Below, piece by piece: positions 1-64,000 of a stretch of DNA of 64,000 nucleotides. Below the pieces are notes generated by a model, which was not told the origin of the DNA, did no database searches, and saw nothing but the letters and a program-made list of their open reading frames with translations. The stretch lies in the IMG/VR virus record IMGVR_UViG_3300042010_000106, positions 1 to 64,000 of that record; one strand, 5' to 3'. The number at the start of each line of letters is the position of its first letter. Within the stretch, counting starts at the first letter, position 1. The position numbers were made by a program, and so were the translations under genes.

Positions 1-1
1 A

Positions 2-241
2 AAACAGGAAGTGGTCAGCTCCGCAATGGAAGGACAACGTTTCCTGTTCACGTCAATTCGTGACGCTGAAGTACAAGCGTGGATTATTGCAAATGGTGGC
101 AAGATCGCAACGACAGTCAACCAAGCAACAACGTTGATTGTGAAAGACGAAAGCGCGAGTAACGATAAGACGAAAGCTGCTGTTAGCAAAGGGATTCCTA
201 TTGTACCAATAGCCCAATTCCGAAAGACTAACAGGATTTAA
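2..241 (+). CDS. BRCT domain, C-terminal part of a gene truncated by the window edge (probably NAD-dependent DNA ligase)
   Basis: GQRFLFTS..GGKIATTV..TTLIVKD..K.K.A...GIPIV is a ligase-type BRCT pattern; frame is open to base 2. Confidence 0.7.
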   Translation, partial: KQEVVSSAMEGQRFLFTSIRDAEVQAWIIANGGKIATTVNQATTLIVKDESASNDKTKAAVSKGIPIVPIAQFRKTNRI

Positions 242-244
242 CCA

Positions 245-553
245 ATGAACATTACCGCCCGAGTTCATGAGTTGCGCAACAGCCGTAAATTTCCGAAGGA
301 TGTTTTGGTTGTTGAACACCACGAAAAAGAAGGGATTCCCGCTCGCATTAGCGTGATGCTTTACGGTGCTGGTTTAGCCGTGGCAACATTGGAGCGTGAT
401 GACCTGTGGCGTATTGCACACATTTCGAAAGACAACCACTATCGCACAGCAAAGTGGCCGGAAACGGTTACTGCTGCGCCCAACGTTGACGGCGCTCTCC
501 ATCTGATAGAGGGATTGATTGAGTGCGTCGTACAACACGACGGAGTTGCATAA
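245..553 (+). CDS. hypothetical protein
   Basis: ORF with AGGA SD, tiles between neighbours. Confidence 0.7.
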   Translation: MNITARVHELRNSRKFPKDVLVVEHHEKEGIPARISVMLYGAGLAVATLERDDLWRIAHISKDNHYRTAKWPETVTAAPNVDGALHLIEGLIECVVQHDGVA

Positions 554-556
554 AAG

Positions 557-1645
557 ATGAAAATTGCCGTGTACGCAATTGCGAAAAACGAAAGCCATAA
601 CGTGGTTCGTTGGCTGGAAAATATCAAGGATGCAGATGGGATCTTTGTACTGGATACAGGCAGTACAGACGGCACAGTTTCTTTGCTGGAACAGGGCGGT
701 GCAACGGTCAGTAAAATGTCCGCACACAAACCGTTCCGATTCGATCACGCACGTAACGAGGCGATGAACCTTGTACCTGAAGAATTCGACGTGCTTGTCA
801 TGTTGGATTTTGATGAAATGTTGATGAATGGCTGGCGCCAAATCATCGAAGAACAATTCACGTGTGATGCTGCAAACTACACGCTGATTTACGATCATGA
901 CGAACAAGGAAACGTAACAATTTCCTATCCGCGCATGGCAATTACTCGGCGTGGTATTGGTACATGGCAATATCCAGTGCACGAAGTTTTAACCGTGCCT
1001 GAAGGAACCGCAACGCAAGATATCACGCTGGCCTGCGTTCACTACGGCGAACCAAAAGCACCGGGTCACTATTTCGACCTGCTGAAAATGGCGCACGAAG
1101 ACGATCCAACCTGTGCACGTTCCGCGTCGTATTTGGCGCGTGAATATTACGGGATGCAGAACTGGCAAATGGCCGATGCGTTGTACCGGAAATATTTGGA
1201 GCTTGAAACATATGCCCCATTCAAATCCGATGCAGCACGCAAAATTGGCAGCATGTGTACGGATTACTACAATGCCGAATGGTGGTACAAACAGGCAGTG
1301 CAATACTGTTCTGACATTCGCGAATCGCATTGCGATCTTGCATCGTTTTATTTCAAACACAAACAATACGAACATGCCATCGCAAGTTTGCGTACGGCGC
1401 TCACCATCGAACGTCCCAATTATCGAATGATTTATTCGGATGTTTATTACGGCCCGATCTGGTGCCGTCACATGCTGCTGGCGAGTTACCAGCAAGCAGG
1501 GAATCTTCGTGAAGCGATCAAAATCATGCGTGAATTTCAGCAACCTGATTCGCCTATGACGGATGCACTTCGCGCTGACATTCTACTGCTTCAGCAAAAA
1601 GTACAGGATGCCTTCCATGTTTATAGCACTTGCTTGGGCGTTTAA
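557..1645 (+). CDS. glycosyltransferase family 2 with C-terminal TPR-like repeats
   Basis: IAKNE, VLDTGSTDGT, FDHARNEA, LDFDE (DxD), PVHE motifs; helical TPR-like C-half. Confidence 0.9.
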   Translation: MKIAVYAIAKNESHNVVRWLENIKDADGIFVLDTGSTDGTVSLLEQGGATVSKMSAHKPFRFDHARNEAMNLVPEEFDVLVMLDFDEMLMNGWRQIIEEQFTCDAANYTLIYDHDEQGNVTISYPRMAITRRGIGTWQYPVHEVLTVPEGTATQDITLACVHYGEPKAPGHYFDLLKMAHEDDPTCARSASYLAREYYGMQNWQMADALYRKYLELETYAPFKSDAARKIGSMCTDYYNAEWWYKQAVQYCSDIRESHCDLASFYFKHKQYEHAIASLRTALTIERPNYRMIYSDVYYGPIWCRHMLLASYQQAGNLREAIKIMREFQQPDSPMTDALRADILLLQQKVQDAFHVYSTCLGV

Positions 1646-3044
1646 AGACGACGAAGGCCACAAGGATCAATCCACGTGGCGTAAACGTTTGTCGAAGGCA
1701 GAGTTTTTGAAGCTGCCTAACGCCACGCGTAAACGTTATATCGAGCTGTACCCGCATTCCAGTCACCGCTTTTTGATGGCTGGCAAAGGGAAAGACGGTG
1801 AAGAAAATGCCGATGATTTCAGCGGACATTTGAAGAACATCGTTAACAGCAAAAAGACAGTCGTTCAGAAAGTGGAATCGGGTCGCACCAAACCCACTGA
1901 AGAATACATGCAGAAAAAGGCTGAAGAACGTCGCCGAATTGCCAAGGATATTTCCGACCATAACAAGTCGAATGCTTTGGTGATTAACAAAGCGAGTTTG
2001 GACGCCGTAGATCAAATCAAAGATGACGACCTGAAGAAAAGCAGCGTAGCAATTCGGCAGAATCAGCCTGTAATTGTTGATGCTGTTAAAAAGCAGGCAG
2101 AAAAACAACCGCATATGTATAAACGCGGTTTGGGCGTCATTAAAGATTTGTTGTCTGGTCAACGCGAACCAGAAGATCACAGCATTACAGAACGCCACGC
2201 AGCCGAACGCGTTATAACCGGTATTGCAACCATGGCAATCATGGGCGCTGGTGTTCTGGCGATGGGTGTAGCAGCGGCGCCTCTAGGCGTTCTGGCTGGT
2301 CGCCTGTTGTTCGATATGTGGTCGAAAGGTAGCGGCGGCAAACAATTGCGTGAAGACTTGCAAACGCTTGAACGCGCACGTGAGAAGAAACGCAAAGAAC
2401 GTTTGAAAATTGCCGACGAATACAACGACGATCAGGAAGAAGGGAAACCAAGTCAACCAAACGTTAAGCAGCCTGTATCCGATGCTGAGCGTAAACGTCA
2501 TGAAAAGATTCTGGCACGCAAGAAAGAAGGTAAATCGTTGTCTGATGCGGATAAAGAATTCGCAAAACAAATCAGTCTGCGCGATGCCCACCAAAAGCGT
2601 TCCAAATCGAAGTCGAAAGAATTGGCAGTTGCAGGCAACAATTTGCAGCCTCAAGGTTCGGAATTTGAAGAGCATGACGATACTATTAATTTAATCGTAG
2701 AGCAGGTTGCAGATATCATGCAATTCCACACTGCCCGCGATTTTAAAGATAGTCGCGACCATATGTTCTCCACCGCATCCGCATCCGATAGCACGCACCA
2801 CCAAATGGAATACCTGTTAACACTTGCACATTGCTACGGTTTCAAACCGAGCGGCGACGGCATGTATTTTCAGGGTATTGGCATGAAACACGTGAAAGAC
2901 ATTTTCCAAGGTTTGGGTTATTCGTACCAAGCTGAAGCGGACGGTGAAAAACACGTGCATACATTCAAAAAGGATGATGCTTTTGTTTCCATTGGTTCGT
3001 GTGACGGGCGCTATTACGTTCGCTATGATGGCGAATTGAGGTAA
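1617..3044 (+). CDS. putative virion (inner head) protein
   Basis: AGGA 8 nt before ATG 1617; begins MFIALA like ORF 4730; charged coiled-coil; lies in head cluster. Confidence 0.55.
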   Translation: MFIALAWAFKDDEGHKDQSTWRKRLSKAEFLKLPNATRKRYIELYPHSSHRFLMAGKGKDGEENADDFSGHLKNIVNSKKTVVQKVESGRTKPTEEYMQKKAEERRRIAKDISDHNKSNALVINKASLDAVDQIKDDDLKKSSVAIRQNQPVIVDAVKKQAEKQPHMYKRGLGVIKDLLSGQREPEDHSITERHAAERVITGIATMAIMGAGVLAMGVAAAPLGVLAGRLLFDMWSKGSGGKQLREDLQTLERAREKKRKERLKIADEYNDDQEEGKPSQPNVKQPVSDAERKRHEKILARKKEGKSLSDADKEFAKQISLRDAHQKRSKSKSKELAVAGNNLQPQGSEFEEHDDTINLIVEQVADIMQFHTARDFKDSRDHMFSTASASDSTHHQMEYLLTLAHCYGFKPSGDGMYFQGIGMKHVKDIFQGLGYSYQAEADGEKHVHTFKKDDAFVSIGSCDGRYYVRYDGELR

Positions 3045-3046
3045 AA

Positions 3047-3382
3047 ATGCTCTCATTTCTTTGCGATCCAACTGAGCGCCATTTGCCAATGCACCAACGC
3101 ACGGTAGTACACGTGTGTGACGGTGCTAAACGAATTGCGACACTCAGTGCAACCGACGATGAATCAGAAGATCGCAGCGAGTCAACCGCAATGTGGACGG
3201 CTCGCGTGCACCACAAACAATTCGATCCTTTCATGCACGATCATGAACCAAATGAAGAAGAAAACAACGTTCACGTTGCAGCTTCTGAAGAAGGTTTGGT
3301 ATCGCTGCACAACCCAACAAAAATGGACATTTCTTCTGCGCGCCAGTGGGTACGCGACGTATACACGGGAGCAAAAGATTAA
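3047..3382 (+). CDS. hypothetical protein (head cluster)
   Basis: GAGG SD; stop overlaps next start. Confidence 0.7.
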   Translation: MLSFLCDPTERHLPMHQRTVVHVCDGAKRIATLSATDDESEDRSESTAMWTARVHHKQFDPFMHDHEPNEEENNVHVAASEEGLVSLHNPTKMDISSARQWVRDVYTGAKD

Positions 3383-4191
3383 TGGAAAATCAATTCGAAG
3401 CAATGGCCTTTTCGTTGGGTGAGCCGCCTAGCGCACCGACTGAATTGCACGGCATTACAAAGAATGGTGATGGTTCCATTACCGTTAGTGGTGGCGTTGC
3501 AGGCGATCCGGGTGGTGCAAGTCATACGCTGGAAGCAAACATTTGGTTGCCGAAAGCTGCTGAATATCACGGGCTTTCAAAGGACATTAACGATTACATT
3601 CTCGTTCCTGTTCCTGCAATGATTACCGATCTTCCTAACACGAATGGTGACTCTGTTTCGCTTAAAGAATTCCTCGCATGGAACTCTGATTGCGGTCGCC
3701 AAGCGTACAAGACTTGGGAAGGTCGGCCAATGTACATTGAACACCAGCATTCGCCTGAATGGGTACGGGGTTTGATTCTCGGTTCCTATATGCGCCCAAC
3801 GCGCTTTAAAAACGTTCAGAAAATGGTGTTGCTTGCTGCATTGGATCGTACCCGCGACCCACAACGTGTTGCCCGTGTATTGTCACGTGAATTGAATACG
3901 TATTCCATGGGCATGTTTTATAGTGCTTATACGTGTTCCATTTGCAGTGCCCGTGCCGGTAAAGGTATTGGTTCGCCATGCCTGCATACACGCCCGCGCA
4001 AACCAACGTATCGTCAAATGGATGGACGTTTGGCTTATCGTCGTTGCGAAAACATTACTGGTTTTGAGCTTTCATTGCTTGAAAACTTAGGTGGTCGTAG
4101 CGGCGTTGATGGCTACCGTTCTGGTTTCGGCGATCCTTCTTACGTGTCTGCAATTGGTGACACAATTCTCGACCCTCGGAGTATGCGTTAA
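3382..4191 (+). CDS. putative prohead protease with Zn-ribbon insert
   Basis: PNTNGD, EHQH, YSMG, CSIC..CLH..C, GFELSLL motifs; upstream of scaffold and capsid; start set by TAATG overlap. Confidence 0.65.
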   Translation: MENQFEAMAFSLGEPPSAPTELHGITKNGDGSITVSGGVAGDPGGASHTLEANIWLPKAAEYHGLSKDINDYILVPVPAMITDLPNTNGDSVSLKEFLAWNSDCGRQAYKTWEGRPMYIEHQHSPEWVRGLILGSYMRPTRFKNVQKMVLLAALDRTRDPQRVARVLSRELNTYSMGMFYSAYTCSICSARAGKGIGSPCLHTRPRKPTYRQMDGRLAYRRCENITGFELSLLENLGGRSGVDGYRSGFGDPSYVSAIGDTILDPRSMR

Positions 4192-4301
4192 TGAAAGAAA
4201 TGAATAGTGGTTTCGGCGATAGCATCGGTTGTGACGAAATTGGTTGCGATGAAATCAGCGGTGTAGGCGAAGGCTGCACTAACGAAGAAGAATGGGTTTA
4301 A
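4191..4301 (+). CDS. 36-aa acidic micro-protein (MKEMNSGFGDSIGCDEIGCDEISG...)
   Basis: TAATG-coupled to protease gene, GGAG SD, fills the gap; below ORF-track cutoff. Confidence 0.45.
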   Translation: MKEMNSGFGDSIGCDEIGCDEISGVGEGCTNEEEWV

Positions 4302-4310
4302 GGAAATAGC

Positions 4311-4589
4311 ATGGAAACGCGGCGTTTTAAAGTAACTGCGTCAGTCAAAGGAATGACCGCTGACTGGCACAGACAAATAACGATGTCTAACCCACGCGAA
4401 AAGCTACGTATGACAATTGAAGCGTCTAAACGTTTCAGTAAAAGCGTTAAGGTCAGCATTGGTGATGGTTCAAAGGAAGATATTGAAACGTTTAATCGTT
4501 TAATGGAATCCAGCGTACCATTGAGCTATTACACAACGCCGCGTTTCGGCTTTAAACTCGCTACATTTGAATTCATTCTGCAACCGTAA
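4311..4589 (+). CDS. hypothetical protein
   Basis: AAGGA SD. Confidence 0.7.
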   Translation: METRRFKVTASVKGMTADWHRQITMSNPREKLRMTIEASKRFSKSVKVSIGDGSKEDIETFNRLMESSVPLSYYTTPRFGFKLATFEFILQP

Positions 4590-4638
4590 TTTATTGGTAA
4601 GTAGTGAATAACTGCTTAACCTCTGTGTGTTTACCTTT

Positions 4639-4677
4639 AGCCCACTCGGTGCCCCCGCCCGCGTGGGCTTTTTTTTT
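4639..4677 (+). terminator. intrinsic terminator
   Basis: AGCCCAC...GTGGGCT stem followed by long T run. Confidence 0.8.
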
Positions 4678-4729
4678 GTCCAAAATTCTGTTTGGACTAA
4701 TTTATACCTATAGCGTTAAGGAGTTTGCT

Positions 4730-5092
4730 ATGAAAGTGTTCATCGCTTTAGCAGCATCACCATTAACGGAATTGCATTTGCCGCAAACATTCGATTTGAA
4801 GAGTTTGCGACACCATTTGGTAGACATTCCTGAGTTTCGACAAGGGAAAATCAAATGGGAAGTTCATTATGATTCCGTAGGCAATTCAAAGCCGCACCAT
4901 AGTGCACGTGTACAGTTAACCGGCGACATGGGAACGGGGTGGTTAGAACTCGTTTTAGGTGAACGCGCATGGCATTACACCGGCGAAACCGTCATTAATG
5001 GTGAAACGACAGATTACGAAGGCGATACCGCGCATTCATCCATTCAATCAGCGTGCCGAAAGGTTCGTGGAATGGCTCAAATGTTGTTGTAA
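4730..5092 (+). CDS. putative head protein (MKVFIALAAS...)
   Basis: AAGGAG SD; track start 4604 runs through a terminator, so start moved to 4730. Confidence 0.65.
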   Translation: MKVFIALAASPLTELHLPQTFDLKSLRHHLVDIPEFRQGKIKWEVHYDSVGNSKPHHSARVQLTGDMGTGWLELVLGERAWHYTGETVINGETTDYEGDTAHSSIQSACRKVRGMAQMLL

Positions 5093-5157
5093 TGTTTTTG
5101 TTCTTTGTAATTTTTTAATGTGAGAGACAATCTCATACCTTTAATGGGAGCTTAACC

Positions 5158-7044
5158 ATGTCGAAACGAAACTCGCAGTTGCGCGGAATCGTCGTGGCAG
5201 CCGACACCCAAGAACAGGCTTTGGATCATTTCCGTGCCGTTGCATCTGGTAACTACCAAACGCTCGAAAGTAAAGACGGTCAATACGCCTTTGCGACTTC
5301 GGACACGGTAGGCATTCAAATCATGAATCCGCTGAACGGCGAAGAAATGGTTGTTGTACCAGAAGACGAAAAACACGATATGGTCGCAACCGCATCCGCT
5401 GGTTCGGATATGGATGTTTTCTACAAAGTTTGTGCAAGTGGTTGCGGTTCTCACGTCATTGCCGATCAAGAAGAAATTCTGATGCAATGCCCGTCCTGCG
5501 CTTCCGCACTACCCCCAATGGAAGACGCTGAATTGAAAAACACACCTGCACAACCAGTCAAAGAAATTCTGCTTGCCGTTGCAAGTTCGCGCAAAGAAGC
5601 CGCCGTGGCTTACAAAGCGCTCGCTTCTGGTGATTGCGAAACTTTCACCGCTGAATGCGACGGCGTAAAGGTTATTTCTAACCAGCCGCTGACCTACGAC
5701 ATTTACAAAGGCACTCCTGCCGTTGCTGTCGATGGTTACGTACCGCAATTGGCCGTAGCTGCAAATGCTGAAGGCAAAATTCAGGCTCATTACCTGACCA
5801 CCGCTGCCACCGAAGGCACCGATGAACAATTGCACCTGATTTGCTCTGACGAATCGCCAATTTTCTGCCCTGCTACTTCGTCCGGTTTGGTCGATCCAAT
5901 CGAAGCAATGACCGAACAAGAACGTGCTGTTGCTGCCTCTGATTTCGAAGACGAAGAAGAGGAAGAAGAGGACGACGAAGAAGAATCCGAAGACGACGAA
6001 GAAGACGACGAGGAAGAGGAAGAAGACGACGAGGATGAAGACGAGGACGACGAAGACGAAGAAGAAGAGGAAGAAGACGACGAAGATTTGTCGTTGAGCC
6101 TCGCGTCTGAAAAGCCCGCGAAATCCAAAACCAAAAAAGGCGGCGTCCGTCGCAAATCCAAGGAGAAAAAAGAAGTGGCTACCGCATCTTCTACTCCAGC
6201 AGCGCCAGCCGTAGCACCAGTGGTTGAACCAACCGTTCAAACTCCTGCTGAAACTGTTCCGCTGACTGCATCGCTCGTTGCAATTGCATCCGCTGCAAAC
6301 GCAATGACTGACACCAGCGTTGAAGTTGCTTACGTTGGTTCCGTTCAAGGCGACAGCACTTGGTTGGCTTTCCACGACGGCGTGCCGTTTGCAAAAGCTA
6401 CTGCATCGAATGCAGAAAACCCAACGCAATTTGCTGATGCTTCTTTTGGTCGCGCTTTCAAAGCACTCGCATCTGAACAAGGTGTGCAGGCTGCAATGGA
6501 ACAGATGAAGTTCGAAGAAATTCGTCCAGTCGTCAACGTTGATCAATTGGTTGCTGCACAAATCGAAACCCGCGTTCAAGAAGCTACCGCCGAAATTGCA
6601 CAAGCTGCAACTCGCGATACCGAAGAACTCGCACAACGTTTCGAAGCTGCAATCGCAACCGCCGCACAGGGCATCAATCGTGGTTTCTTCCCTGATCTGA
6701 AAAACCCTGTTCGTTTGGCTCTCGCTTCTACCCTCGAATCCCTCGGTTTTGAAGGTGGCGACGAACTGCTGCAACGTGCGTTCGCTGATCACGCCGACGA
6801 TCACCACAAGCAAATCCTCGCGAAAGCTTGTGAAATCATGAAGTTTGATCTGACCGTGCAAAATCAATTGGCAACAGCCATCAACGACGTACAAGAAGTG
6901 AGCGTAGCAACTGCTGCGTCCATGAGCATTGGCCGTCCGGTTAGCCAGCCAGTTAAACCACACGTAAAACCGGAACAGGAAATTGCTACCGCAGCTTCTG
7001 TCCCTACTGACTTTGCCGCCAAACTGGCGACCCTGCGTTTCTAA
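5158..7044 (+). CDS. putative prohead core/scaffolding protein
   Basis: between protease and capsid genes; Cys-containing N-terminal repeats, long acidic tract, Ala-rich coiled-coil C-terminus; strongly biased codons. Confidence 0.65.
   Translation: MSKRNSQLRGIVVAADTQEQALDHFRAVASGNYQTLESKDGQYAFATSDTVGIQIMNPLNGEEMVVVPEDEKHDMVATASAGSDMDVFYKVCASGCGSHVIADQEEILMQCPSCASALPPMEDAELKNTPAQPVKEILLAVASSRKEAAVAYKALASGDCETFTAECDGVKVISNQPLTYDIYKGTPAVAVDGYVPQLAVAANAEGKIQAHYLTTAATEGTDEQLHLICSDESPIFCPATSSGLVDPIEAMTEQERAVAASDFEDEEEEEEDDEEESEDDEEDDEEEEEDDEDEDEDDEDEEEEEEDDEDLSLSLASEKPAKSKTKKGGVRRKSKEKKEVATASSTPAAPAVAPVVEPTVQTPAETVPLTASLVAIASAANAMTDTSVEVAYVGSVQGDSTWLAFHDGVPFAKATASNAENPTQFADASFGRAFKALASEQGVQAAMEQMKFEEIRPVVNVDQLVAAQIETRVQEATAEIAQAATRDTEELAQRFEAAIATAAQGINRGFFPDLKNPVRLALASTLESLGFEGGDELLQRAFADHADDHHKQILAKACEIMKFDLTVQNQLATAINDVQEVSVATAASMSIGRPVSQPVKPHVKPEQEIATAASVPTDFAAKLATLRF
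5941..6087 (+). repeat. GAA/GAC/GAG low-complexity tract encoding ~49 almost purely Asp/Glu residues
   Basis: directly visible. Confidence 0.95.
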
Positions 7045-7057
7045 TCGGAGAAATACC

Positions 7058-7795
7058 ATGCTCGTACAAAAATACACTCGTTTTCACAACACCGAACACC
7101 GCGACGTTGAGCCGGGCGTTATCATCGAAGAAGAAGGTATCGCACTGGTTTACTCGCACGTCGGCAACAAAACCTACGTAAAACCTTCGACTGGCGCAGC
7201 CGGTGAAGTGTTCGCAGGTTTCTCCCTGTCGCGTAACAGCCCACCACGTTATCTGCCACGCGTTATCACTGACGTTGTTGTTCCAGAAAGCGGCGTTGTT
7301 GATCTGGCCCGTGTTCCACTGAATGGTCAAATCCTCGTGAAAATCGCGGGCGATGTACAAACCATTTCCGCCAACGCTCCGGCTGCTGGTTCGGTTCAAC
7401 TGGTTGGTCAAAAACTGTTTTTCTTCACCGGCACCCCAGCCGATGGCGCTACCCCGGCAGTACCGGGCGATCAAGGTCACGAACTTTACGTTCAATTCGT
7501 TTACGAACCAAGCGTAATGGAAGCTCGCACCATTATCGGTGATGCTCCAATCGGCGGCCTGCCTTCGACCTATCAGGAACGCATCGGCGTTACTGCTCGC
7601 ACCGAACAAGTAGGTACTACCTACTACGACGCTTCGAAAGATTGGTCTGGTGTTACTCACCCTCGTTTGGGCGTTGACGGCAAACTGACCACCGATGGCA
7701 GCGGCACCCTGCTTACACAGTGCATCGTAATGGGTGGCCCTGTGGGTGACGCAGCTTCCTACGGCGCTCTGCCAGTCAAAGTAATCGCGGCTTAA
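7058..7795 (+). CDS. virion structural protein (head decoration-like)
   Basis: GGAG SD; immediately upstream of MCP; beta-rich. Confidence 0.6.
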   Translation: MLVQKYTRFHNTEHRDVEPGVIIEEEGIALVYSHVGNKTYVKPSTGAAGEVFAGFSLSRNSPPRYLPRVITDVVVPESGVVDLARVPLNGQILVKIAGDVQTISANAPAAGSVQLVGQKLFFFTGTPADGATPAVPGDQGHELYVQFVYEPSVMEARTIIGDAPIGGLPSTYQERIGVTARTEQVGTTYYDASKDWSGVTHPRLGVDGKLTTDGSGTLLTQCIVMGGPVGDAASYGALPVKVIAA

Positions 7796-7838
7796 TTCGC
7801 GATACAAAAAATTCTTTTCTTTTTGGAGTAACACCAGC

Positions 7839-8921
7839 ATGACTACTGCATTCAAAAGCGCTCGTATGGTACTGAAGAACGGCGCCCCACTCGAAGACCT
7901 GCGCTTCGGTAAGGGCCGCGAAATGGCTCTGTCGGCTTCGACCGGCGAGTTCAACGCCAGCGACAAGAAAGACCTTGCCCGCCAAATCGGCAACCTGATG
8001 GCCGCTTTCGCTTCCGGCGAAATCGTTCAACAAAAAGACGAAATCGCTGTTGCGAACCATCGCGAAATTCTCGCTGACGCACTGGCTTCCGAAGCAAACT
8101 GGAAAGCGTTGGGCGCGAACATCGCTCAACAAATTTACGAACAAGCAGACCGCGACGGTTTCCTGCGTAAAATTTCCGTAGGTAACACTCTGCGTCAAGG
8201 TGAAGTGCAGCGCGTTCCAATGCCTCCGCACGATACCTTCGCTGTAATCGCCACCGCTAACGCTGGTGTTGGTTATCAGCACATTCGCCAGAAAGTTTTC
8301 CAGCCTGAAGAATTCGAAATCATCGCCAACGTGCGCGTTTCGCAACTCGACATGCAACAAGTGAACGGCGATCTGCTGGAACACGCTTACAACGATGGTC
8401 TGCAAAGCATCATGGTTGCCGAAGACAAACTGTGGAAAAAAGCTGCCGATATGACCGTGGGTGTTGTTAACCCACTGGAATACATCGCCGGTGAACTGAC
8501 CACCAAAAACCTCGGCAAACTGCGTCAAGCCGTAGCCCAATGGAACCTGCCAGCTTCGACCGCGATTATCGCGAACGATTACTGGTCGGACATCATCGGT
8601 TCGAACGATTTCGCAACCTTCCTCGATCCAATCACCAAATACGATCTGGCCCTGAACGGCCAACTCGGTACGCTGGTTGGTCTGAACCTGATCACTGACG
8701 CATTCCGTCAGCCGAATCAGAAGGTTCTGAACAAAGGCGAAATCTACGTTGTTTCCGACGCACAAAACCACGCTGCATATTCGACCCGTGGCGGCATCAC
8801 CTCCACTCCAGTAGACGGCGCCTTCGAAGGCACCACTTCGAAAGGTTGGTTGCTGAGCGAAATGTTCTCGTTCATCCTGACCAACAACCGTTCGGTTGCT
8901 AAAGGTCAGCGTCTGATCTAA
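7839..8921 (+). CDS. major capsid protein (HK97-like fold)
   Basis: 360 aa; 'GQLGTLVGLNLITD' P-domain-like motif; position after scaffold; very strong codon bias. Confidence 0.8.
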   Translation: MTTAFKSARMVLKNGAPLEDLRFGKGREMALSASTGEFNASDKKDLARQIGNLMAAFASGEIVQQKDEIAVANHREILADALASEANWKALGANIAQQIYEQADRDGFLRKISVGNTLRQGEVQRVPMPPHDTFAVIATANAGVGYQHIRQKVFQPEEFEIIANVRVSQLDMQQVNGDLLEHAYNDGLQSIMVAEDKLWKKAADMTVGVVNPLEYIAGELTTKNLGKLRQAVAQWNLPASTAIIANDYWSDIIGSNDFATFLDPITKYDLALNGQLGTLVGLNLITDAFRQPNQKVLNKGEIYVVSDAQNHAAYSTRGGITSTPVDGAFEGTTSKGWLLSEMFSFILTNNRSVAKGQRLI

Positions 8922-8990
8922 CTTTACTCTCCGGCGTGGTAATTAGGAGCGCCCCTGATTACCACGTTAGAAACACTTTGGAGAATAAAG

Positions 8991-9527
8991 ATGGATATTC
9001 AGGCTCTGCTTTACATGGCAGCGATGTGTTGCAAAAACGGTCGTAAAGATTTGGCATGTAGCATTCTTGAACAAGCGTGCGAAGATGCAAGTTTTAACGA
9101 CGGTTTTAATCGAAGTGTGCAGCCTGTGTTTCCAGCTTCGCCGATCCTCACAGCACCCGCGTGTAATGAAGCAACGGGCAATGAAGGTGGCTTAGATGGT
9201 TTGGATAGTTTCGTTGCTGATAAAGGCGAAATAATGCCAACCCCTCAAGGCGACATGCCCGCAAGTGAAAATACGTGGAACCCATCGCTTCACGGTGATG
9301 ACGCTGTTGCACTTGGACAAGTAATTGCCGTCGCTTCTGCCGTTTACGCGCAGTCGAAATATTTGTACGACGGTGAAGACATTATCGTTGACCCGCAGTA
9401 CGCTGCAACTGCTTCTGATGTTTTGGAGCTTTACGACGATCATGCGCTTGTGCCTACGCTGGCAACCGCAAGTGCAAACGAGAAACCCGCAACGCTGAAA
9501 CCGGGCCGACTCACGATCAAGATTTAA
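8991..9527 (+). CDS. hypothetical acidic head-associated protein
   Basis: GGAG SD; carries A-x-A-S motifs shared with scaffold. Confidence 0.65.
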   Translation: MDIQALLYMAAMCCKNGRKDLACSILEQACEDASFNDGFNRSVQPVFPASPILTAPACNEATGNEGGLDGLDSFVADKGEIMPTPQGDMPASENTWNPSLHGDDAVALGQVIAVASAVYAQSKYLYDGEDIIVDPQYAATASDVLELYDDHALVPTLATASANEKPATLKPGRLTIKI

Positions 9528-9530
9528 ACC

Positions 9531-9572
9531 AAAAGGCCGACGCGATTATTCGTATCGGCCTTTTTGTCTTTC
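9531..9572 (+). terminator. intrinsic terminator ending the capsid operon (possibly bidirectional)
   Basis: AAAAGGCCGA...TCGGCCTTTTT. Confidence 0.85.
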
Positions 9573-9583
9573 TGGGGCAAAAA

Positions 9584-10318
9584 ATGTCAGAAGAACAGGA
9601 AAATCCCTCGATACTTTCAGCTCTGCGCCGGAAAGATTTGTTAGGCACAACTGAATTCAAACAAACCCATTTATTTGCTTCTTTCGCTGGCATCCGCAAA
9701 GTGTTTAAGCGATTTTTCAAGCTTAGCGAACTGCCATTCGTGCACTCAAACGACGTAAAAGTGCTTCAGCGAGGGAAGTTTGAACCGAGCTTCCCGTATG
9801 CTTACGTGAGTATCACAAGCATGGGGATTTCGGAGAACAATGTGGACGTTGCACGTATTCGCCGTCACGGTGGCGGGCACACAGTGCATCAAGCAAACTC
9901 CACGTTAACAAAGCACTACTTTTTCCCGATCACTTTGAAGGTTGAACTGCATTTCATCACTGACGATTTCTTGAAAGCAATTCAGTTCATGTCTGAAGCG
10001 CTGATCCTCAGTCAAACGAAGGTGCTGACTTTCACATTGAGAACGGGAGACGTTGAAGGCTTTGTAACTATCACACCGGAATCGAAGGATCTGCAACTGC
10101 CGCGTGCTGATAAAGAAAACGAAGTTGACCCTGAATCGTTCGATATTGTTTGTAACTTCAGTATTGATACGTGGACTGGTGTTAGTCGTGAAACAGCGAA
10201 AGTGAATAACAATGGCGAAGTGGAATTGAACGTTAGCATCGCTACTGACGCGGACACACTTCAAATAATCGACACGGAAACTTCTCATATCAAAACGGCA
10301 GACGTTCATGAAAAATAA
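9584..10318 (+). CDS. putative neck/tail-completion protein
   Basis: FPYAYVSI motif, size and position upstream of sheath. Confidence 0.5.
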   Translation: MSEEQENPSILSALRRKDLLGTTEFKQTHLFASFAGIRKVFKRFFKLSELPFVHSNDVKVLQRGKFEPSFPYAYVSITSMGISENNVDVARIRRHGGGHTVHQANSTLTKHYFFPITLKVELHFITDDFLKAIQFMSEALILSQTKVLTFTLRTGDVEGFVTITPESKDLQLPRADKENEVDPESFDIVCNFSIDTWTGVSRETAKVNNNGEVELNVSIATDADTLQIIDTETSHIKTADVHEK

Positions 10319-11654
10319 ACCCGTTTATAAGCCGCTGGCTAAAACAGTCGTCACTGAAATCAAGCATGCAATTGTTGATACCGTGCGCCGTGTGGGCCAA
10401 TCGCATCACACCGTAGCAACGAAAATCAGCCGCGATATTCTGTCGCAAACTGAAGTGATTGTAGGCCCTGATAAAACCTACACGTTGAAAGACGTTCACA
10501 ATATCGTTTCTATTTTTGCACCGCATCCAATCGTTGCAGAATTCGTAGGCTTCGGCACAATTCCCGAAGAGGAAAGCACAACCGAACAAATCTTTTTCGA
10601 CGCTGTACTGACTGTAGGCCGCGCAGATGCAGGCCGTTTTGTGCAAGTCTTTGTCGAAGATTTGGATATGTTCACAGAGGCACCGCTTGAATGCGAAGTC
10701 GTGAACATGCGCACAGGCGAAACGGAATACTTTGAGATTCGCAAAGAAAGCGAAGGCATTTACGCAGGGTTTTTCCAGACGCAAAACAACGATGCAACCG
10801 GCACCAACTTCGACGGCGTTCTGTACGTGCGCGAATCGGATACACTGCGCATCACATACAACGAAGCATTTGCAGCGAATGGCAAAAGTCGCGAAGTGAT
10901 TCAAGAAGTTGTTGTCACATTGGATTTCAAACCGACTGTTCTGGAATGTCCCGAAACAATTCCGTTCAATGCCCTGTTGGCGATTCGTGTTTTGAATCCT
11001 GTTGGTTCCCGTGTGAAAGTGCAGAACATGCGCACGCTCTATTCCATTGAGCAACATATCGGAACTTATCAACCAATTCTGATGGCCTACGAAGACGGGC
11101 CGCTGGTAATGGATGTGCAGGACAACGACACACTGATGATTACCACGCTGGGCAAAGACAGCTTTGGTCAAGATCAAATCATTAGTCGGAATATTCACAT
11201 TGCAAGTGCGCCGGTTGCGGCAACGATTGATGTTGCTTCTGTTGCCGACGTAAAGCAACGGTTTCTGATCAAAGTGCAGGACGACAATCTGCCTGCGACA
11301 GCACGTGTAAAAATCACGAACGGTAATACTTCGAACGTTTCCGAAATGGGCATGATTGAAGCGTATCCGAATAGCGGTCAATTCTCTTTGGAATTGGATT
11401 CGCTTACGTACTTCGGTTTGCCGGGTCAATTGCTCGTTATGTCGTACGAAACTGCACAAGGTTTGACTGTGCAAAAGAACGTTTCGTTGGTCATGACACA
11501 AACCGAAGAATGCAAAGAAGTCGTGCCTAGCGCGCCTGTTTCTAATCCCGTTGTGTTCAACATTAACGGATTGTTCACGCTGAATGGTTCCTTTGCAGGG
11601 ACAATTAAATTGAGTGCGCCGGATTTGGTTCGTTGCACAATCATAAAAGCGTAA
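10308..11654 (+). CDS. virion structural protein with Ig-like beta repeats
   Basis: repeated 'V.D.D....V.N..TGE.E....E....G.F.G' units. Confidence 0.6.
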   Translation: MKNKPVYKPLAKTVVTEIKHAIVDTVRRVGQSHHTVATKISRDILSQTEVIVGPDKTYTLKDVHNIVSIFAPHPIVAEFVGFGTIPEEESTTEQIFFDAVLTVGRADAGRFVQVFVEDLDMFTEAPLECEVVNMRTGETEYFEIRKESEGIYAGFFQTQNNDATGTNFDGVLYVRESDTLRITYNEAFAANGKSREVIQEVVVTLDFKPTVLECPETIPFNALLAIRVLNPVGSRVKVQNMRTLYSIEQHIGTYQPILMAYEDGPLVMDVQDNDTLMITTLGKDSFGQDQIISRNIHIASAPVAATIDVASVADVKQRFLIKVQDDNLPATARVKITNGNTSNVSEMGMIEAYPNSGQFSLELDSLTYFGLPGQLLVMSYETAQGLTVQKNVSLVMTQTEECKEVVPSAPVSNPVVFNINGLFTLNGSFAGTIKLSAPDLVRCTIIKA

Positions 11655-11696
11655 TTTATAAGTAATCCCACAAAGGGAGATATACGGAGAGCTGCT

Positions 11697-13301
11697 ATGC
11701 CCCTTTACAACGGCAGTAATACTGCTCCGGGTATGTACGGCGGAGAGGAAGACAATTCTTTTTCTCCAACGCAACGTTACCCAAGCACGGGCGCAATGGT
11801 AGGCGAAGCAAATCGCGGTCAAGTCGGCATTCCTGTTCGCTTAACAAGCAAAGAAGAATGGCGCAGCCTTTTTGGCCGTCGTGACGCTACCCTTACCTAT
11901 GCCCACTTCTGTGCAGAACGTTTCCTCGAAATTGCACAAACAATGTGGTTCATTCGTGTTGATACCGAGGCGAATTACGGTTCGTGCAGTATCCGCACCG
12001 TGAACGGTTTCGCTACCGGGAAAGCTGCTACAAATGGCTACCTCGATCCAGTCACCGAACACAACCAATTGCCAGACGAAATTCTGCTGATCTACGGGGC
12101 TAACCCCGGTTCGTGGAACAACAATCTGCGCGTTCTGCTTTACCCGGACACGAACGATATCGAAAACGAATTGTTCATTTTGCAAGTGTTCGAAACCAAC
12201 ATGAATGCCCCGGTTGAAACACACCGTGTTGTTCTGCGCGACAAAGTAAACGGCGTTAACAAGCAATTGAACGTCGAATACGTTTTGGAAAATGAAAGCA
12301 CGCGCATCCGTGCGAAAATCAACGTAGACAATCCACAATGGATTGCGAACGAAGGTAAGCTGCGTTTGGTTAACGCCATCGTAACGCAAGACCTGAGCTA
12401 CGGTGATAACGGTCGCAAAGCAAACAACGGCGACATCATGAACGCGTGGGAAGAGTTTTCCAACGAAGACGATTTCGAAATCCGCATTCTGATCAACGCA
12501 GGTTACACCGACACGGGCGTTCAAAACCGCATGCTGCAATTGTGCGAAGAACGTCGCGACTGTTTCGCAATTCTCGACATTCCATCGGATATGCAAACCG
12601 TTGCACGTGCTGTCGATTACCGCCGTAACATCCTGAACGCCAACACCAGTTTCGGTGCGATTTATTGCTCTGACATTCTGGAAGTGACGGACGAAGGCCA
12701 AGAAATTTACGTTCCATGCTCCGGTGCAATCGCTGCTGTGTTCGCACAGTCCGACGCCGCTGAAGCTGAATGGTGGGCGCCTGCTGGTGTGACCCGTGGT
12801 GTGATCAAAAACATCAACGGTATTCGCCACAAGTATTCGCAGAACGAGCGTAACATTCTCGACCAGAACCAAATCAACTTCATTCACAAATTCAGCGGCT
12901 ACGGCTTCTGCGTTTGGGGTGCACAAACTCTGCAAGCGCAAAAGTCCGCACTGCAAGATATTCCGGTACGTCGCCTGATCAACACGATTGAAACGACTGC
13001 GAAATATGACGGGCTTGTGATTCTGTTCGATCCGAACGATGAATTCTTGTGGGGCCAGTTGAAAGGTTTGATCGAAGCGATTCTGCGTCCGATCATGAAC
13101 GCCCGTGGCCTGTATTTCTACGCTGTGAAATGTGACAAAGACACTAACCCGCCTGCACAAGTTGCTAACGGTGATATTGCTGCTGTCTACATCATTCAGC
13201 CGATGCGGTACGCGAAACGAATTCTGTTCACGACTACCGTAGCGGCCACCGGGCAACTGAGTACCGCTGTCGATTACGTGACTGCTGACACGAACATTTA
13301 A
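11697..13301 (+). CDS. tail sheath protein
   Basis: WWAPAG..RG, QINFI, VWGAQTL, IPVRRL, FDPND, VKCDKDTNPP: T4 gp18-type motifs. Confidence 0.95.
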   Translation: MPLYNGSNTAPGMYGGEEDNSFSPTQRYPSTGAMVGEANRGQVGIPVRLTSKEEWRSLFGRRDATLTYAHFCAERFLEIAQTMWFIRVDTEANYGSCSIRTVNGFATGKAATNGYLDPVTEHNQLPDEILLIYGANPGSWNNNLRVLLYPDTNDIENELFILQVFETNMNAPVETHRVVLRDKVNGVNKQLNVEYVLENESTRIRAKINVDNPQWIANEGKLRLVNAIVTQDLSYGDNGRKANNGDIMNAWEEFSNEDDFEIRILINAGYTDTGVQNRMLQLCEERRDCFAILDIPSDMQTVARAVDYRRNILNANTSFGAIYCSDILEVTDEGQEIYVPCSGAIAAVFAQSDAAEAEWWAPAGVTRGVIKNINGIRHKYSQNERNILDQNQINFIHKFSGYGFCVWGAQTLQAQKSALQDIPVRRLINTIETTAKYDGLVILFDPNDEFLWGQLKGLIEAILRPIMNARGLYFYAVKCDKDTNPPAQVANGDIAAVYIIQPMRYAKRILFTTTVAATGQLSTAVDYVTADTNI

Positions 13302-13314
13302 GGGAAGCATTGAC

Positions 13315-13824
13315 ATGCCAAAGGTAACGCTTAACGAAACGTATAGCTTGCCCGATCCGATGTTGAACGATAACTACGATATCGTTTTTACTGACATTCC
13401 GGGCGGCGGGAACGGTCGTCAACTTCGCATTCAAACCTTGAGTGCTGCACTTCCGGGTGCCACTCTGCAAACGGTTGAAGTCGAATTGTTCGGCCACAAA
13501 CTGATTTACGCAGCGCGTAAAACTTTCAGCCACCAAATGACTGTCGCCCTGCACGAAGTGTGGGACGGTCGTACGTACGTGGCAATCAAAGGTTGGATGG
13601 CCCTCGGTCGCGCAACCCAAACCCAAACCGGTGGTTTCTCGGCTGAATACATGCGTACTGCTGTACTCACCATTTACAACCAAAAAGGCGATCCAGCAAT
13701 GGCGTGGAATATCCATCGGATGTTCCCGACTGAGCTGCCAGAATATGCGTTTGAAGGTAGCGGTGGTCAAGCCCTTCGTTGCGATGCGCAATTCGCTTAC
13801 GGCTACGTTGAACGTAACAGTTAA
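13315..13824 (+). CDS. tail tube protein
   Basis: follows sheath; 169 aa; gp19-like pattern ending FPTEL..F.Y. Confidence 0.85.
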   Translation: MPKVTLNETYSLPDPMLNDNYDIVFTDIPGGGNGRQLRIQTLSAALPGATLQTVEVELFGHKLIYAARKTFSHQMTVALHEVWDGRTYVAIKGWMALGRATQTQTGGFSAEYMRTAVLTIYNQKGDPAMAWNIHRMFPTELPEYAFEGSGGQALRCDAQFAYGYVERNS

Positions 13825-13840
13825 TCGCAGCCAATGAACG

Positions 13841-13874
13841 AAGCCCGGTGCATCTTTTTGTATCGGGCTTTTTT
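13841..13874 (+). terminator. intrinsic terminator
   Basis: AAGCCCGGTGCA...TGTATCGGGCTTTTTT. Confidence 0.85.
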
Positions 13875-13890
13875 CGCTTGTGAGGTATAC

Positions 13891-14394
13891 ATGGGCATTC
13901 TAACCCTTGATGAATTTTACAAACGTCGAAGTGGCGACCGTAGCCCATTACTGAACATGTATTGGTACTGCGTAGAATTACCTTTCGGCGGCGATTTGGA
14001 TTATGTAGAAACGGTGAATATTCCTTTCCCGTCTCTGAACATGAAACCATTGTTCGCTGGCGCCAAGTTTTTGCAATACCCCGGATTTCTTGAAGTAAGT
14101 GCATTCGATGTCCAGCTTTACGAAGACGTGCGCGCTCGCTCCCGCAAATGGGCGCAGGCATGGCAGGAACGAATTCGTAACCCGAACACAGGCACTTACT
14201 ATTTGCCGTCTCACTACAAACGCGATATGAAATTCGCTTTGACTGACGGCACGACACGTGACACACCGATTTTGACAATCACTTTGCAAGAATGCTGGCC
14301 GACGCAAATGTCTGGTTGGGATTTGACAAACACCGACGGCCAACCGCTGAAAACACAAGTAAACTTTGCAACTGATGGAGTGTTAATTGAATGA
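13891..14394 (+). CDS. tube-like protein (tail tube initiator/paralog)
   Basis: GAGG SD; tube-like pattern (CWPTQM...VNF). Confidence 0.65.
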   Translation: MGILTLDEFYKRRSGDRSPLLNMYWYCVELPFGGDLDYVETVNIPFPSLNMKPLFAGAKFLQYPGFLEVSAFDVQLYEDVRARSRKWAQAWQERIRNPNTGTYYLPSHYKRDMKFALTDGTTRDTPILTITLQECWPTQMSGWDLTNTDGQPLKTQVNFATDGVLIE

Positions 14395-15173
14395 AATTTG
14401 AATGCGCTAAACTCCCGTCTCGCGGCATCCCGTACGCAGTTAAGGAAATCAACGTTTCTCCTTTCCGTCCGGTGCACATGTCGTTTGTTTCTGAAGCGAT
14501 TTACGCACGGAACAACGCGCCGCTGATCGAAGCCGTTTCCATGGTTGTGGATTTCGACGCCAAGCAATTAACCGATGGTGATTTCTATTACATTCTCGCA
14601 TGGCTGCGTTTCAACAGCCGCGATTTGCCAATCTATTCTGATTGGGAATGTGGTGGTGTTTACTTCACTCGTAAAGACGACGACAAAGAATACACAATCT
14701 CCGACATCGACCAAATGGTTGAGCAATGGGAACTCGCCGAAGGCACTGAAGCACAGGCCGAAATGGAAGACCCACGCACAATTGATTTCATCGAAAACGA
14801 TTGTCACCATCACAACAAAGTCGAAGTAAAATTCGAAGATTTCTCTGTCAAGTTCATGAAAGAAGATCCACTCGATCCGCGACTGGACTACCCACGTGCA
14901 ATGCACATGGTTGAATACGTTGGACTGCGGGAAGAAAACCGTTACAAGAAATTGATTGGGCCAGTGCGCTATATCAAAGAAGGTCAAACACTGCACGCTA
15001 AATTGAACCTCGTTCTGGAATCGGATTCTATGGAACTGTTCGACATAGCAGCACGCGCAAACTTCGAATACGAACACGGTATTTTGCAACGTGTTTATAA
15101 ATCGTGCGAACGTTGCGGTATCGACCATGCTTTCGACGTTGCGATTGACGCTCACTCTTTCTTTATGGAGTAA
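14391..15173 (+). CDS. baseplate hub assembly protein (T4 gp26/gp51-like)
   Basis: LPSRG.PY, LTDGDFYYILAWLR, C-terminal CERC. Confidence 0.65.
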   Translation: MKFECAKLPSRGIPYAVKEINVSPFRPVHMSFVSEAIYARNNAPLIEAVSMVVDFDAKQLTDGDFYYILAWLRFNSRDLPIYSDWECGGVYFTRKDDDKEYTISDIDQMVEQWELAEGTEAQAEMEDPRTIDFIENDCHHHNKVEVKFEDFSVKFMKEDPLDPRLDYPRAMHMVEYVGLREENRYKKLIGPVRYIKEGQTLHAKLNLVLESDSMELFDIAARANFEYEHGILQRVYKSCERCGIDHAFDVAIDAHSFFME

Positions 15174-15176
15174 GCA

Positions 15177-16139
15177 ATGACTACAAGCCAGAATGCCTAT
15201 TACTCGGACGCCCGGTATTTCGATATCGGCGATATGCCCAGCGGCGGTAAAACATACGACTACGACAGGTTTTATGTTCGTCAATTTGCGGCAGAAGAAT
15301 TACCGCTGCTGCACTACGGCATGAACACCCGAGTGCGCGCACATGAACACGTTATCCGTGCCGTTCAAATGGCTTGTAGTGCTGACCTTTCGCAATTGAC
15401 TGACGGTGATTTGTGCTACGTGATGGCATGGATTCGTCGGCAATCTTTTCCTGAAACGCCACTGCAAGCAAAGTACATTTGTACGAACATGCTTTATCAG
15501 GATGATGTCGGAAACATTTACCGCGACCTCTCACGGAAAGAAGCTGAAATTAAAGGCTACGTGTTGAAGGCGTGCGGTCGTGATAACGTCAACCTAATCA
15601 AAAGCACGGCGATTAAAATTCACACGCTGGAAGACGAAAATCTGCAAGTCATTGACCATCCTGAAATTGATTTCGCACGCGTAAGCACACTGGCGGACTT
15701 TCATGAATACGTCGATGACAATCCGCACATGCGGTACAAAGCAGACTTGGCCCGGTGGATTCGCAAAGGCAAAACACTCAAAGCAAAACTCATGTATTTG
15801 GATTCCCAAAAGGATTTCAAATTGTGGGAAGAAATCGAACGCATAAAGAATGCGCACTTCCACGGTATCACTGAAGAGATTCAGTTGCGTTGCTCTGACT
15901 GCAACCATGTCAAGATGCACGAATCGACGCCGTGTTTGCTGAAGTTCTTCGCCGACAATAGCGACAAAGACGTGTACAACATGACGTACAATTTGATGGC
16001 GCAATTCGGTGCGAGTCCTAACCTGAAAATGCCTGCCCAAATGCTGATGTATCACCACAGCACATTGGTTGATGACCGTCGCAAGTCTGAGCAAGCTGCA
16101 AAAGAACGGGCCGCGCAGCATCGCAAGGGGTTTAGATAA
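15177..16139 (+). CDS. baseplate hub assembly protein (gp26/gp51-like paralog)
   Basis: MPSGG..Y, LTDGDLCYVMAWIR, CSDC; paralog of preceding ORF. Confidence 0.65.
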   Translation: MTTSQNAYYSDARYFDIGDMPSGGKTYDYDRFYVRQFAAEELPLLHYGMNTRVRAHEHVIRAVQMACSADLSQLTDGDLCYVMAWIRRQSFPETPLQAKYICTNMLYQDDVGNIYRDLSRKEAEIKGYVLKACGRDNVNLIKSTAIKIHTLEDENLQVIDHPEIDFARVSTLADFHEYVDDNPHMRYKADLARWIRKGKTLKAKLMYLDSQKDFKLWEEIERIKNAHFHGITEEIQLRCSDCNHVKMHESTPCLLKFFADNSDKDVYNMTYNLMAQFGASPNLKMPAQMLMYHHSTLVDDRRKSEQAAKERAAQHRKGFR

Positions 16140-19100
16140 TGGCAAAGCTGTCAGAATTAAATGCAATTGCGGGAAAGCATGATCCGCGTTCGAAGCCCCA
16201 AAAGGGCAGCGCGCTTATGCAGCATTCTCGCGGTGCAAATGAACATCACGTGGAAATCAGCGAACGCCAAGGAAACGGAACACGCCGCCCTTCGCAATAC
16301 GCTCCACGAAATGTTACAGGCCGTGCCGAACGTATCGCGCATCCATCGGTGAACATTCGCGGGCCGGACAACAGCGCATTGATTGAGCATCAAACTGATG
16401 TCATGAAATCACAAGGCGTTGCGGTCAACAAACAATCGCAAGTTCTGGCACAACAAACGGGTCTGATGCACGATCAAATCCGCGCAACAAAAGACGTATC
16501 GCAAGTGGTGGAACGTCTTTACGAATACATGCAGAAAGAAGGGAATAAACTCAATCCCAAAGTTCAGCAAAGTGCAAAAGGGAATACGTACGAAGGCCAG
16601 TTCGAACGTGTTCAAGAAAAACAAATGGCTATGCAGGAACAGCGCCAACGTCGTCGTGAAATTTCCGATGATTTGCGCCGTCAACGTAGCGAACGCGCAC
16701 GCGGAATGGATCGTGACGAACGCGGTCGGTTTCAACGTGGCAAAAAAGGTTTGATTCCAAAGATTCAAGATTTCGGCGGTCGCTTAGGTGGTGCCGGTGG
16801 CGCTGGCGGTCGTTTGGGAGGTATGGGTGGTGGTGCCGGTGGTTTGCTCCGTATGGCTGGCCCTCTTCTTGCGCTCGCTACAGCTTTCTACGGCGGCAAA
16901 GCAATGGAAGCTGCCAGCGACAACTACCGTTATGATGTGAAAAATGCAGGAACAGTTGCACGCGGTTGGCAATCGACAAAAGACGTTGTAGGTGACGCAC
17001 TTGGCGGCATCGGCGGCGATCAAATGGCGATGATGGCACAGAATCCAAAATTCGCGGGTGATATTGCAGGCGCTACCAAGAAAGGAAAAGAAGGTGGCCT
17101 CGGTTCTGTATCTGCTTATTTTGAATCTGGTAATCGCGGCGTTGAAACCGTTTCTACAGGGAAAGGCGACAACGGCGGTGTAAGTTACGGCACGCACCAA
17201 CTCAGTTCTAAATCGGGCACCATGAATGCGTTCCTGCGTTCTGAAGAAGGCTCGAAATATTACAATGAATTCCGTGGTCTGAAAGCAGGCTCCAAAGAAT
17301 TCAACGAGAAATACCTCGACGTTGTGAAGAACGACAAAGAGGGTATGGAAGGCGCACAGAAAGCGTTCATTAAAAAGACGCATTTCGATCCGCTGTCGAG
17401 CTGGGTAAACAAACAATACGGTATCGACGTTAACGAACGTAGCCGCGCTGTACAGGAATTGATGTATTCGCTTTCTGTTCAACACGGTGCGTCTGGTGCG
17501 CAGGACATTATTTCGCAAGCGTTCGGCAACCGTGATGCTGCGTCAATGAGCGACAAGGAAATCATTGACCGCATTCAGAAATATCGTACATACAACGTCG
17601 GTTCTCTGTTTCGTTCCAGCAGTAAAGAAACACAAGTTGCAATGCAGGAACGCGGCTGGAAAGAAACCGCTGCATTGAACAACCTGCTGGAAACGGAAAA
17701 TAGCGGTAACGGTTCTGTTGCAGGATCGAATTACAAAGGCATGGGTTCGGCTATGGCCGGTACTGGTGAATTTGCGGCTGCTCAAAAGAGTTTCGGCGGT
17801 AAACCAAACCTAATGCTCGCTTCTGGAAACGGCGGTGGCGGTGGTGGTTCTTCAAACGGTACTGTAGGCGTTATGGCACCGGGCGGCGGTTCTGCTTCTG
17901 GTGCATCCGGTAACGCTGACGAAGCTGGCGCAAATGCTGGCGTGGAATATCAGGATAACGGAAACTTTTTCAACATTGGTGTGAAGAACGTTGTTCCTGC
18001 TGACTCCAGTGTAAACCTTGCTGGATTGAATCCGAAATTTCAGAAAGCTTTCTTCACCATGGTTGGTGATTGGGTAACGAATTTCGGTGGTGGTACAGTT
18101 ACTTCTGCTTCTGCATTCCGTACCCGCGCTGAGCAAGAAGCTTTGTGGGTAAAATACGGACGAAATACCAAACGTGTTGCACGTCCGGGTACATCGCGTC
18201 ACGAATCTGGTTTTGCAATCGACATCGACCGTAATTCTGCTGGCAAACTTGAGCAATCAGGAATGTTTAAGAAATACGGTTTCCATCGCCCACTTTCCAA
18301 CGAGCCTTGGCACGTTGAAATGGTCGGTGCTGGTAAAGGTGGTGGCGGTGTTTCCACTTCTGGTTCGGCTCCAAGTCCGCAAGTAATGCAAAAAGCTGCG
18401 GAACAGGAACTGAATAAAGTTGGCGAATCGCAAGTTGTTAGCGCGGAAGAAGGCACACGCCAAGCAGTCACGAAAGAGAATGCAAAAGCTGAAGCCGAAG
18501 TGCAAAGCATGCAGTCTGCAATTGCTGGCGGTGCTGATCCAACCACAACCGGTGAACCTCCTGCTGCTGGCGCTGGAAAAGAAGGCGAAGTTTCTACAAC
18601 TGCGCAGGGTGGCGGTGCCGAGAAAATCGACGCAGCAAATCGCACACCAGAACAACAAGCAATGTATGAACAGTATCTGAAAAGTTCTGGCGGTGATCCA
18701 CGGAAAGTTCCGCCTGATATTTTCACCAATCCGGCTGCATATGGATTGAGTGCAAAAGATGCTGAAGGGCAGAAGGTGATGAAACCCGGCGAGCCAATGC
18801 CACCAATGGTTACGGCTGGTGGTTTGCCTCCTGCGCTCAACGGAATGAAAACAACACCACGCCCAAATGATCCTGATATTTTCACGAACGGTGCTGCATA
18901 TGGATTGGACGGAAAGCCGGGACAAGTCGCGCTAGACGTGAATGGTCAACCGTACGAAGACCTCAATTATCGTGGCGGAAAAATCAACACGATGGCAACG
19001 CCGGGTGTGCAGACAGGACAAATTCAAAGCACTGCGGAATTGTTCAAGAATCCACAAGGCGGCGCGGCAGTTCAAAGCGGTAATCCTTTTGGCGCAAATC

Positions 19101-19834
19101 CTAACGGGCCTGTAATGGGGCCGAATGGAGTTCAAAAGGAACCGGGATTGCTTGATAGATTCGGAATTAAACCAACGATTTATCAAAGCGGTGCAGGTGT
19201 TGGTGGCGGTATTAGTGGTGGCGTTCTCGGCGGCATCAACATGAACAAAGGCGTTCGTGGAAAAGGTTCTGTTTCCTACACGCCGCCGTCTGTGTCTGGT
19301 GTTTTGGGTTCCCAAGGTTTGGGCATCCCCGGAATGAATGGTCAAATTGGCGGAATTATTGACGGTTTAACACGCGGTCAAAAACCCGGCAAAGACAGCA
19401 TGATTGATATGGCGGCATCGGCGGCAATTGGTGGTTTGTTTTCCATGGCGCAGGATCGTCCTAAACCAATGGAACCAACTGTTTCGCCAGTGCAATCTTT
19501 TACCAGTCCTGCGTCACCTTCGTATTATGCAAATGAACAACCAATCGTAGCGAAAGCAGCGACAATGGCACCGGCTTCTGTAATGCCTGTGCAAACAACG
19601 ACAGCACCGGTCGAAGCAACGCGTCAAGCATACGATCCAGTGCAATCGGTTAACGTTGTTAGTGCACCACCTCAAGAAAGCGCACCGGCTGTTGCTGGCG
19701 GGCCTGCTGCGGGTTCTGGTGCTGCTGGTGGCGGTGCAGGCGCGGGCGGTGGTTCTGATATGCCACAACTCGACGAAATTCCTGCAATGCTCGACGACTA
19801 CGGTTTACTGTTCATCAATTCAGGATATTGCTAA
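16139..19834 (+). CDS. tape measure/tail-associated lysin with lysozyme-like (VgrG3-C-like) and M15 peptidase domains
   Basis: coiled-coil and Gly-rich regions; FESG..GD.GGVSYG.HQL; FRT..EQ...ARPGTSRHESGFAIDI...EPWHVE. Confidence 0.8.
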   Translation: MAKLSELNAIAGKHDPRSKPQKGSALMQHSRGANEHHVEISERQGNGTRRPSQYAPRNVTGRAERIAHPSVNIRGPDNSALIEHQTDVMKSQGVAVNKQSQVLAQQTGLMHDQIRATKDVSQVVERLYEYMQKEGNKLNPKVQQSAKGNTYEGQFERVQEKQMAMQEQRQRRREISDDLRRQRSERARGMDRDERGRFQRGKKGLIPKIQDFGGRLGGAGGAGGRLGGMGGGAGGLLRMAGPLLALATAFYGGKAMEAASDNYRYDVKNAGTVARGWQSTKDVVGDALGGIGGDQMAMMAQNPKFAGDIAGATKKGKEGGLGSVSAYFESGNRGVETVSTGKGDNGGVSYGTHQLSSKSGTMNAFLRSEEGSKYYNEFRGLKAGSKEFNEKYLDVVKNDKEGMEGAQKAFIKKTHFDPLSSWVNKQYGIDVNERSRAVQELMYSLSVQHGASGAQDIISQAFGNRDAASMSDKEIIDRIQKYRTYNVGSLFRSSSKETQVAMQERGWKETAALNNLLETENSGNGSVAGSNYKGMGSAMAGTGEFAAAQKSFGGKPNLMLASGNGGGGGGSSNGTVGVMAPGGGSASGASGNADEAGANAGVEYQDNGNFFNIGVKNVVPADSSVNLAGLNPKFQKAFFTMVGDWVTNFGGGTVTSASAFRTRAEQEALWVKYGRNTKRVARPGTSRHESGFAIDIDRNSAGKLEQSGMFKKYGFHRPLSNEPWHVEMVGAGKGGGGVSTSGSAPSPQVMQKAAEQELNKVGESQVVSAEEGTRQAVTKENAKAEAEVQSMQSAIAGGADPTTTGEPPAAGAGKEGEVSTTAQGGGAEKIDAANRTPEQQAMYEQYLKSSGGDPRKVPPDIFTNPAAYGLSAKDAEGQKVMKPGEPMPPMVTAGGLPPALNGMKTTPRPNDPDIFTNGAAYGLDGKPGQVALDVNGQPYEDLNYRGGKINTMATPGVQTGQIQSTAELFKNPQGGAAVQSGNPFGANPNGPVMGPNGVQKEPGLLDRFGIKPTIYQSGAGVGGGISGGVLGGINMNKGVRGKGSVSYTPPSVSGVLGSQGLGIPGMNGQIGGIIDGLTRGQKPGKDSMIDMAASAAIGGLFSMAQDRPKPMEPTVSPVQSFTSPASPSYYANEQPIVAKAATMAPASVMPVQTTTAPVEATRQAYDPVQSVNVVSAPPQESAPAVAGGPAAGSGAAGGGAGAGGGSDMPQLDEIPAMLDDYGLLFINSGYC

Positions 19835-20550
19835 TGGCAACTGCTAACACGGTCAACCCTTCACCACCTCCGAGTACCCCGCGTGCACGTCCTGAAATTT
19901 CCAGTATTTATACTGCGCAATTGGACGTGCGACGTGACGGGGAATCTTACATCAACATGGATACACCATTGCCCGAAAACTTTTCGATGCAATTGGCTTC
20001 GCAATATGATCGACCGTTTGCACAACCTCTGTCGCAAAGCGCTGGTGATGCTGCCGGTGCTGGTGGTGGTGCGCAAAGTGCCGAAACGATTTTGCGTGCT
20101 ACTACAGGCGCAACATCGGTTAACAAAAACTTGAGTGGTGCTGTGTGGTCGTCTGGTTCGACGCTCACACTTTCCATTCCTTTTGTTGTGACTGCTTACG
20201 ACAATGCGCGTGAAGAAGTTACCGACAAAATGAAAAAGCTTTTGCAACTGGTGGCACCGTCTGAAGGCGTGGCCGGAATGCTTATGGCCCCCGGCCCACA
20301 CGTAGGCAATGCTTCTGCAATGCTTTCGGGAGATTTCAGTGGTGGTGTGCAATTGGGCGGCGATGACATCACGTTAAGTATTGGACGTTTTCTTGTGTTC
20401 ACACCGTGCATCATTACGGACGTTAACTGCACATTCGATACGCAGTTCGACAAAGACGGGCAACCGATTGCGGCGACAATTAACGTGACGTTTGAAGCGT
20501 ACTGGACAACCACTAAAGAAGACCTCGATAAATTCTTCGGCGTCTTCTAA
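19834..20550 (+). CDS. baseplate/tube-initiator protein (gp48-like)
   Basis: after tape measure; CIITDVNCTF...PIAATINVTF pattern. Confidence 0.55.
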   Translation: MATANTVNPSPPPSTPRARPEISSIYTAQLDVRRDGESYINMDTPLPENFSMQLASQYDRPFAQPLSQSAGDAAGAGGGAQSAETILRATTGATSVNKNLSGAVWSSGSTLTLSIPFVVTAYDNAREEVTDKMKKLLQLVAPSEGVAGMLMAPGPHVGNASAMLSGDFSGGVQLGGDDITLSIGRFLVFTPCIITDVNCTFDTQFDKDGQPIAATINVTFEAYWTTTKEDLDKFFGVF

Positions 20551-20559
20551 GGAGGACAA

Positions 20560-20886
20560 ATGCTTTCAGAACAACGTGATTTTATGCGAGTGGATGAATT
20601 CGGTTTTGATCCGTTGCTGGATCAATCGTACGAAGCCATTGAAGGCACCACGTCTTATCAGACGCAAACTGTAAAGACACAAGAAGAATATAACCCCGGC
20701 CTGATTGCATTCAACTATTACCGCGACGTGCGGTGGTGGCGTGCAATCATGGTCTACAACGCAATTGAAGATATTTGGGATTTGAAAGCTGGTATGAGAA
20801 TTCGAATTCCAGATATCAACGAAATGACGACACGGTTGCAACGCGTAAAATCGGAAACAGCCGTTAGTACCGTCATTACTTTCTGA
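20560..20886 (+). CDS. baseplate wedge protein (gp53/LysM-like)
   Basis: PGLIAFNYY.D..WWRAIM.YN.I......LKAG..IRIP. Confidence 0.75.
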   Translation: MLSEQRDFMRVDEFGFDPLLDQSYEAIEGTTSYQTQTVKTQEEYNPGLIAFNYYRDVRWWRAIMVYNAIEDIWDLKAGMRIRIPDINEMTTRLQRVKSETAVSTVITF

Positions 20887-20895
20887 GGAATAAAC

Positions 20896-22158
20896 ATGGC
20901 ACAGGCAGCGCTGAATATTGACGGCCTTGCTTTCTGTACGCTGGACATTGAAAACGCCAGCGTGCCGCCGTCTATGAACATGATTGAAACGATTTTGATC
21001 ATGGATGGTTTCGGCATGGGTCTGCCGGTTATGCGTATGCGTCTTTATGACGAAGACGACAAGCTTAGCCGTGATTTAAACCTGAAAAACGGAACGCTTG
21101 TAACGATCCGTTTAGGGAAGTCTGCACAGGAAGCACCGTCGTATAAATACCGTGTGTTTGGTTGGTCGCGTACGCGATCGTCTACCGGTAAAATCCTCTC
21201 AATCGTTTTGATATTTGATGCGCCTAAATTCGGTGCCGGTGCCTATTCGGAATACTTCGAAGGCTCTACCAGTTTGGTCATGCAGCAAATGGCAGAACTG
21301 AGCGGCTTGAAATACGACGGCCCTGCAAAAACTACAGACGATAATCAGAACTGGCTGAACCTGAACACCACACGTTTAGCTTTTTCTGAAGACGTTGCAA
21401 TGCGTGGTTATGCGAATGAGCAAAGCTGTATGGCTCGCCTCGTTTCCATGGACGGCACACTGATTTATAAAGATTTGATGGCACTGCTGAATGAAACACC
21501 GAAATTCTCGCTCGCTCACAACACCGATGGCGCAGGCGGTAGCGGTAAAGTAATCAACGTTCGTGCCGTAAAAGATAAAAGCGTTGCCGGTTTGTTCACG
21601 CACTATGTGAACTACGGGCACAAATCCTTTGGACATAGTTTTGAGGATGAATTTTCAGCAATCGAAACCCTCGACATAAATGCACAAGGTGCAGGACTCC
21701 CCGTTAACCCGGACGTTCTCACGCAATTGCAGGAACGCGGTTCAAGGGTTTCGTACACGGGCCTAGATTACGGCACCGGCCCCGAGGAAGGTTTCAATGT
21801 TCACGAACACTACGAACGTGCGTACTACCAAAACGTTCGTTTACTTTCGCTCTTTAGCGAGCGGCTTGTTGCCATTACCGATAGCGCTACTGAGCTGCGA
21901 AGTTTCACATCAATTGAATTCAATCAGGGCGCGGGAGCGAAAGGCAGCGCGGCCCCAACGCCTGCGGATGTCACCGGCAAATACATTGTCGGCGGTAAGT
22001 GCATCGTCATTAAAAACGGCACGAAGTATTCAGAAGTTTTTTACATGTACCGCCCATTCATCGGTGAAGCCGGTAACACGAACGGGACAAGCGCTGCCAA
22101 AACGAAAGTAAAGGCGTCTAATTCCGGCGTTGATACGAGCAGTCGCAACTTCACATGA
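20896..22158 (+). CDS. baseplate hub protein (gp27/gpD-like)
   Basis: size, position after LysM-like gene, GKYIV near C-terminus. Confidence 0.55.
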   Translation: MAQAALNIDGLAFCTLDIENASVPPSMNMIETILIMDGFGMGLPVMRMRLYDEDDKLSRDLNLKNGTLVTIRLGKSAQEAPSYKYRVFGWSRTRSSTGKILSIVLIFDAPKFGAGAYSEYFEGSTSLVMQQMAELSGLKYDGPAKTTDDNQNWLNLNTTRLAFSEDVAMRGYANEQSCMARLVSMDGTLIYKDLMALLNETPKFSLAHNTDGAGGSGKVINVRAVKDKSVAGLFTHYVNYGHKSFGHSFEDEFSAIETLDINAQGAGLPVNPDVLTQLQERGSRVSYTGLDYGTGPEEGFNVHEHYERAYYQNVRLLSLFSERLVAITDSATELRSFTSIEFNQGAGAKGSAAPTPADVTGKYIVGGKCIVIKNGTKYSEVFYMYRPFIGEAGNTNGTSAAKTKVKASNSGVDTSSRNFT

Positions 22159-22334
22159 TCGAAGTCTACATAGACAATCACGACAATCCCGACCTGATTA
22201 CGGAAACTGTAAACAGGTTAGGTGATTACGAAATCGAACACGCGGATGACGTTAGTTGCATAATCGTGCCTAACGTCAATGCTGCAAACAGTCTGGCAAT
22301 GCTGGACATATTATTTGTGAGAACAACACAATGA
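22155..22334 (+). CDS. 59-aa hypothetical protein
   Basis: ATGA overlaps at both ends; below track cutoff. Confidence 0.55.
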   Translation: MIEVYIDNHDNPDLITETVNRLGDYEIEHADDVSCIIVPNVNAANSLAMLDILFVRTTQ

Positions 22335-22777
22335 TGCCGACCGTAGAAGAAATGCTCGCAGACCATGCGGCAGAAATTGAACGTTTGAAAACTGCGCACG
22401 CTGCTGAAATTGTTGAATGGCAAGAAAGCGACGACATCATGACCGGTCAATGGGAACACACCCTGCACCGTGCACAACACAGCATGCGTATGCAGTTCGT
22501 TCGGGAATTGAAACACGCACTGGAACAGAGTGCGACATTTGGTGCATCGCGCCAATTGGAAGTTCTACAAGACGGGTTGCAAACTCTGATTGCACGCCAC
22601 GGTTTTGAAACGTACCACGTCATTACCGTGGACGATAAATTCGTCGGCTACTACGACGCAGATTTGGAACAAAAACTGTGCGACGAAGGTAAGCTCTGGC
22701 GCGTGTGGTATCTGTCGAAAGGTGAAATGAATTACCACGGTTTCCCACTGCCAGAAGAGGTTGCACAAAATGCTTGA
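22331..22777 (+). CDS. hypothetical protein
   Basis: coupled ORF. Confidence 0.7.
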   Translation: MMPTVEEMLADHAAEIERLKTAHAAEIVEWQESDDIMTGQWEHTLHRAQHSMRMQFVRELKHALEQSATFGASRQLEVLQDGLQTLIARHGFETYHVITVDDKFVGYYDADLEQKLCDEGKLWRVWYLSKGEMNYHGFPLPEEVAQNA

Positions 22778-23192
22778 TGTCGATGGCGTTGATTTCTTCA
22801 CCGCAATTCTGGATCGAAAGACTGGCGATTTCGTTTGCTGGTATTACACACCAGACGGCGCGGAACTTGTGCGTAACCTCGATTTGAACAATCAAAAATA
22901 TACGCTCGCCGATTTCAAACCACACGAAATTGTGGAACGTGGTTTGCCACAGCCTGAAGACTACAAAGCGCCAGTGCCGGAATGCGAAATTCCGCCGTAC
23001 ACCGACGAACAAGTCATGATCCTGAATATGCAAAAAGGCATTGAGGATCTTTTGGACGCCATTGTAGCGCTTCCAAAGCAAGGCACAATATTGCTTGGGC
23101 CTGAGTGGGGTTATCCTACAATCTCACACGCCAGTGCAGTTGAACTGGTGCGGAAATTCAAGAAAGATTTTGACGATGGGAAAATTGCATGA
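22770..23192 (+). CDS. hypothetical protein
   Basis: GAGG SD, coupled to dcd. Confidence 0.7.
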
Positions 23193-23908
23193 GCATCAAA
23201 TCGGATAAATGGATTCGTTCCATGTGCCGTCCTGAAGGGCGCACTCGCACAGCCGTTATGCACGACGGCAAATTCGCGTTCTGGTTGGACAGCATACAGG
23301 GCGAGCGTTGGAAGAATATGCGCCGTCGCGAAAGCGATTCTAAGTGGGATACGAAAACCTACGAATACGGCCCAATGATTTCGCCGTTTCTTGAACAGCA
23401 ACTGCGCCACGACAAAGACGGCAACAAGCTTATCAGTGCAGGCGTTTCTTCGTACGGTTACGACGTTCGTTGTGGCAACAAATTCAAAGTGTTCACCAAC
23501 ATCAACACAACCGTTGTCGATCCGAAGAATTTCGATCCAAACAATTTCGTTGAAGTTGACGCAGACGAACACGACGGCGTTTGCATCATTCCACCGAACA
23601 GTTTTGCGCTTGCGAACACGATGGAATGGATGGAAATTCCTCGCAATGTTTTGGTGGTATGCCTCGGTAAATCGACCTATGCACGTTGCGGCATCATCGT
23701 AAACGTCACGCCGCTGGAACCTGAGTGGAAAGGCTCGGTCACTTTGGAATTCAGCAACACAACAACGCTTCCTGCAAAGATTTACGCAGGCGAAGGCGTT
23801 GCACAAATGCTGTTCTTCGAAAGCGACGAAGAATGCGAAACTTCGTATGCTGATCGCGCCGGTAAATACATGGGCCAAGCAGCAGAACCAACCGTGCCGA
23901 GGCTGTAA
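23189..23908 (+). CDS. dcd: dCTP deaminase
   Basis: [71 protein letters not shown]. Confidence 0.97.
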
Positions 23909-24099
23909 TGGGCTGGCTAATCGTCGTTGCATTGATTCTGTTTATCTGTTTCGTTGCTGGCGGTTTCCGTACGTGGGGCAGCGCAATGCAACGCAAACGC
24001 AAATCAATTTTCTGCGTGATGCGCTTCGGTTGCAAACCCCTGCCAGCTAACCATTTCGATTACGGCCATTGTCGCCGTTGCGGACACAAACCAAAATGA
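23908..24099 (+). CDS. small membrane protein with C-terminal Cys/Zn-finger-like motif
   Basis: N-terminal TM segment; C..FGC...HCRRCG. Confidence 0.65.
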   Translation: MGWLIVVALILFICFVAGGFRTWGSAMQRKRKSIFCVMRFGCKPLPANHFDYGHCRRCGHKPK

Positions 24100-24401
24100 C
24101 TGAATTTCAGAAGTTTTACTACGGCACTCGCGTTATCGTTGCCGCAGGTTTTAACGGTACATCGTTCGAAGCAATTGTGATGCAGAGCCACGCTGCGCAT
24201 AATCTCGGCGGTGATGAAATCAAACAAAGTTCCTATCAAGTTTTGGAACTGAAAGCCTACGATCCTGAATCGGAACTCGACGACGGTGACGAAGGCATGT
24301 TCACGTGGCAATGGGTGCCTGAGCAACTGATGCAGGCGCAGAACAAAGATTACGAATACAACCAAGACATTATCGACGCATATTTGTCTAAACATTCATG
24401 A
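24096..24401 (+). CDS. hypothetical protein
   Basis: ATGA-coupled. Confidence 0.7.
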   Translation: MTEFQKFYYGTRVIVAAGFNGTSFEAIVMQSHAAHNLGGDEIKQSSYQVLELKAYDPESELDDGDEGMFTWQWVPEQLMQAQNKDYEYNQDIIDAYLSKHS

Positions 24402-24408
24402 GGAAAAA

Positions 24409-24798
24409 ATGAGCAGCTTTACCACACCCCTGATTTGTGAACTTCTGGACGATGGCGTCTCGTATAAAATCTACGAACGTTTTGTCTACAGAATTGGCGA
24501 CGTTAATTCGCAGCGCCGCGTAGAAACTGAAGTTGGTTTCGTGACCGACTTGGCTAGCACGTGGCCTTTCCGTTGGCTGCTGCCACCAAATGGGAAATAC
24601 GGTAAAGCTGCTGTGACGCACGATGATTTGTGCAAAAACAAACGCATCATGAATGGCAACATTGTCGAGACGTGCACACGTGCTGAAGGTGATGCAATTT
24701 TCTTGGAAGCAATGGGCGTTTTGAAAGTGCCTGTGCCTCTGCGTTACCTGATGTACGGACTGGTTCGCGCCTACGCAATCGCATTGAACAAGAAGTAA
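24409..24798 (+). CDS. DUF1353-family protein
   Basis: GFVTDLAS, GKY.KAAV.HD.L, R.E.D.IFLEAM..L.V...MY..VR. Confidence 0.9.
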   Translation: MSSFTTPLICELLDDGVSYKIYERFVYRIGDVNSQRRVETEVGFVTDLASTWPFRWLLPPNGKYGKAAVTHDDLCKNKRIMNGNIVETCTRAEGDAIFLEAMGVLKVPVPLRYLMYGLVRAYAIALNKK

Positions 24799-24801
24799 AA
24801 G

Positions 24802-24836
24802 AAAGGGACTCCATTTAACCGTGGCGTCCCTTTTTT
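24802..24836 (+). terminator. intrinsic terminator
   Basis: AAAGGGAC...GTCCCTTTTTT. Confidence 0.8.
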
Positions 24837-24886
24837 CATATGTGGGCCAAACTGTAAATGAACCATACATAAAGGGGGAATTACAT

Positions 24887-25333
24887 ATGACTGATGTGCT
24901 TGAGCTGTACCATAGAATTTCAATGGACGACACGTTCAAAGTGCAGACCACGCTGTTTGGTCACGACGTTGATATGAGCGTACGAAACATTCAAGAAATT
25001 CGGGCAATGTTAAACCCGTCGCCCATACTGCGCCATAATATTTACTACCCAAATCGCATTTCCTTTTGCGAGATTTCTTTTGACGTGACGGCTTTCGGTA
25101 TCGTGCACGGCATGCGTATGTCTATTGACCCATACGCTGTGTTCCAAAGTCTGGCCGAAGCTGCACGCGAACTCACGAAATGCCTTAACTACAACAACAC
25201 ACAAATGGCGATGGACGCAGCAGCAATCAATTTCTTGGGTGTTGAATTCTATCTGACCGATTACGAAATGACGATAGATGCAAGCAACCTACAAATGAAT
25301 GCACGGCCGACACTGCGCGCATTAGAAATATAA
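24887..25333 (+). CDS. hypothetical protein
   Basis: AAGGGGG SD after terminator. Confidence 0.7.
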   Translation: MTDVLELYHRISMDDTFKVQTTLFGHDVDMSVRNIQEIRAMLNPSPILRHNIYYPNRISFCEISFDVTAFGIVHGMRMSIDPYAVFQSLAEAARELTKCLNYNNTQMAMDAAAINFLGVEFYLTDYEMTIDASNLQMNARPTLRALEI

Positions 25334-25346
25334 GAGAAAAATAACC

Positions 25347-25646
25347 GTGAATATTCCGCGTGCGTGCATGTATGCAGCTTTCTTTGTTTTGGCAACAGCA
25401 ACCTTAATGGCAGTCGGTGCAACAGTTGGTGCGCTGCTGGCAGTCGTGGCAATAGTTGTTAGCGTTATTCGTAGCGCTTTCACCATGGGCCTATATGACG
25501 CCAGCGTGACCGGCGCTGCAATTCTGATTCGCATTATACCGATTACTATTTTCTTGGGAGCGCTTGCGTTCGGTGGTATTGAAGCCTGTCGAAGCATCTG
25601 GAAATCCCTGACAAAAACTCTTTCGCAGCAATTGGGAAAAGAATGA
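25347..25646 (+). CDS. membrane protein
   Basis: two or three hydrophobic segments. Confidence 0.65.
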   Translation: MNIPRACMYAAFFVLATATLMAVGATVGALLAVVAIVVSVIRSAFTMGLYDASVTGAAILIRIIPITIFLGALAFGGIEACRSIWKSLTKTLSQQLGKE

Positions 25647-25891
25647 AAAGCAAATTCTACATATTGATTCTTGCAGTGGTATTCGTTTTCGCTTTGTTAC
25701 TGGCAAGCGCCTCGCTGCTGTTAGGTTACATCGTGCACTTGAAAGCAATGTGGGAATGGGAAAGCGGTCTACATAAACACGCAATCGCGCAGTGGACGTT
25801 AGGCGTAATGGCCGTAGCAGGCATTTGCGGCTGCGCATACTGTCTTGTCCGCGACACTTTCAAAACCCTTGCCGTAGGAATTTTCCGTTGA
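25643..25891 (+). CDS. membrane protein
   Basis: two TM segments; ATGA-coupled. Confidence 0.65.
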   Translation: MKSKFYILILAVVFVFALLLASASLLLGYIVHLKAMWEWESGLHKHAIAQWTLGVMAVAGICGCAYCLVRDTFKTLAVGIFR

Positions 25892-26511
25892 ACAGATATA
25901 CCGCAAATAAAATCGTTCGTCTGCTGTTGGCTAAACATACCAAGAATCAAGAAAGCCTTTTGCAAGACATGTTCCCCGGCGCGCACATTCGTTGTCCCGT
26001 ACCGGTCACTTGGTTTGATACACTGGCCGATTGCGTGCGTTTTATTGAAGGTGGGTTTGACAAGCCGACGACTCACGAAGAACGTAAAGAATTCATGGTG
26101 CCTCACGACGAAAACACCACCGACGCCGAGGCAATGGATAACTACGCCAGCGCATCGCTGAAAGCTTTTGCAAAACGTAACGGACTTGACTACACAGCAT
26201 GTGATGGCGATTCCAGCGTACGCATTCCCGGTCGCCGTGTAATTGCTGCTGCAAACCGTTATGGTGATTTGATTTGTGTGGGCACGCGCCACGGTGGCCC
26301 TGCAATGTGGTCGCAGTTGGAAGCCGTGAAAGAAGACCGTTTACTTGAGGCGGATAAATTGGGTCGCGCCGAAGAAGGTTTCATTGACCAGTACGATGTT
26401 TTCATGACACGGGAAGAAGCATACGAAGTTGCGTTAGCTTCGGGTCAAATCAACGTCATTCGTTTGAAGCATTCAACGCCCGGTCGTCTGTATTCTGAGG
26501 ATATACACTAA
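25888..26511 (+). CDS. conserved phage hypothetical protein
   Basis: TTG start coupled to upstream stop; C-terminal AAA.R..G.RH...GFIDQ...F.TREEA...LYSED domain common in phages. Confidence 0.7.
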   Translation: MNRYTANKIVRLLLAKHTKNQESLLQDMFPGAHIRCPVPVTWFDTLADCVRFIEGGFDKPTTHEERKEFMVPHDENTTDAEAMDNYASASLKAFAKRNGLDYTACDGDSSVRIPGRRVIAAANRYGDLICVGTRHGGPAMWSQLEAVKEDRLLEADKLGRAEEGFIDQYDVFMTREEAYEVALASGQINVIRLKHSTPGRLYSEDIH

Positions 26512-26945
26512 TGAATTTCGGTGAAGGTCAAATGCTGTCGCTTGAAGAAATGAACAAGCTGAATTCCGCAGCGCAACGTCGCATAAACGAATTGAAAAAT
26601 ACACTGCATAGAATTCAACACGACAGAGATATGGAACCTCGCGACCGCGTGGGTTGCGGCCATGCTAAAAGCTTGAAAGAAGCACTGGATACGTTGCGTA
26701 ATCAGCGGAACACAATCGTTGAACTACAGGGTCACATTCACAACGAAGCTCTTGCAAAAGAAGCGTGCCGCAAAGCAGACAACGATCCGAAATTCGCAGA
26801 AGAGTTTCAGTCAATCGTTCGTGAACTGAATCTGCAAAATATTCTTGCACAGTACGAAGCTGAAGCAAGTAAGGTTGTGGTGGCCATCCGTAAATCGCGG
26901 ACGAAATGGTATGAACGTTTGTACACTTGGGTAATGAGCCACTGA
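26511..26945 (+). CDS. hypothetical coiled-coil protein
   Basis: GAGG SD, coupled. Confidence 0.7.
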   Translation: MNFGEGQMLSLEEMNKLNSAAQRRINELKNTLHRIQHDRDMEPRDRVGCGHAKSLKEALDTLRNQRNTIVELQGHIHNEALAKEACRKADNDPKFAEEFQSIVRELNLQNILAQYEAEASKVVVAIRKSRTKWYERLYTWVMSH

Positions 26946-26946
26946 T

Positions 26947-27276
26947 ATGAAAAAGATTACGTCATTGCATCAAGCAAATGAATATCTGAAGGACTTGGCG
27001 ATTTACCTTTGGCAGAAAGAAAACATTATTCATTGTGCAACGTCGGTAGGCCACGTTATTCGTTTGCGTTTTCCTGAAGTCGCGCCGTGCAAAAGTATGG
27101 CAGAAGCCGTTTCGCTTTTGCGTGAGTACGCACAACGTATGCGCGACTGTGATAAACGTTTCAAAACGTTGACGGAAGAACAGCAAGGCGCTGTTGAGCA
27201 TGTCTGGCGATTGGAACGGGAAAGTTACAAAGCTTTCAACGAAATTGTGCAAGGCTGGTATCCACCACACCAATAA
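26947..27276 (+). CDS. hypothetical protein
   Basis: tiling ORF. Confidence 0.7.
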   Translation: MKKITSLHQANEYLKDLAIYLWQKENIIHCATSVGHVIRLRFPEVAPCKSMAEAVSLLREYAQRMRDCDKRFKTLTEEQQGAVEHVWRLERESYKAFNEIVQGWYPPHQ

Positions 27277-27285
27277 GGAAAACAA

Positions 27286-27633
27286 ATGAGTAAGTTCGCG
27301 CCAGATGCACCTTACAATGGCACTATTCGCCGTTGGGTAAAAGAGGGTTTGCGTAAGCCTTGCGAACCAAATAAATGTATTGTTGGTTTGATCGGTACTC
27401 ATGAAATACCGATGGATGAATGGCAAGCAAATGTTGACGCGTGGCAACGCAGCATTGATAGCTTTAATGAAAGCCGCTTAGCAATTCCGCATCCCGGTTT
27501 TGCGTTCCCTATTCGATTCTGTACCAAATGCGGAAATCCCGTTATGGAATTCCACGGTGAAACACCAGAAGACATCGCTGCAACGGAAGAACGAATAGCA
27601 AATATATTCAATGCAATGACAACGAAGTCGTAA
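27286..27633 (+). CDS. hypothetical protein with FCxxCG Zn-ribbon half-motif
   Basis: AAGGA SD. Confidence 0.7.
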   Translation: MSKFAPDAPYNGTIRRWVKEGLRKPCEPNKCIVGLIGTHEIPMDEWQANVDAWQRSIDSFNESRLAIPHPGFAFPIRFCTKCGNPVMEFHGETPEDIAATEERIANIFNAMTTKS

Positions 27634-27689
27634 TTTAATACAAGGGAAAGTATTAACGGGTTCCCCAGCCCCTACACCAAGGAAACACC

Positions 27690-28610
27690 ATGGAAATTCT
27701 AAAATATACGGGCAAGCTGGCGGAAATCGTCGCGCTTGTTCGTGATGCAGGCGAGCCGCCTGATGTGCGTGCTGTTTTTGTTACACGCGAAGAAATGGAT
27801 ACCATCATTAACGACCATAGTTTCCGCACAACCGTGTCGAAATACTACGGCGATAGCTCCACGATGGTTTACAACTCCATTACCGCAGATACCGAAGGCA
27901 ATATCATTTCGCTGTATCTCAATCACATTCTGATTGCACTCGCGCCTGAAGATCCAACGGGGCCAATTGCTGAATTGACATATCCACCACTGACCACCAA
28001 TCCAAGTGCAGCGACTACGTTTGCAAATGGCGGTGATTTGCTGGTCGGTACAGGCAACCCGGCAACCGGTATGATGGTTGGTACAAACGCCAACATTGAA
28101 CTGGCTTTGGCTGTGCGTAAAGCGCAAGACCTGACGAATTACAACAGTGGCACAGGCCGCTTTGTGATTCCAGTCGAAGAAAACGAAAACTGGAATTTCG
28201 TTGTTAGCGTTGGTTCGATGAATGCGGATGTTCCAAACATCACGGACATGTACAACGTCAAACTTTTCCTCGACCTGAATTCGTACGAAGGCCAGACCAC
28301 CAATCTCGTTTTCGAACTGAAATTTGTCGAAGGTTATATCAACGGCAACGCTGTTAAAAACTACGTCTGGTACAAAGGCGTGGAACCTGTAGTAGTCGAT
28401 GGCACCACGAACGAAGACCTGACCGTCACGCAGATGATTCAGAAATATTCGTTCCAGTTTATCAGCAAATACATTCCGAGTTATGTGCAGCGTAACGAAG
28501 CTGGCGCACCACTTGGGAATTTCACGCTGCGTCTGGAAGCCACACCGAAATACGGTGATAGCGAGCCGGTATCGGTTGAAGTGTTGGCAACGATTACAAA
28601 AAAGAAGTAA
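27690..28610 (+). CDS. putative virion protein (short form)
   Basis: AAGGA SD, preceded by TAATTT motif; Thr/Asn/Gly-rich beta composition. Confidence 0.65.
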   Translation: MEILKYTGKLAEIVALVRDAGEPPDVRAVFVTREEMDTIINDHSFRTTVSKYYGDSSTMVYNSITADTEGNIISLYLNHILIALAPEDPTGPIAELTYPPLTTNPSAATTFANGGDLLVGTGNPATGMMVGTNANIELALAVRKAQDLTNYNSGTGRFVIPVEENENWNFVVSVGSMNADVPNITDMYNVKLFLDLNSYEGQTTNLVFELKFVEGYINGNAVKNYVWYKGVEPVVVDGTTNEDLTVTQMIQKYSFQFISKYIPSYVQRNEAGAPLGNFTLRLEATPKYGDSEPVSVEVLATITKKK

Positions 28611-29422
28611 CGCCCGTTCCTCGAAAAACCTTTTTGGTCGGTACGTCTGACGGTTTAATTGTACAGTCGTCTCAAGGGAGTTTTGATCAAATGTCTCCGG
28701 CTACGGCCATAAGAGATATCGTCGCAGGTGCAGGCCGTTGGTTGGCTGTAGGCGGCGAAGGTTCGGGTTCTGTTTTTTCTTCCACAGACAAAGCCACTTG
28801 GGTAGAAATGCCATTTGGTTTTGGTGAGTGCAAAGCTGCAATTTTCTCTGCTGGTAAATTCTACGTAGCGGTTGATGGCGAAGGTATCTACGCACTCGAC
28901 GCGGATGTTTGGACACTGGTTCAAGCGAGCGCACAAGTTTTCACAAACGGTGTGGACGCAAACGGTGTTCCAATATTTGCAACTACGGACGGCGACCTTT
29001 GGGTTGGCCCAACGTGGACAAGTAAGAAAGTATCGAGCGGCAAATTGAAAGTTGCGTACAACGCTAAACTTTTTGTCGCAAGCCTTGTCGGTGAAACACT
29101 GGAAACATTGGTTGGAACCACCGCACAAAATCTTGTATCAGAAGGCACCAGTACCCTCGACGGACTAGATATTTTCTCGTTCTTCGTGGATGCAAACGGT
29201 GTTGTAGTCGGTACGTGTAAAATGAATGTGGATGAACCGCTGATTATGGTTCGTCGCAACAACAAATGGACATTCGTTTTCTCCGACATGCCTGTACCAC
29301 TGACTCACGTTGTGAACAAAGCCGTAGCAGGTGGCCCAACGATTTACACCACCAGCAATTACTTTGATTACACCGAGTATTACTCTGTCGATAAAGACAT
29401 AACCGCATTGCTGTACGCATAA
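28598..29422 (+). CDS. beta-propeller-like ORF, probably a -1 frameshift extension of 27690 (alternative independent start ATG 28691)
   Basis: A_AAA_AAG at 28598-28604; -1 frame open from there to 29422; repeated blade-like units. Confidence 0.6.
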   Translation, partial: KKEVTPVPRKTFLVGTSDGLIVQSSQGSFDQMSPATAIRDIVAGAGRWLAVGGEGSGSVFSSTDKATWVEMPFGFGECKAAIFSAGKFYVAVDGEGIYALDADVWTLVQASAQVFTNGVDANGVPIFATTDGDLWVGPTWTSKKVSSGKLKVAYNAKLFVASLVGETLETLVGTTAQNLVSEGTSTLDGLDIFSFFVDANGVVVGTCKMNVDEPLIMVRRNNKWTFVFSDMPVPLTHVVNKAVAGGPTIYTTSNYFDYTEYYSVDKDITALLYA

Positions 29423-29423
29423 C

Positions 29424-29460
29424 AAAGGCCCTCGTTAGCTAACGCTTTCGGGGGCTTTTT
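29424..29460 (+). terminator. intrinsic terminator
   Basis: AAAGGCCCTCG...CGGGGGCTTTTT. Confidence 0.75.
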
Positions 29461-29511
29461 CGTTGGTGCTGAAAACTGTAAAGAAGAGCCATACACATAC
29501 AGGGCAAGTTG

Positions 29512-29913
29512 ATGAAACCAGTTTATGTAAACCCAATCAAATTCGAACGTATGAAGCGCTACGTGTGGCGCAATTTCATGGCCGACCAATACCCTACGTT
29601 GATTCAGATTGGCGAACTTTACATCGGTGCGTATCTGACCAACGTGCAATTCGCGAAAGACAACACAGACGTTTTGATCGAATTGAATATCAACGCGTAC
29701 ACCACCGATGAACTGGAACGCATGCAGTCCGGTGAAATGAAAGTGGTGATGGATTTCGGCGAGTTTCCTTTCGAAGTTGTATGGATTGAAACAGTGCCGC
29801 GTAATGATCATTTCGAAAACGGTGCCCATGTCAGTGTGCGTATCCGTGCACATAACAGCGCTCGCCGCCTCAGTAAACTCAGTCAAAAAATTCTGAAACG
29901 TTTCATGGGATAA
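29512..29913 (+). CDS. hypothetical protein
   Basis: tiling ORF. Confidence 0.7.
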   Translation: MKPVYVNPIKFERMKRYVWRNFMADQYPTLIQIGELYIGAYLTNVQFAKDNTDVLIELNINAYTTDELERMQSGEMKVVMDFGEFPFEVVWIETVPRNDHFENGAHVSVRIRAHNSARRLSKLSQKILKRFMG

Positions 29914-29917
29914 CACA

Positions 29918-30304
29918 ATGAACATGACCAAACCGTTCCCTAGTTTGCAACTGCCTGAAGTGTCGTCGAAGTTCGCACCGTTCATGCTGAGTGCAGCACA
30001 GCGGGCGCCCGTGCAATTGAGCATTCTTGCTTATCCGTTTGTTGGTCTGGTGCAGGCGTACAAACTGCATGAAATCGAAGACCAGCGTTGCACGCTTCTG
30101 GTAATTCGTATGGAGCTGACTGCTTCGGAACAGACCGCAAAAGATTTCATCGAGTCGGCTACCGAACGCGCAGGCCAACTGATCGAAATGCACTGCTATG
30201 CGCCACACAATCAGAAGCTTGTGGTCATGGGCGTGGACGAATTCGAATTCGCGGAAACAACAAAAATTCCGGTAGAGGTTCAACTGGTTGCGGAGTGGTT
30301 ATGA
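29918..30304 (+). CDS. hypothetical protein
   Basis: tiling ORF. Confidence 0.7.
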   Translation: MNMTKPFPSLQLPEVSSKFAPFMLSAAQRAPVQLSILAYPFVGLVQAYKLHEIEDQRCTLLVIRMELTASEQTAKDFIESATERAGQLIEMHCYAPHNQKLVVMGVDEFEFAETTKIPVEVQLVAEWL

Positions 30305-30771
30305 GCGAATACGTAACGAGTGATTCTGCGTTCCTAAATATAGCCACGTACCTGTCAAACAAATGCGTGGCGGGACAGAAACCGTATAGCCCTGTGCCTG
30401 CTAAATTCCAAGGCAATCGCGTAAGCATTCCGATTTATCGCGTTGGTTTTCTGCGTATGGAAGATGACGAAGCCGGACGTGAAGTTTGGGCCATTTCTTT
30501 TGGCACCACGGTTATCATCAAAGAGAAAACGTGGAACGGTATTCTGAAAAGCACGGAACAGCCGCGCAATGTCACGCTGTTGGCCGATGGATCGAAACAG
30601 TTCTACAATACTGATTTCCGTATCTACATGTATCAACAGGAAGCAGAGCTGCAAGGCGATTTGGTTTCGATCAACGTTGATGCAACGGCCTTGTTCAGTT
30701 TCCACACCCTCGGTTTCGGCGACATCGGCGCTGAAATTGCTGCAATTACGGAGAAAGGAAATGGACGATAA
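30301..30771 (+). CDS. hypothetical protein
   Basis: GGAG SD, ATGA overlap. Confidence 0.7.
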   Translation: MSEYVTSDSAFLNIATYLSNKCVAGQKPYSPVPAKFQGNRVSIPIYRVGFLRMEDDEAGREVWAISFGTTVIIKEKTWNGILKSTEQPRNVTLLADGSKQFYNTDFRIYMYQQEAELQGDLVSINVDATALFSFHTLGFGDIGAEIAAITEKGNGR

Positions 30772-31120
30772 AGCACGCATCGAAAAACTTGTTGCACGTC
30801 TGCGTGAAAGCTTTGCGAAACAGCAACGTGTTTTGGCAATCATTCAGACCCGTGATGAAACGATTGAAGCCTTGTGTGACAGCGTAACCGTTCACGAAGG
30901 CCGCGTGCGTAAGTTGTCTATTCGGTTGCAGTCGGGCGAACTGAAATTCAAAGACGTGCACGACCTGTACGAAGATCGCAACTGCTATGCGTACATCGAA
31001 AAAGATCCACAAGTTGTGTTCAAGTTCCCCGGAAAAGAAATGCCGCTCGATCTACATTTCGACGCCGAAGGTTTTGCAGCGCTGACAGCAACGTACGAAT
31101 TTGAGCTGGAACTGCCATGA
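30761..31120 (+). CDS. hypothetical protein
   Basis: GGAG/AAGGA SD. Confidence 0.7.
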   Translation: MDDKARIEKLVARLRESFAKQQRVLAIIQTRDETIEALCDSVTVHEGRVRKLSIRLQSGELKFKDVHDLYEDRNCYAYIEKDPQVVFKFPGKEMPLDLHFDAEGFAALTATYEFELELP

Positions 31121-31689
31121 CGTACATGTGTGCCGACCTGCATTTGGGTCACAAACAAATCCATATTTATCGTGGCTTCGATACAACAGCGGCACACGAT
31201 GACTTCGTAGAGAAACGCTGGCTTGAAACCATCACAAAGAAAGCTAAAAGCCCAATTGTCGAAAAGCAGGACACGATCTACATTTTGGGCGACATCGCAT
31301 TCAGCCGAGAAGGATGGGAACGCCTCGACAGTTGGCCCGGACACAAAACCATCATCCTTGGAAATCACTGCACAGAATACGCTGACGCCAAGTACATTAG
31401 CAGTCTGAAAACTGTAAAGGCTGTTCATGGTTTGATGAAATACAAAACGGCTTGGCTGTCGCATGCACCGTTGCACCCTGACCATCTGCGCGGCAAGCGG
31501 AACATTCACGGACACTTGCACGGAACGCTTGTAAAAGATCGTCGCTATCTGAATGTGAGTCTCGAAAACACAGACATGGCGCCGTTGCATCTGGATAAAA
31601 TTCTGGCTGAATTCGAACGCCGCCAAAACCTTGCGTACGTCTATGAGACGTTGGGAAGTGCAGCATTATTCCGAGCATTGTCGAAATGA
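31117..31689 (+). CDS. calcineurin-like metallophosphoesterase
   Basis: DLHLGH, ILGD, LGNH, LSHAP, NIHGHLH. Confidence 0.92.
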   Translation: MTYMCADLHLGHKQIHIYRGFDTTAAHDDFVEKRWLETITKKAKSPIVEKQDTIYILGDIAFSREGWERLDSWPGHKTIILGNHCTEYADAKYISSLKTVKAVHGLMKYKTAWLSHAPLHPDHLRGKRNIHGHLHGTLVKDRRYLNVSLENTDMAPLHLDKILAEFERRQNLAYVYETLGSAALFRALSK

Positions 31690-32012
31690 AAAAGAGTCAA
31701 GCTTTCATGATGCTGTTGCCGAAATTAATGGCGCTCGACACCGGGAAAAACCCAAGTGTTCTGCGTCTGTTCCACGAAAACGGCGAGTACCAAGCTACGC
31801 TGAAATCGTTCACGGCAGCGGACAAGAAAAAACGTACGTTGGATATGAAAGTTTATATCTACACGCCCATGCAAAATATGGACTACACCGACGATGACGT
31901 AATCATTGAAGGTGATGGTTTTACGCTTGAATTAACTGTGCTTAATCAGCGCCGCAAGAAACAGCCAGACGGCGGCTATCGGCACATGCTCGACCTTTAC
32001 GGGGAAATGTGA
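31686..32012 (+). CDS. hypothetical protein
   Basis: coupled ORF. Confidence 0.7.
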   Translation: MKKSQAFMMLLPKLMALDTGKNPSVLRLFHENGEYQATLKSFTAADKKKRTLDMKVYIYTPMQNMDYTDDDVIIEGDGFTLELTVLNQRRKKQPDGGYRHMLDLYGEM

Positions 32013-33490
32013 TGAACACCACACCGGAACAAATTCAACGCCTGCAAAATCTTCGTAGTTTTCTCGATCCTACGGGCAAGCTTAACGACGAAGAATATCG
32101 CGACCTTTTGATGCACGGAACGCAGCACGGATACAACCTCGTTGGCCGCACTGAATTCCCTGAAAGCAATTGGCCGTTTGATGGCAGCGTAAAAACAGAC
32201 GTTTCGATCAACGACGTAGACAGCGAATTTCTGAAGTTTGCAAATGATCGCTATATCGCGCTGCTCGGAATCGAATACGTATCCGGCGTCATGCTTCTGA
32301 AATGGCTGGCCGGTGAAAACGCTACGCGCAAAGGCATTGACGAAATGCTCATTTATTCGCGCATGGCGATGATGCCATCCTTCGTGTATCACCCATCGCT
32401 GAAACGTTCTGAAATTCCCCTCGGCGTAACTGCACACGATACCGAAGTAGCTGCCTTGCAAGAAGCTGTACGGGAAATGCACCCAGCCGATTTGGAAATC
32501 ATGAAATCGACCGGTGAAGTTCCTGAGAGTTTGGGCCGAGGAATGACGCGCAGCCGCACAACCGAAATGCTCATGCAACTTGAAGATGATCAAATAGCAT
32601 TCGGTCTGGAAGCACTTAACAAATATCTTGAAGAAGGTATTCGTCCCGGTGTGTTATCCGGTGCTTCGGGAATTACCGCAACTGCATACCCAAACGATAT
32701 TGAGGAACGCCGCGCTGCTTTCGCTGCTGAGCAATCTGGTGTTGAAATCAAAACGGCTAAAGGTTTGTACGAAACCAAATCCGGTGCCGCAACGTTCCAA
32801 GTGATTTGCGACGAAAGCAATAACCCGCCTGACGTTGTTGAAACTGGTGACTTGAACGTCGATATTTTGCTCGACCTGAATCACATTTCTGCAAAGCTTT
32901 CCGACATGGGTATCAGTTGGCAGGGCGGAAGCTCGCAGAACATCGACCACGAATACGCAGCCGGTTACGCGAAACACATTCTGCAATTGCGTGATGATCA
33001 CGATGTTGAACCTGAACCGATTACGTTGATCGACGGCAAGCTGGTTGCAGGCGAAACCAAACGTGAAAACCATGCACGTGTTATCGACTTGTTCAAATAC
33101 GCCGCCGAAGTAGGCATTGGTAAATTTTCAGGTCAGAAACCACCGTTCGCCGTGAACACTCCGAAAGGCAGTCAAATCATCACCGCTTACGACGTGTCGT
33201 TGCGTGAAGACAATGCTGTACAAACCGTTACGCGTAAAGACCTCGACGGCAACATGTTTGTGCTGAGTACGCACAGCATCTGCGCCTACGACGTTGCACG
33301 AATCACCGATAAACAAACGCGTCAAATGCAACACCATGAAACTGCTGAACTTCTTACCGAAATGCGTAAGGAATCCGGCAGTCTCGCGACCGTTTCCCCT
33401 GCGTACGTTGCGGCAATGAATGCGCAAGACGCACGCAAGAAGCAAAAGAAAGTAAAAACCAAAAACCGTAACAAACGCGCTAAGCGCTAA
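32012..33490 (+). CDS. multi-domain hypothetical protein containing a tail-sheath C-terminal-like motif
   Basis: long ORF; FQVICDESNNPPDVVETGDLNVDI; basic C-terminal tail. Confidence 0.75.
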   Translation: MNTTPEQIQRLQNLRSFLDPTGKLNDEEYRDLLMHGTQHGYNLVGRTEFPESNWPFDGSVKTDVSINDVDSEFLKFANDRYIALLGIEYVSGVMLLKWLAGENATRKGIDEMLIYSRMAMMPSFVYHPSLKRSEIPLGVTAHDTEVAALQEAVREMHPADLEIMKSTGEVPESLGRGMTRSRTTEMLMQLEDDQIAFGLEALNKYLEEGIRPGVLSGASGITATAYPNDIEERRAAFAAEQSGVEIKTAKGLYETKSGAATFQVICDESNNPPDVVETGDLNVDILLDLNHISAKLSDMGISWQGGSSQNIDHEYAAGYAKHILQLRDDHDVEPEPITLIDGKLVAGETKRENHARVIDLFKYAAEVGIGKFSGQKPPFAVNTPKGSQIITAYDVSLREDNAVQTVTRKDLDGNMFVLSTHSICAYDVARITDKQTRQMQHHETAELLTEMRKESGSLATVSPAYVAAMNAQDARKKQKKVKTKNRNKRAKR

Positions 33491-33500
33491 AGGAGAAATC

Positions 33501-33800
33501 ATGAAACATTATCTGATCGGTTCCCTGACTGCACTGAAGAACACTGCAATCGCAATGACCGTTACCGACGTGTACGAATACACTCCAGCAGAAGGCAGCG
33601 ACGACGAAGAAACCACGACCATTACCGCGATGTATTTCGCTGGTGACATTCTGCAAACTGTTCAACTCGACGCTGACCAGTTCATCGGTTTCGGTGATTA
33701 CCTGATTTTCGAAAACGGTCATTTCACCGACGCGGCTTTCCATGAAACCGACGATGACGACGATGACGACACCGGCCCTACTGACGAACCAGAAGCCTAA
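33501..33800 (+). CDS. small acidic protein
   Basis: AAGGAG SD; strong codon bias. Confidence 0.75.
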   Translation: MKHYLIGSLTALKNTAIAMTVTDVYEYTPAEGSDDEETTTITAMYFAGDILQTVQLDADQFIGFGDYLIFENGHFTDAAFHETDDDDDDDTGPTDEPEA

Positions 33801-33843
33801 GTGACAAAGGCCAAGGACGGCCACCTTTCCAACGGAGAATTAA

Positions 33844-34176
33844 ATGGATATTCATCAAGAAGTTGCAATGCTACTGCGTTGGTTGGGTAGTGAATCCCAC
33901 TTCAATGCAAAACCTGAAACATTAGAATTCCACAAACTTTTACAGGAACCGGACAGTGAAAAACTTTCGGCATTTGTAGAAGAACATGGGGGCGTACGTG
34001 CACTGGAAATCAAGCTGTACGGCGCCCCTCTTTCCTATCTGCTGGGCCGTGGGTACGCACCGGGCCGGTACATGGGAACGTGCCCCGGTTGCAAAGAATC
34101 TTTCATCGGCGACAAGCGCGCCATTTCTTGTCTTTCATGCGCGGTGAAAACCTATGCAGCAGTTTCCGGTAATTGA
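33844..34176 (+). CDS. hypothetical protein with Zn-finger (GYAPG.Y...C..C...F.GDKRA..C..CA)
   Basis: GGAG SD; motif visible. Confidence 0.75.
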   Translation: MDIHQEVAMLLRWLGSESHFNAKPETLEFHKLLQEPDSEKLSAFVEEHGGVRALEIKLYGAPLSYLLGRGYAPGRYMGTCPGCKESFIGDKRAISCLSCAVKTYAAVSGN

Positions 34177-35116
34177 TCGAATTGGTTTGGATGGCAAACC
34201 TGAAATACAGAATTACACCACAAGTTTTCTCGACGAAGTAAACGCGAATTACGTGTGGCGTGTATATGACAAGGAAACTTGTGCGCTGAGCCTTGAAGCG
34301 GTCTACACGTTTCTGTACACGCTCGTAATCTTGACTGCCGTTGACAACGATATTCGTGAAATTCCTGATTGGGAACGTGAAACCACATTCGACGTTGCAA
34401 TTATGCTGGCAATGACAGAAATCAAAGACGCGGAATATACGCCTGCGATTGAACGTCACAAATATCTGCAAGTGTTTCGTGCATACGTTGCAGCACAACA
34501 CCTCGGCGACAGCGCATGGGAACGCCGCGTTGAATGTCTGGCCCTGTTCATTGACTTGGCTATTCCAAACGTCATGACAATACGCACAGCAAAAGGCGGT
34601 GACGGCCACGTCTTCAAAGCACAACGTTGCGTTTCTGACGCGTGGAAAATCTTTCCAATTTTCATGGAAAACCCGCGCCTGCAATACAGCTCACAAAGCG
34701 CGTGGAATGCTGCCTGTTTCCGTGTTGATAGTGCATTGGAATACTGCGGAACGTTGCCTGCAATAGATTACATGCGCCGCCTGCATCCGTACTTCAACGA
34801 ACAACGTTTTATGCACGTCGGCAGCGATCACAAAATCACGCTGGCAATTCTTCAGCAGCAGAAAATCATTGAAGACGCGCAAGCACAAATTGTTGCCATC
34901 CGTACAGGCTGCACGCATCCGAAAGAAGCCATCAAATCCCATTCGTGGGGTAACTCCGGCAACTACGATCCGAGCGATGATTGCTACGGTCGTGAAGACA
35001 CTTGCACAATTTGCGGAAACGTTGCGCACTACCAAACAGAATACGGTAAGAACGGCTACCACTTCAAATACAACACGGCCACATCCTTGCCAGCAAAGAC
35101 ACGGGACGAAAAGTAA
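34154..35116 (+). CDS. hypothetical protein, C-terminal C.H...C..CG Zn-binding domain
   Basis: long ORF. Confidence 0.75.
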   Translation: MQQFPVIDRIGLDGKPEIQNYTTSFLDEVNANYVWRVYDKETCALSLEAVYTFLYTLVILTAVDNDIREIPDWERETTFDVAIMLAMTEIKDAEYTPAIERHKYLQVFRAYVAAQHLGDSAWERRVECLALFIDLAIPNVMTIRTAKGGDGHVFKAQRCVSDAWKIFPIFMENPRLQYSSQSAWNAACFRVDSALEYCGTLPAIDYMRRLHPYFNEQRFMHVGSDHKITLAILQQQKIIEDAQAQIVAIRTGCTHPKEAIKSHSWGNSGNYDPSDDCYGREDTCTICGNVAHYQTEYGKNGYHFKYNTATSLPAKTRDEK

Positions 35117-35403
35117 TGTATCACTACCTGTTGGTTTTTAACGACCGTAGCGAAACACGTGGTGCAGGTTTCAAAGACGAAGACGTTTTGAAAGTTGACG
35201 ATTTTTACGTGGCCCGAATCGAAAGCGAAGATCCATTAGTGCAACCGATGTTGGGTTGGTGCGTGGCCTACGCAGGCTTATGGCGACCGACAGGCAGTTA
35301 CGCTTTGCAGACTGTGAACCTCGGTGCAAATTGTCGCGGTGAAATTCATGCGTGTGTGAAAAAAGCGATGAACACTCCTGAACTCAAATTGATCACGGTG
35401 TAA
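35116..35403 (+). CDS. hypothetical protein
   Basis: TAATG overlap. Confidence 0.7.
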   Translation: MYHYLLVFNDRSETRGAGFKDEDVLKVDDFYVARIESEDPLVQPMLGWCVAYAGLWRPTGSYALQTVNLGANCRGEIHACVKKAMNTPELKLITV

Positions 35404-35404
35404 C

Positions 35405-35713
35405 ATGGAAATCAACCCTGAATTTGAAAAGTATCAAAAAGCATTGGAACGTGTGAACCGTGAGATTGATTCGCGCCATCGTAAACTGCTACAAATAATC
35501 TGGACTACAGAGCCTTTCAACAAGGGTGCAACTGGCCCGCTCGCTACCGCGCCTTTCCTGACTGAACTCGGTTGGGTTCACGCGATACACAAAGCGTTAG
35601 ATCAACTGGCTGACATCAACACGCAGTTGGAACGCCTGCGCAGTTCCGATCCTGCTCGCCATTTGACTGACCGTCTTTTCGAACACAATTTTCGCGATCT
35701 TTTACGGTGGTAA
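35405..35713 (+). CDS. hypothetical coiled-coil protein
   Basis: tiling; similar to next ORF. Confidence 0.7.
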   Translation: MEINPEFEKYQKALERVNREIDSRHRKLLQIIWTTEPFNKGATGPLATAPFLTELGWVHAIHKALDQLADINTQLERLRSSDPARHLTDRLFEHNFRDLLRW

Positions 35714-35717
35714 AAAT

Positions 35718-36062
35718 ATGAGCATGCCAGAAAACGCAAACGAAAAAGTCTATCGCAAATATTATCCAGCGTGGGCAGCGATGGGTAGCCATATCGAAGA
35801 CCTCGAAAAAGAATTGGCCTCGCTGAAATATACAGTCAGTCCTCTTCGTGATTATGTAGGGCCAACCGGGTTTTCGTATGAAGCTTTCTACTTCACTGAG
35901 CTGTATTGGCTGTCACTGATTCAAGACCAACTCAACAAAGTCAAAAGTCTGCGCGAAAGCATCGCCTATTACCAAATGAACAACGTTGCAAAAGCGCGTA
36001 ATCGTTTGTTGGGTGACTTGGAGGTTGCCGGAATGCACGACGTTTACGACTGGATTTCGTAA
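35718..36062 (+). CDS. hypothetical coiled-coil protein
   Basis: tiling. Confidence 0.7.
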   Translation: MSMPENANEKVYRKYYPAWAAMGSHIEDLEKELASLKYTVSPLRDYVGPTGFSYEAFYFTELYWLSLIQDQLNKVKSLRESIAYYQMNNVAKARNRLLGDLEVAGMHDVYDWIS

Positions 36063-36640
36063 TGCCTTGGACGGGAGTGGGTGCCCGTGTGACGCCACTT
36101 CTGATTCAAAAGGTCATGACGTTGTTTGCATCGACCATGGAAACGTTTTGTCGTCACGGGTACGCGGAAGGTGCAGACCAAGCCTTCGGAAAAGGTGCGC
36201 AAAAGCAGGAAGTGTATTTGCCTTGGCGTAACTTCAACGGCCACAAAACAGGCATGTGGGATTACACTGAAGCGCAGATAATGTTCGCTGAATATCTGGC
36301 GTGGAAAGTTTACCCTGTCGTAATACCTGACAATTTCATGAAACTGTTTCGTCGCAACGCGTTTCAAATCGTCGGTCTAGCTACGTGTGTCGAGGATGCC
36401 AAGCCTTCGTCATTCGTGTTGTGCTGGACGCCGGATGGTTGTATCGGAAGACAGTCGTATAATTATGGAACGACAGGTGGAACCGGCGTTGCAATTATGA
36501 TTGCCGAAGAATTCGAAGTCCCTGTCTACAATCTCGCTCGCCGTGAGCATATGCGAATGGTGCTAGACCATTTGAACGACCACGGAATCAAAACTGTAAA
36601 GCTTGAGAAAGAACTACGTAAACAGGGGCTGTTCGCATGA
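36062..36640 (+). CDS. DprA/SLOG-like protein
   Basis: TGVGAR.TP, G.A.GAD.AF, YLPW..FN, RNA.QI.G, V.CWT.DG, GGTG.AI.IA.....VYNL. Confidence 0.85.
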   Translation: MPWTGVGARVTPLLIQKVMTLFASTMETFCRHGYAEGADQAFGKGAQKQEVYLPWRNFNGHKTGMWDYTEAQIMFAEYLAWKVYPVVIPDNFMKLFRRNAFQIVGLATCVEDAKPSSFVLCWTPDGCIGRQSYNYGTTGGTGVAIMIAEEFEVPVYNLARREHMRMVLDHLNDHGIKTVKLEKELRKQGLFA

Positions 36641-37053
36641 ACGAAAACATCGTTGAAATCAAGTTCAGTAATTCCGACATGCGCACCAACGGTGTGTATG
36701 CCGCTGACCAGTACGGCAATGAAATGCCGTTTTACGAAGGCTACAAGATTGTAAAAAACCGCGACCTTACCACCCTTGTGAAAATTGTCCGGGAACGTAA
36801 GTGGGCACGCCGCAAGCAGTTTCAAAAAGAAGTGCAGTATACAACGAAGTACGAAAATCGTCCGTGTAAAACGGCGTTGATTCAAGACGACTGCATCATC
36901 ATGCACCCGTACTATTACGATGACGTACGCGCATGCACTGCAACACGCATGCACACAGGTTTCGGTGGCATGGGCGCATACATGGCCCAAAGACTACTCA
37001 TTACCAGTGAACGTCCCGGTTTTCTACGTCAGATGCTTGGAGAAAAAGAATGA
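36637..37053 (+). CDS. hypothetical protein (paralog of 37882)
   Basis: RERKW.R...FQKE motif. Confidence 0.7.
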   Translation: MNENIVEIKFSNSDMRTNGVYAADQYGNEMPFYEGYKIVKNRDLTTLVKIVRERKWARRKQFQKEVQYTTKYENRPCKTALIQDDCIIMHPYYYDDVRACTATRMHTGFGGMGAYMAQRLLITSERPGFLRQMLGEKE

Positions 37054-37328
37054 ACGATGGATATTACACCCGCGCACGTGCACTGCTGATTCGCGTTCTC
37101 GGTCGCGTTGCAATTCTTGAACATGACTTGGCGTTGCTGGCGAATCCAGAACACAAGCGTGTAATTCCTAACGAATTCCCAAAGACGGAAACGCTTAGCG
37201 AAATCAAAGATCATTTGGAAATCGCTTACGTCCGCATGCACAGTCTGCGTGCACAAATCGACGTTCATCCGCAGGGTACGGTTCTCGACATCATGCGTCT
37301 GGCTGAAAAGATGGGTGAAACATTGTGA
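37050..37328 (+). CDS. hypothetical protein
   Basis: GGAG SD, coupled. Confidence 0.7.
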   Translation: MNDGYYTRARALLIRVLGRVAILEHDLALLANPEHKRVIPNEFPKTETLSEIKDHLEIAYVRMHSLRAQIDVHPQGTVLDIMRLAEKMGETL

Positions 37329-37591
37329 AGCTTTGGCACTGGCTCAAAGAACTGTTACGTAAATCGCCCAAGCAGGAAAAACCAAAACCAAAATTCATTC
37401 TGTGTGAAAACTGCAACACGTGGTACGGCGACCTTACTGACGGTGAGGCATTCGCTTCGTCTTACGTGAACACAGAAAACCCTGAAGAACTGAAAGCGCT
37501 GTACACGTGTGGGAAATGCCGCCACGTTTCTGAGTGGTTCACAGGGGCACCAATGCCCATTAAATATTCTGACGTAAGGAAGGTTGAATAA
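37325..37591 (+). CDS. Zn-ribbon protein
   Basis: CENC...YTCGKC...SEW. Confidence 0.7.
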   Translation: MKLWHWLKELLRKSPKQEKPKPKFILCENCNTWYGDLTDGEAFASSYVNTENPEELKALYTCGKCRHVSEWFTGAPMPIKYSDVRKVE

Positions 37592-37878
37592 TGCGCGAAA
37601 CTATTTATGCAGTTGCTGATCGTCTGAATGCCCTTCTGACCTTCGACAACATCCCGAACGCGCAGGAAGAATACGCGCAGCTTTTCGAGATTCATTCGAA
37701 CACCGAAGAGTACACGATTTCTTTCTACGGCTATCCAGTCTGGTCTACTGCATCCGACTCGATTCCTGAAGACAACGAAGAAGAACAAATTTACAACGAA
37801 TGCCTGAATCGTGTTGTGAACATGCGCAGCGCAATCCTGCACATTACTGCAACCATTCCGAACAAATCGTGGACATAA
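37591..37878 (+). CDS. hypothetical protein
   Basis: coupled. Confidence 0.7.
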   Translation: MRETIYAVADRLNALLTFDNIPNAQEEYAQLFEIHSNTEEYTISFYGYPVWSTASDSIPEDNEEEQIYNECLNRVVNMRSAILHITATIPNKSWT

Positions 37879-37881
37879 AAC

Positions 37882-38454
37882 ATGACTGATTTTCGCAAGC
37901 TTTTTGGCGGTATCAATCCAGAATTCGATCCTGTTGCTTTGGCGAATGGCTGCGCCACCAGTTCCGCACCGACTGGCACTGACGCCGCTTCGATTCTTGC
38001 GTCGATCATGGCATTGAAACTGGAAATGGCAGCACACGGCAGACTTAACGAGCCAGCAATGCCTGATAAAAACGGAAACGTTTATCCTGCATCTTTGTTT
38101 GGTATGCCTCTCGTTGTTTCTCCGCTGTTGCCTACGACACGACAGGTTGCACACATGCGGGAACGTAAGTGGAGCCATCGCGTACGCTTTCAAAAAGAAC
38201 GTCGCTTTGACATCACTTATGAAACCAAACCGAACAACGAAGTTTACGTACTCGCTGACAAAATCGTTTTGAATCAACAACAATTTGACGCGCTGGAAGC
38301 TACGATTCCTAAAAGCAAAGAGCCGACGTTTTCCATGGGTATGTCTGTGCGCCCGCACGATTATGTACCGATGGAACCTGAGCCGCGCTTTCATGGCTTC
38401 GGTGCTTTCGATATCAACCCACGTTCCGTGGCCCTGATCCGAGGCGGTGTGTAA
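37882..38454 (+). CDS. hypothetical protein (paralog of 36637)
   Basis: RERKWSHR..FQKE motif. Confidence 0.7.
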   Translation: MTDFRKLFGGINPEFDPVALANGCATSSAPTGTDAASILASIMALKLEMAAHGRLNEPAMPDKNGNVYPASLFGMPLVVSPLLPTTRQVAHMRERKWSHRVRFQKERRFDITYETKPNNEVYVLADKIVLNQQQFDALEATIPKSKEPTFSMGMSVRPHDYVPMEPEPRFHGFGAFDINPRSVALIRGGV

Positions 38455-38894
38455 TGCGTGCCAACAAAAGAAATCGTCGCACGATAAATAACAAACGTGT
38501 GTCGAATAAAGTAGTGTGGAAACTTTACGATCACTACACGCTTTTTATCAGTATCTGCGAAGGTACTGGTGCATTGAGCATCGCCTCGATTACCAAACAA
38601 TTTGGCCTCGATGGCAACGGCAACATGGTTCTGCCTTCGTTCAAATGGGTAGGCGCCAGCGAAAATTACACGATGATTTTCTCGCCGTTCAACACCTTCC
38701 GTGAAGCACACGAATGGGCTGCTCAATACATTCAACAACTCATGGAACGTCGCGAAGAAATGTGGTGGGTGCCTGCTGGGCAGCTACGCGGCAAAATCAT
38801 GCTTGAGAAGCCGACCGAACGTGAACTCGAAACGTTTGAGTACACAACACTCGGTTCGCAATTCGTGAACAAAATTCCTGTAGGGCTTTCCTGA
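38454..38894 (+). CDS. hypothetical protein
   Basis: GAGG SD, coupled. Confidence 0.7.
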   Translation: MRANKRNRRTINNKRVSNKVVWKLYDHYTLFISICEGTGALSIASITKQFGLDGNGNMVLPSFKWVGASENYTMIFSPFNTFREAHEWAAQYIQQLMERREEMWWVPAGQLRGKIMLEKPTERELETFEYTTLGSQFVNKIPVGLS

Positions 38895-39100
38895 TGGCTA
38901 GCGCAACGTACGAACTTGCTGAACGTTATCGTCAGCACCAGCACTCAATACACAAAAAATTTCTCAGTGTTGTAGGCGACAAAATCAACACGGATATTCA
39001 TACCAGAAAATCCTACTGGAAAATGCACCGTCGTCTGCGTGACAAAGTTTACCCACGGGGCAAACGTAACATCGTCCTGCGTTTCGAGGGCATGATATGA
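38894..39100 (+). CDS. small basic protein
   Basis: coupled both ends. Confidence 0.6.
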   Translation: MASATYELAERYRQHQHSIHKKFLSVVGDKINTDIHTRKSYWKMHRRLRDKVYPRGKRNIVLRFEGMI

Positions 39101-39705
39101 GCTGGTTGAACACGCTGTTAAAACAGAAGCAATGTCTGACCCGTGTACTGGAACGGGATTTCAAATACATTGCACAAGTTCGCTATGCGTTTTTCTGGTT
39201 CACCTTGGCTTTCGAGGAAGAACAGGAATACGATTACGGAAACGAGTACGAAGAAAACCGCAATCGTTTGCAGAAAATGCGTGACCTTGCTGCCTACTAT
39301 GCTCGCACGCACAAAGGCTACTACCTCGGCACCGTGGAATACGAAAGCCTGCGCGATAAAATCCGTGCAAAACTTCGTGCAAAATTCACAGGCCCTTGCG
39401 GTGTACAAGGCGCTCGCGGCGACATGGGTACACCCGGTGCGGAAGGCCCACGCGGTCGTTCGTACGATGACATTCAGTGTCCGCATTGCGATACGTACCG
39501 TACGGATATTCGCCCGTCTGTTCCTTTGCACTTCGATCATTTCGGTGAAGACACACCGCTGGTTTACACGTGCCAATTTTCCAAGTGCGGTCGCCAATCA
39601 AACTGGATCGTTTATAACGGAGCTTTCCTGCATGCTGGATCAATTACGCAACATGTTGTTGGTGACGACGCCAAGCCAACCGTACCCGACAGCAAACTTC
39701 CTTAA
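39097..39705 (+). CDS. hypothetical protein with short collagen-like repeat and Zn ribbon
   Basis: 8 Gly-X-Y triplets; CPHC...YTC...C. Confidence 0.75.
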   Translation: MSWLNTLLKQKQCLTRVLERDFKYIAQVRYAFFWFTLAFEEEQEYDYGNEYEENRNRLQKMRDLAAYYARTHKGYYLGTVEYESLRDKIRAKLRAKFTGPCGVQGARGDMGTPGAEGPRGRSYDDIQCPHCDTYRTDIRPSVPLHFDHFGEDTPLVYTCQFSKCGRQSNWIVYNGAFLHAGSITQHVVGDDAKPTVPDSKLP

Positions 39706-39724
39706 CGCCGAAGTTTGTTTGCTC

Positions 39725-40309
39725 ATGAACAGAAACGTGGACGTCACGATCCCGCTGACCGCGCTGGTTCGTGACTACATGCACACGATTCTGGATGCGC
39801 GTTTGCATTTCAAGCCCATGAAAGAAACGCATCTGAAATTCGTTGAGGATTTGAAAGCGTACGGTGGTCTGTCGAAGGCTGACACAAAAACACACGACCA
39901 ATACGCAATCAGTTACCGCGCATCGCCAGTTGACTACAACATTCACGGATCGTCGCTAACGCTGATGAAACTGGCGGCGGAACAGTACGTGATTGCTCGC
40001 GCACGTGATGCGTTGTTGCCTTTGCGCGATGAAGTCTTTGATGAAATTTCGGCGATGCAATTCGTGTCAAATTTTCGTGGGGAAATGACCAAGACGAACA
40101 TGCGTTACGATTGGATGCGTGCACCAAAAGATCCAGACGACGAAAACGTGGCTGTGCTTATGGTTACGGATATTTTTCTGCCGGGTCACATGATTGCGCA
40201 TCGGTTCGTCATGAAAATTGATTACCACGGAATCATCACAAGATTTCCAAGTGATGATGGTTACGACCTTGCGTTTTCAATCAATAAAGGTTGGCTGCCT
40301 GAGTATTAA
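39725..40309 (+). CDS. hypothetical protein
   Basis: 3' part of track ORF 39143; upstream part overlaps the 39097 gene. Confidence 0.65.
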   Translation: MNRNVDVTIPLTALVRDYMHTILDARLHFKPMKETHLKFVEDLKAYGGLSKADTKTHDQYAISYRASPVDYNIHGSSLTLMKLAAEQYVIARARDALLPLRDEVFDEISAMQFVSNFRGEMTKTNMRYDWMRAPKDPDDENVAVLMVTDIFLPGHMIAHRFVMKIDYHGIITRFPSDDGYDLAFSINKGWLPEY

Positions 40310-40349
40310 GTAATTTAGTCATAACACTTATCCAAAGGAGGAATGTGTT

Positions 40350-40946
40350 ATGGCTGTTACTGGAAAAATCTCTGCAATTTTCGAATCGGCTGGTGCTGGT
40401 GTTTCGACAATCTCCACGGGTAAAGGTGATGCAGGCGGTGTGAGCTACGGTGCACACCAACTCGCTACAAAAACCGGAACCATGGCGAAGTTTCTTGCTT
40501 CGAAATTTGGTACTGCTTATCGCCAACGTTTCGCCGGTCTGGAACCGGGTACAACTGCATTCAATGAGGTGTACAAAAAAATCTGTAAAGAAACACCACT
40601 GGAATTCGAAGTAAACCAATTCCTGTACATCGCAGTATCCCATTACGATCCACAAGTGGCGATCCTGTTGAAAAACGGAATCGACATCACCAAACGTGCG
40701 GACGCTGTAGGCGAATGCGTGTTCAGTGTGTGCGTTCAATACGGGCCGAACACTTCATTGATTGTTCAAGCGGTTGGCGCCAATTTCAAAGGCACCGATG
40801 CGGAGTTCATCGAGAAGGTTCAGAACTACCGTCGCGATACTGTAAAGACAAGGTTCAAAAGCAGCAGCGCAAAAGTGCAACAAAGCGTGGCCGACCGTGC
40901 CGTCGCTGAAAAAGCCGCGTTGCTGAAACTACTCAACTCCAAATAA
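40350..40946 (+). CDS. putative endolysin (VgrG3-C-like lysozyme fold)
   Basis: FES...ISTGKGDAGGVSYGAHQL, homologous to tape-measure lysozyme domain; AGGAGG SD. Confidence 0.8.
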   Translation: MAVTGKISAIFESAGAGVSTISTGKGDAGGVSYGAHQLATKTGTMAKFLASKFGTAYRQRFAGLEPGTTAFNEVYKKICKETPLEFEVNQFLYIAVSHYDPQVAILLKNGIDITKRADAVGECVFSVCVQYGPNTSLIVQAVGANFKGTDAEFIEKVQNYRRDTVKTRFKSSSAKVQQSVADRAVAEKAALLKLLNSK

Positions 40947-40957
40947 ATGGAAATGAC

Positions 40958-41368
40958 ATGGAACAGGTTGCACGCAGAAATTCGTTCACGCATCGCGTAG
41001 GCCGCAAGGTTCGCGAAGTAACGTTCGATGAAATTGTTGCCTTTCAAGCAAACCACAAATACGTCGATGCTTTTCTGGTAGACGGGTCTGCGATTCTTCT
41101 GAGTCAAGATCAAGACACCATCAAAGGGTTGAAGGTAGAATTTCCAGAATTTATGCAAATCAATCGCGGGATTTTGGTTCGCCAATCCGCTGTGCATAGT
41201 CTGGAACGCGATGTGGCGCGCTGTCGCTATGACGTGGTGATGAAAGATTTCGTGTTTCCTGTTTCACGCCGTTTCGTTCCACTTGTTAGAAAGGCGTTGA
41301 AGAATGAGCCTAGTCCAACAGAAACAAACGAAAGCGTATGCGGTAGTGTCTGCGCGAATGCAGGTTAA
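40958..41368 (+). CDS. stand-alone LytTR DNA-binding domain protein
   Basis: EIVAFQANHKYV, FMQINRGILV....V, FPVSRRF. Confidence 0.85.
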   Translation: MEQVARRNSFTHRVGRKVREVTFDEIVAFQANHKYVDAFLVDGSAILLSQDQDTIKGLKVEFPEFMQINRGILVRQSAVHSLERDVARCRYDVVMKDFVFPVSRRFVPLVRKALKNEPSPTETNESVCGSVCANAG

Positions 41369-41510
41369 CGAAAACGGAATCATTGAAAAAGAATTGGTAA
41401 CGCACCACGTGACCTATTCCGAAACCGATGCTGACCGTGTTTGCGCAGCGTACATTCCACCGGATGCACATTACGGCCCTGCTTGGGTTGATCGTGACTA
41501 CCGGGTTTGA
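41304..41510 (+). CDS. hypothetical protein
   Basis: fills gap to terminator; overlaps LytTR end. Confidence 0.5.
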   Translation: MSLVQQKQTKAYAVVSARMQVNENGIIEKELVTHHVTYSETDADRVCAAYIPPDAHYGPAWVDRDYRV

Positions 41511-41516
41511 TTTTTC

Positions 41517-41549
41517 AGGGTCTGTTCAGGAATGTTCAGGCCCTTTTTT
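41517..41549 (+). terminator. intrinsic terminator
   Basis: AGGGTCTG...CAGGCCCT followed by T run. Confidence 0.65.
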
Positions 41550-41561
41550 ATGCGGAGAGAA

Positions 41562-41912
41562 ATGATGGAATTGTATTGGCAGTTTGCAGCAAGTGCACTC
41601 AAAGAAACGTTGGACACTTTGAACACCGATGGCATCACCATGGGCACCTATGAAATGTCGGTGCTATTCAACAAGCAACGAATGCACACGATTGAAAAGG
41701 GTATCTTTCAGGAAGCGTTGTTAGAAGTTGGTTTGACTGCGCAGTTCCACGCACCGGAACATATCGTGATTCAACGCACGTATGAGAACACCCGTTTCCC
41801 GCGAATGATGACCAACGAATTCGAAGCTGCTGTCGCCCGCGCACGCACTGACCAAGCGGCCTACGACGCCCGTAACGCCCTTGACACAGTGGACGTAGAT
41901 GCGGTATCTTGA
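41562..41912 (+). CDS. hypothetical protein
   Basis: GGAG SD. Confidence 0.7.
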   Translation: MMELYWQFAASALKETLDTLNTDGITMGTYEMSVLFNKQRMHTIEKGIFQEALLEVGLTAQFHAPEHIVIQRTYENTRFPRMMTNEFEAAVARARTDQAAYDARNALDTVDVDAVS

Positions 41913-41968
41913 CCGCTGCCGCACAGCACCCCAAAGCATGACACTCACACATCTAGGGAAGTTTAATC

Positions 41969-42316
41969 ATGTCCTTACTACTTAGCGTTGATTACGTCGA
42001 ACACGAACGTCATTTGTACTTCGTTCCAGACGTAAGCGTTATCCCTGAAAACCTGCTGCGCGCAATTCACAAAATGCACGGCGTTTACTGCAATAGCGAT
42101 GATTTCAAAAAGTCGTTCTATAAAGCGTGGGATTACATCAGCGCCGCGATGACCGTTAACCCGGATCACCTCGACAAAGAAGACCGCAACAATCAAAACC
42201 GTTTTGCGCACTTGCTGGTTCCGTTCCGAATCGACATCGCAGAATCACTGAATGCCGGAACGGTGTTCGCTGTGCCGACGCAAGAATTGATCGTCATTCA
42301 AACGGGAAGCTTTTAA
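41969..42316 (+). CDS. hypothetical protein
   Basis: AGGGAAG SD. Confidence 0.7.
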   Translation: MSLLLSVDYVEHERHLYFVPDVSVIPENLLRAIHKMHGVYCNSDDFKKSFYKAWDYISAAMTVNPDHLDKEDRNNQNRFAHLLVPFRIDIAESLNAGTVFAVPTQELIVIQTGSF

Positions 42317-42612
42317 TGCGTGCGCTGAACAGCTTTGAAATCCTCACCGAAGTGAAAAAGAAAATCCGCACAGTAGGGGATTTGAAAATGGCTTCGGTGT
42401 ATCTGCAATACCACGGCCAAACAATGGACATGGTAGACAGCATCGTTTTTGAAGACGGTGAATTCACTGTGAAAACGGAAAACCAACGTCTGCGTTATAC
42501 GCCAGAACGTTTGTACTTCCTGCTGGACTACAACAACACGATTGCGGAACGCAATTTTGAGTTTCACCAATTGCGCCACAAGATCATGGAATCGCAACAT
42601 CAACTTCGTTAA
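42316..42612 (+). CDS. hypothetical protein
   Basis: coupled. Confidence 0.7.
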   Translation: MRALNSFEILTEVKKKIRTVGDLKMASVYLQYHGQTMDMVDSIVFEDGEFTVKTENQRLRYTPERLYFLLDYNNTIAERNFEFHQLRHKIMESQHQLR

Positions 42613-42623
42613 CTGAGGTAGAA

Positions 42624-42833
42624 ATGTTTTCAGAATTGTTCAAGGCGTTTGCACCGCAAGCCGCTTCACTTCTTGTAGACGGAATCAGCGCGCACGTACT
42701 GCGTAAAATGCCAGACGGTACTGTACAAGATATCGAAATCGCAAACGACCGTGATTCAGATTTCGTTCGCCAGATGCGCGACGAATACGAGGCACACCCC
42801 GACGATGTTGGCGGGCCTTACGTACAGCAATAA
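42624..42833 (+). CDS. hypothetical protein
   Basis: GAGG SD. Confidence 0.65.
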   Translation: MFSELFKAFAPQAASLLVDGISAHVLRKMPDGTVQDIEIANDRDSDFVRQMRDEYEAHPDDVGGPYVQQ

Positions 42834-42848
42834 AAACTGTAAAGGGGA

Positions 42849-43136
42849 ATGACGATGGCTGAAACAGGATCGCAATTCACACTGAGACTAAAACAGCAGC
42901 TATACGAACTGTTGTGGTCGCAGGTTCCCACGAAAGCCCGTGGCGATGTTTTCGAAATGCGGGCTTATCTGAATTGCTCTGAAGAACAGGCGTTAGCGAT
43001 GTACGCCGAATACTTCGACCTTCTTACCATTGATTGGATGCTTGATCGTTTAGTGCAGCTAGGCGCTACAGCAACAATTGGTTCCGGTGTTGACGTAATC
43101 CTTGAGCTGAAATTGTTCCCCGCTCCAAAACTGTAA
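42849..43136 (+). CDS. hypothetical protein
   Basis: AGGGG SD (start may be ATG 42855). Confidence 0.65.
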   Translation: MTMAETGSQFTLRLKQQLYELLWSQVPTKARGDVFEMRAYLNCSEEQALAMYAEYFDLLTIDWMLDRLVQLGATATIGSGVDVILELKLFPAPKL

Positions 43137-43227
43137 AGAGTAGTTGCAACAAACACTAGGCGTTGGCTACTGCTGACCAGCATGACGCCCGGTGCATTCT
43201 TATATGGTTGGCAAAGGAAGTAAAACG

Positions 43228-43725
43228 ATGGCTAAGTATGATCCCGCAGACATTGCAGCAGTTGAAGCCCAAGTCATTGCAATGGCAGACGCCGCAAAGA
43301 TTTCTGGTAAGACAACGGTTTTCTTCGACACGCGTGTGATGTTCAACGCAATGAAGTTTTCCAAAATGACCCGCGCACAATTCACCGCACAGGTTGCCGA
43401 GCAATTGACCGGCAGCGCCTTTCACAAGAAATACGGTGATTGGGTAGCGTGTGAATACGAATGTGAAATGTGGGTTATGGTGCGTTTGGCTGCACCCGGT
43501 GATTTGCAGGCTGTCAATGACAGCACCCGCAACATGTTCTACAACACGACCACACGCAGCGCGAAACGCAAGCAAACGAAAACCATCACCATTGATGCAC
43601 CCGCAGACATGAGTGCGGACGATATCAACGCTGCGTTGCGCGCTTTCCAAGACCGTAAGAACAACACCGGTAGCATTGCGGATTTGCATAACGAAGATTT
43701 GCGCCGCGAACACCACGCCAACTAA
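43228..43725 (+). CDS. hypothetical protein
   Basis: AAGGA SD. Confidence 0.7.
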   Translation: MAKYDPADIAAVEAQVIAMADAAKISGKTTVFFDTRVMFNAMKFSKMTRAQFTAQVAEQLTGSAFHKKYGDWVACEYECEMWVMVRLAAPGDLQAVNDSTRNMFYNTTTRSAKRKQTKTITIDAPADMSADDINAALRAFQDRKNNTGSIADLHNEDLRREHHAN

Positions 43726-43740
43726 AAGCACCCGCTAAAC

Positions 43741-43767
43741 GAATCCTCGGCCTTGTGTCGGGGATTC
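43741..43767 (+). repeat. variant intergenic hairpin (CTTGT loop family)
   Basis: GAATCCTCGGC-CTTGT-GTCGGGGATTC. Confidence 0.55.
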
Positions 43768-43787
43768 TTGCATTTAAGGCCCGCAAA

Positions 43788-44015
43788 ATGAACCGCTATC
43801 AAGTCCGCATAACTAACGCCCACTTTGCCAGTGCCACGCTCACAGTCGAAGCAGAGACGAAAGCAGAAGCAGAAACAATTGCTCTGTATGCCCGTCACGG
43901 TTTCCGTGTGCACTGGTCAAAGAAAGTCCCGGCGAAAAAGAAACCCACGCGGCACCACTATGGCCTGTCTGCAAAAACAACTGGCGTTGGTACTTCCACA
44001 GCGAAAGCATACTGA
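43788..44015 (+). CDS. small basic protein
   Basis: AAGG SD. Confidence 0.65.
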   Translation: MNRYQVRITNAHFASATLTVEAETKAEAETIALYARHGFRVHWSKKVPAKKKPTRHHYGLSAKTTGVGTSTAKAY

Positions 44016-44030
44016 CAAGGAATCATCGTA

Positions 44031-44405
44031 ATGCAAGTAATCGACATCACGTGCAACACGAATGGCAACAAACCTGTTTTCTGTTCCATTGTTGACGGTG
44101 TACGTTTGGAGAGTGACAGCCTTTCCAAAATGGAATGTCTGATCACCAATGTTTACCCTCAGTCGAAATACAACTACGAATTCAGCCGGGACATGAAATG
44201 GTTTCGTGTCCTGATCAAACAGCAAGGTGAATTGTATTTCTACGGCGGCATGGAAATTCTCGACGACGATTATGTGCAGCAGTTGTCCCGCGCTTTCTAT
44301 TCCAGCATGTTTGCAAACACGATTCGCATATACGACATTCACGGCGACGTGATTGGCGAGCTGACCCGCGCCGATTATAAAGCTGGCAAGTTCCCCGCGC
44401 TGTAA
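44031..44405 (+). CDS. hypothetical protein
   Basis: AAGGA SD. Confidence 0.7.
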   Translation: MQVIDITCNTNGNKPVFCSIVDGVRLESDSLSKMECLITNVYPQSKYNYEFSRDMKWFRVLIKQQGELYFYGGMEILDDDYVQQLSRAFYSSMFANTIRIYDIHGDVIGELTRADYKAGKFPAL

Positions 44406-44407
44406 AC

Positions 44408-44445
44408 GAAAGGCCCCACGCCATTAAACGGTTTGGGGCCTTTCT
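44408..44445 (+). terminator. intrinsic terminator
   Basis: GAAAGGCCCCA...TGGGGCCTTTC. Confidence 0.7.
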
Positions 44446-44496
44446 GCGTTCTAGGCCCTTTAAACCAATAGCCTCGGCCCGCGTAAACAAAACCCG

Positions 44497-44589
44497 TTGA
44501 CGCCTTATTGCGTTTCAGGCATAGTGGCTACCAGATCGGCAATTATGCCTGTTACCAAACTAACTCACGGTTCAAAGGAAGTTTCCCAA
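44497..44589 (+). promoter_or_regulatory. sigma70-type promoter + conserved leader, copy 1
   Basis: TTGACG-17-CATAGT-5-CCAGATCGGCAATTATGCC...AACTCACGGTTCAAAGGAAGTT. Confidence 0.85.
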
Positions 44590-44739
44590 ATGCGCGCATT
44601 CAATGCCCCAGCAACCCGTCGCACCGCAACTACAGCAGTAAAGAAATCTTGGCAGTGGAACAGCGACGAATTGCTGGCCGCTGAAAAACGCGCCAAGGAA
44701 GTTCAAGCGGCACAACGCCGTTTTCGTAAAGCAGCGTAA
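44590..44739 (+). CDS. 49-aa basic early protein
   Basis: AAGGA SD within leader. Confidence 0.65.
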   Translation: MRAFNAPATRRTATTAVKKSWQWNSDELLAAEKRAKEVQAAQRRFRKAA

Positions 44740-44751
44740 GGGTAATTTGAA

Positions 44752-44979
44752 ATGGCCCTTCACGCTTACACGATTATCGAACGCAAGAAGAACAGCAAAG
44801 GTGTTACCTATTCGTTGCAGCGTGACAGCGGCGAACTGGCAAACAAAGATTGTCCTTATGGTGTTTGGAAACTCTGCATCAACTATGTACGCGGCAAAAA
44901 CGTTGCGACATGGCGCTACATTGAAACCGGCCTCGATTTAGAAGCCGCACAAAAACTTTTCGCACGTCGAAGCAAATAA
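44752..44979 (+). CDS. hypothetical protein
   Basis: AAGGG SD. Confidence 0.7.
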   Translation: MALHAYTIIERKKNSKGVTYSLQRDSGELANKDCPYGVWKLCINYVRGKNVATWRYIETGLDLEAAQKLFARRSK

Positions 44980-44989
44980 GGAATACAAA

Positions 44990-45391
44990 GTGGATATCGT
45001 AATCGCAACTGGCAGCACCAAGAAAGTCAACGTTTGGAAACCGACCGCCGAAGAATGCACGCAGATTCGCGCCTTCGCCAAACGTGAAGTAAGCGGCATG
45101 AAACGGTTGGAAGGTGGTTCCCGCCACAACATGCACGACAGCAGCGTACCGACTTCGCTGAACATCGCGCTCGTTGCCAAGAAAGAAAATTGGGAGGATA
45201 CAGACCTTTCCGATTTCGTGCCGTGGGCAATCTTTCGTAAAGGCGTGGAATTGACCGAAGACGGTCGCGCCATCATCGACTTCTACGTGTACAACGCGTG
45301 GGGTTTGGAAACCAACATTTCCGTCTACTATAAAGGCGGCAAAATCGTTAAGCTGGCCCGCACTGGCCGTGGTCGTGAACTGACGTTTTAA
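44990..45391 (+). CDS. hypothetical protein
   Basis: AAGGA SD, GTG start. Confidence 0.7.
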   Translation: MDIVIATGSTKKVNVWKPTAEECTQIRAFAKREVSGMKRLEGGSRHNMHDSSVPTSLNIALVAKKENWEDTDLSDFVPWAIFRKGVELTEDGRAIIDFYVYNAWGLETNISVYYKGGKIVKLARTGRGRELTF

Positions 45392-45401
45392 CAGCACCAA
45401 A

Positions 45402-45436
45402 ACAAACCCCGCCTTGTGTGGGGTTTGTCAGTAGTG
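45402..45436 (+). repeat. intergenic hairpin+tail repeat A
   Basis: ACAAACCCCGC-CTTGT-GTGGGGTTTGTCAGTAGTG. Confidence 0.85.
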
Positions 45437-45464
45437 AAACTAAATAACCCTAAGAGGATTAATC

Positions 45465-45758
45465 ATGAAAGGCGCAATGGAAAAATGGTTGGACGAAATG
45501 TTCGGCCATTCAATCACGCAAGAAGAACGCGCATCCTACGAACATTGGTTGACTGCAACCGAGTCGATGTTAGGGCGTGACGTGGTGCGCGGTGGTGAGC
45601 TGGAAATGATTTTCCTAAAAGACTACATAGCCGGGAAAAATCCCGTGCAAGCTTCCGACGACTACAAAGCCGTTGAAGAGGAAAACAGAAAGCCACGCGC
45701 TTTGAAAATCATCAACCGCCACGGGGTTGAGTCTGACGTGATGTGGCCTTTCGACTGA
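45465..45758 (+). CDS. hypothetical protein
   Basis: GAGGA SD. Confidence 0.7.
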   Translation: MKGAMEKWLDEMFGHSITQEERASYEHWLTATESMLGRDVVRGGELEMIFLKDYIAGKNPVQASDDYKAVEEENRKPRALKIINRHGVESDVMWPFD

Positions 45759-45767
45759 CACACAAAC

Positions 45768-45799
45768 AACCCCGCCAAGTGCGGGGTTTGTCGGTAGTG
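45768..45799 (+). repeat. intergenic hairpin+tail repeat B
   Basis: AACCCCGC-CAAGT-GCGGGGTTTGTCGGTAGTG. Confidence 0.9.
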
Positions 45800-45830
45800 G
45801 AATAAACCACGCTCAATTAGGAAACGCACC

Positions 45831-46199
45831 ATGCAGAATCCAATGCTTTCGCAACTGCCACAAATCCACGCGATGTTTGCACCTAACCCGCATATCGCGC
45901 CATCGCAATTCGACATCGTGTTCGAATTGAAAACCCGGTAGGAAGCGGATCACGTGGCAATTGATATTTGCCAATTCGTTTTCACCCGCGCCACAATCGT
46001 GATTCCGCACGAAGGCAACGGCTGCATGTTCGTTACCGCAGGCAAGGATGATGTAGGCCCATGCGACCTTGCATCGCTGCGCAACATTCTTTGGCACGAC
46101 GACTATATAAAGTCGAAGCCAGAAAACATGGCGCTGCTTTTCACGCGGGCTAAGAAGCCGCAAAACAAATACCCGCGCCAACGCAGTGTGCGCCGCTGA
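45831..46199 (+). pseudogene. ORF interrupted by one in-frame TAG at 45939 (or two tandem in-frame ORFs 45831-45941 and 45954-46199)
   Basis: AGGA SD at 45831; same frame continues after TAG. Confidence 0.45.
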
Positions 46200-46213
46200 A
46201 CAGGAACCAAATC

Positions 46214-46609
46214 ATGGACAAGGAAATTGTAGACCTCGCAAAAAATCCCGAACACGTTAACGAATTGCACGATGGTGCGATTGTTTGCATAGGCGATGTG
46301 CATTTGCGTTTCTCTTTCGATTCGCTGAAGCCAGACGCCGCAACCAATCCCAAGGCGTTCGTTTTCATGACCACGTTGGATTCCGACATGGACGGGTATG
46401 AAAAAGATTGTGACCGGATTCGCGCCGAACACAAAGCGCAGTACCCGGACGTAGAAACCGAGCCGTACAGTGTTGAAACGATTTTGGGCTACGGTTGCAA
46501 TTACGGCGAGTTCATCAAGAATTTCCGCGCATCTGAAAATGGTGCAGCAATGATGACCCGTGAAGAAATGATCACAACGCTGAAGTCTGGCGTTTTCGTA
46601 ATCTGCTAA
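46214..46609 (+). CDS. hypothetical protein
   Basis: AGGA SD. Confidence 0.7.
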   Translation: MDKEIVDLAKNPEHVNELHDGAIVCIGDVHLRFSFDSLKPDAATNPKAFVFMTTLDSDMDGYEKDCDRIRAEHKAQYPDVETEPYSVETILGYGCNYGEFIKNFRASENGAAMMTREEMITTLKSGVFVIC

Positions 46610-46621
46610 AGGAGTAGGACA

Positions 46622-46906
46622 ATGAAAGTTAAAACCCCAGCTTTGAAAATGGGCAAATACGAATTGCGTGTTGACCCGACCACCGTTGACCCAACCCTGA
46701 CGCATTTTATCTTTGTGTGCGATTGCGGCTATTGGGGCAAGGGCGCCACGCTGTCAGAAGCGATTGCAGCCTCTGATAAAGAGCGCGGCTACACCACGCG
46801 TTCCAGCAATGTGCAAATCTGGATGTGTACGCCAGAATCGCGCATCAACGAAGAAGGCTCGCTCGTTTGCAAGATGGGCCAAAAACCAGCAGTAAGGATT
46901 AACTAA
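46622..46906 (+). CDS. hypothetical protein
   Basis: AAGGAG SD. Confidence 0.7.
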   Translation: MKVKTPALKMGKYELRVDPTTVDPTLTHFIFVCDCGYWGKGATLSEAIAASDKERGYTTRSSNVQIWMCTPESRINEEGSLVCKMGQKPAVRIN

Positions 46907-46923
46907 CGTCGAGGAATAAAACG

Positions 46924-47085
46924 ATGGCCGTTTATTTGATCGCTTGGATTATGTCGGTGGTGGCTTCGTGTGCAGCGAGTATCGGCATAGCAACAGGACA
47001 CCAAACAATCGGCGCCATCGTTTCGGCGTCCGCTGCTTTAATCGCACTCGGTTGCGGAATCTATGTTTTGAGGAAGGGAGAATAA
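46924..47085 (+). CDS. 53-aa two-TM membrane protein
   Basis: GAGGA SD; MAVYLIAWIMSVVASC...ALIALGCGIYVLRKGE; below track cutoff. Confidence 0.65.
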   Translation: MAVYLIAWIMSVVASCAASIGIATGHQTIGAIVSASAALIALGCGIYVLRKGE

Positions 47086-47087
47086 AA

Positions 47088-47240
47088 ATGCAGGAACCAT
47101 TGTGGTTGATCACGTACACCAGCGGCAACACGCAGGAAGAACACGGTAAGGACGAAGCCGACGTGCGAGAATTCATCGCCCGCAGCTACGCCCACGAAGG
47201 CGCTGTCAAATCCGTGGAACTTCACCCCGACTATCAGTGA
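47088..47240 (+). CDS. 50-aa hypothetical protein
   Basis: GGGAG SD. Confidence 0.65.
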   Translation: MQEPLWLITYTSGNTQEEHGKDEADVREFIARSYAHEGAVKSVELHPDYQ

Positions 47241-47248
47241 ATCAAAAT

Positions 47249-47278
47249 AACCCCGCCCTGTGCGGGGTTTGTCGGTAC
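47249..47278 (+). repeat. intergenic hairpin+tail repeat C
   Basis: AACCCCGC-CCTGT-GCGGGGTTTGTCGGTAC. Confidence 0.9.
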
Positions 47279-47311
47279 TAGCGCAATTTCGCGTACATAG
47301 GAGGCAACTTC

Positions 47312-47614
47312 GTGAACGACGCCAAACCACAAATCATTCACGGCAATTCAATTCCCGAAATACAATTCGAAAGCGGCACATTCATCAAACCCGGCTTTCG
47401 TGTACGTGTGAATTCTCGCCACGGCACGACAGGCACCGGTACAGTCAAAGATATTCGCGTGTGGCAGAATTGCCCGCCCACGATTGTTCTGGAAATGGAC
47501 GCTGACACAAATTGGTCGCAGCGTTCGCAAGCGGGTTGGCCGTTAGACGATGTACGCTTTCCAACCCTCGGCGTTTTCGGTGGCGAGATTGCCGACGTTC
47601 TGACTTTGAATTGA
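47312..47614 (+). CDS. hypothetical protein (SH3/KOW-like beta pattern)
   Basis: AGGAGG SD, GTG start. Confidence 0.7.
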   Translation: MNDAKPQIIHGNSIPEIQFESGTFIKPGFRVRVNSRHGTTGTGTVKDIRVWQNCPPTIVLEMDADTNWSQRSQAGWPLDDVRFPTLGVFGGEIADVLTLN

Positions 47615-47625
47615 GGAATGCAGTA

Positions 47626-47904
47626 ATGCGAAACAGATATCCAACCAATGCACAAAACGCAGTGTTCGCTGATCACGTCGGACAAAGCCTTTTGAAAGAA
47701 GGGCGAGACTGCGCAACATTCACCTACCTAGAGTTTTACGCACTGGTGCAGAAGTTTTGCCATTGCGAGAAATATGACGAATCAATGATGCGCCGTCATT
47801 TCCGTGAAAGCGTTCTCGGCGGTTCCGTGGAATTTGTAATCAGCTTCGGCACGAACATTGTGTTTGTCGCCAAGGATTCCAACTTCGCCCCGGTTGAAAT
47901 ATGA
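47626..47904 (+). CDS. hypothetical protein
   Basis: GAGGA SD. Confidence 0.7.
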   Translation: MRNRYPTNAQNAVFADHVGQSLLKEGRDCATFTYLEFYALVQKFCHCEKYDESMMRRHFRESVLGGSVEFVISFGTNIVFVAKDSNFAPVEI

Positions 47905-47913
47905 AAGCCACTT

Positions 47914-47944
47914 ACCCCGCCCTGTGCGGGGTTTGTCGGTAGTG
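47914..47944 (+). repeat. intergenic hairpin+tail repeat D
   Basis: ACCCCGC-CCTGT-GCGGGGTTTGTCGGTAGTG. Confidence 0.9.
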
Positions 47945-47975
47945 AACCAAGTTAATGACCGCAGGCGGAAATATC

Positions 47976-48695
47976 ATGGCTAAGAAGAAATTGGTTATAG
48001 GTGATTTCTACGATGGCAGTTCTGTCACCCTGAAGAAATACATCGACCTCGATTCAGAAATCGACAAAAGCAAAAACGTTGTCAACCTGAAGTTGGCGAA
48101 CAAGCCATGGGGCCGCATCGCGTTTATCACCAAGGGAAAGAAACCCGGTGTGTATGCGTACGTTTTGAAAGACGGCAAAGAAAAAGAATTGGCCCGTCGC
48201 TTTTTTAGTGCTGACGATCCATTGGGCTTGGAAGACGATTTCGACGAAGCGCAAATGGACATCGGCGAAATCATTGTTCACCTGTACACGCGTGGACGTT
48301 TGGAAGCCTACAAATTAATTCACTACTGCATCGGTGCAGACGCACGCGAATTCGGTGTGGTGCGTTGGGCTACCGGTTCAGGCGGCACAATTAGCAGCCC
48401 GCCTTTTCTCGACGACAAACGCTACCAATTAATTTTGGGCCGTCGTGGTGTGCCGGATTATTCTTTCGGCTTCGATACGTTGGACGAATTGAAAGCGTTC
48501 GTGTTCGATTGCCCTGACCATCTGGCATACGGCTACGTGACGATTTACAAAGTGGTCGATGGCGTTGCAGATATGCTTTGCAAACCGTCTGCAAAGAAAC
48601 ACGGGCAAGGTGACGATTTCACTTTGCTTGCCGAGTACACAAAGTTTGTCCGTATGGTCAGCGACGGCACGCGCATAGAATTGCCGCGCTACTAA
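47976..48695 (+). CDS. hypothetical protein
   Basis: long ORF, GGCGGA SD-like. Confidence 0.75.
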   Translation: MAKKKLVIGDFYDGSSVTLKKYIDLDSEIDKSKNVVNLKLANKPWGRIAFITKGKKPGVYAYVLKDGKEKELARRFFSADDPLGLEDDFDEAQMDIGEIIVHLYTRGRLEAYKLIHYCIGADAREFGVVRWATGSGGTISSPPFLDDKRYQLILGRRGVPDYSFGFDTLDELKAFVFDCPDHLAYGYVTIYKVVDGVADMLCKPSAKKHGQGDDFTLLAEYTKFVRMVSDGTRIELPRY

Positions 48696-48712
48696 TTTCG
48701 TCCGGTAGCTAT

Positions 48713-48868
48713 ATGAATCAACGATCCCCACTGTTCTACGTTTTCCGTCTAATCTTTCTGATCTTGGGTTTTTTCATCGTGCGGGCAATCTGGCGCCGCT
48801 ACACACAACCCAAGACAGAAACCAAACCATTACCAAAACAGGAACGCCCAAAATGGCCCAACACATGA
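48713..48868 (+). CDS. 51-aa single-TM protein
   Basis: MNQRSPLFYVFRLIFLILGFFIVRAIWRR...; fills gap. Confidence 0.5.
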   Translation: MNQRSPLFYVFRLIFLILGFFIVRAIWRRYTQPKTETKPLPKQERPKWPNT

Positions 48869-49215
48869 TTTTGACTTTGAGCAAATTGGTTATCGACGTT
48901 TTGCAGCACCGTTTGGAAGTGCTACAAGATCCCGGCCACGTTGCCGAGCTTTTCGAAGAACACGAAGAGCTTGATCAAGATTTGTTGGTGGAAGCTGCCG
49001 AGACGATGCTCGATGCTTTCAAACAAGGTTCTACAACGATCACGATTACCACTGACGAAGATTTGGAAATCCTGATCGACTGCATCGACGGTTGCACGTA
49101 TTTCGGCACGCCGACGAATTCAGCGAAAGAGCGCCAGCGCAAAAAGGCGTTTATCGAATTCGCCGAAAAGCTGAGCGAAGCAACCGGGCAACAAATCATC
49201 GCTGCCGTTCATTAA
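48853..49215 (+). CDS. hypothetical acidic protein
   Basis: AGGA SD. Confidence 0.7.
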   Translation: MAQHMILTLSKLVIDVLQHRLEVLQDPGHVAELFEEHEELDQDLLVEAAETMLDAFKQGSTTITITTDEDLEILIDCIDGCTYFGTPTNSAKERQRKKAFIEFAEKLSEATGQQIIAAVH

Positions 49216-49258
49216 TTCCAAACCTCCTTTCCAACCTTCGCTAAAAGAGATTTTCATC

Positions 49259-49609
49259 ATGGCTGCTAAATTGTCCGTTGTTGGTAAAACCGAACGTAAC
49301 CTCGACACCGTTTTCCCGTTTCTGGAATTCGAAGAAAAAGACGACACCGAGGAAGTCATGCTCGCGCTGAAGCAGGAATACAATTTCAGCGAGTACGACG
49401 GTGCGAACACCCTCACGCGGGGCGGTGAAGATTTCAATCTGGAACTGCGAACGGATCACAACGAGCTAGGGCACCGAGTTTTTAAAGCCGTGCTGGTAAC
49501 GTACTGCCCTTTGAACGAACACGGTTCGGAATACAACCTGTGCCCGCACGCAGCGCTGGCAGAACTTGCGGGCCTGCTTAAACCGGCCACACGGGCACGC
49601 CGCAAGTAA
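49259..49609 (+). CDS. hypothetical protein
   Basis: tiling ORF. Confidence 0.7.
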   Translation: MAAKLSVVGKTERNLDTVFPFLEFEEKDDTEEVMLALKQEYNFSEYDGANTLTRGGEDFNLELRTDHNELGHRVFKAVLVTYCPLNEHGSEYNLCPHAALAELAGLLKPATRARRK

Positions 49610-49631
49610 TCCACAGGCAACACAAACCATT

Positions 49632-49660
49632 AAGGGCGCTTCGGTGCCCTTTTTGTTTTT
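49632..49660 (+). terminator. intrinsic terminator (UUCG loop)
   Basis: AAGGGCGC-TTCG-GTGCCCTTTTTGTTTTT. Confidence 0.9.
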
Positions 49661-49670
49661 ATAAAACCGC

Positions 49671-49761
49671 TTGACGTAATGAACCCGGTTCTGTAGTTTT
49701 GGTTCCAGATCGGCAATTATGCCTGTAGAACTTAGAACTCACGGATAAAGGTAAGTTAACC
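49671..49761 (+). promoter_or_regulatory. sigma70-type promoter + conserved leader, copy 2
   Basis: TTGACG-17-TAGTTT-5-CCAGATCGGCAATTATGCC...AACTCACGGATAAAGGTAAGTT. Confidence 0.85.
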
Positions 49762-49995
49762 ATGAACACAGACGGTGCAAAGATTTACCCGACTCGCGCA
49801 AAACAAGTGACGACGTTAATCGGTTGCCCGCATTTGGAATTGGTGCAGGGCGTTGGTTACTGGTATTTCGTATACGATGACCAGCGCGGCAAATATGAAA
49901 CGCATTCTGTTCAAGTCCTGCGTCTGAATCATCTGTCGATGGTTGAGTGGATTGCAGAAGGCAAAGAATTCGTCTCCACATTTGAGGGCAAGTGA
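49762..49995 (+). CDS. hypothetical early protein
   Basis: first gene after leader 2. Confidence 0.7.
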   Translation: MNTDGAKIYPTRAKQVTTLIGCPHLELVQGVGYWYFVYDDQRGKYETHSVQVLRLNHLSMVEWIAEGKEFVSTFEGK

Positions 49996-49996
49996 A

Positions 49997-50269
49997 ATGG
50001 AATATGTTCTATACATTGTAGGAGGCGCAATTGCCTCTTACATGATTGGCGGCGCTTTTCTGCTTACCTGCGTAATCCTTTACGTCAAAGGAACGCCAAA
50101 CAATCCAGAACACGCCCGCCTGCTTATGATGTACAGCGAATGCTTACCGAAAGGAAAAGCCTACATCTGGCTTGTGGCAATCTGGTACACGGTTTTCTGC
50201 TGGGCGCCTATCGCGTTCGGCTGGATGAAAACGCCGACTGAACTTCTCAACTGGAAGAAAGAAAAATGA
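49997..50269 (+). CDS. two-TM membrane protein
   Basis: GAGG SD; hydrophobic segments. Confidence 0.7.
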   Translation: MEYVLYIVGGAIASYMIGGAFLLTCVILYVKGTPNNPEHARLLMMYSECLPKGKAYIWLVAIWYTVFCWAPIAFGWMKTPTELLNWKKEK

Positions 50270-50538
50270 AACTGGCCCTACTCGCAATCCTGTTCGTTCC
50301 CTTTCTGGCGTCCGCTGCAACTTCTGCCCCGGCACAACCTGAACCGGCTAAAGTGGTTTCGGAACTGATCGTGGGTGAACAGGCGGTGCTGACCTACTTC
50401 AACGAAACCACGGAACAGGTTTGTACCTACGCGGCTTCGATAAACAGTACCGCGCCGTCGCTTACCTGCGTTTCGATCTATACGCTTTCTGACGATGCCC
50501 AACAAAACGTTAGGGATCGCGCCGCAGCCTTTAGATAA
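50266..50538 (+). CDS. secreted protein with signal peptide
   Basis: MKLALLAILFVPFLASA-A. Confidence 0.7.
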   Translation: MKLALLAILFVPFLASAATSAPAQPEPAKVVSELIVGEQAVLTYFNETTEQVCTYAASINSTAPSLTCVSIYTLSDDAQQNVRDRAAAFR

Positions 50539-50581
50539 ACCTTTTTAGCCGTTCGCCCATAAGGGAGCGGCTAATGGGGTT
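50538..50581 (+). other. long hairpin (GTTC..GAGC family, RNase III-like variant)
   Basis: AACCTTTTTAGCCGTTC...GAGCGGCTAATGGGGTT. Confidence 0.5.
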
Positions 50582-50610
50582 GGCCTAAAAAGTTTTTTTT
50601 GGTAAACCGG

Positions 50611-50701
50611 TTGACACTAACGCGCCTCTAAGGCAACATTGATTCCAGATCGGCAATTACGCCCATCAACATTTGAACTCACGGATCTAAGGAAGTTAAT
50701 C
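50611..50701 (+). promoter_or_regulatory. sigma70-type promoter + conserved leader, copy 3
   Basis: TTGACA-17-CAACAT-5-CCAGATCGGCAATTACGCC...AACTCACGGATCTAAGGAAGTT. Confidence 0.85.
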
Positions 50702-52096
50702 ATGACTACTCGCACTAACGCTCTGCTGAACGCCGCTATCACCGCTCTGGTTGCTCAAGTTGCCATCGCGAAAAAAGCCGGTATCGAAACTTTGGGCCTC
50801 GGCTCCGAAATTCTGCCGGGTGTGAAATTCCGCGACCTGAAAAACTGGCTGAAGGAAAACGGTGCATCGGCTCACGTCGAAACCAAACCAGTTGCAAAAG
50901 TGGCTGCAAGCGCAAAAGCCGTTTCGACTGCAAAAGCTGTCGGCAAGGCAATCGACAAAGTTGTGGCGAAAGATGCCGCGCCTGAATTCACCACTTCGGA
51001 ACTGAAAGGTTCTGACCTGCTGATCGGCCGCGTCAAAGACAAAATCGCCAGCGTCGTTAAATCGCCTGAAGGCGTGCGAGTAGCCGTGACCGAAAACGGT
51101 CTGCGTATCCCGGTTGTAATGCTGGAGCGCAACAACCGTGGCAACCTGCGCACTGTTGCCGAATTCGATCCAAAAGCACCGGCTACCAAAACCGCTGCCA
51201 AGGCCACTGCAAAAGCTGAAGTGAAAGCACCGGCTGCAAAAGCTGCCCATAAAGCAGAAGGCCGTGAACTGGTTTCGCGTATCAGCTCCAATCTGGTCAG
51301 CGCGATTTACAACCGCGACGAAAAAACCCTGACCGTGACTTTCAAGTCGGGCGCTGTATGGCAGTACGAAAACGTTGGTATCCGTGAAGCTAACGCGATG
51401 GCTAAAGAAGAATCGCACGGCAAATATTTCACCGCCAACATCAAAAACGTGAAAGAAGGCAAATGCCTCGTTCGCGGTGACAAAGCCCCGGCCAAAACCG
51501 TTGCTGAAGCTCCTGTGAAAGCGCCTGCTGCAAAAGCCGCTGCTGTTAAAGTGGTTGCCGGTGCCAAGCCTGTAGACGAAGCCAACGAACTGAAGGCTAC
51601 CGAAGTTCGCGGTCACACTGTTTTGAACGGTCGCACTAAAGAAGTCGTAGAGCGTGTGGTTCGCAACAAAGAAACCCAACGTCGCGAAGTCGTTTGCGAA
51701 TCCGGCGCACGTTTCCCGCTGGCAATGATTGCAAACGTGAAAGGCAAACTGCGCGTTATCGAAGTTGCTGAAACCGTTGCACCTGTAACCGCAAAAGGTG
51801 GCGCTGTGAAAAAGGCCACTGCTGCAAAAGCTGAAGTTGCACCGAAAGCAGAATCGACTAACCGTCGCGCCGCTTTCAGCGTTCCAAAAATCAGCGAAGT
51901 GCGCGGCGCAACTTTCACCGTGAACAAAGGCAGCAAGTCGAAAGAAGTAACCGCCAAGAAAATCGTTACCCGCGACGAAGTGCGCAAGGTAATCACTGAA
52001 AACGGCGGCGAGCTGAACTTCGACGACCTGTCGATTTCCGAAGGCGTGCTGCACTTCACCGGTAAGCTGATGGCTTCCGACTTCCACGCGCTGTAA
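50702..52096 (+). CDS. KTSC-domain, Ala/Lys-rich repeat protein (putative nucleic-acid-binding)
   Basis: SSNLVSAIYN....TLTVTFKSGAVWQYENV......M....S.GKYF..NIKN = KTSC; AK-rich linkers; strong codon bias. Confidence 0.85.
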   Translation: MTTRTNALLNAAITALVAQVAIAKKAGIETLGLGSEILPGVKFRDLKNWLKENGASAHVETKPVAKVAASAKAVSTAKAVGKAIDKVVAKDAAPEFTTSELKGSDLLIGRVKDKIASVVKSPEGVRVAVTENGLRIPVVMLERNNRGNLRTVAEFDPKAPATKTAAKATAKAEVKAPAAKAAHKAEGRELVSRISSNLVSAIYNRDEKTLTVTFKSGAVWQYENVGIREANAMAKEESHGKYFTANIKNVKEGKCLVRGDKAPAKTVAEAPVKAPAAKAAAVKVVAGAKPVDEANELKATEVRGHTVLNGRTKEVVERVVRNKETQRREVVCESGARFPLAMIANVKGKLRVIEVAETVAPVTAKGGAVKKATAAKAEVAPKAESTNRRAAFSVPKISEVRGATFTVNKGSKSKEVTAKKIVTRDEVRKVITENGGELNFDDLSISEGVLHFTGKLMASDFHAL

Positions 52097-52118
52097 CAGC
52101 AGAACGCGGAAAATTAAA

Positions 52119-52149
52119 ACCCCGGCCTAAAAAACCGGGGTATGTTTTT
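52119..52149 (+). terminator. intrinsic terminator
   Basis: ACCCCGG...CCGGGGT ATGTTTTT. Confidence 0.7.
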
Positions 52150-52193
52150 ATCTGGCCCAAACAATTCCGTTTGGCATGCAAGGAGGACGCACG

Positions 52194-52553
52194 ATGAAAA
52201 TCAAAAAACGGCTAGGCATTCCGTTGTGTCGGCAATGCAACTGCTACCACACGCTAAGCTGCGAGAATGTGTTTGCGGATTCGCCCGCCGACGTATTCAG
52301 CAAAAAGTTCTGGAACGTGGTAAATCAGATTTTGTTCCTGAACATGATGTTGATCATTCTGCATTTTGTGTCCTACCCGATTACGGGTGTTTTGGTTTGG
52401 CTGTTCTGGCCTGACGACGGGGCGTTTCCCGGCAACACAAAAGCCGCGCTGATATTCGTCACCGGCCACGTTCTAACCGCGTTGATGATTTACTGCATCA
52501 TGCAGCGCAAAAAGTGGTTCCCTGCATACTTCGGTAAGGTGCATTTCCAATGA
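52194..52553 (+). CDS. membrane protein
   Basis: AGGAGG SD; TM segments; N-terminal Cys cluster. Confidence 0.7.
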   Translation: MKIKKRLGIPLCRQCNCYHTLSCENVFADSPADVFSKKFWNVVNQILFLNMMLIILHFVSYPITGVLVWLFWPDDGAFPGNTKAALIFVTGHVLTALMIYCIMQRKKWFPAYFGKVHFQ

Positions 52554-52804
52554 GCGGCGAAATGATCGTAATCAGCGTTATGAACGCGGTGCTGTTCCTG
52601 ATTTCCATTCTGTATTTCCGCAACGGTAAAAAGGCGTACGCAGCGGCTACGGCCCGCCACGCTGAAAACATGACGGCACTTGATAAAATCATTGCCGAAG
52701 CTACAGCGGTGAATATCAAGCACAAAGAAATCGGCGAGCTGTTGACCGAAGTGCAAGAACTGGCCGAAGACATCAAAAACGGGAAGGTGAAGTATGTTCC
52801 ATAA
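52550..52804 (+). CDS. membrane-anchored coiled-coil protein
   Basis: N-terminal TM. Confidence 0.7.
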   Translation: MSGEMIVISVMNAVLFLISILYFRNGKKAYAAATARHAENMTALDKIIAEATAVNIKHKEIGELLTEVQELAEDIKNGKVKYVP

Positions 52805-53144
52805 GCCGAAGGATTTAACCAAAGATCCAATGGACGTTTTTGTTGTGCAGGAAAATCAGTTGGTGCTAATCGACGGTTTTCTTTTCAGAGTCGAGTACCC
52901 ATCGCAAACGGGCGAATGGAAAGACCACGTGTACTTCACGCAGGTTGATCCTGAAGGCAAAAACGTTGAGCGCGCCGGTACTGACGAAAGCGATTACGAA
53001 TGCGTGCACGTGCGTTTGTACAAGCCCGGTGACAAGAAGCACGGTAACGCGATTGTCAGTCGCCTTGATTGGTCGGACGCGTTGAACAACCGCCAGAACA
53101 GCCGCCCGTGTTGGGAACAGTTTCTGTCCTACGAGATTCGTTAA
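52794..53144 (+). CDS. hypothetical protein
   Basis: AGGTG SD. Confidence 0.7.
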   Translation: MFHKPKDLTKDPMDVFVVQENQLVLIDGFLFRVEYPSQTGEWKDHVYFTQVDPEGKNVERAGTDESDYECVHVRLYKPGDKKHGNAIVSRLDWSDALNNRQNSRPCWEQFLSYEIR

Positions 53145-53177
53145 ACTGTAAAGGTACAGTGAAAACTTACCGAGGAT

Positions 53178-53459
53178 ATGAACGTGGATATTTTAGACCC
53201 GCAAGTTGGTGACACTCACGTTGTAGGTGACGTTACGTTTCGCGTGAAATCCGTTGTACAGGATTCCGTCGAATACGAAATCATCGAGGGTAAAGCAGAC
53301 AGCGCTAAACTGGAATCGCTGTTTCAAATCATGGCCCAAGAATGGTTCAACGCGTTGCCACCTCTGAATCAATTCCTGATGCAGAATCCCAACGGCGGAA
53401 AATTCAACGTCAAAGCAAACACAAACGTTAAGGGTGATTCAAATGCCATGGAATCCTGA
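53178..53459 (+). CDS. hypothetical protein
   Basis: GAGGA SD. Confidence 0.7.
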   Translation: MNVDILDPQVGDTHVVGDVTFRVKSVVQDSVEYEIIEGKADSAKLESLFQIMAQEWFNALPPLNQFLMQNPNGGKFNVKANTNVKGDSNAMES

Positions 53460-53961
53460 ACTAGAACAACAACTGATTGAACTGACGTTGCTCGACGAAG
53501 TTACGCGCAAGACAATCAAGTTTCTGACGGCAGCGCGCAAGGCTGAAATGTCACCGCAAGAATTGTCGTCAACCATCACCAGCCGTAACCGCTGGCAAGA
53601 CAGCACAATCAAACGTGCTCAGGAATGGGCCACGTTCCACAACGGTACTCTGAAAGCGCACAAGGCCCACGAAGACGGAATCGTTTACGCGTGGGACATT
53701 TTGATTCCACTCAATAGCAAATACAAATTGCTGATTGAAGTGGATCGCACCGAAGACGTGGAACACTGGACTGACCCGCTGCTGATGCAGGCGCGTGTTT
53801 ATTCCGGCCCGCGTAAGAAAGATGATCGGTTCGGTCGCTACATCACGCAAGGCTTCACAGAGCTTTCGCGTAAGGATCATTTGAAAGCGCTGTTGAAAAC
53901 GGCAAACGAATACATTGCACCACCTGCGCCGGTAAAGAAAGCCGCTAAGAAGCGGGGCTAA
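53443..53961 (+). CDS. hypothetical protein
   Basis: AAGGGTG SD. Confidence 0.7.
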   Translation: MPWNPELEQQLIELTLLDEVTRKTIKFLTAARKAEMSPQELSSTITSRNRWQDSTIKRAQEWATFHNGTLKAHKAHEDGIVYAWDILIPLNSKYKLLIEVDRTEDVEHWTDPLLMQARVYSGPRKKDDRFGRYITQGFTELSRKDHLKALLKTANEYIAPPAPVKKAAKKRG

Positions 53962-53963
53962 TC

Positions 53964-54380
53964 ATGGGCGCTGGAATTGTTGGTGTAAGCGTCAAACGGA
54001 AACTGCCCGACATTGTGTTGAACCCGGAAATCATTTTGACGATTGCTGTAGGCTCACGCGTTTTGTTCAAAGGTGTTGAGTGCGTTGTAGAAGGTTGCCC
54101 CGACTCTGAGGAAATTTGGTTCACCACTGTTGATTCTCGCGTAGCGGAATACAACGCGCTGATGGAAGAATTTCTGAACGGCGATTATTTCGCTGACGGG
54201 ATGCACCCCAACTACCGCTCCTTTGTGCAACACGTTCGCGTACCGCACCACGTTGTAAATGATGAACCCGGTAAAAGCACAAAACGTAATCGGTGGGGAA
54301 TCGGTTTTCACACGCACACACGCGCAGTGAATAAACGTGCCCTGTTCCGAAACGTAATCGACCAGTGCGAAATCAAATAA
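53964..54380 (+). CDS. hypothetical protein
   Basis: tiling ORF. Confidence 0.7.
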   Translation: MGAGIVGVSVKRKLPDIVLNPEIILTIAVGSRVLFKGVECVVEGCPDSEEIWFTTVDSRVAEYNALMEEFLNGDYFADGMHPNYRSFVQHVRVPHHVVNDEPGKSTKRNRWGIGFHTHTRAVNKRALFRNVIDQCEIK

Positions 54381-54385
54381 CCCAC

Positions 54386-54423
54386 AAGGCTCCTTTCCAT
54401 TTGGTTAGGGGCCTTTTTCGTTT
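54386..54423 (+). terminator. intrinsic terminator
   Basis: AAGGCTCCT...AGGGGCCTTTTTCGTTT. Confidence 0.75.
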
Positions 54424-54465
54424 CTCAAGGGTAGAGACACTAAAACCACTTAAAGGAATAACACC

Positions 54466-54924
54466 ATGGGCCTCGCCTCTTCGATTTCCAGTTTGTACTT
54501 TGTCACCTGCACACTCGGCGGCGTTTGCAACGAACAACGCAGCGTAGACTTTATCGAACTGGCACAAAACAAACCGGTACAGTCCTGCGAAACATTTTCG
54601 AAGGCGCGCCCGGTCACAGAAGAATTTGCCCTGTTCGCAAAAGCTGAAGGATACAAAGTCAGCCTGCGTTGCGATTCGAATACAGAAGGCAAAGTCAAAG
54701 CTACTGACGCGACAGCAGTTGCGTACATGACTTCCTGCGGGCCGAAAGATTGCACCACGGATAAACTGGCGATGTTCAACGACGGGAATACCGACGTTAC
54801 AAAAACCTTGGACGACTGCGACAGCGCCGCCGAACTTCTGGCTAAGCCGTTCGTGGTAAAACGGAAAGCACAGGGCTACACCAAGTTTTCCTATAGCTGC
54901 TTCCCAACGGCGGAAACCCAATAA
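54466..54924 (+). CDS. Cys-rich protein, possibly exported
   Basis: AAGGA SD; two similar C..C halves; flanked by terminators. Confidence 0.7.
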   Translation: MGLASSISSLYFVTCTLGGVCNEQRSVDFIELAQNKPVQSCETFSKARPVTEEFALFAKAEGYKVSLRCDSNTEGKVKATDATAVAYMTSCGPKDCTTDKLAMFNDGNTDVTKTLDDCDSAAELLAKPFVVKRKAQGYTKFSYSCFPTAETQ

Positions 54925-54960
54925 GGCGCCTGAACGCCTGTAACCGTTTCAAAACCACGT

Positions 54961-54996
54961 AAGGCCCTTTGCCCTAATAGGCACGGGGCCTTTTTT
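54961..54996 (+). terminator. intrinsic terminator
   Basis: AAGGCCCT..TGCC..GGCA..GGGGCCTTTTTT. Confidence 0.85.
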
Positions 54997-55049
54997 CGTT
55001 TGGGCCTATAGCGTTCTATAAGGGGCCTAGCCCCGTTTGGTTTTGGTTG

Positions 55050-55140
55050 TTGACTCTAAACGGTTCCTTTGAGATAGTGGCAACCAGATCGGCGATTTCG
55101 CCATTAAGATTACCCACTCACGGATCAAGGGAAGTTTAGA
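55050..55140 (+). promoter_or_regulatory. sigma70-type promoter + conserved leader, copy 4
   Basis: TTGACT-17-GATAGT-5-CCAGATCGGCGATTTCGCC...CACTCACGGATCAAGGGAAGTT. Confidence 0.85.
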
Positions 55141-55365
55141 ATGAAGCGCTTCGGCACCTTTAACGTCAGCCTGCAAATCATCAACGACAAAACCGGCGCT
55201 GCCGTTTCGAAAACCATGCAAGACACTTTTGCATACGAAGACATGACCGACGCCAAGGAATACTTTTCCAGCGACCGTTATCTGGAACGCGTACTGTCTA
55301 CAAAGATTCCTGTTCAACTTCGTCGTCACGTACGTTTGCAAACCAGCAACGTCGCCCACGTTTAA
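55141..55365 (+). CDS. hypothetical early protein
   Basis: first gene after leader 4. Confidence 0.7.
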   Translation: MKRFGTFNVSLQIINDKTGAAVSKTMQDTFAYEDMTDAKEYFSSDRYLERVLSTKIPVQLRRHVRLQTSNVAHV

Positions 55366-55396
55366 ATCGACCTCACTCAATTCAAGGAAACTGTAA

Positions 55397-55537
55397 ATGA
55401 ACATCACCACCATGACCGGTCACATTGCTGAACTCGCTGTACTCGCTGCATTCCTGTTTTGCTTGGGCGTGCCGACCTACATCGAAATGCGCAAGAAAGC
55501 CCGCGCACCGAAACCAACTGGCGCCACCAAAATCTGA
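55397..55537 (+). CDS. 46-aa single-TM protein
   Basis: AAGGA SD; ELAVLAAFLFCLGVPTY then basic tail. Confidence 0.6.
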   Translation: MNITTMTGHIAELAVLAAFLFCLGVPTYIEMRKKARAPKPTGATKI

Positions 55538-55545
55538 GGTGCAAC

Positions 55546-55749
55546 ATGTTTGACGCAATCGAATCACATTGCATTGACGGCACCACACTAGTGTCGCTGC
55601 ATCTGCCTGATGATTACCACGTTCTGTACGGTTTCGTTTTTGCGGACGACGTAGAGAACCACGAAATCCCCGGCGAAGTTTATACCGCTCGCGTAGACGC
55701 ATGGGATGCAGCGGAAACAGAATTTGAGTACACGTCGCATTCGTGCTGA
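55546..55749 (+). CDS. hypothetical acidic protein
   Basis: GAGGT SD. Confidence 0.65.
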   Translation: MFDAIESHCIDGTTLVSLHLPDDYHVLYGFVFADDVENHEIPGEVYTARVDAWDAAETEFEYTSHSC

Positions 55750-55752
55750 TGT

Positions 55753-55790
55753 TTCACTCATGACCGTTCTACAGAGCGAGTCATGGGGAA
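55753..55790 (+). other. putative RNase III processing hairpin
   Basis: TTCACTCATGACCG-TTC-TACA-GAG-CGAGTCATGGGGAA. Confidence 0.6.
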
Positions 55791-55824
55791 GCTAAGTTAA
55801 AATCAAGGTACAAGGAAAACCGAA

Positions 55825-56058
55825 GTGACAAAGGAACCGCGTTGGTCTGTAACCGATTTGGCAGGCCACAAAAAAGTAAAAGCCTCACTGCTTTACGTAC
55901 GTGCGAAGAAAACCCCGCTGCCTACGCCGCTGGATGAAACGCGCACGGTTTTCAACGCTACCAAATCCCGCGCAGCGGCTGCGCGTTATGCCCGTTCCGA
56001 ACTGCTGGCATGGTTTGAAACCATCGACGCAATCAAACACGTTAAGAGGATCGCATGA
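55825..56058 (+). CDS. hypothetical basic protein
   Basis: AAGGA SD. Confidence 0.7.
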   Translation: MTKEPRWSVTDLAGHKKVKASLLYVRAKKTPLPTPLDETRTVFNATKSRAAAARYARSELLAWFETIDAIKHVKRIA

Positions 56059-56375
56059 AACGTTTAATGCTGCTGTGTGCTGTGTTGTCGCTTACCGCCT
56101 GTGACTGGATGGAAAGCCCGGTGGTGCATTCGTACCAAACGAACACGTACCGCGTTGTAGAAATCAATCGCCCTAAACATTTCCGCGTTGTGCTGGAAAA
56201 CGTGAAGACAGGCGAGCGACGGAAAGTCAGTGTGTCGAAACACTGCAACCGCTGGAGGGAATTGCAAATGGGTACGCAGTTCACTTTCAACGAAGTGACG
56301 TACGTATACCCGAAGAAGCAAACGTACTTCACGCAGCTTCAAAACACACGAATCATTTGCCCCGGAAATACATAA
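56055..56375 (+). CDS. putative lipoprotein
   Basis: MKRLMLLCAVLSLTA-C lipobox. Confidence 0.75.
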   Translation: MKRLMLLCAVLSLTACDWMESPVVHSYQTNTYRVVEINRPKHFRVVLENVKTGERRKVSVSKHCNRWRELQMGTQFTFNEVTYVYPKKQTYFTQLQNTRIICPGNT

Positions 56376-56376
56376 A

Positions 56377-56523
56377 ATGGAATTGAACACAGCGAATATC
56401 AAAACCAAAGAACAGGCGCTGGCCTTCGCGCAGAAACGCGTGAATAGCTACAGCGTTGTTCAAGTCTGCTACGACGACCGCCCGCGCTATGCGTGGGGGC
56501 CTTGGGTTGTCTTCTACGGGTAA
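56377..56523 (+). CDS. 48-aa hypothetical protein
   Basis: fills gap; below track cutoff. Confidence 0.6.
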   Translation: MELNTANIKTKEQALAFAQKRVNSYSVVQVCYDDRPRYAWGPWVVFYG

Positions 56524-56532
56524 GGAGAAAAC

Positions 56533-56760
56533 ATGTTCGACAAAGAAGAATTGACCGAAGAACAAATCTGTTGGGCATGGCTGGCTGATCATGAAAACGT
56601 CGCCAGCGCGTCTAGCGATTTTCACATGTTCCGCGTTACATGGTACGTTGACGGTTTCGGGCGTTGCGAAACAAAAGCACCGACGCTGTTGGCTGCTGTC
56701 AAAAGCGCGATGACAACCACCTTCACAGCAACTGAATATTTTCCGGGTAAGGAGAAATAG
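56533..56760 (+). CDS. hypothetical protein
   Basis: AAGGAG SD. Confidence 0.7.
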   Translation: MFDKEELTEEQICWAWLADHENVASASSDFHMFRVTWYVDGFGRCETKAPTLLAAVKSAMTTTFTATEYFPGKEK

Positions 56761-56761
56761 C

Positions 56762-57022
56762 ATGGGCCAAAATATTGCGTACTACAATCGCGTTCGTGAA
56801 TTCGAAGCCGGTTGGGGAAATCGCCCTGACGGTTTTCTGGTAGCCAAGACGAAAGAGCAATTCAACGACAAGGCCAAGGAAATCAAAGCGGCGGGTTCTT
56901 ACGCTGAATTTAGCACGGTCGAAGGCGAACCGATTCTGTGTCTGGTTACTGACGACATGGCCGCACAACTGGAAGCCAAAGGCACTGTCTGGCTGAACAG
57001 TAAAGATTGGTTAGTGGAATAA
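56762..57022 (+). CDS. hypothetical protein
   Basis: AAGGAG SD; E.E.GWG.RPDG motif. Confidence 0.75.
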   Translation: MGQNIAYYNRVREFEAGWGNRPDGFLVAKTKEQFNDKAKEIKAAGSYAEFSTVEGEPILCLVTDDMAAQLEAKGTVWLNSKDWLVE

Positions 57023-57025
57023 CAT

Positions 57026-57062
57026 TTCACTCTTACCAGTTCTAACGAGCTGGTAAGGGGAA
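57026..57062 (+). other. putative RNase III processing hairpin
   Basis: TTCACTCTTACCAG-TTC-TAAC-GAG-CTGGTAAGGGGAA. Confidence 0.6.
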
Positions 57063-57098
57063 GTTAAATAAACAACCAACTAAAGGAAATTCACTGTA

Positions 57099-57281
57099 AT
57101 GAAAGATCAACTGAATACCGAAATCGAAAACGGCGACCTCGTTGCGTTGACCGACAGTTCCCACAATCTGTACACGGGCACGGTCACGAAAGTTACAGCG
57201 AAGGTAATTCACATCGGGCCTGCTTGCTATCGCCGCCCTAATGGCGTGATAGTGCTGAAGAAGCGCAGCGCCCAACAGTAA
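57099..57281 (+). CDS. small SH3/KOW-like protein
   Basis: D....I..GD.V......L..G.V.K.T.K pattern. Confidence 0.7.
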   Translation: MKDQLNTEIENGDLVALTDSSHNLYTGTVTKVTAKVIHIGPACYRRPNGVIVLKKRSAQQ

Positions 57282-57292
57282 GGAAATTCATC

Positions 57293-57610
57293 GTGGCCTA
57301 CATCGTAATCAAACGCGGTAAGTTTCTTACAGGCAGCAGTTATTGCACTGGCTTCCCTGAACGCTTTTTCTGGTCATTCAAAGAATCGGATGCACGTCGA
57401 TTCAGCGACGACCACAAGGTGTACGCGGAACAAGCCGCTAGGCAGACTGGTGGCCGTGTAGAGAAACGCACGAACACAAAACTGGAACTGCGTGCACTTG
57501 GGCGCGTCCGCATGCAAGAACGCGAAAGGGAATTGGAACGCGCAGAAGAAAACAAGCGCGCCAACGACCGACATTTAGAATGGGTGGCATCATGCGTATT
57601 GGCGAGCTGA
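57293..57610 (+). CDS. hypothetical protein
   Basis: AAGGA SD. Confidence 0.7.
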   Translation: MAYIVIKRGKFLTGSSYCTGFPERFFWSFKESDARRFSDDHKVYAEQAARQTGGRVEKRTNTKLELRALGRVRMQERERELERAEENKRANDRHLEWVASCVLAS

Positions 57611-58029
57611 TTCATAAAGCAAAATGGTTTTTGTTGGCGACTGCTGTAGCGCCATCGTTCATCTGGAATATCAACGTCGGTGTACGCTTCAGCAAAGAAG
57701 TTCGCGACTTGAAAAAACTGGTGAAAGGTTTTCAGGACGCGTACTCACTTCAGTGCAAAATTGAAGGTACGAAAAACTACCAGCGTCTGCGCGTGCGTCA
57801 TGAGACGTACGAAGGTTCCCGGTTCGGTTTGATCCACGACCTCATTATCGAGGACAGAGATTTCTGGCTGGGCACCATTCGCGTTATTGTGGACGCTGAA
57901 CGAATCAACGGCACGCCGAAAATGAAATACACCAAAAGCTACATGGTGCAAAACATGGGCGAGCATTTCAAAGAGTGCGAAAGCGTTGCCGACGCAATCC
58001 AGAAATTGGATAGCATCAAATTCTCCTAA
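57592..58029 (+). CDS. hypothetical protein
   Basis: tiling ORF. Confidence 0.65.
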   Translation: MRIGELIHKAKWFLLATAVAPSFIWNINVGVRFSKEVRDLKKLVKGFQDAYSLQCKIEGTKNYQRLRVRHETYEGSRFGLIHDLIIEDRDFWLGTIRVIVDAERINGTPKMKYTKSYMVQNMGEHFKECESVADAIQKLDSIKFS

Positions 58030-58077
58030 CGCACAGGCCCTTCGGGGCCATTGTGCTTTCCAGCGTAGGAGGTTTTT

Positions 58078-58422
58078 ATGACCATCGTTGTAATGATCCA
58101 CAATCGTACACGCGCCACCACAAAATTTCTTGGCATGGTCGAAGGCTATCTGTGCGACGTTGATACGTTGACCGACGCCCATATCTATCCAGCACTTTAT
58201 AAAGCGCATGAGGAAGTGCGCGAATTCCTGAATCGCCCGAATGTTCAAATGGGTGAACGCACAGTGCTTGACCCGGTTATCAGTAACGTCAGCAATTTGA
58301 TTCCCGGCGCATACAACGAAGTCGATTTTGAGTTTTGCGAATTGAGCCTGAAACACACCGGGACAATTATTGCAGCCATCGACGAATCCGAATCCGTTCC
58401 AAGATCCCAAATTATTAGTTGA
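58078..58422 (+). CDS. hypothetical protein
   Basis: AGGAGG SD. Confidence 0.75.
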   Translation: MTIVVMIHNRTRATTKFLGMVEGYLCDVDTLTDAHIYPALYKAHEEVREFLNRPNVQMGERTVLDPVISNVSNLIPGAYNEVDFEFCELSLKHTGTIIAAIDESESVPRSQIIS

Positions 58423-58433
58423 GGTATTCCACC

Positions 58434-58913
58434 ATGATGTTTGCAATCCACGTGACAGGCATTCCAATGTTGGCACTCGGCGCCGTTTCGGGCGCGTGCT
58501 TAAACGGACTCATGACTTCGGTGTGTTCCGAAGCTGGTTACGAAGTGGGAGGCGGCAATCACATTTTGCAGAACGGCGGCAAAGTTGAATTGACTGCTGA
58601 AGACTGCATTCGTGTTGTCGAGGTTTGGCAGGATTTGCAAATCGACGAATCCGATGCGATGGAAATTTTCGCGTCCTTGAAACATTGTGGGTTGTCCGGC
58701 GCCGATTGGGAATTCCACGTGTTCCCTGAAAAACAGGAGCTGGAAGAAATCAAAGAAGCGCGCACCATGGCTGTTCATTACTCCGACGATCTAGACGATC
58801 AAATGGACACTCTCAATAAACAAATGGAAGCACTGCATAACAAACAGCGTGCGGCATTGCGTAGTTGCGCACGTCTCGATCAAATGGTTCGCGATAGGAG
58901 TCCGTCGAAATGA
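58434..58913 (+). CDS. hypothetical protein, C-terminal coiled coil
   Basis: GAGGT SD. Confidence 0.7.
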   Translation: MMFAIHVTGIPMLALGAVSGACLNGLMTSVCSEAGYEVGGGNHILQNGGKVELTAEDCIRVVEVWQDLQIDESDAMEIFASLKHCGLSGADWEFHVFPEKQELEEIKEARTMAVHYSDDLDDQMDTLNKQMEALHNKQRAALRSCARLDQMVRDRSPSK

Positions 58914-59395
58914 ATGGTATCAATATGCGTTTTGGTATCAGCATGGACGGCGGGCCAATGATTCACGTAGGCAACGCCGGGAACCTTCAAAGCGGAATGA
59001 TTGAACTGGCCGCGAAGATTTTGAAGCGCGACCTGCACGCGGCTTTCACCATTGGTGGCGTGTGGAAGTTTGAACCAGAACAAGCACACAAGTTTTTCGA
59101 CAAAGCCAAAAACATGAGCATGGGGAATAAAGATTCTGCCATGTTCTGGTCGTCGATGATTCACGCAAGCACGCACAACACGTGGTGCCGTATTTCGTTC
59201 TTCGATCCACGTTACGAAATCGGCTACCTGCAAGATGCGTTGGAACAAAGCCAGCGTGACGCAGCGAACGCCAACGATACAGAGCGCCATTTGAAAGAGG
59301 CGGCGTTCATTGCGCAAAAGGAACGTGAAGCTGCACAGCGCCACATTGACCGCCTGCGTACTGCACTGGAGGCAAAACGAAATGAATCTGTTTGA
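58910..59395 (+). CDS. hypothetical protein, C-terminal coiled coil
   Basis: AGGAG SD. Confidence 0.7.
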   Translation: MNGINMRFGISMDGGPMIHVGNAGNLQSGMIELAAKILKRDLHAAFTIGGVWKFEPEQAHKFFDKAKNMSMGNKDSAMFWSSMIHASTHNTWCRISFFDPRYEIGYLQDALEQSQRDAANANDTERHLKEAAFIAQKEREAAQRHIDRLRTALEAKRNESV

Positions 59396-59603
59396 GAAAA
59401 TGGATTACGCGCCGACGCTAAAGCAAAAGCTGCAAGGCGAAACCAATCTGGAGTTCATGCCGTATCACGTGCGCGTACCGGGCCGACAAAGTTTTCGGCA
59501 TACGTCGTACATGTCTACGGCGGAACACGTGAAAGCGAACAAGGCGAAAGCCAAACGCAAATCCGAAAAGAAAGCGCGTAAGCAATCTCGCTCACGCAAA
59601 TAA
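59382..59603 (+). CDS. small protein with basic C-terminal tail
   Basis: GGAGG SD. Confidence 0.7.
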   Translation: MNLFEKMDYAPTLKQKLQGETNLEFMPYHVRVPGRQSFRHTSYMSTAEHVKANKAKAKRKSEKKARKQSRSRK

Positions 59604-59614
59604 GGAGAAACACC

Positions 59615-60337
59615 ATGTACCAATTAGATTCTACGGCCTACTGGTTTTTGATCGCCTGCGCCGCCGTGCTGTTCTACAAAATCATTATCCCGGCAAGCTG
59701 GAAATTCGGCGTGGTGTTTATCCGCACCGTGTTCATGTTTCTGGAAGCCAAGGAAAACGATTTCCCGCTGTGGCCTGTTTTGCGTGCGCTGCCTAAAACG
59801 TTGTGGCGTGTGTGGCGAGCAGATTTGAACACCTGCTACGATTACACGGATGTATGCCGTTTCAATTACCGCACCGGCAAGTTCGAAAGCATGCTGACCA
59901 TGGATCACGAATGGTTGAACACGCTCGCGCTTTTGATTCGGCGCGGCCAAAAGAAATTCACGCTGACATTCCCGGCTGCAATTACTTCGTGGCTGGTGAA
60001 CAAAGACGAACGCGTCACGTTGAATTTCAATATCCGCTCAATGCGCTTTCTCGACGCCACCGCAAACGTGCTGATGATTTCGGAAACCAAGCACGCAGGC
60101 ATTGACGGTTTGATTGGGCATTCGCTGCAACAATTAATTCGCGTGCTGGAGCATTACGCACCGGATGTTTTTGCAGTCGTGGTAGAAACGCCGTTGGGTG
60201 TGGTTTCTCACATTTCAACTTTGGAAGCCGAAGAGGTTTTCATCAAAGGCAAGGCGCACCAGTTGTTCGTAATCAACACGGTGACTGTCGCGCCAAAGAA
60301 AACACACCTTGAATTGGTACGCGGCCATGGTCACTAA
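59615..60337 (+). CDS. membrane-anchored hypothetical protein
   Basis: AAGGAG SD; N-terminal TM. Confidence 0.75.
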   Translation: MYQLDSTAYWFLIACAAVLFYKIIIPASWKFGVVFIRTVFMFLEAKENDFPLWPVLRALPKTLWRVWRADLNTCYDYTDVCRFNYRTGKFESMLTMDHEWLNTLALLIRRGQKKFTLTFPAAITSWLVNKDERVTLNFNIRSMRFLDATANVLMISETKHAGIDGLIGHSLQQLIRVLEHYAPDVFAVVVETPLGVVSHISTLEAEEVFIKGKAHQLFVINTVTVAPKKTHLELVRGHGH

Positions 60338-60614
60338 ATATTTGGTACGGAATGCAATCAACCAACGGCCAACCGCAAAGCACGAACACTTTGTTAGCGA
60401 CACGCTTATGACCGCCGCGTTAAACGATTTGAAACGTGACGGTTACGAACGCGTATACGCTCTTATGGTTCGTGTACGGGATATGCCACCGGGCGCCGCT
60501 ATTGTGTTCGACCTGAGCGAGCGTAAGTGTCTACGGATCGCCCACGGGTGCAGCTACGACACACAGCGCCTAATAGGGCCGCTGCTGGGCTACGGGACTA
60601 TCTCAAGGGCTTGA
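60327..60614 (+). CDS. hypothetical protein
   Basis: overlapping tiling ORF. Confidence 0.6.
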   Translation: MVTKYLVRNAINQRPTAKHEHFVSDTLMTAALNDLKRDGYERVYALMVRVRDMPPGAAIVFDLSERKCLRIAHGCSYDTQRLIGPLLGYGTISRA

Positions 60615-60701
60615 CAGGGTTTGTGGGCGCAGTACAATGAAATCCAACACGGACACACTGTGCCCGCGATTCCTACCATCACGTACAAAGGTAAGTTTCC
60701 C
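60611..60701 (+). promoter_or_regulatory. sigma70-type promoter + divergent leader, copy 5
   Basis: TTGACA-16-TACAAT-5-CCA, 5' hairpin, TCACGTACAAAGGTAAGTTTCCCATG. Confidence 0.8.
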
Positions 60702-61340
60702 ATGACTACTCAAACTCGTTCGGAAGAGCTGAAAGACTTTATCGCCAAAGCAAAAACGCAAGTTGCTTACGGTTTGGTTCCGCAAACGGAAATCGACCGT
60801 TGGGAAGCGGAATTGAAATACACCGTTTCCGCTGGCGGTTACGAAGGCGACGGTGAAATCTCCACGGATTACATCGACAGCTTTGCAACCATCGAAGACG
60901 CGATGGCGGCAAACAGGAAATACGGTTCGGATCAACCGTGGTCGCGAATCGAATTGCGCGATGGCGAATTCATTTACGAAATCGAACCGGTGCGAATTAT
61001 GCGCCGCGATCCTACAACGGGTTTCTTCAATCGTTGTTCGGATGATGGCAGCGTAATTGTCGATCACTATCGCAGCGACGATAAAGACGACAATGCAGAA
61101 ACGCCGTCCGAGTTTGAAATCGAAGACGCTATCGGGCAACTGAATAGCGTGCACTCGCACAATGACCTGATGCTGATTCTTTCCGGCTTCCCAATGGACA
61201 TTATTCGGCGCATGGCAGAAGTGCAGGAGCTAAACGACGAAGACCATTTGCAAAGCTGCGATCAACTCGCAATGGAACTGGACAAGGGCGAACTGGCCGA
61301 CCTGCTACGTGAAAGCGCGGAACACTGCGGCTACTGCTAA
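60702..61340 (+). CDS. hypothetical early protein (shares a domain with 61412)
   Basis: first gene after promoter 5. Confidence 0.75.
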   Translation: MTTQTRSEELKDFIAKAKTQVAYGLVPQTEIDRWEAELKYTVSAGGYEGDGEISTDYIDSFATIEDAMAANRKYGSDQPWSRIELRDGEFIYEIEPVRIMRRDPTTGFFNRCSDDGSVIVDHYRSDDKDDNAETPSEFEIEDAIGQLNSVHSHNDLMLILSGFPMDIIRRMAEVQELNDEDHLQSCDQLAMELDKGELADLLRESAEHCGYC

Positions 61341-61352
61341 TCGACACAAAAC

Positions 61353-61383
61353 AACCCCGCCAAGTGCGGGGTTTGTCGGTAGT
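61353..61383 (+). repeat. intergenic hairpin+tail repeat E
   Basis: AACCCCGC-CAAGT-GCGGGGTTTGTCGGTAGT. Confidence 0.9.
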
Positions 61384-61411
61384 ATTGAACCAATCACAGG
61401 GAGTAAAGATT

Positions 61412-61660
61412 ATGACGACGTTCACGGTAACTGCTGGCAGCGTAGACGGTGTAGACCGCGACGTTCGCCATAACGAAAAGCACGACACGCTAGAAGATGC
61501 GCTAGCGGATTATGCGAAGCACGAACACATGGCGTGGCGCCGCATTGAATTGCGCGACGGCAAATTCATTTACGAAATCACGGCTAAGCGCATTCGCGTT
61601 AAGGACGGGATTTATTTCGTGGACTGTTCGCCTAGCGGTGAAGCAACCGTTTTCACGTGA
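61412..61660 (+). CDS. hypothetical protein (paralog of central domain of 60702)
   Basis: GGGAG SD; RIELRDG.FIYEI. Confidence 0.75.
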   Translation: MTTFTVTAGSVDGVDRDVRHNEKHDTLEDALADYAKHEHMAWRRIELRDGKFIYEITAKRIRVKDGIYFVDCSPSGEATVFT

Positions 61661-61670
61661 GGGCACGGCA

Positions 61671-62063
61671 ATGCAACTGATCAAACCTGTAGGCCGTTTC
61701 ATTCATCGCGGGTGTGACGAAAAAGACGGCCTGCTACTCGGCGCCGCTTTTATTGGCAACCCATTCAAGCCGAACACCGTTTACGAAATCGTAGACGTGC
61801 TGGGCGAATTGACCGTTCGTGAAGTCGGCCAAAGTTTTATCCGTGGTACAGATGAACCGCGTCACGGTCTAGTTGGTGAAACGTGGGGATCATCGGTTGA
61901 ACAGCTAATGACCGAACACGGCCCCGCGTTGATTCTGACGCGTGAAGAATACGCGCAGATTTTGTACCAGCGCCGCCGCGAAACACTGATCAAAGAATAT
62001 GGCGCCGACCAAGTTACCGAGTGGGAACTTGAAGGCAAAGATTTGAACGACATTCAGTATTGA
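61671..62063 (+). CDS. hypothetical protein
   Basis: GAGGG SD. Confidence 0.7.
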   Translation: MQLIKPVGRFIHRGCDEKDGLLLGAAFIGNPFKPNTVYEIVDVLGELTVREVGQSFIRGTDEPRHGLVGETWGSSVEQLMTEHGPALILTREEYAQILYQRRRETLIKEYGADQVTEWELEGKDLNDIQY

Positions 62064-62074
62064 GGGAAATCGAA

Positions 62075-62422
62075 ATGAGCAATGACGCTTATTTTCAAAA
62101 GAAGTGGGAAGAGTGCCAAAGCAATTTGTGCACCGGCTGCGAATTCTGCAACAACTGCAAGCACGGCACCGACCACAATACGTGCGAAGAGTGCAACCCG
62201 CCTGTGGTGCATTTGTGCAAGCACGGCAACGGCGACGATTGCGAAACCTGCGAAGAAATCCAGCAGGCAAAAGACGACGCCGACGCGTACGAAGAATCGG
62301 AATGCGAACACGGTGTTTCCGGTAGCTGTTGGGATTGCGCGGCAGAAGACGACCGACTGGCGCAGCACGCTCGCGACCGTGACGATTGGAATCACTTTCA
62401 CCCTGTAGGAGATTCGGAATAA
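62075..62422 (+). CDS. Cys/His-rich acidic protein (repeated C.HG....C..C)
   Basis: GAGGG SD; motif repeated three times. Confidence 0.75.
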   Translation: MSNDAYFQKKWEECQSNLCTGCEFCNNCKHGTDHNTCEECNPPVVHLCKHGNGDDCETCEEIQQAKDDADAYEESECEHGVSGSCWDCAAEDDRLAQHARDRDDWNHFHPVGDSE

Positions 62423-62616
62423 TGATTTTTCTGGTCAACGATAAAACGCTGTGCAAAGCAGTGATTCACGGAACGGATGCCAGCGAAGAAATTGCAGCGG
62501 GCTACCGTGTGGTAACGACCGAGGAATGGGACGCGTTCAAAACCGGATCGCAACTGAAACGCGAAAAGGTGCAGAAGCCTATTTACAAGCAACGCGCCAA
62601 GAAAGAAAAGTCCTGA
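62422..62616 (+). CDS. hypothetical protein
   Basis: AGGAG SD, TAATG overlap. Confidence 0.65.
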   Translation: MIFLVNDKTLCKAVIHGTDASEEIAAGYRVVTTEEWDAFKTGSQLKREKVQKPIYKQRAKKEKS

Positions 62617-62623
62617 GCCGAAC

Positions 62624-62656
62624 TTCGTTGTGCATTCTTGCGAGTGCACAGCCGAG
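62624..62656 (+). other. putative RNase III processing hairpin
   Basis: TTCGTTGTGCA-TTC-TTGC-GAG-TGCACAGCCGAG. Confidence 0.55.
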
Positions 62657-62679
62657 ACAAAACACAGGAGCAACAAAAC

Positions 62680-63411
62680 GTGTCTGCAAAAACTAGCCTG
62701 CAAAAAGAAGCAGAGAAAACGCACAAACGCATTCTGACAATTCTGTCTGAACAGTTGGGCGTTAAGGAAACCGAGTTGTCGCTAGAAAGCACCATGGCAG
62801 ACCACGGCGGTGATTCCCTCGACGCTGTTGAAATCATCATGGCGCTTGAGGAAGAATTCGAAGTCGAAATCACCGACTGCGAAATGGACAAGATCAAAAC
62901 GCCGCGCCAAGTAGTCGCGTTGATTCTGCCAAAGATTCACCTGCCAAGTCTTTCGTTCGATGACGCGTATATAGCTGCCTCCGAGCTGGAAGACATAAAG
63001 CCAACGAAGAAAAAACCGGCAGATAAAAAACCAGCACTGAAGAAAGTGGTACTCGCTGACGGTGCAACGTTGGTTCCCGGCGAGTCACGCAAACGGCACC
63101 TCGACGATTTGTTCGAATACACCATGAGCGATTCCGCCATGATGGAATTCGTGAAAGCCTTCAACACGGTTTTCAGCAATTCGGAATCTGCTTACCTGTA
63201 CGCTAGCAGAACGCCGAACGACAGCGATGCGTGGCGGATTCAAATGACAACCCGTCTGTCTGGTGAAGCCGTGGACGCAATTGCGCGCTTTGTAGAAGAC
63301 GCCGGTTTCTCTTTCGTCAAATCCACCGAACACACGGTGCGATTGCACGGCAGTAACCACGTCGGCATTGTCACAGCGATTCACCTGTCACTGACAACGT
63401 ACGGCCTCTAA
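62680..63411 (+). CDS. acyl carrier protein domain fused to an unknown C-terminal domain
   Basis: ILSEQLGV.E.E..LES....GGDSLDAVEIIMALEEEFEVEI.D.E..KIKT (AcpP-like, DSL Ser intact); AGGAG SD, GTG start. Confidence 0.9.
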   Translation: MSAKTSLQKEAEKTHKRILTILSEQLGVKETELSLESTMADHGGDSLDAVEIIMALEEEFEVEITDCEMDKIKTPRQVVALILPKIHLPSLSFDDAYIAASELEDIKPTKKKPADKKPALKKVVLADGATLVPGESRKRHLDDLFEYTMSDSAMMEFVKAFNTVFSNSESAYLYASRTPNDSDAWRIQMTTRLSGEAVDAIARFVEDAGFSFVKSTEHTVRLHGSNHVGIVTAIHLSLTTYGL

Positions 63412-63422
63412 GGAAAGAAATC

Positions 63423-63758
63423 ATGGTTCGCGAAAAACTTTACATCGGCTCCAAAGTTATCGTCTGGAAAAACAAAAACACGTGGGACGACGACGCTGTA
63501 CAGTTCATGGTTCCTCAAACTGCAATTCTGTTTGAGCGCGACCGGGACACATTGTCTGACGACGGGTACGGCGAACACTACGGCGTACTGTTTTTGAACG
63601 ACGACGGCAGCGCCTCACATTTCGAATGGTGGGTTGAGGGTGACGAATGCGTGTTGGTCGATAACGAGCTGATCGCGAACCAAGATTTCATTTACGCAAA
63701 TCGCGGTTTGCTGGAAACGTGCGACGGCGAAGACGAACCGGACGAAGACGAATTGTAA
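63423..63758 (+). CDS. hypothetical acidic protein
   Basis: AAGGA SD. Confidence 0.7.
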   Translation: MVREKLYIGSKVIVWKNKNTWDDDAVQFMVPQTAILFERDRDTLSDDGYGEHYGVLFLNDDGSASHFEWWVEGDECVLVDNELIANQDFIYANRGLLETCDGEDEPDEDEL

Positions 63759-63787
63759 TCCACGAATTTTGCTAAGGACACATTGAC

Positions 63788-64000
63788 ATGACTATCAAAC
63801 TGAAAGATTTGCGCGCTCGCTTTCCGCAGTACCACGTAAACAAATCGGCCATCGGCGACGATTTCTGTTTCAGCATGAAAGGCATTCGCGCAGACGAAGC
63901 CGACTACGCGTACCTGTCGATTCGCAACAACGAATACAAAAGCGCAGCACGGCTTTTCCTGTTCCCAACGAAAAACAAACCGTGTGTTCCGTTCGCCGAA
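63788..64000 (+). CDS. hypothetical protein (runs off window end)
   Basis: AAGGA SD; no stop before 64000. Confidence 0.6.
   Translation, partial: MTIKLKDLRARFPQYHVNKSAIGDDFCFSMKGIRADEADYAYLSIRNNEYKSAARLFLFPTKNKPCVPFAE

What the first reader, a model, noticed from the sequence alone, without database searches (positions are those of the whole stretch)
27690..29422. Probable programmed -1 frameshift (A_AAA_AAG) adding a beta-propeller to a putative virion protein
Seen: ORF 27690 ends ACA AAA AAG AAG TAA, with the heptamer A AAA AAG at 28598-28604. The -1 frame is closed by TGA at 28577, then open through the slip site (..K K E V T P V P R K T F L V G T S D G..) to 29422, giving a 577-aa fusion versus the 306-aa short form. 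The segment FLVGTSDGLIVQSS resembles the later blades (WLAVGGEG..VFSS, FYVAVDGEGIY, IFATTDGDLWV) but lies upstream of the first ATG (28691). Established: A_AAA_AAG is the dnaX/IS-type slippery site, and phages use frameshifts to append accessory domains to structural proteins, usually Ig-like domains. A propeller extension outside the main tail module is unusual. Caveat: AAGGGAG precedes ATG 28691, so independent initiation is also possible.
Basis: partly seen in the sequence, partly recalled or inferred. Interest (0 to 1): 0.7.

Follow-up and report, generated by a model that had tools for sequence, protein, structure and literature searches.

The report
Conserved frameshift adds propeller to jumbo-phage protein
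A giant soil phage, like at least 14 relatives including the published Pseudomonas phages Lu11 and HRDY3, very probably uses a programmed backward ribosome slip on A-AAA-AAG to make, beside a 306-residue Ig-like protein, a 577-residue version that carries a seven-bladed beta-propeller; current annotations call these two separate genes.

Summary
ORF1 (27690-28610) ends ACA AAA AAG AAG TAA, with A_AAA_AAG at 28598-28604. The -1 frame is open from 28580 to 29422.

- All 15 distinct relatives that have a propeller ORF in the -1 frame keep AAAAAAG in the same phase, 0-1 codon before the ORF1 stop. ORF1 identity to the window is 41-79%.
- Outside the window's close clade, the extension has no ATG, GTG or TTG for 17-131 codons.
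- One relative (P0010, 582 aa) encodes both parts as a single in-frame protein without a heptamer. Its junction is collinear, without a gap, with the predicted shift product.
- Four scattered relatives that lack the propeller also lack the heptamer.

AlphaFold2 (pLDDT 90) folds the extension as a complete 7-bladed propeller. Three strands of one blade lie upstream of ATG 28691. Independent assemblies show no indel in the A-run.

A downstream hairpin is clear in the Lu11 clade but weak in the window. Additional initiation at ATG 28691 is not excluded. A virion role rests only on a distant PA5oct homologue found in virions by mass spectrometry.

Verdict: a real, unannotated -1 frameshift, and a new member of a known kind.

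The parts
27679..27683 (+). Shine-Dalgarno-like AAGGA, 6 nt before the ORF1 start
   Evidence: Sequence; SD scan of the window's genes.
27690..28610 (+). ORF1, the 0-frame short form (306 aa, P0001). Residues 1-90 form a small alpha/beta domain of lower confidence; residues about 95-304 form an Ig-like beta-sandwich.
   Evidence: AF2 model m6a96de6164d7: pLDDT 85.3. VIA best match Z 7.2 to an Ig-like domain. BFVD matches to jumbo-phage 'surface/structural' proteins. 24 homologues.
28598..28604 (+). Slippery heptamer A_AAA_AAG in X_XXY_YYZ phase of ORF1, one codon before the 0-frame TAA
   Evidence: Invariant in 15 distinct related genomes. It is the only in-phase copy in a long ORF of the window. 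No indel in independent assemblies.
28604..29422 (+). -1 frame extension (272 codons plus TAA). A Pro-rich linker EVTPVPRKT is followed by a complete 7-bladed beta-propeller. Joined to ORF1 codons 1-305, it gives the 577-aa long form.
   Evidence: AF2 model meabc7b6d9ac5: pLDDT 90, pTM 0.88. Foldseek and VIA: 7-bladed propellers, Z 24.6, model residues 8-272. Collinear with the natural fusion P0010.
28605..28634 (+). First 10 codons after the slip, with suppressed synonymous variation in the window's clade. This points to a constraint at RNA level.
   Evidence: Third positions variable in 1 of 10 codons, against 185 of 306 elsewhere; Fisher p = 0.002.
28610..28646 (+). Weak, imperfect hairpin starting 6 nt after the heptamer. 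It sits where the clear stem-loop of the Lu11 clade sits, and is a candidate stimulator only.
   Evidence: -5.8 kcal/mol, z +0.8, no better than shuffles. Close relatives: -8 to -12 kcal/mol. Lu11 clade: -15 to -20 kcal/mol, with 17 consensus pairs.
28674..28693 (+). AAGGGAG (28674-28680), a 10-nt spacer, then ATG 28691. This is a possible internal start for a 243-aa propeller fragment and is the gene callers' start.
   Evidence: Kept only in the window's close clade (L012-L016); absent in L028, the Lu11 clade, L025, L027 and the fusion L017. In the consensus fold, AAGGG pairs with CCUUU 28629-28633 (weak).
29424..29463 (+). Terminator-like hairpin (11-bp stem, 14-nt loop, U-run) that closes the ORF1-propeller unit
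   Evidence: Sequence. In the propeller-less relatives the same element follows the ORF1 stop directly.
29474..29482 (+). AACTGTAAA, a promoter-like motif of the next transcription unit
   Evidence: 10 copies, all on the + strand, against 0.68 expected. Matches the element annotated as 'putative middle/late promoter' in Lu11.

Best explanation
ORF1 and the downstream propeller ORF form one expression unit that is decoded in two ways.

Most ribosomes read ORF1 to its TAA. They release a 306-aa protein made of an N-terminal alpha/beta domain and an Ig-like beta-sandwich.

A fraction of ribosomes slip one base backwards. This happens when the P- and A-site tRNAs (both tRNA-Lys) sit on AAA AAG of A_AAA_AAG (28598-28604). 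These ribosomes continue in the -1 frame through a Pro-rich linker and a complete seven-bladed beta-propeller, giving a 577-aa protein with the same N-terminus.

Shown here:
- the anatomy of the site;
- the conservation of the site;
- the collinearity with a natural fusion;
- the co-occurrence of heptamer and propeller;
- the predicted fold.

Inferred:
- that the slip is translational;
- its efficiency;
- that the nearby 0-frame stop and a downstream RNA element help the slip (the element is strong in the Lu11 clade and weak here);
- that the product is a virion-surface protein in which a minority of subunits display the propeller as an accessory binding module, probably for adhesion or glycans.
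For: 1. The heptamer is in phase and the -1 frame is open across it.

2. AAAAAAG is invariant and in phase in 15 distinct genomes: the window, HRDY3, Lu11, L003, L004, L005, L008, L009, L012, L015, L016 and L025-L028. In each, a -1 ORF of 224-273 codons crosses it. The 0-frame TAA follows 0-1 codon later. The preceding codon is ACA, TCA, GCA or GTA.

3. Outside the window's close clade, the first ATG, GTG or TTG of the extension lies 17-131 codons after the slip. Yet the peptide (K/T)P(V/A)PR..(F/L)(V/L)VGG.. is conserved from the first codon.

4. P0010 (L017) is a natural in-frame fusion. Residues 1-305 align with ORF1 (41% identity). Residues 306-582 align with the extension from its residue 1 (31%). 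The junction reads ITYK|EPTPTPKKTFIIG against ITKK|EVTPVPRKTFLVG, with no gap and no heptamer (ACC TAC AAA GAA).

5. Four relatives without the KK ending have no propeller in any frame. They are scattered on the ORF1 tree, which requires at least 4 independent changes.

6. Between the slip and ATG 28691, variable sites in the -1 frame number 5, 3 and 10 at codon positions 1, 2 and 3.

7. The AF2 model places strands 10-14, 17-21 and 27-29, all upstream of Met30, in a complete 7-bladed ring.

8. Synonymous variation is suppressed just after the heptamer: p = 0.002 in the window clade and 6e-11 in the HRDY3-like clade. The Lu11 clade has a conserved hairpin 7 nt downstream. Its only changes are G-U to A-U, U-A to U-G, or lie in loops.

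9. Independent assemblies show no indel.

10. No terminator or promoter lies between the two ORFs; the terminator follows the propeller.
Against: - There is no direct evidence for the trans-frame protein: no proteome, ribosome profiling or RNA data. No run on record as RNA holds the stretch; one possible RNA run (a wastewater metatranscriptome, guessed RNA) holds 4% of the sampled words and was not examined.
- In the window itself the downstream hairpin is weak and no better than shuffled sequence.
- No conserved upstream Shine-Dalgarno-like stimulator exists.
- The window's clade keeps an ATG with a usable SD-like GGAG at a 10-nt spacing, so part or all of the propeller could in principle be made separately.
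- Transcriptional slippage on the A6 run would give the same protein and is not excluded.
- The virion location rests on a distant homologue only. Pfam and PHROGs give no family for either part.
Confidence: 0.85

Rival explanations
1. Frameshifting and internal initiation both operate in the window's clade. Besides the 306-aa and 577-aa forms, ribosomes also start at ATG 28691 and make a free 243-aa propeller fragment. Alternatively, this clade is moving from frameshift-dependent to independent expression.
For: ATG at codon 29 of the extension and AAGGGA(G/C) are kept in the window, L012, L015 and L016. The 10-nt spacer from GGAG is within the 4-11 nt range of the window's genes. Gene callers choose this start.
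Against: The Met is absent in the sister lineage L028 and in all other clades. The 243-aa product would lack three strands of one blade of a closed 7-bladed ring. The heptamer and the upstream peptide are still conserved in this clade, with a third-position bias. The consensus fold pairs the SD-like AAGGG with CCUUU 28629-28633, which is weak evidence.
Confidence: 0.25
2. The fusion is made by transcriptional slippage. The RNA polymerase adds one A in the A6 run, and ordinary translation of the edited mRNA gives the same 577-aa protein.
For: An extra A yields exactly the same junction (T K K E V T P). The A-run is conserved, including the wobble A of the preceding codon. The slippage properties of the polymerase that transcribes these genes are unknown.
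Against: From established knowledge, efficient bacterial transcriptional slippage needs runs of about 8 or more A/T. Here the run is always exactly 6, and position 7 is always G (AAA AAG, never AAA AAA). That is the optimum for ribosomal slippage with a single tRNA-Lys(UUU), not for polymerase slippage. A conserved hairpin 7 nt downstream in the Lu11 clade fits a ribosomal stimulator.
Confidence: 0.07
3. There are two ordinary, independent genes. The heptamer is fortuitous, and the propeller ORF starts at ATG 28691, or at TTG or GTG codons in relatives.
For: This is how every public record and gene caller annotates the locus. AAAAAAG alone is not rarer than chance.
Against: This reading cannot explain the invariant in-phase heptamer in 15 genomes. 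It cannot explain the conserved, foldable peptide upstream of any start codon, nor the lack of a start for up to 131 codons. It also fails to account for the gapless natural fusion and for the loss of the heptamer whenever the propeller is absent.
Confidence: 0.03
4. A sequencing or assembly error in the homopolymer has split what is really a single 577-aa gene.
For: Homopolymer runs are error-prone on some platforms, and one relative really is a single ORF.
Against: The same A6G appears in 15 independent genomes and assemblies. Contigs of two further runs of a variant strain show no indel. The true fusion has no A-run at all.
Confidence: 0.01

Closest known systems
E. coli dnaX (tau/gamma) and IS3-family (IS911, IS150) -1 frameshift sites
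   Same: The same heptamer, A_AAA_AAG, in the same phase. From established knowledge it is the most shift-prone -1 motif in bacteria that have a single tRNA-Lys(UUU). A stem-loop lies 6-7 nt downstream (clear in the Lu11 clade).
   Different: There is no conserved upstream Shine-Dalgarno-like stimulator. In dnaX the shifted frame ends at once and makes the shorter product, whereas here the shifted frame adds 272 residues. The window's own hairpin is weak. There is no sequence homology to either system.
Phage structural proteins extended at the C-terminus by programmed frameshifting. From my own knowledge: T7 capsid gp10A/10B, Lactobacillus phage A2 major head protein, SPP1 gp17.1*, the TP901-1/Tuc2009 tail-tube extension, and the Ig-like domains added by frameshift described by Fraser et al. 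2006. The A2 case is cited in PMC10885494.
   Same: The two products share an N-terminus. The 0-frame stop lies just after the slip site. The extension is an accessory module that some relatives lack and one relative carries constitutively.
   Different: The passenger is a complete 7-bladed beta-propeller of 263 residues rather than an Ig-like, FN3 or small lectin domain. The carrier is not a recognised capsid or tail-tube protein, and its virion location is unproven. The locus lies about 8 kb beyond the last large gene of the window's head-tail block (the 1231-aa ORF ending at 19834; tail sheath gene at 11697-13301).
Tail assembly chaperone G/GT-type frameshift of tailed phages
   Same: A conserved -1 frameshift in a phage that yields a short and a long product.
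   Different: The position is wrong: it is not between the tail tube and tape-measure genes, and the window's sheath gene is at 11697-13301. The sizes, folds and families are unrelated.
PA5oct EST35_0383, Yersinia phage fHe-Yen9 g099c/g098c and Sphingomonas phage PAU gp9 (jumbo-phage 'structural' or 'surface' proteins)
   Same: They share the Ig-like beta-sandwich of ORF1 residues about 105-304 (27-30% identity, E about 1e-7). The PA5oct protein was found in virions by ESI-MS/MS.
   Different: The ORF1 query matched those records only over their Ig-like part, and the propeller query matched none of them. The ends of those genes were not inspected for a slippery heptamer. The N-terminal domains differ.

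Membership tests
-1 programmed ribosomal frameshift site (X_XXY_YYZ type) | Slippery heptamer X_XXY_YYZ in the phase of the upstream ORF | tested here: met
   A_AAA_AAG lies at 28598-28604, with codons ACA AAA AAG.
-1 programmed ribosomal frameshift site (X_XXY_YYZ type) | A long -1 ORF that overlaps the site and depends on the shift because it has no start of its own | tested here: met
   The -1 frame is open from 28580 to 29422. In 11 of the 15 genomes the first ATG, GTG or TTG lies 17-131 codons after the slip. The window's close clade has ATG at codon 29, so dependence there is shown only for the first 29 codons, which are conserved and fold.
-1 programmed ribosomal frameshift site (X_XXY_YYZ type) | Heptamer conserved among homologues, including at synonymous positions | tested here: met
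   The heptamer is invariant in 15 distinct genomes. The preceding codon is ACA, TCA, GCA or GTA, and Lys-Lys is always AAA AAG. It is absent only where the propeller is absent or fused in frame.
-1 programmed ribosomal frameshift site (X_XXY_YYZ type) | Stimulatory RNA structure 5-9 nt downstream | tested here: inconclusive
   The Lu11 clade has a 17-pair consensus hairpin from 7 nt downstream, at -15 to -20 kcal/mol and z -1.6 to -1.9. The window gives -5.8 kcal/mol and z +0.8. Synonymous-site suppression after the heptamer is significant in both clades.
-1 programmed ribosomal frameshift site (X_XXY_YYZ type) | Upstream Shine-Dalgarno-like stimulator, as in dnaX and IS911. This is an auxiliary feature and is not obligatory. 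| tested here: not met
   No conserved GGAG- or AGGA-like element lies in the 30 nt upstream. The GAG/GAA codon there varies.
-1 programmed ribosomal frameshift site (X_XXY_YYZ type) | Trans-frame protein demonstrated | not testable with these tools
   No proteome is available and no run on record as RNA holds the stretch; one possible RNA run holds 4% of the sampled words and was not examined. The nearest substitute is the natural in-frame fusion P0010.
Frameshift-extended phage structural protein (T7 gp10A/B type) | The carrier is a virion protein | tested here: inconclusive
   The only support is a distant homologue (about 30% identity over 200 aa) found in PA5oct virions by ESI-MS/MS. Lu11 and HRDY3 annotate the gene as hypothetical.
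Frameshift-extended phage structural protein (T7 gp10A/B type) | The extension is an accessory, dispensable module | tested here: met
   Four scattered lineages have ORF1 without the propeller.
Seven-bladed beta-propeller fold | Closed ring of seven four-stranded blades | tested here: met
   The AF2 model has pLDDT 90 and 27 strands. VIA gives Z 24.6 to the 7-bladed designer protein 7bid, with model residues 8-272 aligned to chain residues 1-284. It also matches 7-bladed lactonases, BtuG and mLST8. This is a prediction, not a solved structure.
Named propeller repeat families in Pfam (Reg_prop, BNR and others) | Score above the family's gathering threshold | tested here: not met
   The best hit is Reg_prop at 13.8 bits against a cut-off of 20.4. 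Distant profile hits fall in DUF6242 and the HVO_0234-like propellers.
Tail assembly chaperone G/GT frameshift | Location between the tail tube and tape-measure genes, with chaperone-sized products | tested here: not met
   The locus lies about 8 kb downstream of the last large gene of the window's head-tail block (ends 19834), and the folds are unrelated.

The most novel reading that the evidence does not exclude
The frameshift acts as a stoichiometry dial on a modular host-adhesion device of jumbo phages. A multi-copy Ig-like virion protein displays a glycan- or surface-binding seven-bladed propeller on only a set fraction of its subunits. Lineages switch between three states: no propeller, sub-stoichiometric propeller (by frameshift) and propeller on every subunit (by in-frame fusion). 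The sharply conserved island of 30-90 nt after the heptamer would then do two jobs: stimulate the shift and serve as the recombination joint for swapping propeller cassettes. Two observations fit this: the variant strain's SNPs stop at 28584, and L026 carries a divergent passenger behind the same heptamer.
Probability: 0.25. Interest if true: 0.7.

Novelty: new member of a known kind. Interest (0 to 1): 0.58.

Why it matters
- It corrects the annotation of a conserved gene pair in a whole group of jumbo phages. This includes Pseudomonas phage Lu11, in GenBank since 2012, and HRDY3. Their downstream genes are currently given truncated GTG or TTG starts that cut off part of a folded domain.
- It adds a well-documented case of recoding outside the tail-chaperone and capsid genes, with an unusually large, complete-domain passenger.
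- It comes with natural controls that make it directly testable in cultivable phages: an in-frame fusion, four independent losses, and a clade with a possible internal start.
- If the protein is on the virion surface, the short-to-long ratio would set how many propellers each particle displays. That bears on adsorption and host range in soil and rhizosphere Pseudomonas phages.

Tried and rejected
- PHROGs found no family for ORF1 or the extension. Pfam gave only sub-threshold hits (SBBP 16.6 bits, Reg_prop 13.8 bits).
- Megablast of the region against GenBank phages found nothing.
- Foldseek of the ORF1 model against the PDB gave only generic Ig-like or arrestin-like matches with TM below 0.3. 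The VIA wide search topped out at Z 7.2, which is background level. The ESM Atlas gave only unnamed or generic Ig-like clusters.
- I tried to build an alignment for a full-length model of the natural fusion (A8). MAFFT misplaced the N-termini of the extension rows, so I did not use it. ORF1 and the extension were modelled separately.
- I did not submit the window's 577-aa fusion for folding. A -1 shifted product is not a letter-for-letter translation, and I did not try to get around that rule.
- I looked by eye for a pseudoknot between the hairpin loop and downstream sequence in the Lu11 clade. The candidate loop bases (GGUU) are not conserved and do not covary, so I dropped it.
- I looked for an upstream SD-like stimulator and found none conserved.
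- I searched for RNA-seq that could separate ribosomal from transcriptional slippage. No run on record as RNA holds the stretch; one possible RNA run holds 4% of the sampled words and was not examined.
- Literature searches for a jumbo-phage or propeller frameshift found no description of this case. The Lu11 genome paper is not in the searchable library.
- I did not use complex prediction, because no binding claim is made.
Full report
**1. The observation**

- ORF1 runs from ATG 27690 to TAA 28608-28610 (306 aa, P0001) and ends ACG ATT ACA AAA AAG AAG TAA.
- The heptamer A_AAA_AAG therefore lies at 28598-28604 in X_XXY_YYZ phase.
- In the -1 frame the last upstream stop is TGA 28577-28579. The frame is then open to TAA 29420-29422.
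- A slip on the heptamer continues GAA GUA ACG CCC... and reads E V T P V P R K T F L V G T S D G. The product is 305 + 272 = 577 aa.
- The first ATG of that frame is at 28691. AAGGGAG lies at 28674-28680.

The heptamer by itself is not improbable. AAAAAAG occurs 14 times in the window against 28.5 +/- 4.7 expected, so it is in fact depleted. However, of the eight copies on the coding strand, only the one at 28598 sits in slippery phase inside a long ORF.

Contigs from two further metagenome runs carry a variant strain with 20 SNPs. They span the A-run without any inserted or deleted letter, so the frame break is not an assembly artefact.

**2. What the genome is**

The window comes from an uncultivated jumbo phage of about 312 kb, found in a rhizosphere metagenome. 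It carries a major head protein gene (7839-8921) and a tail sheath gene (11697-13301), and all its genes are on the + strand.

The nearest cultivated relatives are Pseudomonas phages Lu11 and HRDY3. ORF1 is 42-43% identical to theirs and the propeller 31-36%. Both records annotate two separate hypothetical genes. Both give the downstream gene a truncated start: TTG in Lu11_0041 and GTG in XDJ15262.

**3. Comparative evidence for the frameshift**

I collected the locus from IMG/VR, Logan, ENA and JGI assemblies.

*The heptamer is conserved.* In 15 distinct genomes that carry a propeller ORF, AAAAAAG is invariant and in the same phase. These genomes are the window, HRDY3, Lu11, L003, L004, L005, L008, L009, L012, L015, L016 and L025-L028. 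In every one:
- the 0-frame TAA follows 0-1 codon later;
- a -1 ORF of 224-273 codons is open across the site;
- the codon before the Lys-Lys pair is ACA, TCA, GCA or GTA, so the amino acid changes but the wobble base stays A;
- Lys-Lys is always AAA AAG.

*The extension has no start of its own.* Outside the window's close clade, the first ATG, GTG or TTG of the extension lies 17-131 codons after the slip. The peptide is nevertheless conserved from its first codon, for example VVKPVPRRSLVVGGSG against EVTPVPRKTFLVGTS.

*A natural fusion exists.* A profile search of 1.84 billion proteins found P0010 (582 aa, on a 115-kb contig, L017). Its residues 1-305 align with ORF1 (41% identity). Its residues 306-582 align with the extension starting at residue 1 (31%). 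The junction reads ITYK|EPTPTPKKTFIIG against ITKK|EVTPVPRKTFLVG, without a gap. The DNA there is ACC TAC AAA GAA, with no slippery run. This fixes the shift site to within a codon.

*Where the propeller is missing, so is the heptamer.* Four ORF1 homologues do not end in KK: P0163, P0171, P0172 and P0180. None has a propeller in any frame. In three of them (L018-L020) the ORF1 stop is followed directly by the same terminator hairpin that follows the propeller in the window; L021 carries a different hairpin with a U-run there. On the ORF1 tree these four are scattered, and well-supported branches force at least four independent changes.

The heptamer is therefore kept exactly where there is a -1 ORF to reach, and nowhere else.

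**4. Evidence from coding and structure**

In the window's clade, the 29 codons between the slip and ATG 28691 vary at 5, 3 and 10 sites at codon positions 1, 2 and 3 of the -1 frame. That pattern is what coding sequence under selection shows.

AlphaFold2, run on a 10-sequence alignment, gives the extension mean pLDDT 90 and pTM 0.88, with 27 beta-strands. Structure comparison identifies a complete seven-bladed propeller:
- Foldseek's top match is a 7-bladed designer protein;
- VIA-align gives Z 24.6, with model residues 8-272 covering the whole chain;
- other matches include 7-bladed lactonases, BtuG lipoproteins and mLST8.

Strands 10-14, 17-21 and 27-29 lie upstream of Met30, the residue encoded by ATG 28691. 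A protein started at that ATG would therefore lack three strands of one blade.

The ORF1 model (pLDDT 85) has two parts: a small, less confident N-terminal alpha/beta domain, and a large Ig-like beta-sandwich at residues about 95-304. Its nearest structural relatives are jumbo-phage proteins annotated as surface or structural proteins. One of them, PA5oct EST35_0383, was detected in virions by ESI-MS/MS.

**5. RNA signals**

Synonymous variation collapses immediately after the heptamer.
- Window clade: third positions vary in 1 of the first 10 codons, against 185 of 306 elsewhere (p = 0.002).
- HRDY3-like clade: 3 of 28 against 105 of 137 (p = 6e-11). Nucleotide identity is 1.00, 0.90 and 0.95 in the three 30-nt blocks after the site, against about 0.70 upstream.

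In the Lu11 clade this region folds into a conserved hairpin of 17 consensus pairs that starts 7 nt after the heptamer. Its energy is -15 to -20 kcal/mol. The only substitutions are G-U to A-U, U-A to U-G, or lie in loops.

In the window, the hairpin at the same place (28610-28646) is weak: -5.8 kcal/mol, no better than shuffled sequence. A stimulatory structure is therefore not established for this genome. The adjacent 0-frame TAA and the intrinsic slipperiness of A_AAA_AAG may be enough; that is established knowledge for bacteria with a single tRNA-Lys(UUU) and was not tested here. No upstream SD-like element is conserved.

**6. Most likely mechanism, and rivals**

The best explanation, at confidence about 0.85, is a -1 programmed ribosomal frameshift. 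It yields a majority short form (306 aa) and a minority long form (577 aa) that carries the propeller. Efficiency and function are inferred, not shown.

By analogy with other frameshift-extended phage structural proteins, I infer a multi-copy virion-surface protein in which some subunits display an accessory binding module. The propeller's dispensability in four lineages and its constitutive fusion in one fit this picture.

The rivals are:
- additional internal initiation at ATG 28691 in the window's close clade, which is plausible because the SD spacing of 10 nt is within the window's range of 4-11 nt;
- transcriptional slippage on A6, which gives the same product but is disfavoured by the fixed run length and the invariant G;
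- two independent genes;
- a sequencing error.

The last two are contradicted by the data above.

**7. Comparison with known systems, and novelty**

The slip site is of the dnaX/IS3 type. The logic, a C-terminal extension of a phage structural protein, is that of T7 gp10A/10B, phage A2 head protein and SPP1 gp17.1*. It is not the tail-chaperone G/GT frameshift, because the position, size and folds are all wrong.

Three things are new:
- the gene family;
- the passenger, a complete seven-bladed propeller rather than an Ig-like or other small domain;
- the finding that this frameshift is conserved but unannotated across Lu11-like jumbo phages.

Literature searches found no description of it. I therefore class it as a new member of a known kind and score interest at about 0.58.

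Noticed in passing
window 20667, 22205, 24850, 29474, 31410, 36592, 42835, 43129, 53144, 55389 (+ strand): AACTGTAAA occurs 10 times, always on the coding strand, against 0.68 expected. It matches the element annotated in Lu11 as 'putative middle/late promoter'. The copy at 29474 sits just after the terminator of the frameshift unit. The nearest upstream copy is at 24850, so ORF1 and the propeller probably end a middle/late operon spanning 24850-29463.
   Followed up: partly
window 27857-28584 versus 28585-29422: A variant strain seen in two other metagenome runs (X2, X3) differs at 20 positions, all inside ORF1, with a cluster at 28550-28584. It shows no difference from the heptamer to the end of the propeller. 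This looks like a recombination boundary at the slip site, consistent with cassette exchange of the propeller.
   Followed up: no
L026:2400-3080 (ENA ERZ26880911 contig, ORF1 homologue P0174): The same in-phase AAAAAAG is followed by a divergent, shorter -1 extension (224 codons, GLITAPDIVYSDATG...). It barely resembles the other propellers, which suggests that different passenger modules sit behind one conserved slip site.
   Followed up: no
L023:2501-2782 (Pseudomonas phage PaBG, PaBG_00061): In PaBG, at the syntenic position downstream of dCTP deaminase, only the N-terminal domain of ORF1 (about 90 residues) is present, as a free-standing 93-aa gene (31% identity). The locus is therefore built from at least three separable modules.
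   Followed up: partly
L001:4194-4730 (HRDY3 XDJ15262) and L002:4038-4727 (Lu11_0041): In both published phage genomes the downstream gene is annotated from an internal GTG or TTG. This cuts off about 90 and 40 codons of conserved, folded sequence. Both records need a joined (frameshifted) CDS.
   Followed up: yes
window 16139-19834: A 1231-aa ORF downstream of the sheath gene has an endolysin-like segment at residues 655-728 (phrog_13118, E 2e-10). It may be a tape-measure or tail-lysin protein.
   Followed up: no
window, whole: AAAAAAG is present at half the number expected from dinucleotide-preserving shuffles (14 against 28.5). No tRNA genes lie in the 64 kb. The depletion is consistent with selection against accidental slippery sites.
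   Followed up: partly

What the first reader, a model, noticed from the sequence alone, without database searches (positions are those of the whole stretch)
43741..61383. Family of intergenic hairpin + conserved TTTGTCGGTAGT tail elements punctuating small-gene cassettes
Seen: five copies (45402, 45768, 47249, 47914, 61353) of (A)ACCCCGC-C[ACT][AT]GT-G[CT]GGGGT-TTGTC[GA]GTA[GC]T. Each lies just after a stop codon and ~30 nt before the next start. A sixth (43741) keeps the CTTGT loop with a different paired stem. Unlike the clear terminators in this window they lack a long U-tract, and the 3' tail is conserved in sequence. In B and E the tail can pair back with upstream sequence (CTGACA/TGTCGG; TGCTAATCGACA/TGTCGGTAGTA) to give a long bulged stem. 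Inference: processing or stabilising elements, conditional terminators acted on by the leader system, or homology modules for shuffling one- or two-gene cassettes (analogous to T4-type PeSL elements). Copy E separates two paralogous genes.
Basis: partly seen in the sequence, partly recalled or inferred. Interest (0 to 1): 0.7.

Follow-up and report, generated by a model that had tools for sequence, protein, structure and literature searches.

The report
Repeated hairpin linkers between phage gene cassettes
A giant soil phage and its relatives carry a 31-base hairpin-plus-tail signal after some of their small early genes; it looks like a weak transcription stop, and small gene cassettes are lost, gained and swapped at it.

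Summary
Five copies of AACCCCGC-CNNGT-G[CT]GGGGTT-TGTC[GA]GTA[GC]T lie at 45405, 45768, 47249, 47914 and 61353 (+). They are the only copies in the 312-kb jumbo-phage genome. The sixth hairpin (43741) is not a member.

The element, tail included, recurs 2-5 times per genome in one small region of Lu11, HRDY3 and about eight metagenomic relatives. One stem pair changes on both sides, and wobble pairs work only on the sense strand. Loop bases C, G and T and the tail never drift.

The copies sit inside sigma70-driven early operons, 8-13 nt after a stop codon and 28-32 nt before the next start. They score as borderline terminators, well below the operon-end terminators. A sister form with a U-richer tail always precedes a promoter.

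Across relatives the element marks mosaic junctions. Two metagenomic strains lack exactly the 363-bp A-to-B unit, with the crossover inside the element.

Best reading: a leaky intrinsic terminator or 3' stabiliser that also serves as a homology patch for cassette shuffling. It works like T4 PeSLs but has no promoter. The long bulged stem, an RNase III site, a CRISPR-like repeat, an attC site and a promoter are not supported. What the tail does is unresolved.

The parts
45405..45435 (+). Copy A. Stem AACCCCGC/GTGGGGTT (one G.U pair), loop CTTGT, tail TTTGTCAGTAGT. 13 nt after the stop at 45391, 29 nt before the ATG at 45465.
   Evidence: (58.6 bits)
45768..45798 (+). Copy B. Loop CAAGT, tail TTTGTCGGTAGT. 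9 nt after the stop at 45758, 32 nt before the ATG at 45831. Identical to copy E over 35 nt. Orthologous to HRDY3 record position 264939.
47249..47279 (+). Copy C. Loop CCTGT, tail TTTGTCGGTACT. 8 nt after the stop at 47240, 32 nt before the GTG at 47312.
47914..47943 (+). Copy D. Loop CCTGT, tail TTTGTCGGTAGT. 9 nt after the stop at 47904, 32 nt before the ATG at 47976.
   Evidence: 67.2 bits
61353..61383 (+). Copy E. Loop CAAGT. 12 nt after the stop at 61340, 28 nt before the ATG at 61412. Lies between two paralogous genes (60702-61340 and 61412-61660).
45406..45768 (+). The 363-bp A-to-B unit (gene 45465-45758 plus one element). It is absent from the near-identical phage strains in metagenome runs X3 and X4. 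The junction 45405/45769 lies in 12 nt shared by the left arms.
   Evidence: joint table, and zero depth over 45462-45638 in X3 and X4
44490..44583 (+). Sigma70-like early promoter (TTGACG, 17 nt, CATAGT) plus conserved leader. It starts the operon that holds copies A-D. Sister copies lie at 49664, 50604 and 55043, and a more distant one at about 60611 upstream of copy E.
   Evidence: (family D3)
49632..49662 (+). Canonical operon-end terminator (GC stem, TTCG loop, TTTTTGTTTTT) closing the operon that holds A-D. It is followed at once by the next promoter.
   Evidence: d +37
44408..44448 (+). Operon-end hairpin before the 44497 promoter. At this position the relatives carry the sister 'T-type' form of the element (same stem and loop, tail TTTGTCGTTTCTGG).
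43741..43767 (+). An 11-bp hairpin with a CTTGT loop but a different stem and no tail. Not a member of the family.

Best explanation
The element is a lineage-specific intergenic module of Lu11/HRDY3-like ('Lupandier'-group) jumbo phages. On the sense-strand RNA it folds into a 7-8 bp GC hairpin followed by UUUGUC. This is a weak intrinsic terminator or attenuator placed inside long early operons that host sigma70 RNA polymerase transcribes. Part of the polymerase stops there, leaving a hairpin-protected 3' end on the upstream gene's mRNA. The rest reads on to the next gene, which starts about 30 nt later with its own ribosome-binding site. The same 31-35 nt sequence recurs at several gene boundaries and in co-infecting relatives. 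It therefore also acts as a short homology patch at which one- to five-gene cassettes are deleted, inserted and exchanged, leaving gene boundaries intact. Shown: the family, the sense-strand pairing, its position in operons, the mosaic junctions and a natural deletion with its crossover in the element. Inferred: partial termination, 3' protection, and that recombination is ordinary homologous recombination rather than a dedicated enzyme. The role of the invariant loop bases (C..GU) and of GUC[GA]GUAG in the tail is not explained.
For: Family and specificity. Conservation in Lu11, HRDY3 and metagenomic relatives, always 2-5 copies clustered in a few kb.

RNA hairpin: the outermost GC pair changes on both sides in 7 of 24 copies, and 93.8% of cells pair against 28-62% when the partner is slid. 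Wobble pairs (copy A; Lu11 10017; L014:1955; window 43741) pair only on the sense strand.

Weak terminator: T-score 2.9 with 4 T in the first 8 bases. The discriminant is about -2, against +3.8 for the T-type sister and +22 to +37 for canonical terminators.

Context: copies A-D lie between promoter 44497 and terminator 49632, with no promoter-like site between an element and the next gene. The T-type tail always precedes a promoter, and the G-type always precedes a gene 22-34 nt on.

Shuffling: the synteny map shows different genes between copies in every relative. Element pairs share only the upstream flank (5), only the downstream flank (12) or both (2). The HRDY3 homology block ends exactly at the end of B's tail, 45798. 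Strains X3 and X4 lack the A-to-B unit with the junction inside the element. B and E are identical over 35 nt although 15.6 kb apart.
Against: No transcript data exist, so termination, read-through and 3' ends are untested. A plain terminator does not need fixed loop bases or a fixed sequence beyond the release point, yet C, G, T of the loop and GTC[GA]GTAG never drift while the two middle loop bases take seven values. Hairpins with the same stem in a Pseudomonas genome have varied loops. Cassette replacement also occurs at boundaries without the element, for example 44741-44979 in X3, so the element is not required for exchange. The terminator discriminant formula was recalled from memory (d'Aubenton-Carafa 1990). 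Only the ranking should be trusted.
Confidence: 0.6

Rival explanations
1. The element is a specific recognition site. A phage- or host-encoded protein, or modified RNA polymerase, reads the loop C..GU and the tail GUC[GA]GUAG. Termination, processing or mRNA decay at these sites would then be regulated: a conditional terminator, an antitermination or processing site, or a 'stoperator'-like block.
For: Loop bases C, G, T and nine tail bases are invariant in more than 30 copies from phages as far apart as Lu11, while neighbouring positions vary. Host-genus hairpins with the same stem show no such loop. The tail lies beyond the expected release point of a terminator. A 5-nt complement of the tail is present upstream in 11 of 22 contexts against 5.1 expected (p 0.006).
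Against: No candidate binding protein was identified: neighbouring genes have no Pfam or PHROG function. There are only 2-5 sites per genome. The tail never occurs without the hairpin. Concerted evolution by the observed recombination could keep copies alike without any binder. The pairing excess is weak, and orthology was only partly removed.
Confidence: 0.2
2. They are ordinary terminators. The tail is a passenger kept only by recent common descent and gene conversion among copies, and the cassette variation around them is simply what happens in any hypervariable early region.
For: The hairpin type with a CNNGT loop also occurs with canonical U-tracts in relatives (L014:1955). B and E are identical, showing recent copying. 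Replacement without the element occurs. Hairpin plus tail occurs in ordinary chromosomal context in a Pseudomonas genome.
Against: The tail is intact in Lu11, whose best-conserved coding DNA here is only about 67% identical, while the adjacent two loop bases and flanks have diverged. Junctions of mosaic blocks fall at the element repeatedly.
Confidence: 0.15
3. It is a true PeSL: the tail or hairpin is also a promoter (for host polymerase with a phage factor or phage sigma), so each cassette is an independent transcription unit.
For: The element sits 22-34 nt before the next start codon, a typical leader length. In some relatives the whole spacer up to the ATG is shared between junctions. The phage encodes a sigma factor (PMC7412058 for the group).
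Against: No -35/-10 pair was found in or after the tail by scan or by eye. GGTAGT lacks the A at position 2 of a -10 hexamer. The motif is absent from the rest of the genome, so it is not a general middle or late promoter. No T7-like polymerase domain was found, but the control was silent, so this is weak.
Confidence: 0.05
4. It is a site-specific recombination site (integron attC-like, REP/RAYT-like) or a solitary CRISPR-repeat mimic (RNA anti-CRISPR).
For: Hairpins follow promoterless small genes in one orientation, and cassettes are lost precisely. The stem CCCCGC/GCGGGG equals that of type I-E CRISPR repeats (from memory). GTAG occurs in the tail as in REPs (from memory).
Against: attC core sites RYYYAAC/GTTRRRY are absent. 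The observed crossover is in the left arm, not at a G/TT site. Only a sub-threshold tyrosine-recombinase-like hit lies 135 kb away. GTAG is on the wrong side of the hairpin for a REP. No Rfam CRISPR-DR family matches even at E 10. No array of this repeat exists in 185,579 species genomes.
Confidence: 0.03

Closest known systems
PeSL (promoter-early stem-loop) cassettes of T4-type phages (Arbiol et al. 2010, PMC2839356; Comeau et al. 2014, PMC4122927)
   Same: Both are repeated intergenic modules that run from one gene's stop codon towards the next gene's start. Both hold a GC-rich stem-loop thought to terminate or attenuate. Both are concentrated in the hypervariable region of small orphan early genes. 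Indel and replacement breakpoints between close relatives fall in them, and an excision leaves one chimeric copy.
   Different: PeSLs are defined by a strong sigma70-like promoter joined to the stem-loop, and none is present here. The phage's sigma70 promoters form a separate repeated unit with their own leader. The conserved part here is about 31-35 nt (up to about 70 nt in some relatives) against about 100 nt. There are 2-5 copies per genome against about 50. Mini-circles were not tested. The phage lineage is unrelated (Lu11-like jumbo phages).
Intrinsic (Rho-independent) terminators and intra-operon attenuators
   Same: A GC-rich 7-8 bp stem with a short loop is followed directly by UUU, with an A-rich stretch upstream. 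It sits just after a stop codon and is co-oriented with transcription.
   Different: The U-tract is only UUUGU. The scores are borderline. The loop and the distal tail are fixed in sequence, which terminators do not need.
REP hairpins as mRNA 3' stabilisers inside operons (E. coli malE-malF; from memory)
   Same: Both are repeated intergenic hairpins inside polycistronic units. They can protect the upstream mRNA and set unequal expression of neighbouring genes.
   Different: REPs are host elements in hundreds of copies with a 5' GTAG and cognate RAYT transposases. Here there are few copies, GTAG lies 3' of the hairpin, and no RAYT is present.
Linker/boundary sequences of the modular theory of phage evolution, and morons (lambdoid phages)
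   Same: Short conserved sequences at gene boundaries allow exchange of neighbouring genes. A gene can travel with its terminator.
   Different: Morons carry their own promoter and are not bounded by a shared repeat. Here the repeat itself is the shared boundary.

Membership tests
PeSL (T4-type promoter-early stem-loop) | Strong sigma70-like promoter (-35, -10, AT-rich upstream) inside the module | tested here: not met
   No promoter-like site in or after any copy. The tail hexamers lack key -10 bases. The phage's own sigma70 promoters are a separate family.
PeSL (T4-type promoter-early stem-loop) | GC-rich stem-loop acting as terminator or attenuator | tested here: inconclusive
   The hairpin is present and conserved, with one pair changed on both sides. 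Terminator activity is only predicted and is borderline.
PeSL (T4-type promoter-early stem-loop) | Located in the hyperplastic region next to orphan genes, with indel and replacement breakpoints between relatives at the motif | tested here: met
   All flanking genes lack Pfam or PHROG function. Mosaic junctions and a precise 363-bp loss fall at the element.
PeSL (T4-type promoter-early stem-loop) | Mini-circles formed by recombination between flanking copies | not testable with these tools
   Needs inverse PCR on infected cells. One 2075-nt metagenome contig with the element at both ends is compatible with a circle or with an insertion.
Intrinsic terminator | Stable GC-rich hairpin directly followed by a U-rich tract of about 7-9 nt | tested here: inconclusive
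   Hairpin -9 to -11 kcal/mol. The tail has 4 U in the first 8 bases, T-score 2.9, discriminant about -2, against +22 to +37 for clear terminators.
Intrinsic terminator | RNA 3' ends at the U-tract in vivo or in vitro | not testable with these tools
   No RNA run was listed for this phage.
RNase III processing site (T7 early type) | About 20 bp or more of (interrupted) double helix, conserved across copies | tested here: not met
   The core stem is 8 bp. Extended pairing of the tail with upstream sequence is no better than shuffles across 21 copies. Only a weak 5-nt excess remains.
Integron attC | Inverse core and core sites (RYYYAAC ... GTTRRRY), crossover at G/TT, and an IntI integrase | tested here: not met
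   The core sites are absent from the consensus. The observed crossover is in the left arm. Only a sub-threshold PF00589 hit lies elsewhere in the genome.
REP/REPIN | GTAG-type tetranucleotide 5' of the palindrome, many copies, cognate RAYT | tested here: not met
   GTAG lies 3' of the hairpin. There are five copies in the genome. RAYT was not searched for. The defining features are from memory.
Solitary CRISPR repeat / RNA anti-CRISPR | Close likeness to the repeat of a host CRISPR array | tested here: not met
   No CRISPR-DR family matches at E up to 10. The pattern is never arrayed in 185,579 species genomes: three solitary hits only.
N4-type hairpin promoter | T7-like virion RNA polymerase; 5-7 bp stem with a 3-nt loop | tested here: inconclusive
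   The loop is 5 nt, not 3. No PF00940 match was found, but the control genomes were silent too. The Lupandier group is reported to rely on sigma factors (PMC7412058).

The most novel reading that the evidence does not exclude
The hairpin with its fixed C..GU loop and GUC[GA]GUAG tail is a dedicated cis-site read by an unknown phage factor. The factor could switch termination on or off in the early operons. Or it could catalyse cassette exchange at these sites, making a promoterless, phage-borne counterpart of an integron-like cassette system in jumbo phages.
Probability: 0.15. Interest if true: 0.75.

Novelty: new variant of a known kind. Interest (0 to 1): 0.45.

Why it matters
Jumbo phages carry long stretches of small orphan early genes, and how these are gained and lost is poorly understood. 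Here a short, recognisable signal marks where such genes are swapped in one lineage, and natural strains differ by exactly one repeat-to-repeat unit. This extends the T4 PeSL idea (regulatory repeats as recombination linkers) to an unrelated phage group and to a form without a promoter. It also gives annotators a marker for cassette boundaries. The strictly fixed loop and tail make a clean target for testing whether a terminator-like hairpin carries a second, sequence-specific function.

Tried and rejected
- **Long bulged stem / RNase III site.** Folding of 71-nt windows gives extended pairing in B and E. Across 21 copies, tail-to-upstream duplex energies equal shuffles. A 5-nt complement is weakly enriched (one search had an indexing slip, corrected in 68).
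- **Sigma70 promoter in the tail.** No hit, and manual spacing checks found no -10.
- **Phage RNA polymerase promoter.** No PF00940 hit, but the control was silent.
- **Integron-like system.** Only a sub-threshold integrase-like hit, and no core sites.
- **CRISPR-repeat mimic.** No Rfam CRISPR-DR match and no arrays.
- **Rfam.** Nothing at gathering threshold in the window.
- **Function of neighbouring genes.** PHROGs and Pfam give nothing useful.
- **RNA-seq.** No run listed.
- **Region around copy E in four metagenome runs.** Contigs simply break at the repeat, with no rearrangement seen.
- **Strand map by longest ORFs.** Too noisy to use.
- **Viral-contig hits to the 16-nt tail pattern.** Most of the 39 were chance matches without a hairpin.


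Full report
**What the window is.** The window is the first 64 kb of a single 312,325-bp contig with 48.7% GC and direct terminal repeats, a jumbo phage. It was assembled from rhizosphere or soil metagenomes. Its nearest named relatives are Pseudomonas phages HRDY3 (313,683 bp) and, more distantly, Lu11. These belong to the 'Lupandier' group, which is reported to encode sigma factors (PMC7412058). A sigma70 region-2 match lies at 224249-224377 on the minus strand.

**Observation.** The pattern CCCCGC-N5-GNGGGGT occurs five times on the + strand against 0.15 expected. With their flanks the copies are 45405-45435 (A), 45768-45798 (B), 47249-47279 (C), 47914-47943 (D) and 61353-61383 (E).
- Regex, tail-only and covariance-model searches find no other copy in the genome. 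The model gives E 1e-16 to 3e-20 for the five and 2e-3 for the next best hit.
- The tail never occurs without the hairpin.
- Each copy lies 8-13 nt after a stop codon and 28-32 nt before the next start.
- The hairpin at 43741 shares only the CTTGT loop and is not a member.
- B and E are identical over 35 nt.
- The genes on either side of E are paralogs.

**Relatives.** The same hairpin and tail occur in several places:
- HRDY3 and Lu11;
- six IMG/VR contigs of 113 to 314 kb;
- eight further metagenome contigs.

There are always 2-5 copies, always clustered within a few kb, and always co-oriented with the genes. Across 24 aligned copies:
- The outermost GC pair is C-G in 17 copies and G-C in 7, a change on both sides.
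- 93.8% of cells pair, against 28-62% when the partner is slid.
- The loop is always C-N-N-G-T. The two middle bases take seven values, while C, G and T never change.
- TTTGTC[GA]GTAG is almost invariant.
- Wobble pairs in this hairpin type pair only on the sense strand. This favours an RNA structure of the transcribed strand over a DNA palindrome. Examples are copy A, Lu11 10017, L014:1955 and window 43741.

**Two tails, two contexts.** A sister form has the same stem and loop but the tail TTTGTCGTTTCTGG. It sits at the end of the upstream operon in HRDY3, Lu11 and four other relatives, and it is always followed by the sigma70-like promoter and leader. The GGTAGT form is always followed 22-34 nt later by a start codon, with no promoter-like site between.

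In the window, the promoter-plus-leader units lie at 44490, 49664, 50604, 55043 and about 60611. Copies A-D lie between the promoter at 44497 and the canonical terminator at 49632. Copy E follows the first gene after the 60611 promoter.

The elements score as borderline terminators:

| Form | T in first 8 bases | T-score | Discriminant |
|---|---|---|---|
| GGTAGT form (this element) | 4 | 2.9 | about -2 |
| T-type sister form | 5 | 3.23 | +3.8 |
| Canonical terminators | 7 | 4.5-5.1 | +22 to +37 |

The discriminant formula was recalled from memory, so only the ranking is used. The most economical reading is a leaky terminator or attenuator inside the early operons that also leaves a protective 3' hairpin. 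This is inferred, because no RNA run was listed.

**Cassettes.** A synteny map of the window and eight relatives shows a conserved backbone. Between elements, small gene families appear in different combinations and orders. For pairs of element copies from different genomes:
- 5 pairs share only the upstream flank;
- 12 pairs share only the downstream flank;
- 2 pairs share both.

Anchored displays show identity starting or stopping within a few bases of the element. The HRDY3 homology block ends exactly at 45798, the last base of B's tail. In several relatives the whole spacer is shared between junctions that have different genes on both sides. That spacer is the hairpin, the tail and a leader with the ribosome-binding site, about 70 nt in all.

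Near-identical strains in other metagenomes give direct evidence:
- In runs X3 and X4, from different studies, a contig joins 45405 to 45769. The joint skips exactly the 363-bp A-to-B unit, and 12 nt fit either side.
- No contig covers the skipped gene in those runs, although the neighbours have depths of about 40 and 4.
- A and B share no 31-mer in the window sequence, so an assembly collapse is unlikely.
- Run X2 has a 2075-nt contig that begins and ends in a D-like element, at the same depth as the phage. This could be an extra cassette flanked by two copies, or a circle.
- Exchange also happens without the element: X3 replaces 44741-44979 by 295 other bases.

**Rejected readings.**
- *Long bulged stem or RNase III site.* Not a family feature. 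Only a weak excess of a 5-nt complement remains, often C-UGA-C including the stop codon (11 of 22 contexts against 5.1 expected).
- *Promoter.* No -35/-10 was found, and the motif is absent elsewhere in the genome.
- *T7- or N4-like polymerase promoter.* No PF00940 hit, though the control was silent. The loop is 5 nt, not 3.
- *Integron attC.* No core sites, the crossover is in the left arm, and the only integrase-like hit is sub-threshold.
- *CRISPR-repeat mimic.* No Rfam CRISPR-DR match and no arrays in 185,579 genomes.
- *Neighbouring genes.* They have no recognisable function.

**Comparison with the known.** The element works like the PeSLs of T4-type phages (PMC2839356; PMC4122927). Both are repeated regulatory stem-loop modules in the orphan-gene region at which cassettes are excised, inserted and replaced. 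It fails the defining PeSL feature, a sigma70 promoter inside the module. It is also shorter, rarer and from an unrelated lineage. I therefore file it as a new variant of a known kind: a promoterless terminator-type linker. The fixed loop and tail are unexplained and leave room for a sequence-specific reader (rival 1).

**Verdict.** The shuffling interpretation is supported by comparative and population data. The terminator role is plausible but untested, and the tail's function is open. Interest is 0.45.

Noticed in passing
window 45939-45941: An in-frame TAG interrupts the gene 45831-46199 (122 codons). All four other metagenome strains laid here (X2-X5) read C at 45939, giving CAG. The amber is therefore private to this assembly: a pseudogene, a suppressed stop or an error.
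   Followed up: partly
window 44490-44583, 49664-49757, 50604-50697, 55043-55136, about 60611-60701, about 41942: A repeated early-promoter unit: TTGAC., 17 nt, a -10 such as CATAGT, then a conserved leader of about 55 nt with a small hairpin (GGCAATTATGCC) and ACTCACGG..AAGGAAGTT before the ATG. It is also present in HRDY3.
   Followed up: partly
window 44741-44979: In strain X3 the 75-codon gene 44752-44979 is replaced by 295 unrelated bases. Runs X4 and X5 also lack it. This is a cassette swap at plain gene boundaries, without the hairpin element.
   Followed up: no
window 47908-47950 (run X2 contig of 2075 nt): A contig carries a D-like element at both ends and a diverged homolog of 46643-46746 inside, at the same depth as the phage. 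It is either an extra cassette flanked by two identical copies or a circular form.
   Followed up: no
L047 3299-3326 (Pseudomonas sp. CFBP 13711), L048 (Aquabacterium MAG), L046 (a MAG): Hairpin plus tail (GCCCGC-CCCGT-GCGGGC-TTTGTCAGTAG) occurs once in a Pseudomonas chromosome, in a spacer before the 3' end of a convergent GGDEF-EAL gene, and once in an Aquabacterium MAG, both with the CNNGT loop. Other hairpins with this stem in that Pseudomonas genome have varied loops. Chance, phage-derived DNA or a shared terminator class was not resolved.
   Followed up: partly
L049 248-307 (Lu11): The T-type tail CTTTGTCGTTTCTGGC follows a quite different, longer hairpin. So this tail is also conserved independently of its stem.
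   Followed up: no
L001:7058, L037:2888, L044:977, L021:12844; window 47280-47311: At least two recurrent leader types follow the tail: AAACCAAAC..CCTTTATCAAGGAAT and AGCGCAAT..CGCG..TAGGAG. They are shared between junctions with different genes.
   Followed up: partly
alignment of 22 copies: The stem variant GCCCGC/GCGGGC goes with tail GTCAG, and CCCCGC/GCGGGG goes with GTCGG. The one exception is copy A. This could be two sub-lineages or a coupling.
   Followed up: no
window 5926-6119: A long run of GAAGAC/GAGGAA-type 9-12 nt repeats, reading as an acidic Asp/Glu-rich stretch.
   Followed up: no
genome 195880-196161 (-) and 224249-224377 (-): A 563-aa ORF has a sub-threshold tyrosine-recombinase-like match (24 bits). 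A 348-aa ORF has a sigma70 region-2 match above the cut-off.
   Followed up: no

What the first reader, a model, noticed from the sequence alone, without database searches (positions are those of the whole stretch)
44497..60701. Repeated sigma70 promoter + fixed-length ~55-nt structured leader: candidate undescribed cis-regulatory RNA shared by the early operons
Seen: four cassettes at 44497, 49671, 50611 and 55050 share the geometry TTGACN-17-NANNNT-5nt-CC|AGATCGGC. The predicted +1 A (44533, 49707, 50647, 55086) lies 57, 55, 55 and 55 nt before the ATG of four unrelated genes. Each leader has AGATC, then a hairpin GGCA-ATTA-TGCC that becomes GGCG-ATTT-CGCC in copy 4 (A-U to G-C compensatory change), then a variable A/C-rich linker, then ACTCACGG-N3-4-AAGG(N)AAGTT over the RBS. 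The -35/-10 spacers and linkers diverge while these blocks stay fixed, so this looks selected rather than a recent duplication. Each cassette follows a terminator or long hairpin. Copy 5 (60611) keeps the CC|A spacing, a 56-nt length, a 5' hairpin and the 3' block. A 3'-block-only copy sits near 41941-41968. Inference: options are (a) an RsmA/CsrA-type site (CACGGA in 3 of 4 copies, next to the SD), (b) a put/nut-like antitermination RNA for reading through the many downstream hairpins, or (c) an operator or translational switch for a phage regulator. AACU/AGUU pairing could also occlude the SD.
Basis: partly seen in the sequence, partly recalled or inferred. Interest (0 to 1): 0.85.

Follow-up and report, generated by a model that had tools for sequence, protein, structure and literature searches.

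The report
Repeated early promoter-leader cassettes, jumbo phage
Six copies of a ~95-bp module (a host-type promoter, a small hairpin at the start of the transcript, and a shared block over the ribosome-binding site) head the small-gene operons of a giant Lu11-like Pseudomonas phage and recur in about a dozen related phage genomes; it resembles the promoter-terminator 'PeSL' cassettes of T4-type phages, but its conserved leader has no described function.

Summary
The window is part of a 312-kb Lu11/HRDY3-like jumbo myovirus (IMG/VR contig). A covariance model finds exactly six cassettes, all on the + strand between 41.9 and 60.7 kb. Four are near-identical in their blocks, and 41881 and 60611 are diverged full copies. 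About 50 distinct copies occur in roughly a dozen related genomes, including Lu11 and HRDY3. None was found in 69 kb of PaBG, in bacterial genomes, or in Rfam.

The family architecture is: upstream terminator (four of six window copies), TTGAC-17-(TGn)TAnnnT, a CA start, a GC-rich hairpin of variable sequence and loop, an A/C-rich linker, then (C)ACTCAC-N8-GGAAGTT(T) placed 4-7 nt before the ATG.

The hairpin is supported by folding statistics (cluster-mean z -2.0, flanks +0.3). It is not supported by consensus covariation.

CACGGA (the RsmA idea) occurs in 3 of 52 relatives, and AACU/AGUU pairing is not conserved. There is no nut/put anatomy.

Best reading: a PeSL-like portable early-expression cassette. 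Its leader combines a 5' hairpin with a shared translation-initiation block. The invariant flanks of that block go beyond what a Shine-Dalgarno site needs, which suggests an unidentified binding partner. Function is inferred, not shown.

The parts
41881..41971 (+). Cassette 0 (diverged). -35 TTGACA 41881-41886; 18-nt spacer; -10 TATCTT 41905-41910; hairpin GCTG-CCGCA-CAGC 41915-41927; block ACTCACACATCTAGGGAAGTT 41943-41963; ATG 41969 (115-aa ORF). The promoter lies inside the end of the upstream ORF, and there is no upstream terminator.
   Evidence: (R1 35.6 bits, E 1e-9)
44408..44444 (+). Terminator-like hairpin (11+3 bp) preceding cassette 1. The U-tract is weak.
   Evidence: -34.5 kcal/mol, z -3.85
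44497..44592 (+). Cassette 1. -35 TTGACG 44497-44502; -10 CATAGT 44520-44525; predicted +1 A 44533; hairpin GGCA-ATTA-TGCC 44538-44549; block ACTCACGGTTCAAAGGAAGTT 44563-44583; ATG 44590 (49-aa ORF, homologous to the first gene after HRDY3 cassette L024 18218).
   Evidence: (45.9 bits)
49632..49651 (+). Intrinsic-terminator-like hairpin followed by TTTTTGTTTTT, immediately upstream of cassette 2.
49671..49764 (+). Cassette 2. -35 TTGACG 49671-49676; -10 TAGTTT 49694-49699; predicted +1 49707; hairpin GGCA-ATTA-TGCC 49712-49723; block ACTCACGGATAAAGGTAAGTT 49737-49757 (GGT, not GGA); ATG 49762 (77 aa, phrog_23727).
   Evidence: (43.3 bits)
50538..50581 (+). Long hairpin followed by AAAAAGTTTTTTTT, upstream of cassette 3.
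   Evidence: -28.9 kcal/mol, z -3.19
50611..50704 (+). Cassette 3. -35 TTGACA 50611-50616; -10 CAACAT 50634-50639; predicted +1 50647; hairpin GGC(A)-ATTA-(C)GCC 50652-50663 with an A.C mismatch; block ACTCACGGATCTAAGGAAGTT 50677-50697; ATG 50702 (464-aa basic A/K-rich protein with a KTSC domain). An orthologous cassette plus gene is present in HRDY3 and several relatives.
   Evidence: (55.1 bits)
54961..55034 (+). Two terminator-like hairpins upstream of cassette 4: 54961-54992 followed by TTTTTT, and 55022-55034 followed by GTTTGGTTTT.
55050..55143 (+). Cassette 4. -35 TTGACT 55050-55055; TG-extended -10 GATAGT 55073-55078; predicted +1 55086; hairpin GGCG-ATTT-CGCC 55091-55102; block ACTCACGGATCAAGGGAAGTT 55116-55136; ATG 55141 (74 aa).
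   Evidence: (47.5 bits)
60611..60704 (+). Cassette 5 (diverged). -35 TTGACA 60611-60616; 16-nt spacer; -10 TACAAT 60633-60638; hairpin CGGACAC-ACT-GTGCCCG 60648-60668; degenerate block ATCACGTACAAAGGTAAGTT 60678-60697; ATG 60702 (212 aa).
   Evidence: 11/12 promoter match; 19.7 bits, E 2e-4

Best explanation
The finding is a family of portable early-gene expression cassettes of Lu11-like jumbo phages. They are the functional counterpart of the PeSL (promoter-early stem-loop) cassettes of T4-type phages.

Parts of each unit:
- usually an upstream terminator hairpin that insulates it from the preceding operon;
- a host sigma70 promoter: -35 TTGAC, 17-nt spacer, often a TG-extended but otherwise weak -10, and a G+C-rich discriminator;
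- a start at the A of a CA dinucleotide about 7 nt after the -10.

The resulting ~55-nt leader has three parts:
1. A GC-rich hairpin 2-6 nt from the 5' end. Its presence is conserved; its sequence and loop are not. It most likely protects the 5' end from decay and keeps the rest of the leader from mispairing.
2. An unstructured A/C-rich linker.
3. A ~24-nt block, (C)ACUCAC-RNWWUWAR-GGAAGUU(U). Its GGAAG serves as the Shine-Dalgarno sequence, 6-8 nt from the AUG. Its invariant flanks (UCAC upstream, GUU downstream) mark these first-gene mRNAs for a common, still unidentified recognition step at translation initiation.

Because the cassettes are repeated and bound small modules of ORFan genes, they also act as points where modules are exchanged.

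Shown here: the anatomy, the copy number, the family-wide conservation, the bias toward a hairpin, the SD spacing, and the module rearrangement.

Inferred: the transcription start, early timing, the stabilising role of the hairpin, and any binding partner of the block.
For: Identity of the phage: capsid, sheath and other structural hits. The closest relatives are Lu11, HRDY3 and PaBG. The window is identical to IMGVR_UViG_3300042010_000106.

Copies:
- Six cassettes in the window, all on the + strand, all at 41.9-60.7 kb, with none in the structural half.
- HRDY3 has six in the syntenic region, each directly upstream of an annotated CDS.
- A block-only pattern scan of IMG/VR returned jumbo-phage hits that all carry TTGAC about 61 nt upstream, although the pattern did not ask for it.
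- About 50 distinct cassettes occur in roughly a dozen genomes.

Promoter: family logo with TG at -15/-14 and TAnnnT after a 17-nt spacer.

Geometry: the TTGAC-to-ACTCAC gap is 57-62 nt in 50 of 52 copies, and AAGT-to-ATG is 5-7 nt in 43 of 52.

Hairpin:
- In a set ascertained without reference to the hairpin, mean dG is -8.7 and mean z is -1.87.
- Over 29 sequence clusters, z is -2.02 (t = -9.2, p = 6e-10), against +0.33 and +0.35 for same-length promoter and coding flanks.
- Stem sequences differ between paralog groups: GGCA/UGCC, GGCG/CGCC, GGCC/GGCC, CGGGC/GCCCG, CGGAC/GUCCG, and a re-invented GAGAUU/AAUCUC stem in L049.
- Loop length varies from 3 to 8 nt, which argues against a dimeric DNA operator.

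The block tracks the ATG, not the promoter. In long-leader copies (L048, Lu11 L097) it stays 4-6 nt from the ATG.

The block is not just a strong SD. Its predicted anti-SD pairing (-5.6 kcal/mol) is average for the phage (-5.9 for 106 other HRDY3 genes), while the flanks are nearly invariant.

The block persists where it is not used as the SD: in HRDY3 24028, L033 5550 and L081 it pairs with a downstream arm and the gene has its own SD.

Upstream terminators.

Module shuffling: the three genes of one HRDY3 operon lie behind three different cassettes in the window.

PeSLs are defined as stem-loop + sigma70 promoter + SD + start codon in hyperplastic regions (PMC4122927, PMC2839356).

Group 2 jumbo phages, which include Lu11 and PaBG, lack an RNA polymerase of their own and use host RNAP with phage sigma factors (PMC7824862; PMC7412058).
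Against: - No transcription start, timing or RNA data exist for any family member. '+1' and 'early' are predictions.
- Consensus-structure covariation is not significant: 66.7% of cells are paired versus 64.8% when shuffled, and the covariation score is reached by 92 of 500 shuffles. RNAalifold on the own-lineage copies finds only invariant pairs and zero compensatory changes.
- Sense and antisense strands fold equally well (-8.76 vs -8.46 kcal/mol, p = 0.63). An RNA hairpin therefore cannot be told apart from a DNA inverted repeat by energy. G.U-type cells outnumber A.C-type cells only 32 to 16.
- The hairpins in this very window are only 3-4 bp.
- The mean unpaired probability of the initiation block is a modest 0.57.
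- Most family members were collected with patterns that require ACTCAC and GGAAGTT, which inflates apparent invariance. Copies found by the model alone show AGTCAC, GATCAC, CTAAC and GGAACG variants.
- The shuffling evidence comes from one genome pair.
Confidence: 0.55

Rival explanations
1. The UCAC-N8-GGAAGUU block is an operator for a phage-encoded post-transcriptional regulator. This would be a translational repressor or site-specific endoribonuclease that co-ordinately shuts off (or licenses) the first gene of every early operon, as RegA and RegB do in T4. The copies without an ORF would act as attenuators or decoys. This overlaps with the best explanation and differs in claiming a dedicated trans-acting factor.
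For: - The flanks are nearly invariant across genomes whose capsid proteins are ~70% identical, although SD strength is only average.
- The block is found only together with the promoter and hairpin, never at internal genes of the sequence examined.
- The block is retained in three genomes where it is not the SD but forms the 5' arm of a terminator-like hairpin ahead of a separate SD.
- RegA orthologues are reported for group 2.1 jumbo phages but are not mentioned for group 2.2 (PMC7824862), which leaves room for an analogue.
- The one cassette-driven gene conserved across the family encodes a basic protein with a KTSC domain, which that paper regards as RNA-binding.
Against: - No factor has been identified.
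- The KTSC link is guilt by association. The A/K-rich protein could equally be a DNA-binding nucleoid protein.
- Conservation could reflect an interaction with the host ribosome.
- Ascertainment bias inflates the apparent invariance.
Confidence: 0.25
2. The leader is a target of the host RsmA/RsmE (CsrA) system, which would bind GGA motifs at CACGGA and at the SD.
For: - CACGGA is present in 4 of 6 copies of this genome.
- The SD region ANGGAAGU resembles the published (A/U)CANGGANG(U/A) consensus. That consensus is recalled from the literature, not tested here.
Against: - CACGGA occurs in only 3 of 52 copies in relatives.
- Copies 2 and 5 have GGU instead of GGA at the SD.
- Any good SD resembles the CsrA consensus.
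- The GGA is not presented in a conserved short hairpin loop. The only candidate closing stem, ACU/AGU, is invariant and breaks without compensation in Lu11 variants.
Confidence: 0.06
3. The leader is a nut/put-like RNA that makes RNA polymerase resistant to downstream terminators.
For: - It is a promoter-proximal hairpin in every unit, and there are many hairpins in the region.
- A terminator-like hairpin lies directly after the block in three relatives.
Against: - There is a single hairpin with non-conserved loop sequence and length.
- No boxA-like element is visible in the aligned leaders.
- The conserved block is anchored to the start codon.
- The units are short and each has its own promoter after a terminator.
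- No Rfam family matches.
Confidence: 0.04
4. The conserved elements act on DNA. The inverted repeat just after the start site, the block, or both would be binding sites for a phage repressor or roadblock that turns the early promoters off.
For: - Sense and antisense strands fold equally well, so a DNA palindrome is not excluded.
- The stem core GGC/GCC is nearly invariant.
- The early regions of relatives encode several DNA-binding proteins: a transcriptional regulator, LytTR, and a TraR/DksA zinc finger.
- The discriminators are G+C-rich (0.68), as in promoters sensitive to DksA/TraR-type factors. That property is established knowledge, not tested here.
Against: - The spacing between the repeat arms varies from 3 to 8 nt and arm length from 3 to 9 bp, which is poor for a dimeric operator.
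- The block keeps its distance to the ATG, not to the promoter.
- G.U-type pairs outnumber A.C-type pairs 2:1 on the sense strand.
Confidence: 0.08
5. The leader has no function beyond promoter and SD. The shared blocks would be leftovers of cassette duplication, homogenised by gene conversion.
For: - The cassettes are repeated and bound shuffled modules.
- The four strong copies of this genome share a lineage-specific CCAGATCGGC.
Against: - Spacer and linker are at about random identity (0.32-0.33) while the blocks are at 1.00.
- The same block and a hairpin at the same place persist across roughly a dozen diverged genomes and more than ten paralog groups.
Confidence: 0.07

Closest known systems
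PeSL (promoter-early stem-loop) cassettes of T4-type phages (Arbiol et al. 2010, PMC2839356; Comeau et al. 2014, PMC4122927)
   Same: Both are composite repeated units made of a terminator stem-loop, then a sigma70-like -35/N17/-10 promoter, then the SD and start codon of the next gene. Both are clustered in regions of small ORFan genes and are associated with module exchange between related phages. The host phages rely on host RNAP plus phage sigma factors.
   Different: There is no sequence relation. The phage clade is different (Lu11-like jumbo phages, group 2.2). The present cassettes have a ~55-nt leader with a second, transcript-internal hairpin and a ~24-nt invariant block around the SD, which PeSL descriptions do not include. 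Mini-circles and recombination activity were not tested here.
5'-terminal stabiliser stem-loops of bacterial and phage mRNAs (the ompA 5' UTR type)
   Same: A stable hairpin lies a few nucleotides from the predicted 5' end, followed by an unstructured region and the ribosome-binding site. Sequence is free while structure is kept.
   Different: The transcription start and any effect on half-life are unknown. The hairpins in this window are only 3-4 bp. The predicted 5' overhang is 2-6 nt.
T4 RegA translational operator and RegB cleavage sites on early mRNAs
   Same: A shared short sequence sits at the translation-initiation regions of many unrelated early genes, allowing co-ordinate post-transcriptional control.
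   Different: No RegA or RegB homologue was identified. The motif has a different sequence and lies upstream of the AUG rather than over it. No binding or cleavage has been shown.
CsrA/RsmA binding sites
   Same: A GGA-containing sequence overlaps the SD.
   Different: There is no conserved hairpin presentation. Two window copies lack GGA at the SD.
Lambda nut and HK022 put antitermination RNAs
   Same: A promoter-proximal structured RNA shared by early operons.
   Different: There is one variable hairpin, no boxA, the block is anchored to the AUG, and the operons are short and self-contained.

Membership tests
PeSL-type composite promoter-terminator cassette | Sigma70-like promoter with -35, ~17-nt spacer and -10 | tested here: met
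   TTGAC in all copies; 17-nt spacer (16 or 18 in the two diverged copies); TAnnnT with a frequent TG extension.
PeSL-type composite promoter-terminator cassette | Stem-loop or terminator immediately upstream of the promoter | tested here: met
   Present before copies 1-4 (z -1.0 to -3.9; U-tracts at copies 2, 3 and 4). Absent before copies 0 and 5.
PeSL-type composite promoter-terminator cassette | SD and start codon of the downstream gene at the 3' end of the unit | tested here: met
   GGAAG lies 6-8 nt from the ATG in nearly all copies.
PeSL-type composite promoter-terminator cassette | Multiple copies clustered among small non-conserved genes, with gene-content differences at the cassettes between related phages | tested here: met
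   Six copies in 19 kb of mostly unannotatable ORFs. One HRDY3 operon is distributed behind three window cassettes. Only one genome pair was compared.
PeSL-type composite promoter-terminator cassette | Occurrence in T4-type (Tevenvirinae-like) phages and recombination or mini-circle formation between copies | not testable with these tools
   The host phage is a Lu11-like jumbo phage (group 2.2 of PMC7824862), not a T4-type phage in the narrow sense. Recombination needs experiments. I file this as 'works like', not as a member by descent.
CsrA/RsmA target site | Conserved A(N)GGA motifs, at least one besides the SD, presented in short hairpin loops | tested here: not met
   CACGGA in 3 of 52 relatives; no supported closing stem. 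Copies 2 and 5 have GGU at the SD.
Lambda nut / HK022 put antitermination RNA | boxA plus a boxB hairpin with a conserved loop (nut), or two conserved stem-loops of ~65-70 nt (put) | tested here: not met
   no Rfam hit.
5'-terminal mRNA stabiliser hairpin | Hairpin within a few nt of the mapped 5' end that prolongs half-life | not testable with these tools
   A hairpin is present at the predicted +3 to +7. No data exist on the transcription start or on half-life.
Single-subunit (T7/T3-like) RNAP promoter, which the CTCAC...GGGA string resembles | A phage-encoded single-subunit RNAP and fixed CTCAC-N4-GGGAGA spacing | tested here: not met
   The spacing is N8, not N4. Group 2 jumbo phages lack any phage RNAP according to PMC7824862 and PMC7412058. 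The genome outside the window was not scanned here.
Any Rfam family | Score at or above the gathering threshold | tested here: not met
   whole window, 0 hits; 41.8-61 kb at E <= 5, with only a chance anti-hemB hit elsewhere.

The most novel reading that the evidence does not exclude
The leader is a true cis-regulatory RNA of Lu11-like jumbo phages. The UCAC-N8-GGAAGUU block would be the operator of a dedicated phage-encoded RNA-binding regulator, a functional analogue of T4 RegA/RegB in a clade that lacks them. One candidate is the conserved cassette-driven KTSC-domain protein. This regulator would co-ordinately switch the first genes of all early operons. In the ORF-less versions, where the block forms the 5' arm of an intrinsic terminator, the same interaction would work as a protein- or ribosome-dependent transcription attenuator or as a decoy RNA.
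Probability: 0.25. Interest if true: 0.7.

Novelty: new variant of a known kind. Interest (0 to 1): 0.5.

Why it matters
Nothing is known about how Lu11/HRDY3-type jumbo phages organise early expression. They have no RNA polymerase of their own and must capture host RNAP and ribosomes at once.

- A ~95-bp module conserved in about 50 copies gives an immediate handle: a defined early-promoter consensus, predicted start sites, and a leader whose invariant positions can be mutated.
- If the block binds a factor, it would reveal a regulon-wide post-transcriptional switch in a phage group without RegA.
- If it does not, the cassette is still a compact, apparently insulated expression unit for Pseudomonas.
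- It also extends the PeSL idea (regulatory cassettes as joints for gene-module shuffling) beyond T4-type phages.

Tried and rejected
1. Near-identity search of the region against GenBank phages: no match. Relatives were found only through the capsid protein.
2. Rfam at gathering and at permissive thresholds: nothing at the cassettes.
3. The exact 5'-block pattern in IMG/VR returned only the source contig plus chance hits in coding sequence.
4. Host mimicry. The block pattern in one genome per bacterial species gave 100 listed single hits in unrelated taxa. One was on a Pseudomonas megaplasmid, and none had both TTGAC upstream and an ATG downstream.
It added only two new relatives.
6. PaBG: no cassette in 69 kb syntenic to the window's region.
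7. A single consensus structure for the hairpin: not supported by covariation. Per-sequence folding statistics were used instead.
8. Strand of the structure from energies: undecided.
9. 'Exceptionally strong SD' as the reason for block conservation: rejected, because pairing energy is average.
10. T7-like promoter, or a second promoter inside the block: rejected on spacing and on the absence of a phage RNAP in this group.
11. A TraR/DksA-like protein, as in HRDY3, was sought in the window and not found.
12. A tRNA or known RNA downstream of the ORF-less Lu11 cassette: none.
13. Literature on Lu11, PaBG and HRDY3: no description of the motif.

Full report
**What the window is.** The large ORFs match a jumbo-myovirus major head protein, tail sheath and related PHROGs. 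The head protein is 73%, 71.5% and 67% identical to those of Pseudomonas phages Lu11, HRDY3 and PaBG. There is no nucleotide-level match in GenBank phages. Loci returned by an IMG/VR pattern scan are identical to the window, which places it on IMGVR_UViG_3300042010_000106, 312,325 bp. All plausible genes run on the + strand. After about 41 kb the window consists of small ORFs that mostly have no family assignment.

**Checking the observation.**
- CCAGATCGGC occurs exactly four times, only there.
- A profile of the four copies re-finds them at E about 1e-26.
- Mean pairwise identity is 1.00 in CCAGATCGGC and ACTCACGG, but 0.32 in the promoter spacer and 0.33 in the linker.
- All four follow strong hairpins, and three of these have U-tracts.

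- Copy 3's hairpin carries an A.C mismatch (GGCA...CGCC).
- The copy near 41941 is a complete but diverged cassette with its own promoter (TTGACA-18-TATCTT) and its own small hairpin.
- Copy 5 has a 16-nt spacer and a degenerate block.

A covariance model built from the family and run over the whole window without filters gives exactly six hits. All are on the + strand and all lie between 41.9 and 60.7 kb. A seventh copy of the same genome lies outside the window on the other strand of the contig. It has a longer two-hairpin leader and precedes a GNAT acetyltransferase gene.

**The family.** HRDY3's syntenic region (L024) holds six homologous cassettes, each ending at an annotated start codon or just before one.

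- A scan of IMG/VR with the 3' block alone returned many ~310-kb contigs. In every jumbo-phage hit, TTGAC stood about 61 nt upstream although the pattern did not require it.
- A second scan added Lu11 itself and further genomes.
- Model R1 then found 68 matches (58 distinct) in the loci held.
- The syntenic 69 kb of PaBG has none.
- A scan of one genome per bacterial species gave only scattered chance hits with no cassette architecture.
- Rfam has nothing, and the literature searched does not mention the motif.

**Anatomy from the family.**

*Promoter.* TTGAC, a 17-nt spacer, T/G at -15/-14 in most copies, then TAnnnT, then a G+C-rich discriminator with mean GC 0.68. This is a sigma70 extended -10 design. 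It fits published statements that this phage group has sigma factors but no RNA polymerase of its own (PMC7412058; PMC7824862). The likely start is the A of a CA about 7 nt after the -10. This is a prediction only.

*Hairpin.* Next comes a GC-rich hairpin whose sequence, stem length (3-9 bp) and loop (3-8 nt) differ between paralog groups.

*Linker and block.* An A/C-rich linker of about 10-14 nt follows, then the block (C)ACTCAC-RNWWTWAR-GGAAGTT(T), then 4-7 nt and the ATG.
- The TTGAC-to-block distance is 57-62 nt in 50 of 52 copies.
- In the two long-leader copies the block stays next to the ATG, not next to the promoter.

**Is the hairpin real?** With one fixed consensus structure, no. On the model-based alignment, 66.7% of cells pair against 64.8% after shuffling, and the covariation score is matched by 92 of 500 shuffles. 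RNAalifold on the closest copies finds only invariant pairs.

The reason is that the hairpin shifts in register and size between groups. Per-sequence folding is clear:
- In the set collected without any reference to the hairpin, the 5' part of the leader has mean dG -8.7 kcal/mol and mean z -1.87 against dinucleotide shuffles.
- Over 29 sequence clusters the mean z is -2.02 (t = -9.2, p = 6e-10; 27 of 29 negative).
- Same-length segments from the promoter and the coding region give +0.33 and +0.35.

Individual cases show pairing kept through change:
- CGGGC/GCCCG versus CGGAC/GUCCG.
- GGCA/UGCC versus GGCG/CGCC versus GGCC/GGCC.
- One copy (L049) lost the usual 5' arm and pairs a new arm with the linker.

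Whether the structure acts in RNA or DNA cannot be settled by energy, since sense and antisense fold equally well. G.U-type pairs outnumber A.C-type pairs 32 to 16, and the variable arm spacing is a poor fit for a dimeric operator. Both points lean toward RNA.

**What the block is.**
- GGAAG sits 6-8 nt from the AUG, the normal SD position. AGGAA-type SDs are the commonest in this phage.
- The predicted anti-SD pairing of cassette genes (-5.6 kcal/mol) is no better than that of 106 other HRDY3 genes (-5.9). SD strength therefore does not explain the near-invariance of UCAC upstream and GUU downstream.
- In the sequence examined, the block occurs only together with the promoter and hairpin.
- In one orthologous locus the block is kept although it is not the SD. 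In HRDY3 and in 3300012277_000001, AAGGGAAGU pairs with ACUUCCCUU, is followed by a U-run, and is scored as terminator-like. In 3300045988_165726 a shorter GGGAA/UUCCC pairing is present without a U-run. In all three the gene's own SD and ATG follow about 25 nt later. In 3300046522_000316 the same gene has the canonical arrangement.

These points suggest the block is recognised by something besides the anti-SD. I could not identify what.

- CACGGA is largely a peculiarity of this genome: 4 of 6 copies here, 3 of 52 elsewhere. Two window copies have GGU at the SD. The RsmA idea is therefore weak.
- AACU/AGUU is not conserved. The invariant ACU/AGU pairing breaks without compensation in Lu11 variants.
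- A nut/put role lacks the defining parts and does not fit short, individually promoted and terminated units.
- An operator or translational switch remains possible and is my main rival.
- I also considered a T7/T3-like promoter, because of CTCAC...GGGA. I rejected it on spacing and on the absence of a phage RNAP in this group.

**Comparison with known systems.** The closest described thing is the PeSL of T4-type phages: a stem-loop, a sigma70-like early promoter, then the SD and start codon, repeated in hyperplastic regions and mediating module exchange (PMC2839356, PMC4122927).

The present cassettes share all of these features. This includes a sign of shuffling: genes A, B and C of one HRDY3 operon lie behind cassettes 1, 2 and 4 of the window, and the first gene of another HRDY3 cassette is the second gene of the cassette-1 operon.

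They differ in phage clade and in sequence. They also have a ~55-nt leader with an internal hairpin and a 24-nt conserved block. I therefore call this a new variant of a known kind that works like a PeSL, not a member by descent.

**Verdict.** The finding is real, non-random and conserved across a phage clade. The promoter interpretation is well supported. The 'structured leader' is supported as a position-specific hairpin, but not by formal covariation. Interest is moderate: it is a well-defined, testable regulatory module in an unstudied jumbo-phage group, with about a one-in-four chance of hiding a new post-transcriptional switch.

Noticed in passing
L024 24028-24140 (HRDY3 282,027-282,139); L033 5518-5640; L081 142-265: ORF-less or attenuator versions of the cassette. 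The block's AAGGGAAGU pairs with a downstream ACUUCCCUU plus a U-run, which is scored as terminator-like. The gene's own SD and ATG follow about 25 nt later. The orthologue in 3300046522_000316 (L076) has the canonical block-ATG arrangement.
   Followed up: partly
L090 6505-6760 (Lu11): A cassette on the opposite strand to the other Lu11 copies. It is followed by about 200 nt of strongly folding sequence, with no ORF of 40 aa or more starting nearby. No tRNA and no Rfam match. It may be a cassette-driven non-coding RNA.
   Followed up: partly
window 44590-55537 versus L024 5897-18818: Three consecutive genes of one HRDY3 operon (after cassette 18218) are homologous to the gene after window cassette 1, the gene after cassette 2, and the second gene after cassette 4. 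The gene directly after HRDY3 cassette 5805 is the second gene of the cassette-1 operon (79% identity). Modules have been reshuffled at the cassettes.
   Followed up: partly
L107 around 12713 and 20508; L108 around 40068 (PaBG): PaBG lacks the cassette but has its own small set of repeated upstream regions: GCAGTTATGAGATAATG (a TG-extended -10), a hairpin, then ATAGATGAGGTTA before the ATG. This suggests the same design with a different sequence.
   Followed up: no
window 50702-52096: The gene behind cassette 3 encodes a 464-aa, very basic, Ala/Lys-rich protein with a central KTSC domain (Pfam 2.8e-13; PDB 7x8c 1e-4). It is the cassette-driven gene most widely conserved in the family. A published survey treats KTSC as an RNA-binding domain.
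   Followed up: partly
window 40350-40946: A 198-aa protein with a full-length match to the VgrG3-like C-terminal peptidoglycan-hydrolase domain (Pfam 4.9e-57). It is probably the endolysin or a cell-wall-degrading protein and lies just upstream of the cassette region.
   Followed up: no
L024 21081-21284 (HRDY3): A 67-aa TraR/DksA-type zinc-finger protein lies inside the cassette region of HRDY3 (Pfam 2.5e-10). The cassette promoters have G+C-rich discriminators (0.68), the class of promoter such factors inhibit. No homologue was found in the window.
   Followed up: partly
L048 1788-1894 (same genome, outside the window): A seventh cassette on the other strand of the contig. Its leader is about 75 nt with two hairpins, the block is canonical, and the first gene is a GNAT acetyltransferase.
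   Followed up: partly
L089 4424-4540 (rc coordinates; 3300047469_000103): A cassette whose block is followed by a second, degenerate block-like repeat (TCTCAC-N8-AAGGA) that carries the actual ATG. This looks like a tandem partial duplication of the block.
   Followed up: no
window 44534-44537, 49708-49711, 50648-50651, 55087-55090: A GATC (Dam-type site) lies at predicted +2 to +5 in the four strong copies and their closest relatives, but in only 2 of 52 copies elsewhere. This is a lineage-specific feature of unknown meaning.
   Followed up: no
window 52112-52197 (- strand): A weak Rfam hit to anti-hemB (21.9 bits, E 0.3, far below gathering). It overlaps a hairpin at 52119-52141 just after the KTSC gene and is most likely a chance match to a terminator.
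   Followed up: no
window 62638-63411: An ORF with an acyl-carrier-protein-like region (phrog_5934, 2.6e-16), matching the ACP genes annotated in HRDY3.
   Followed up: no
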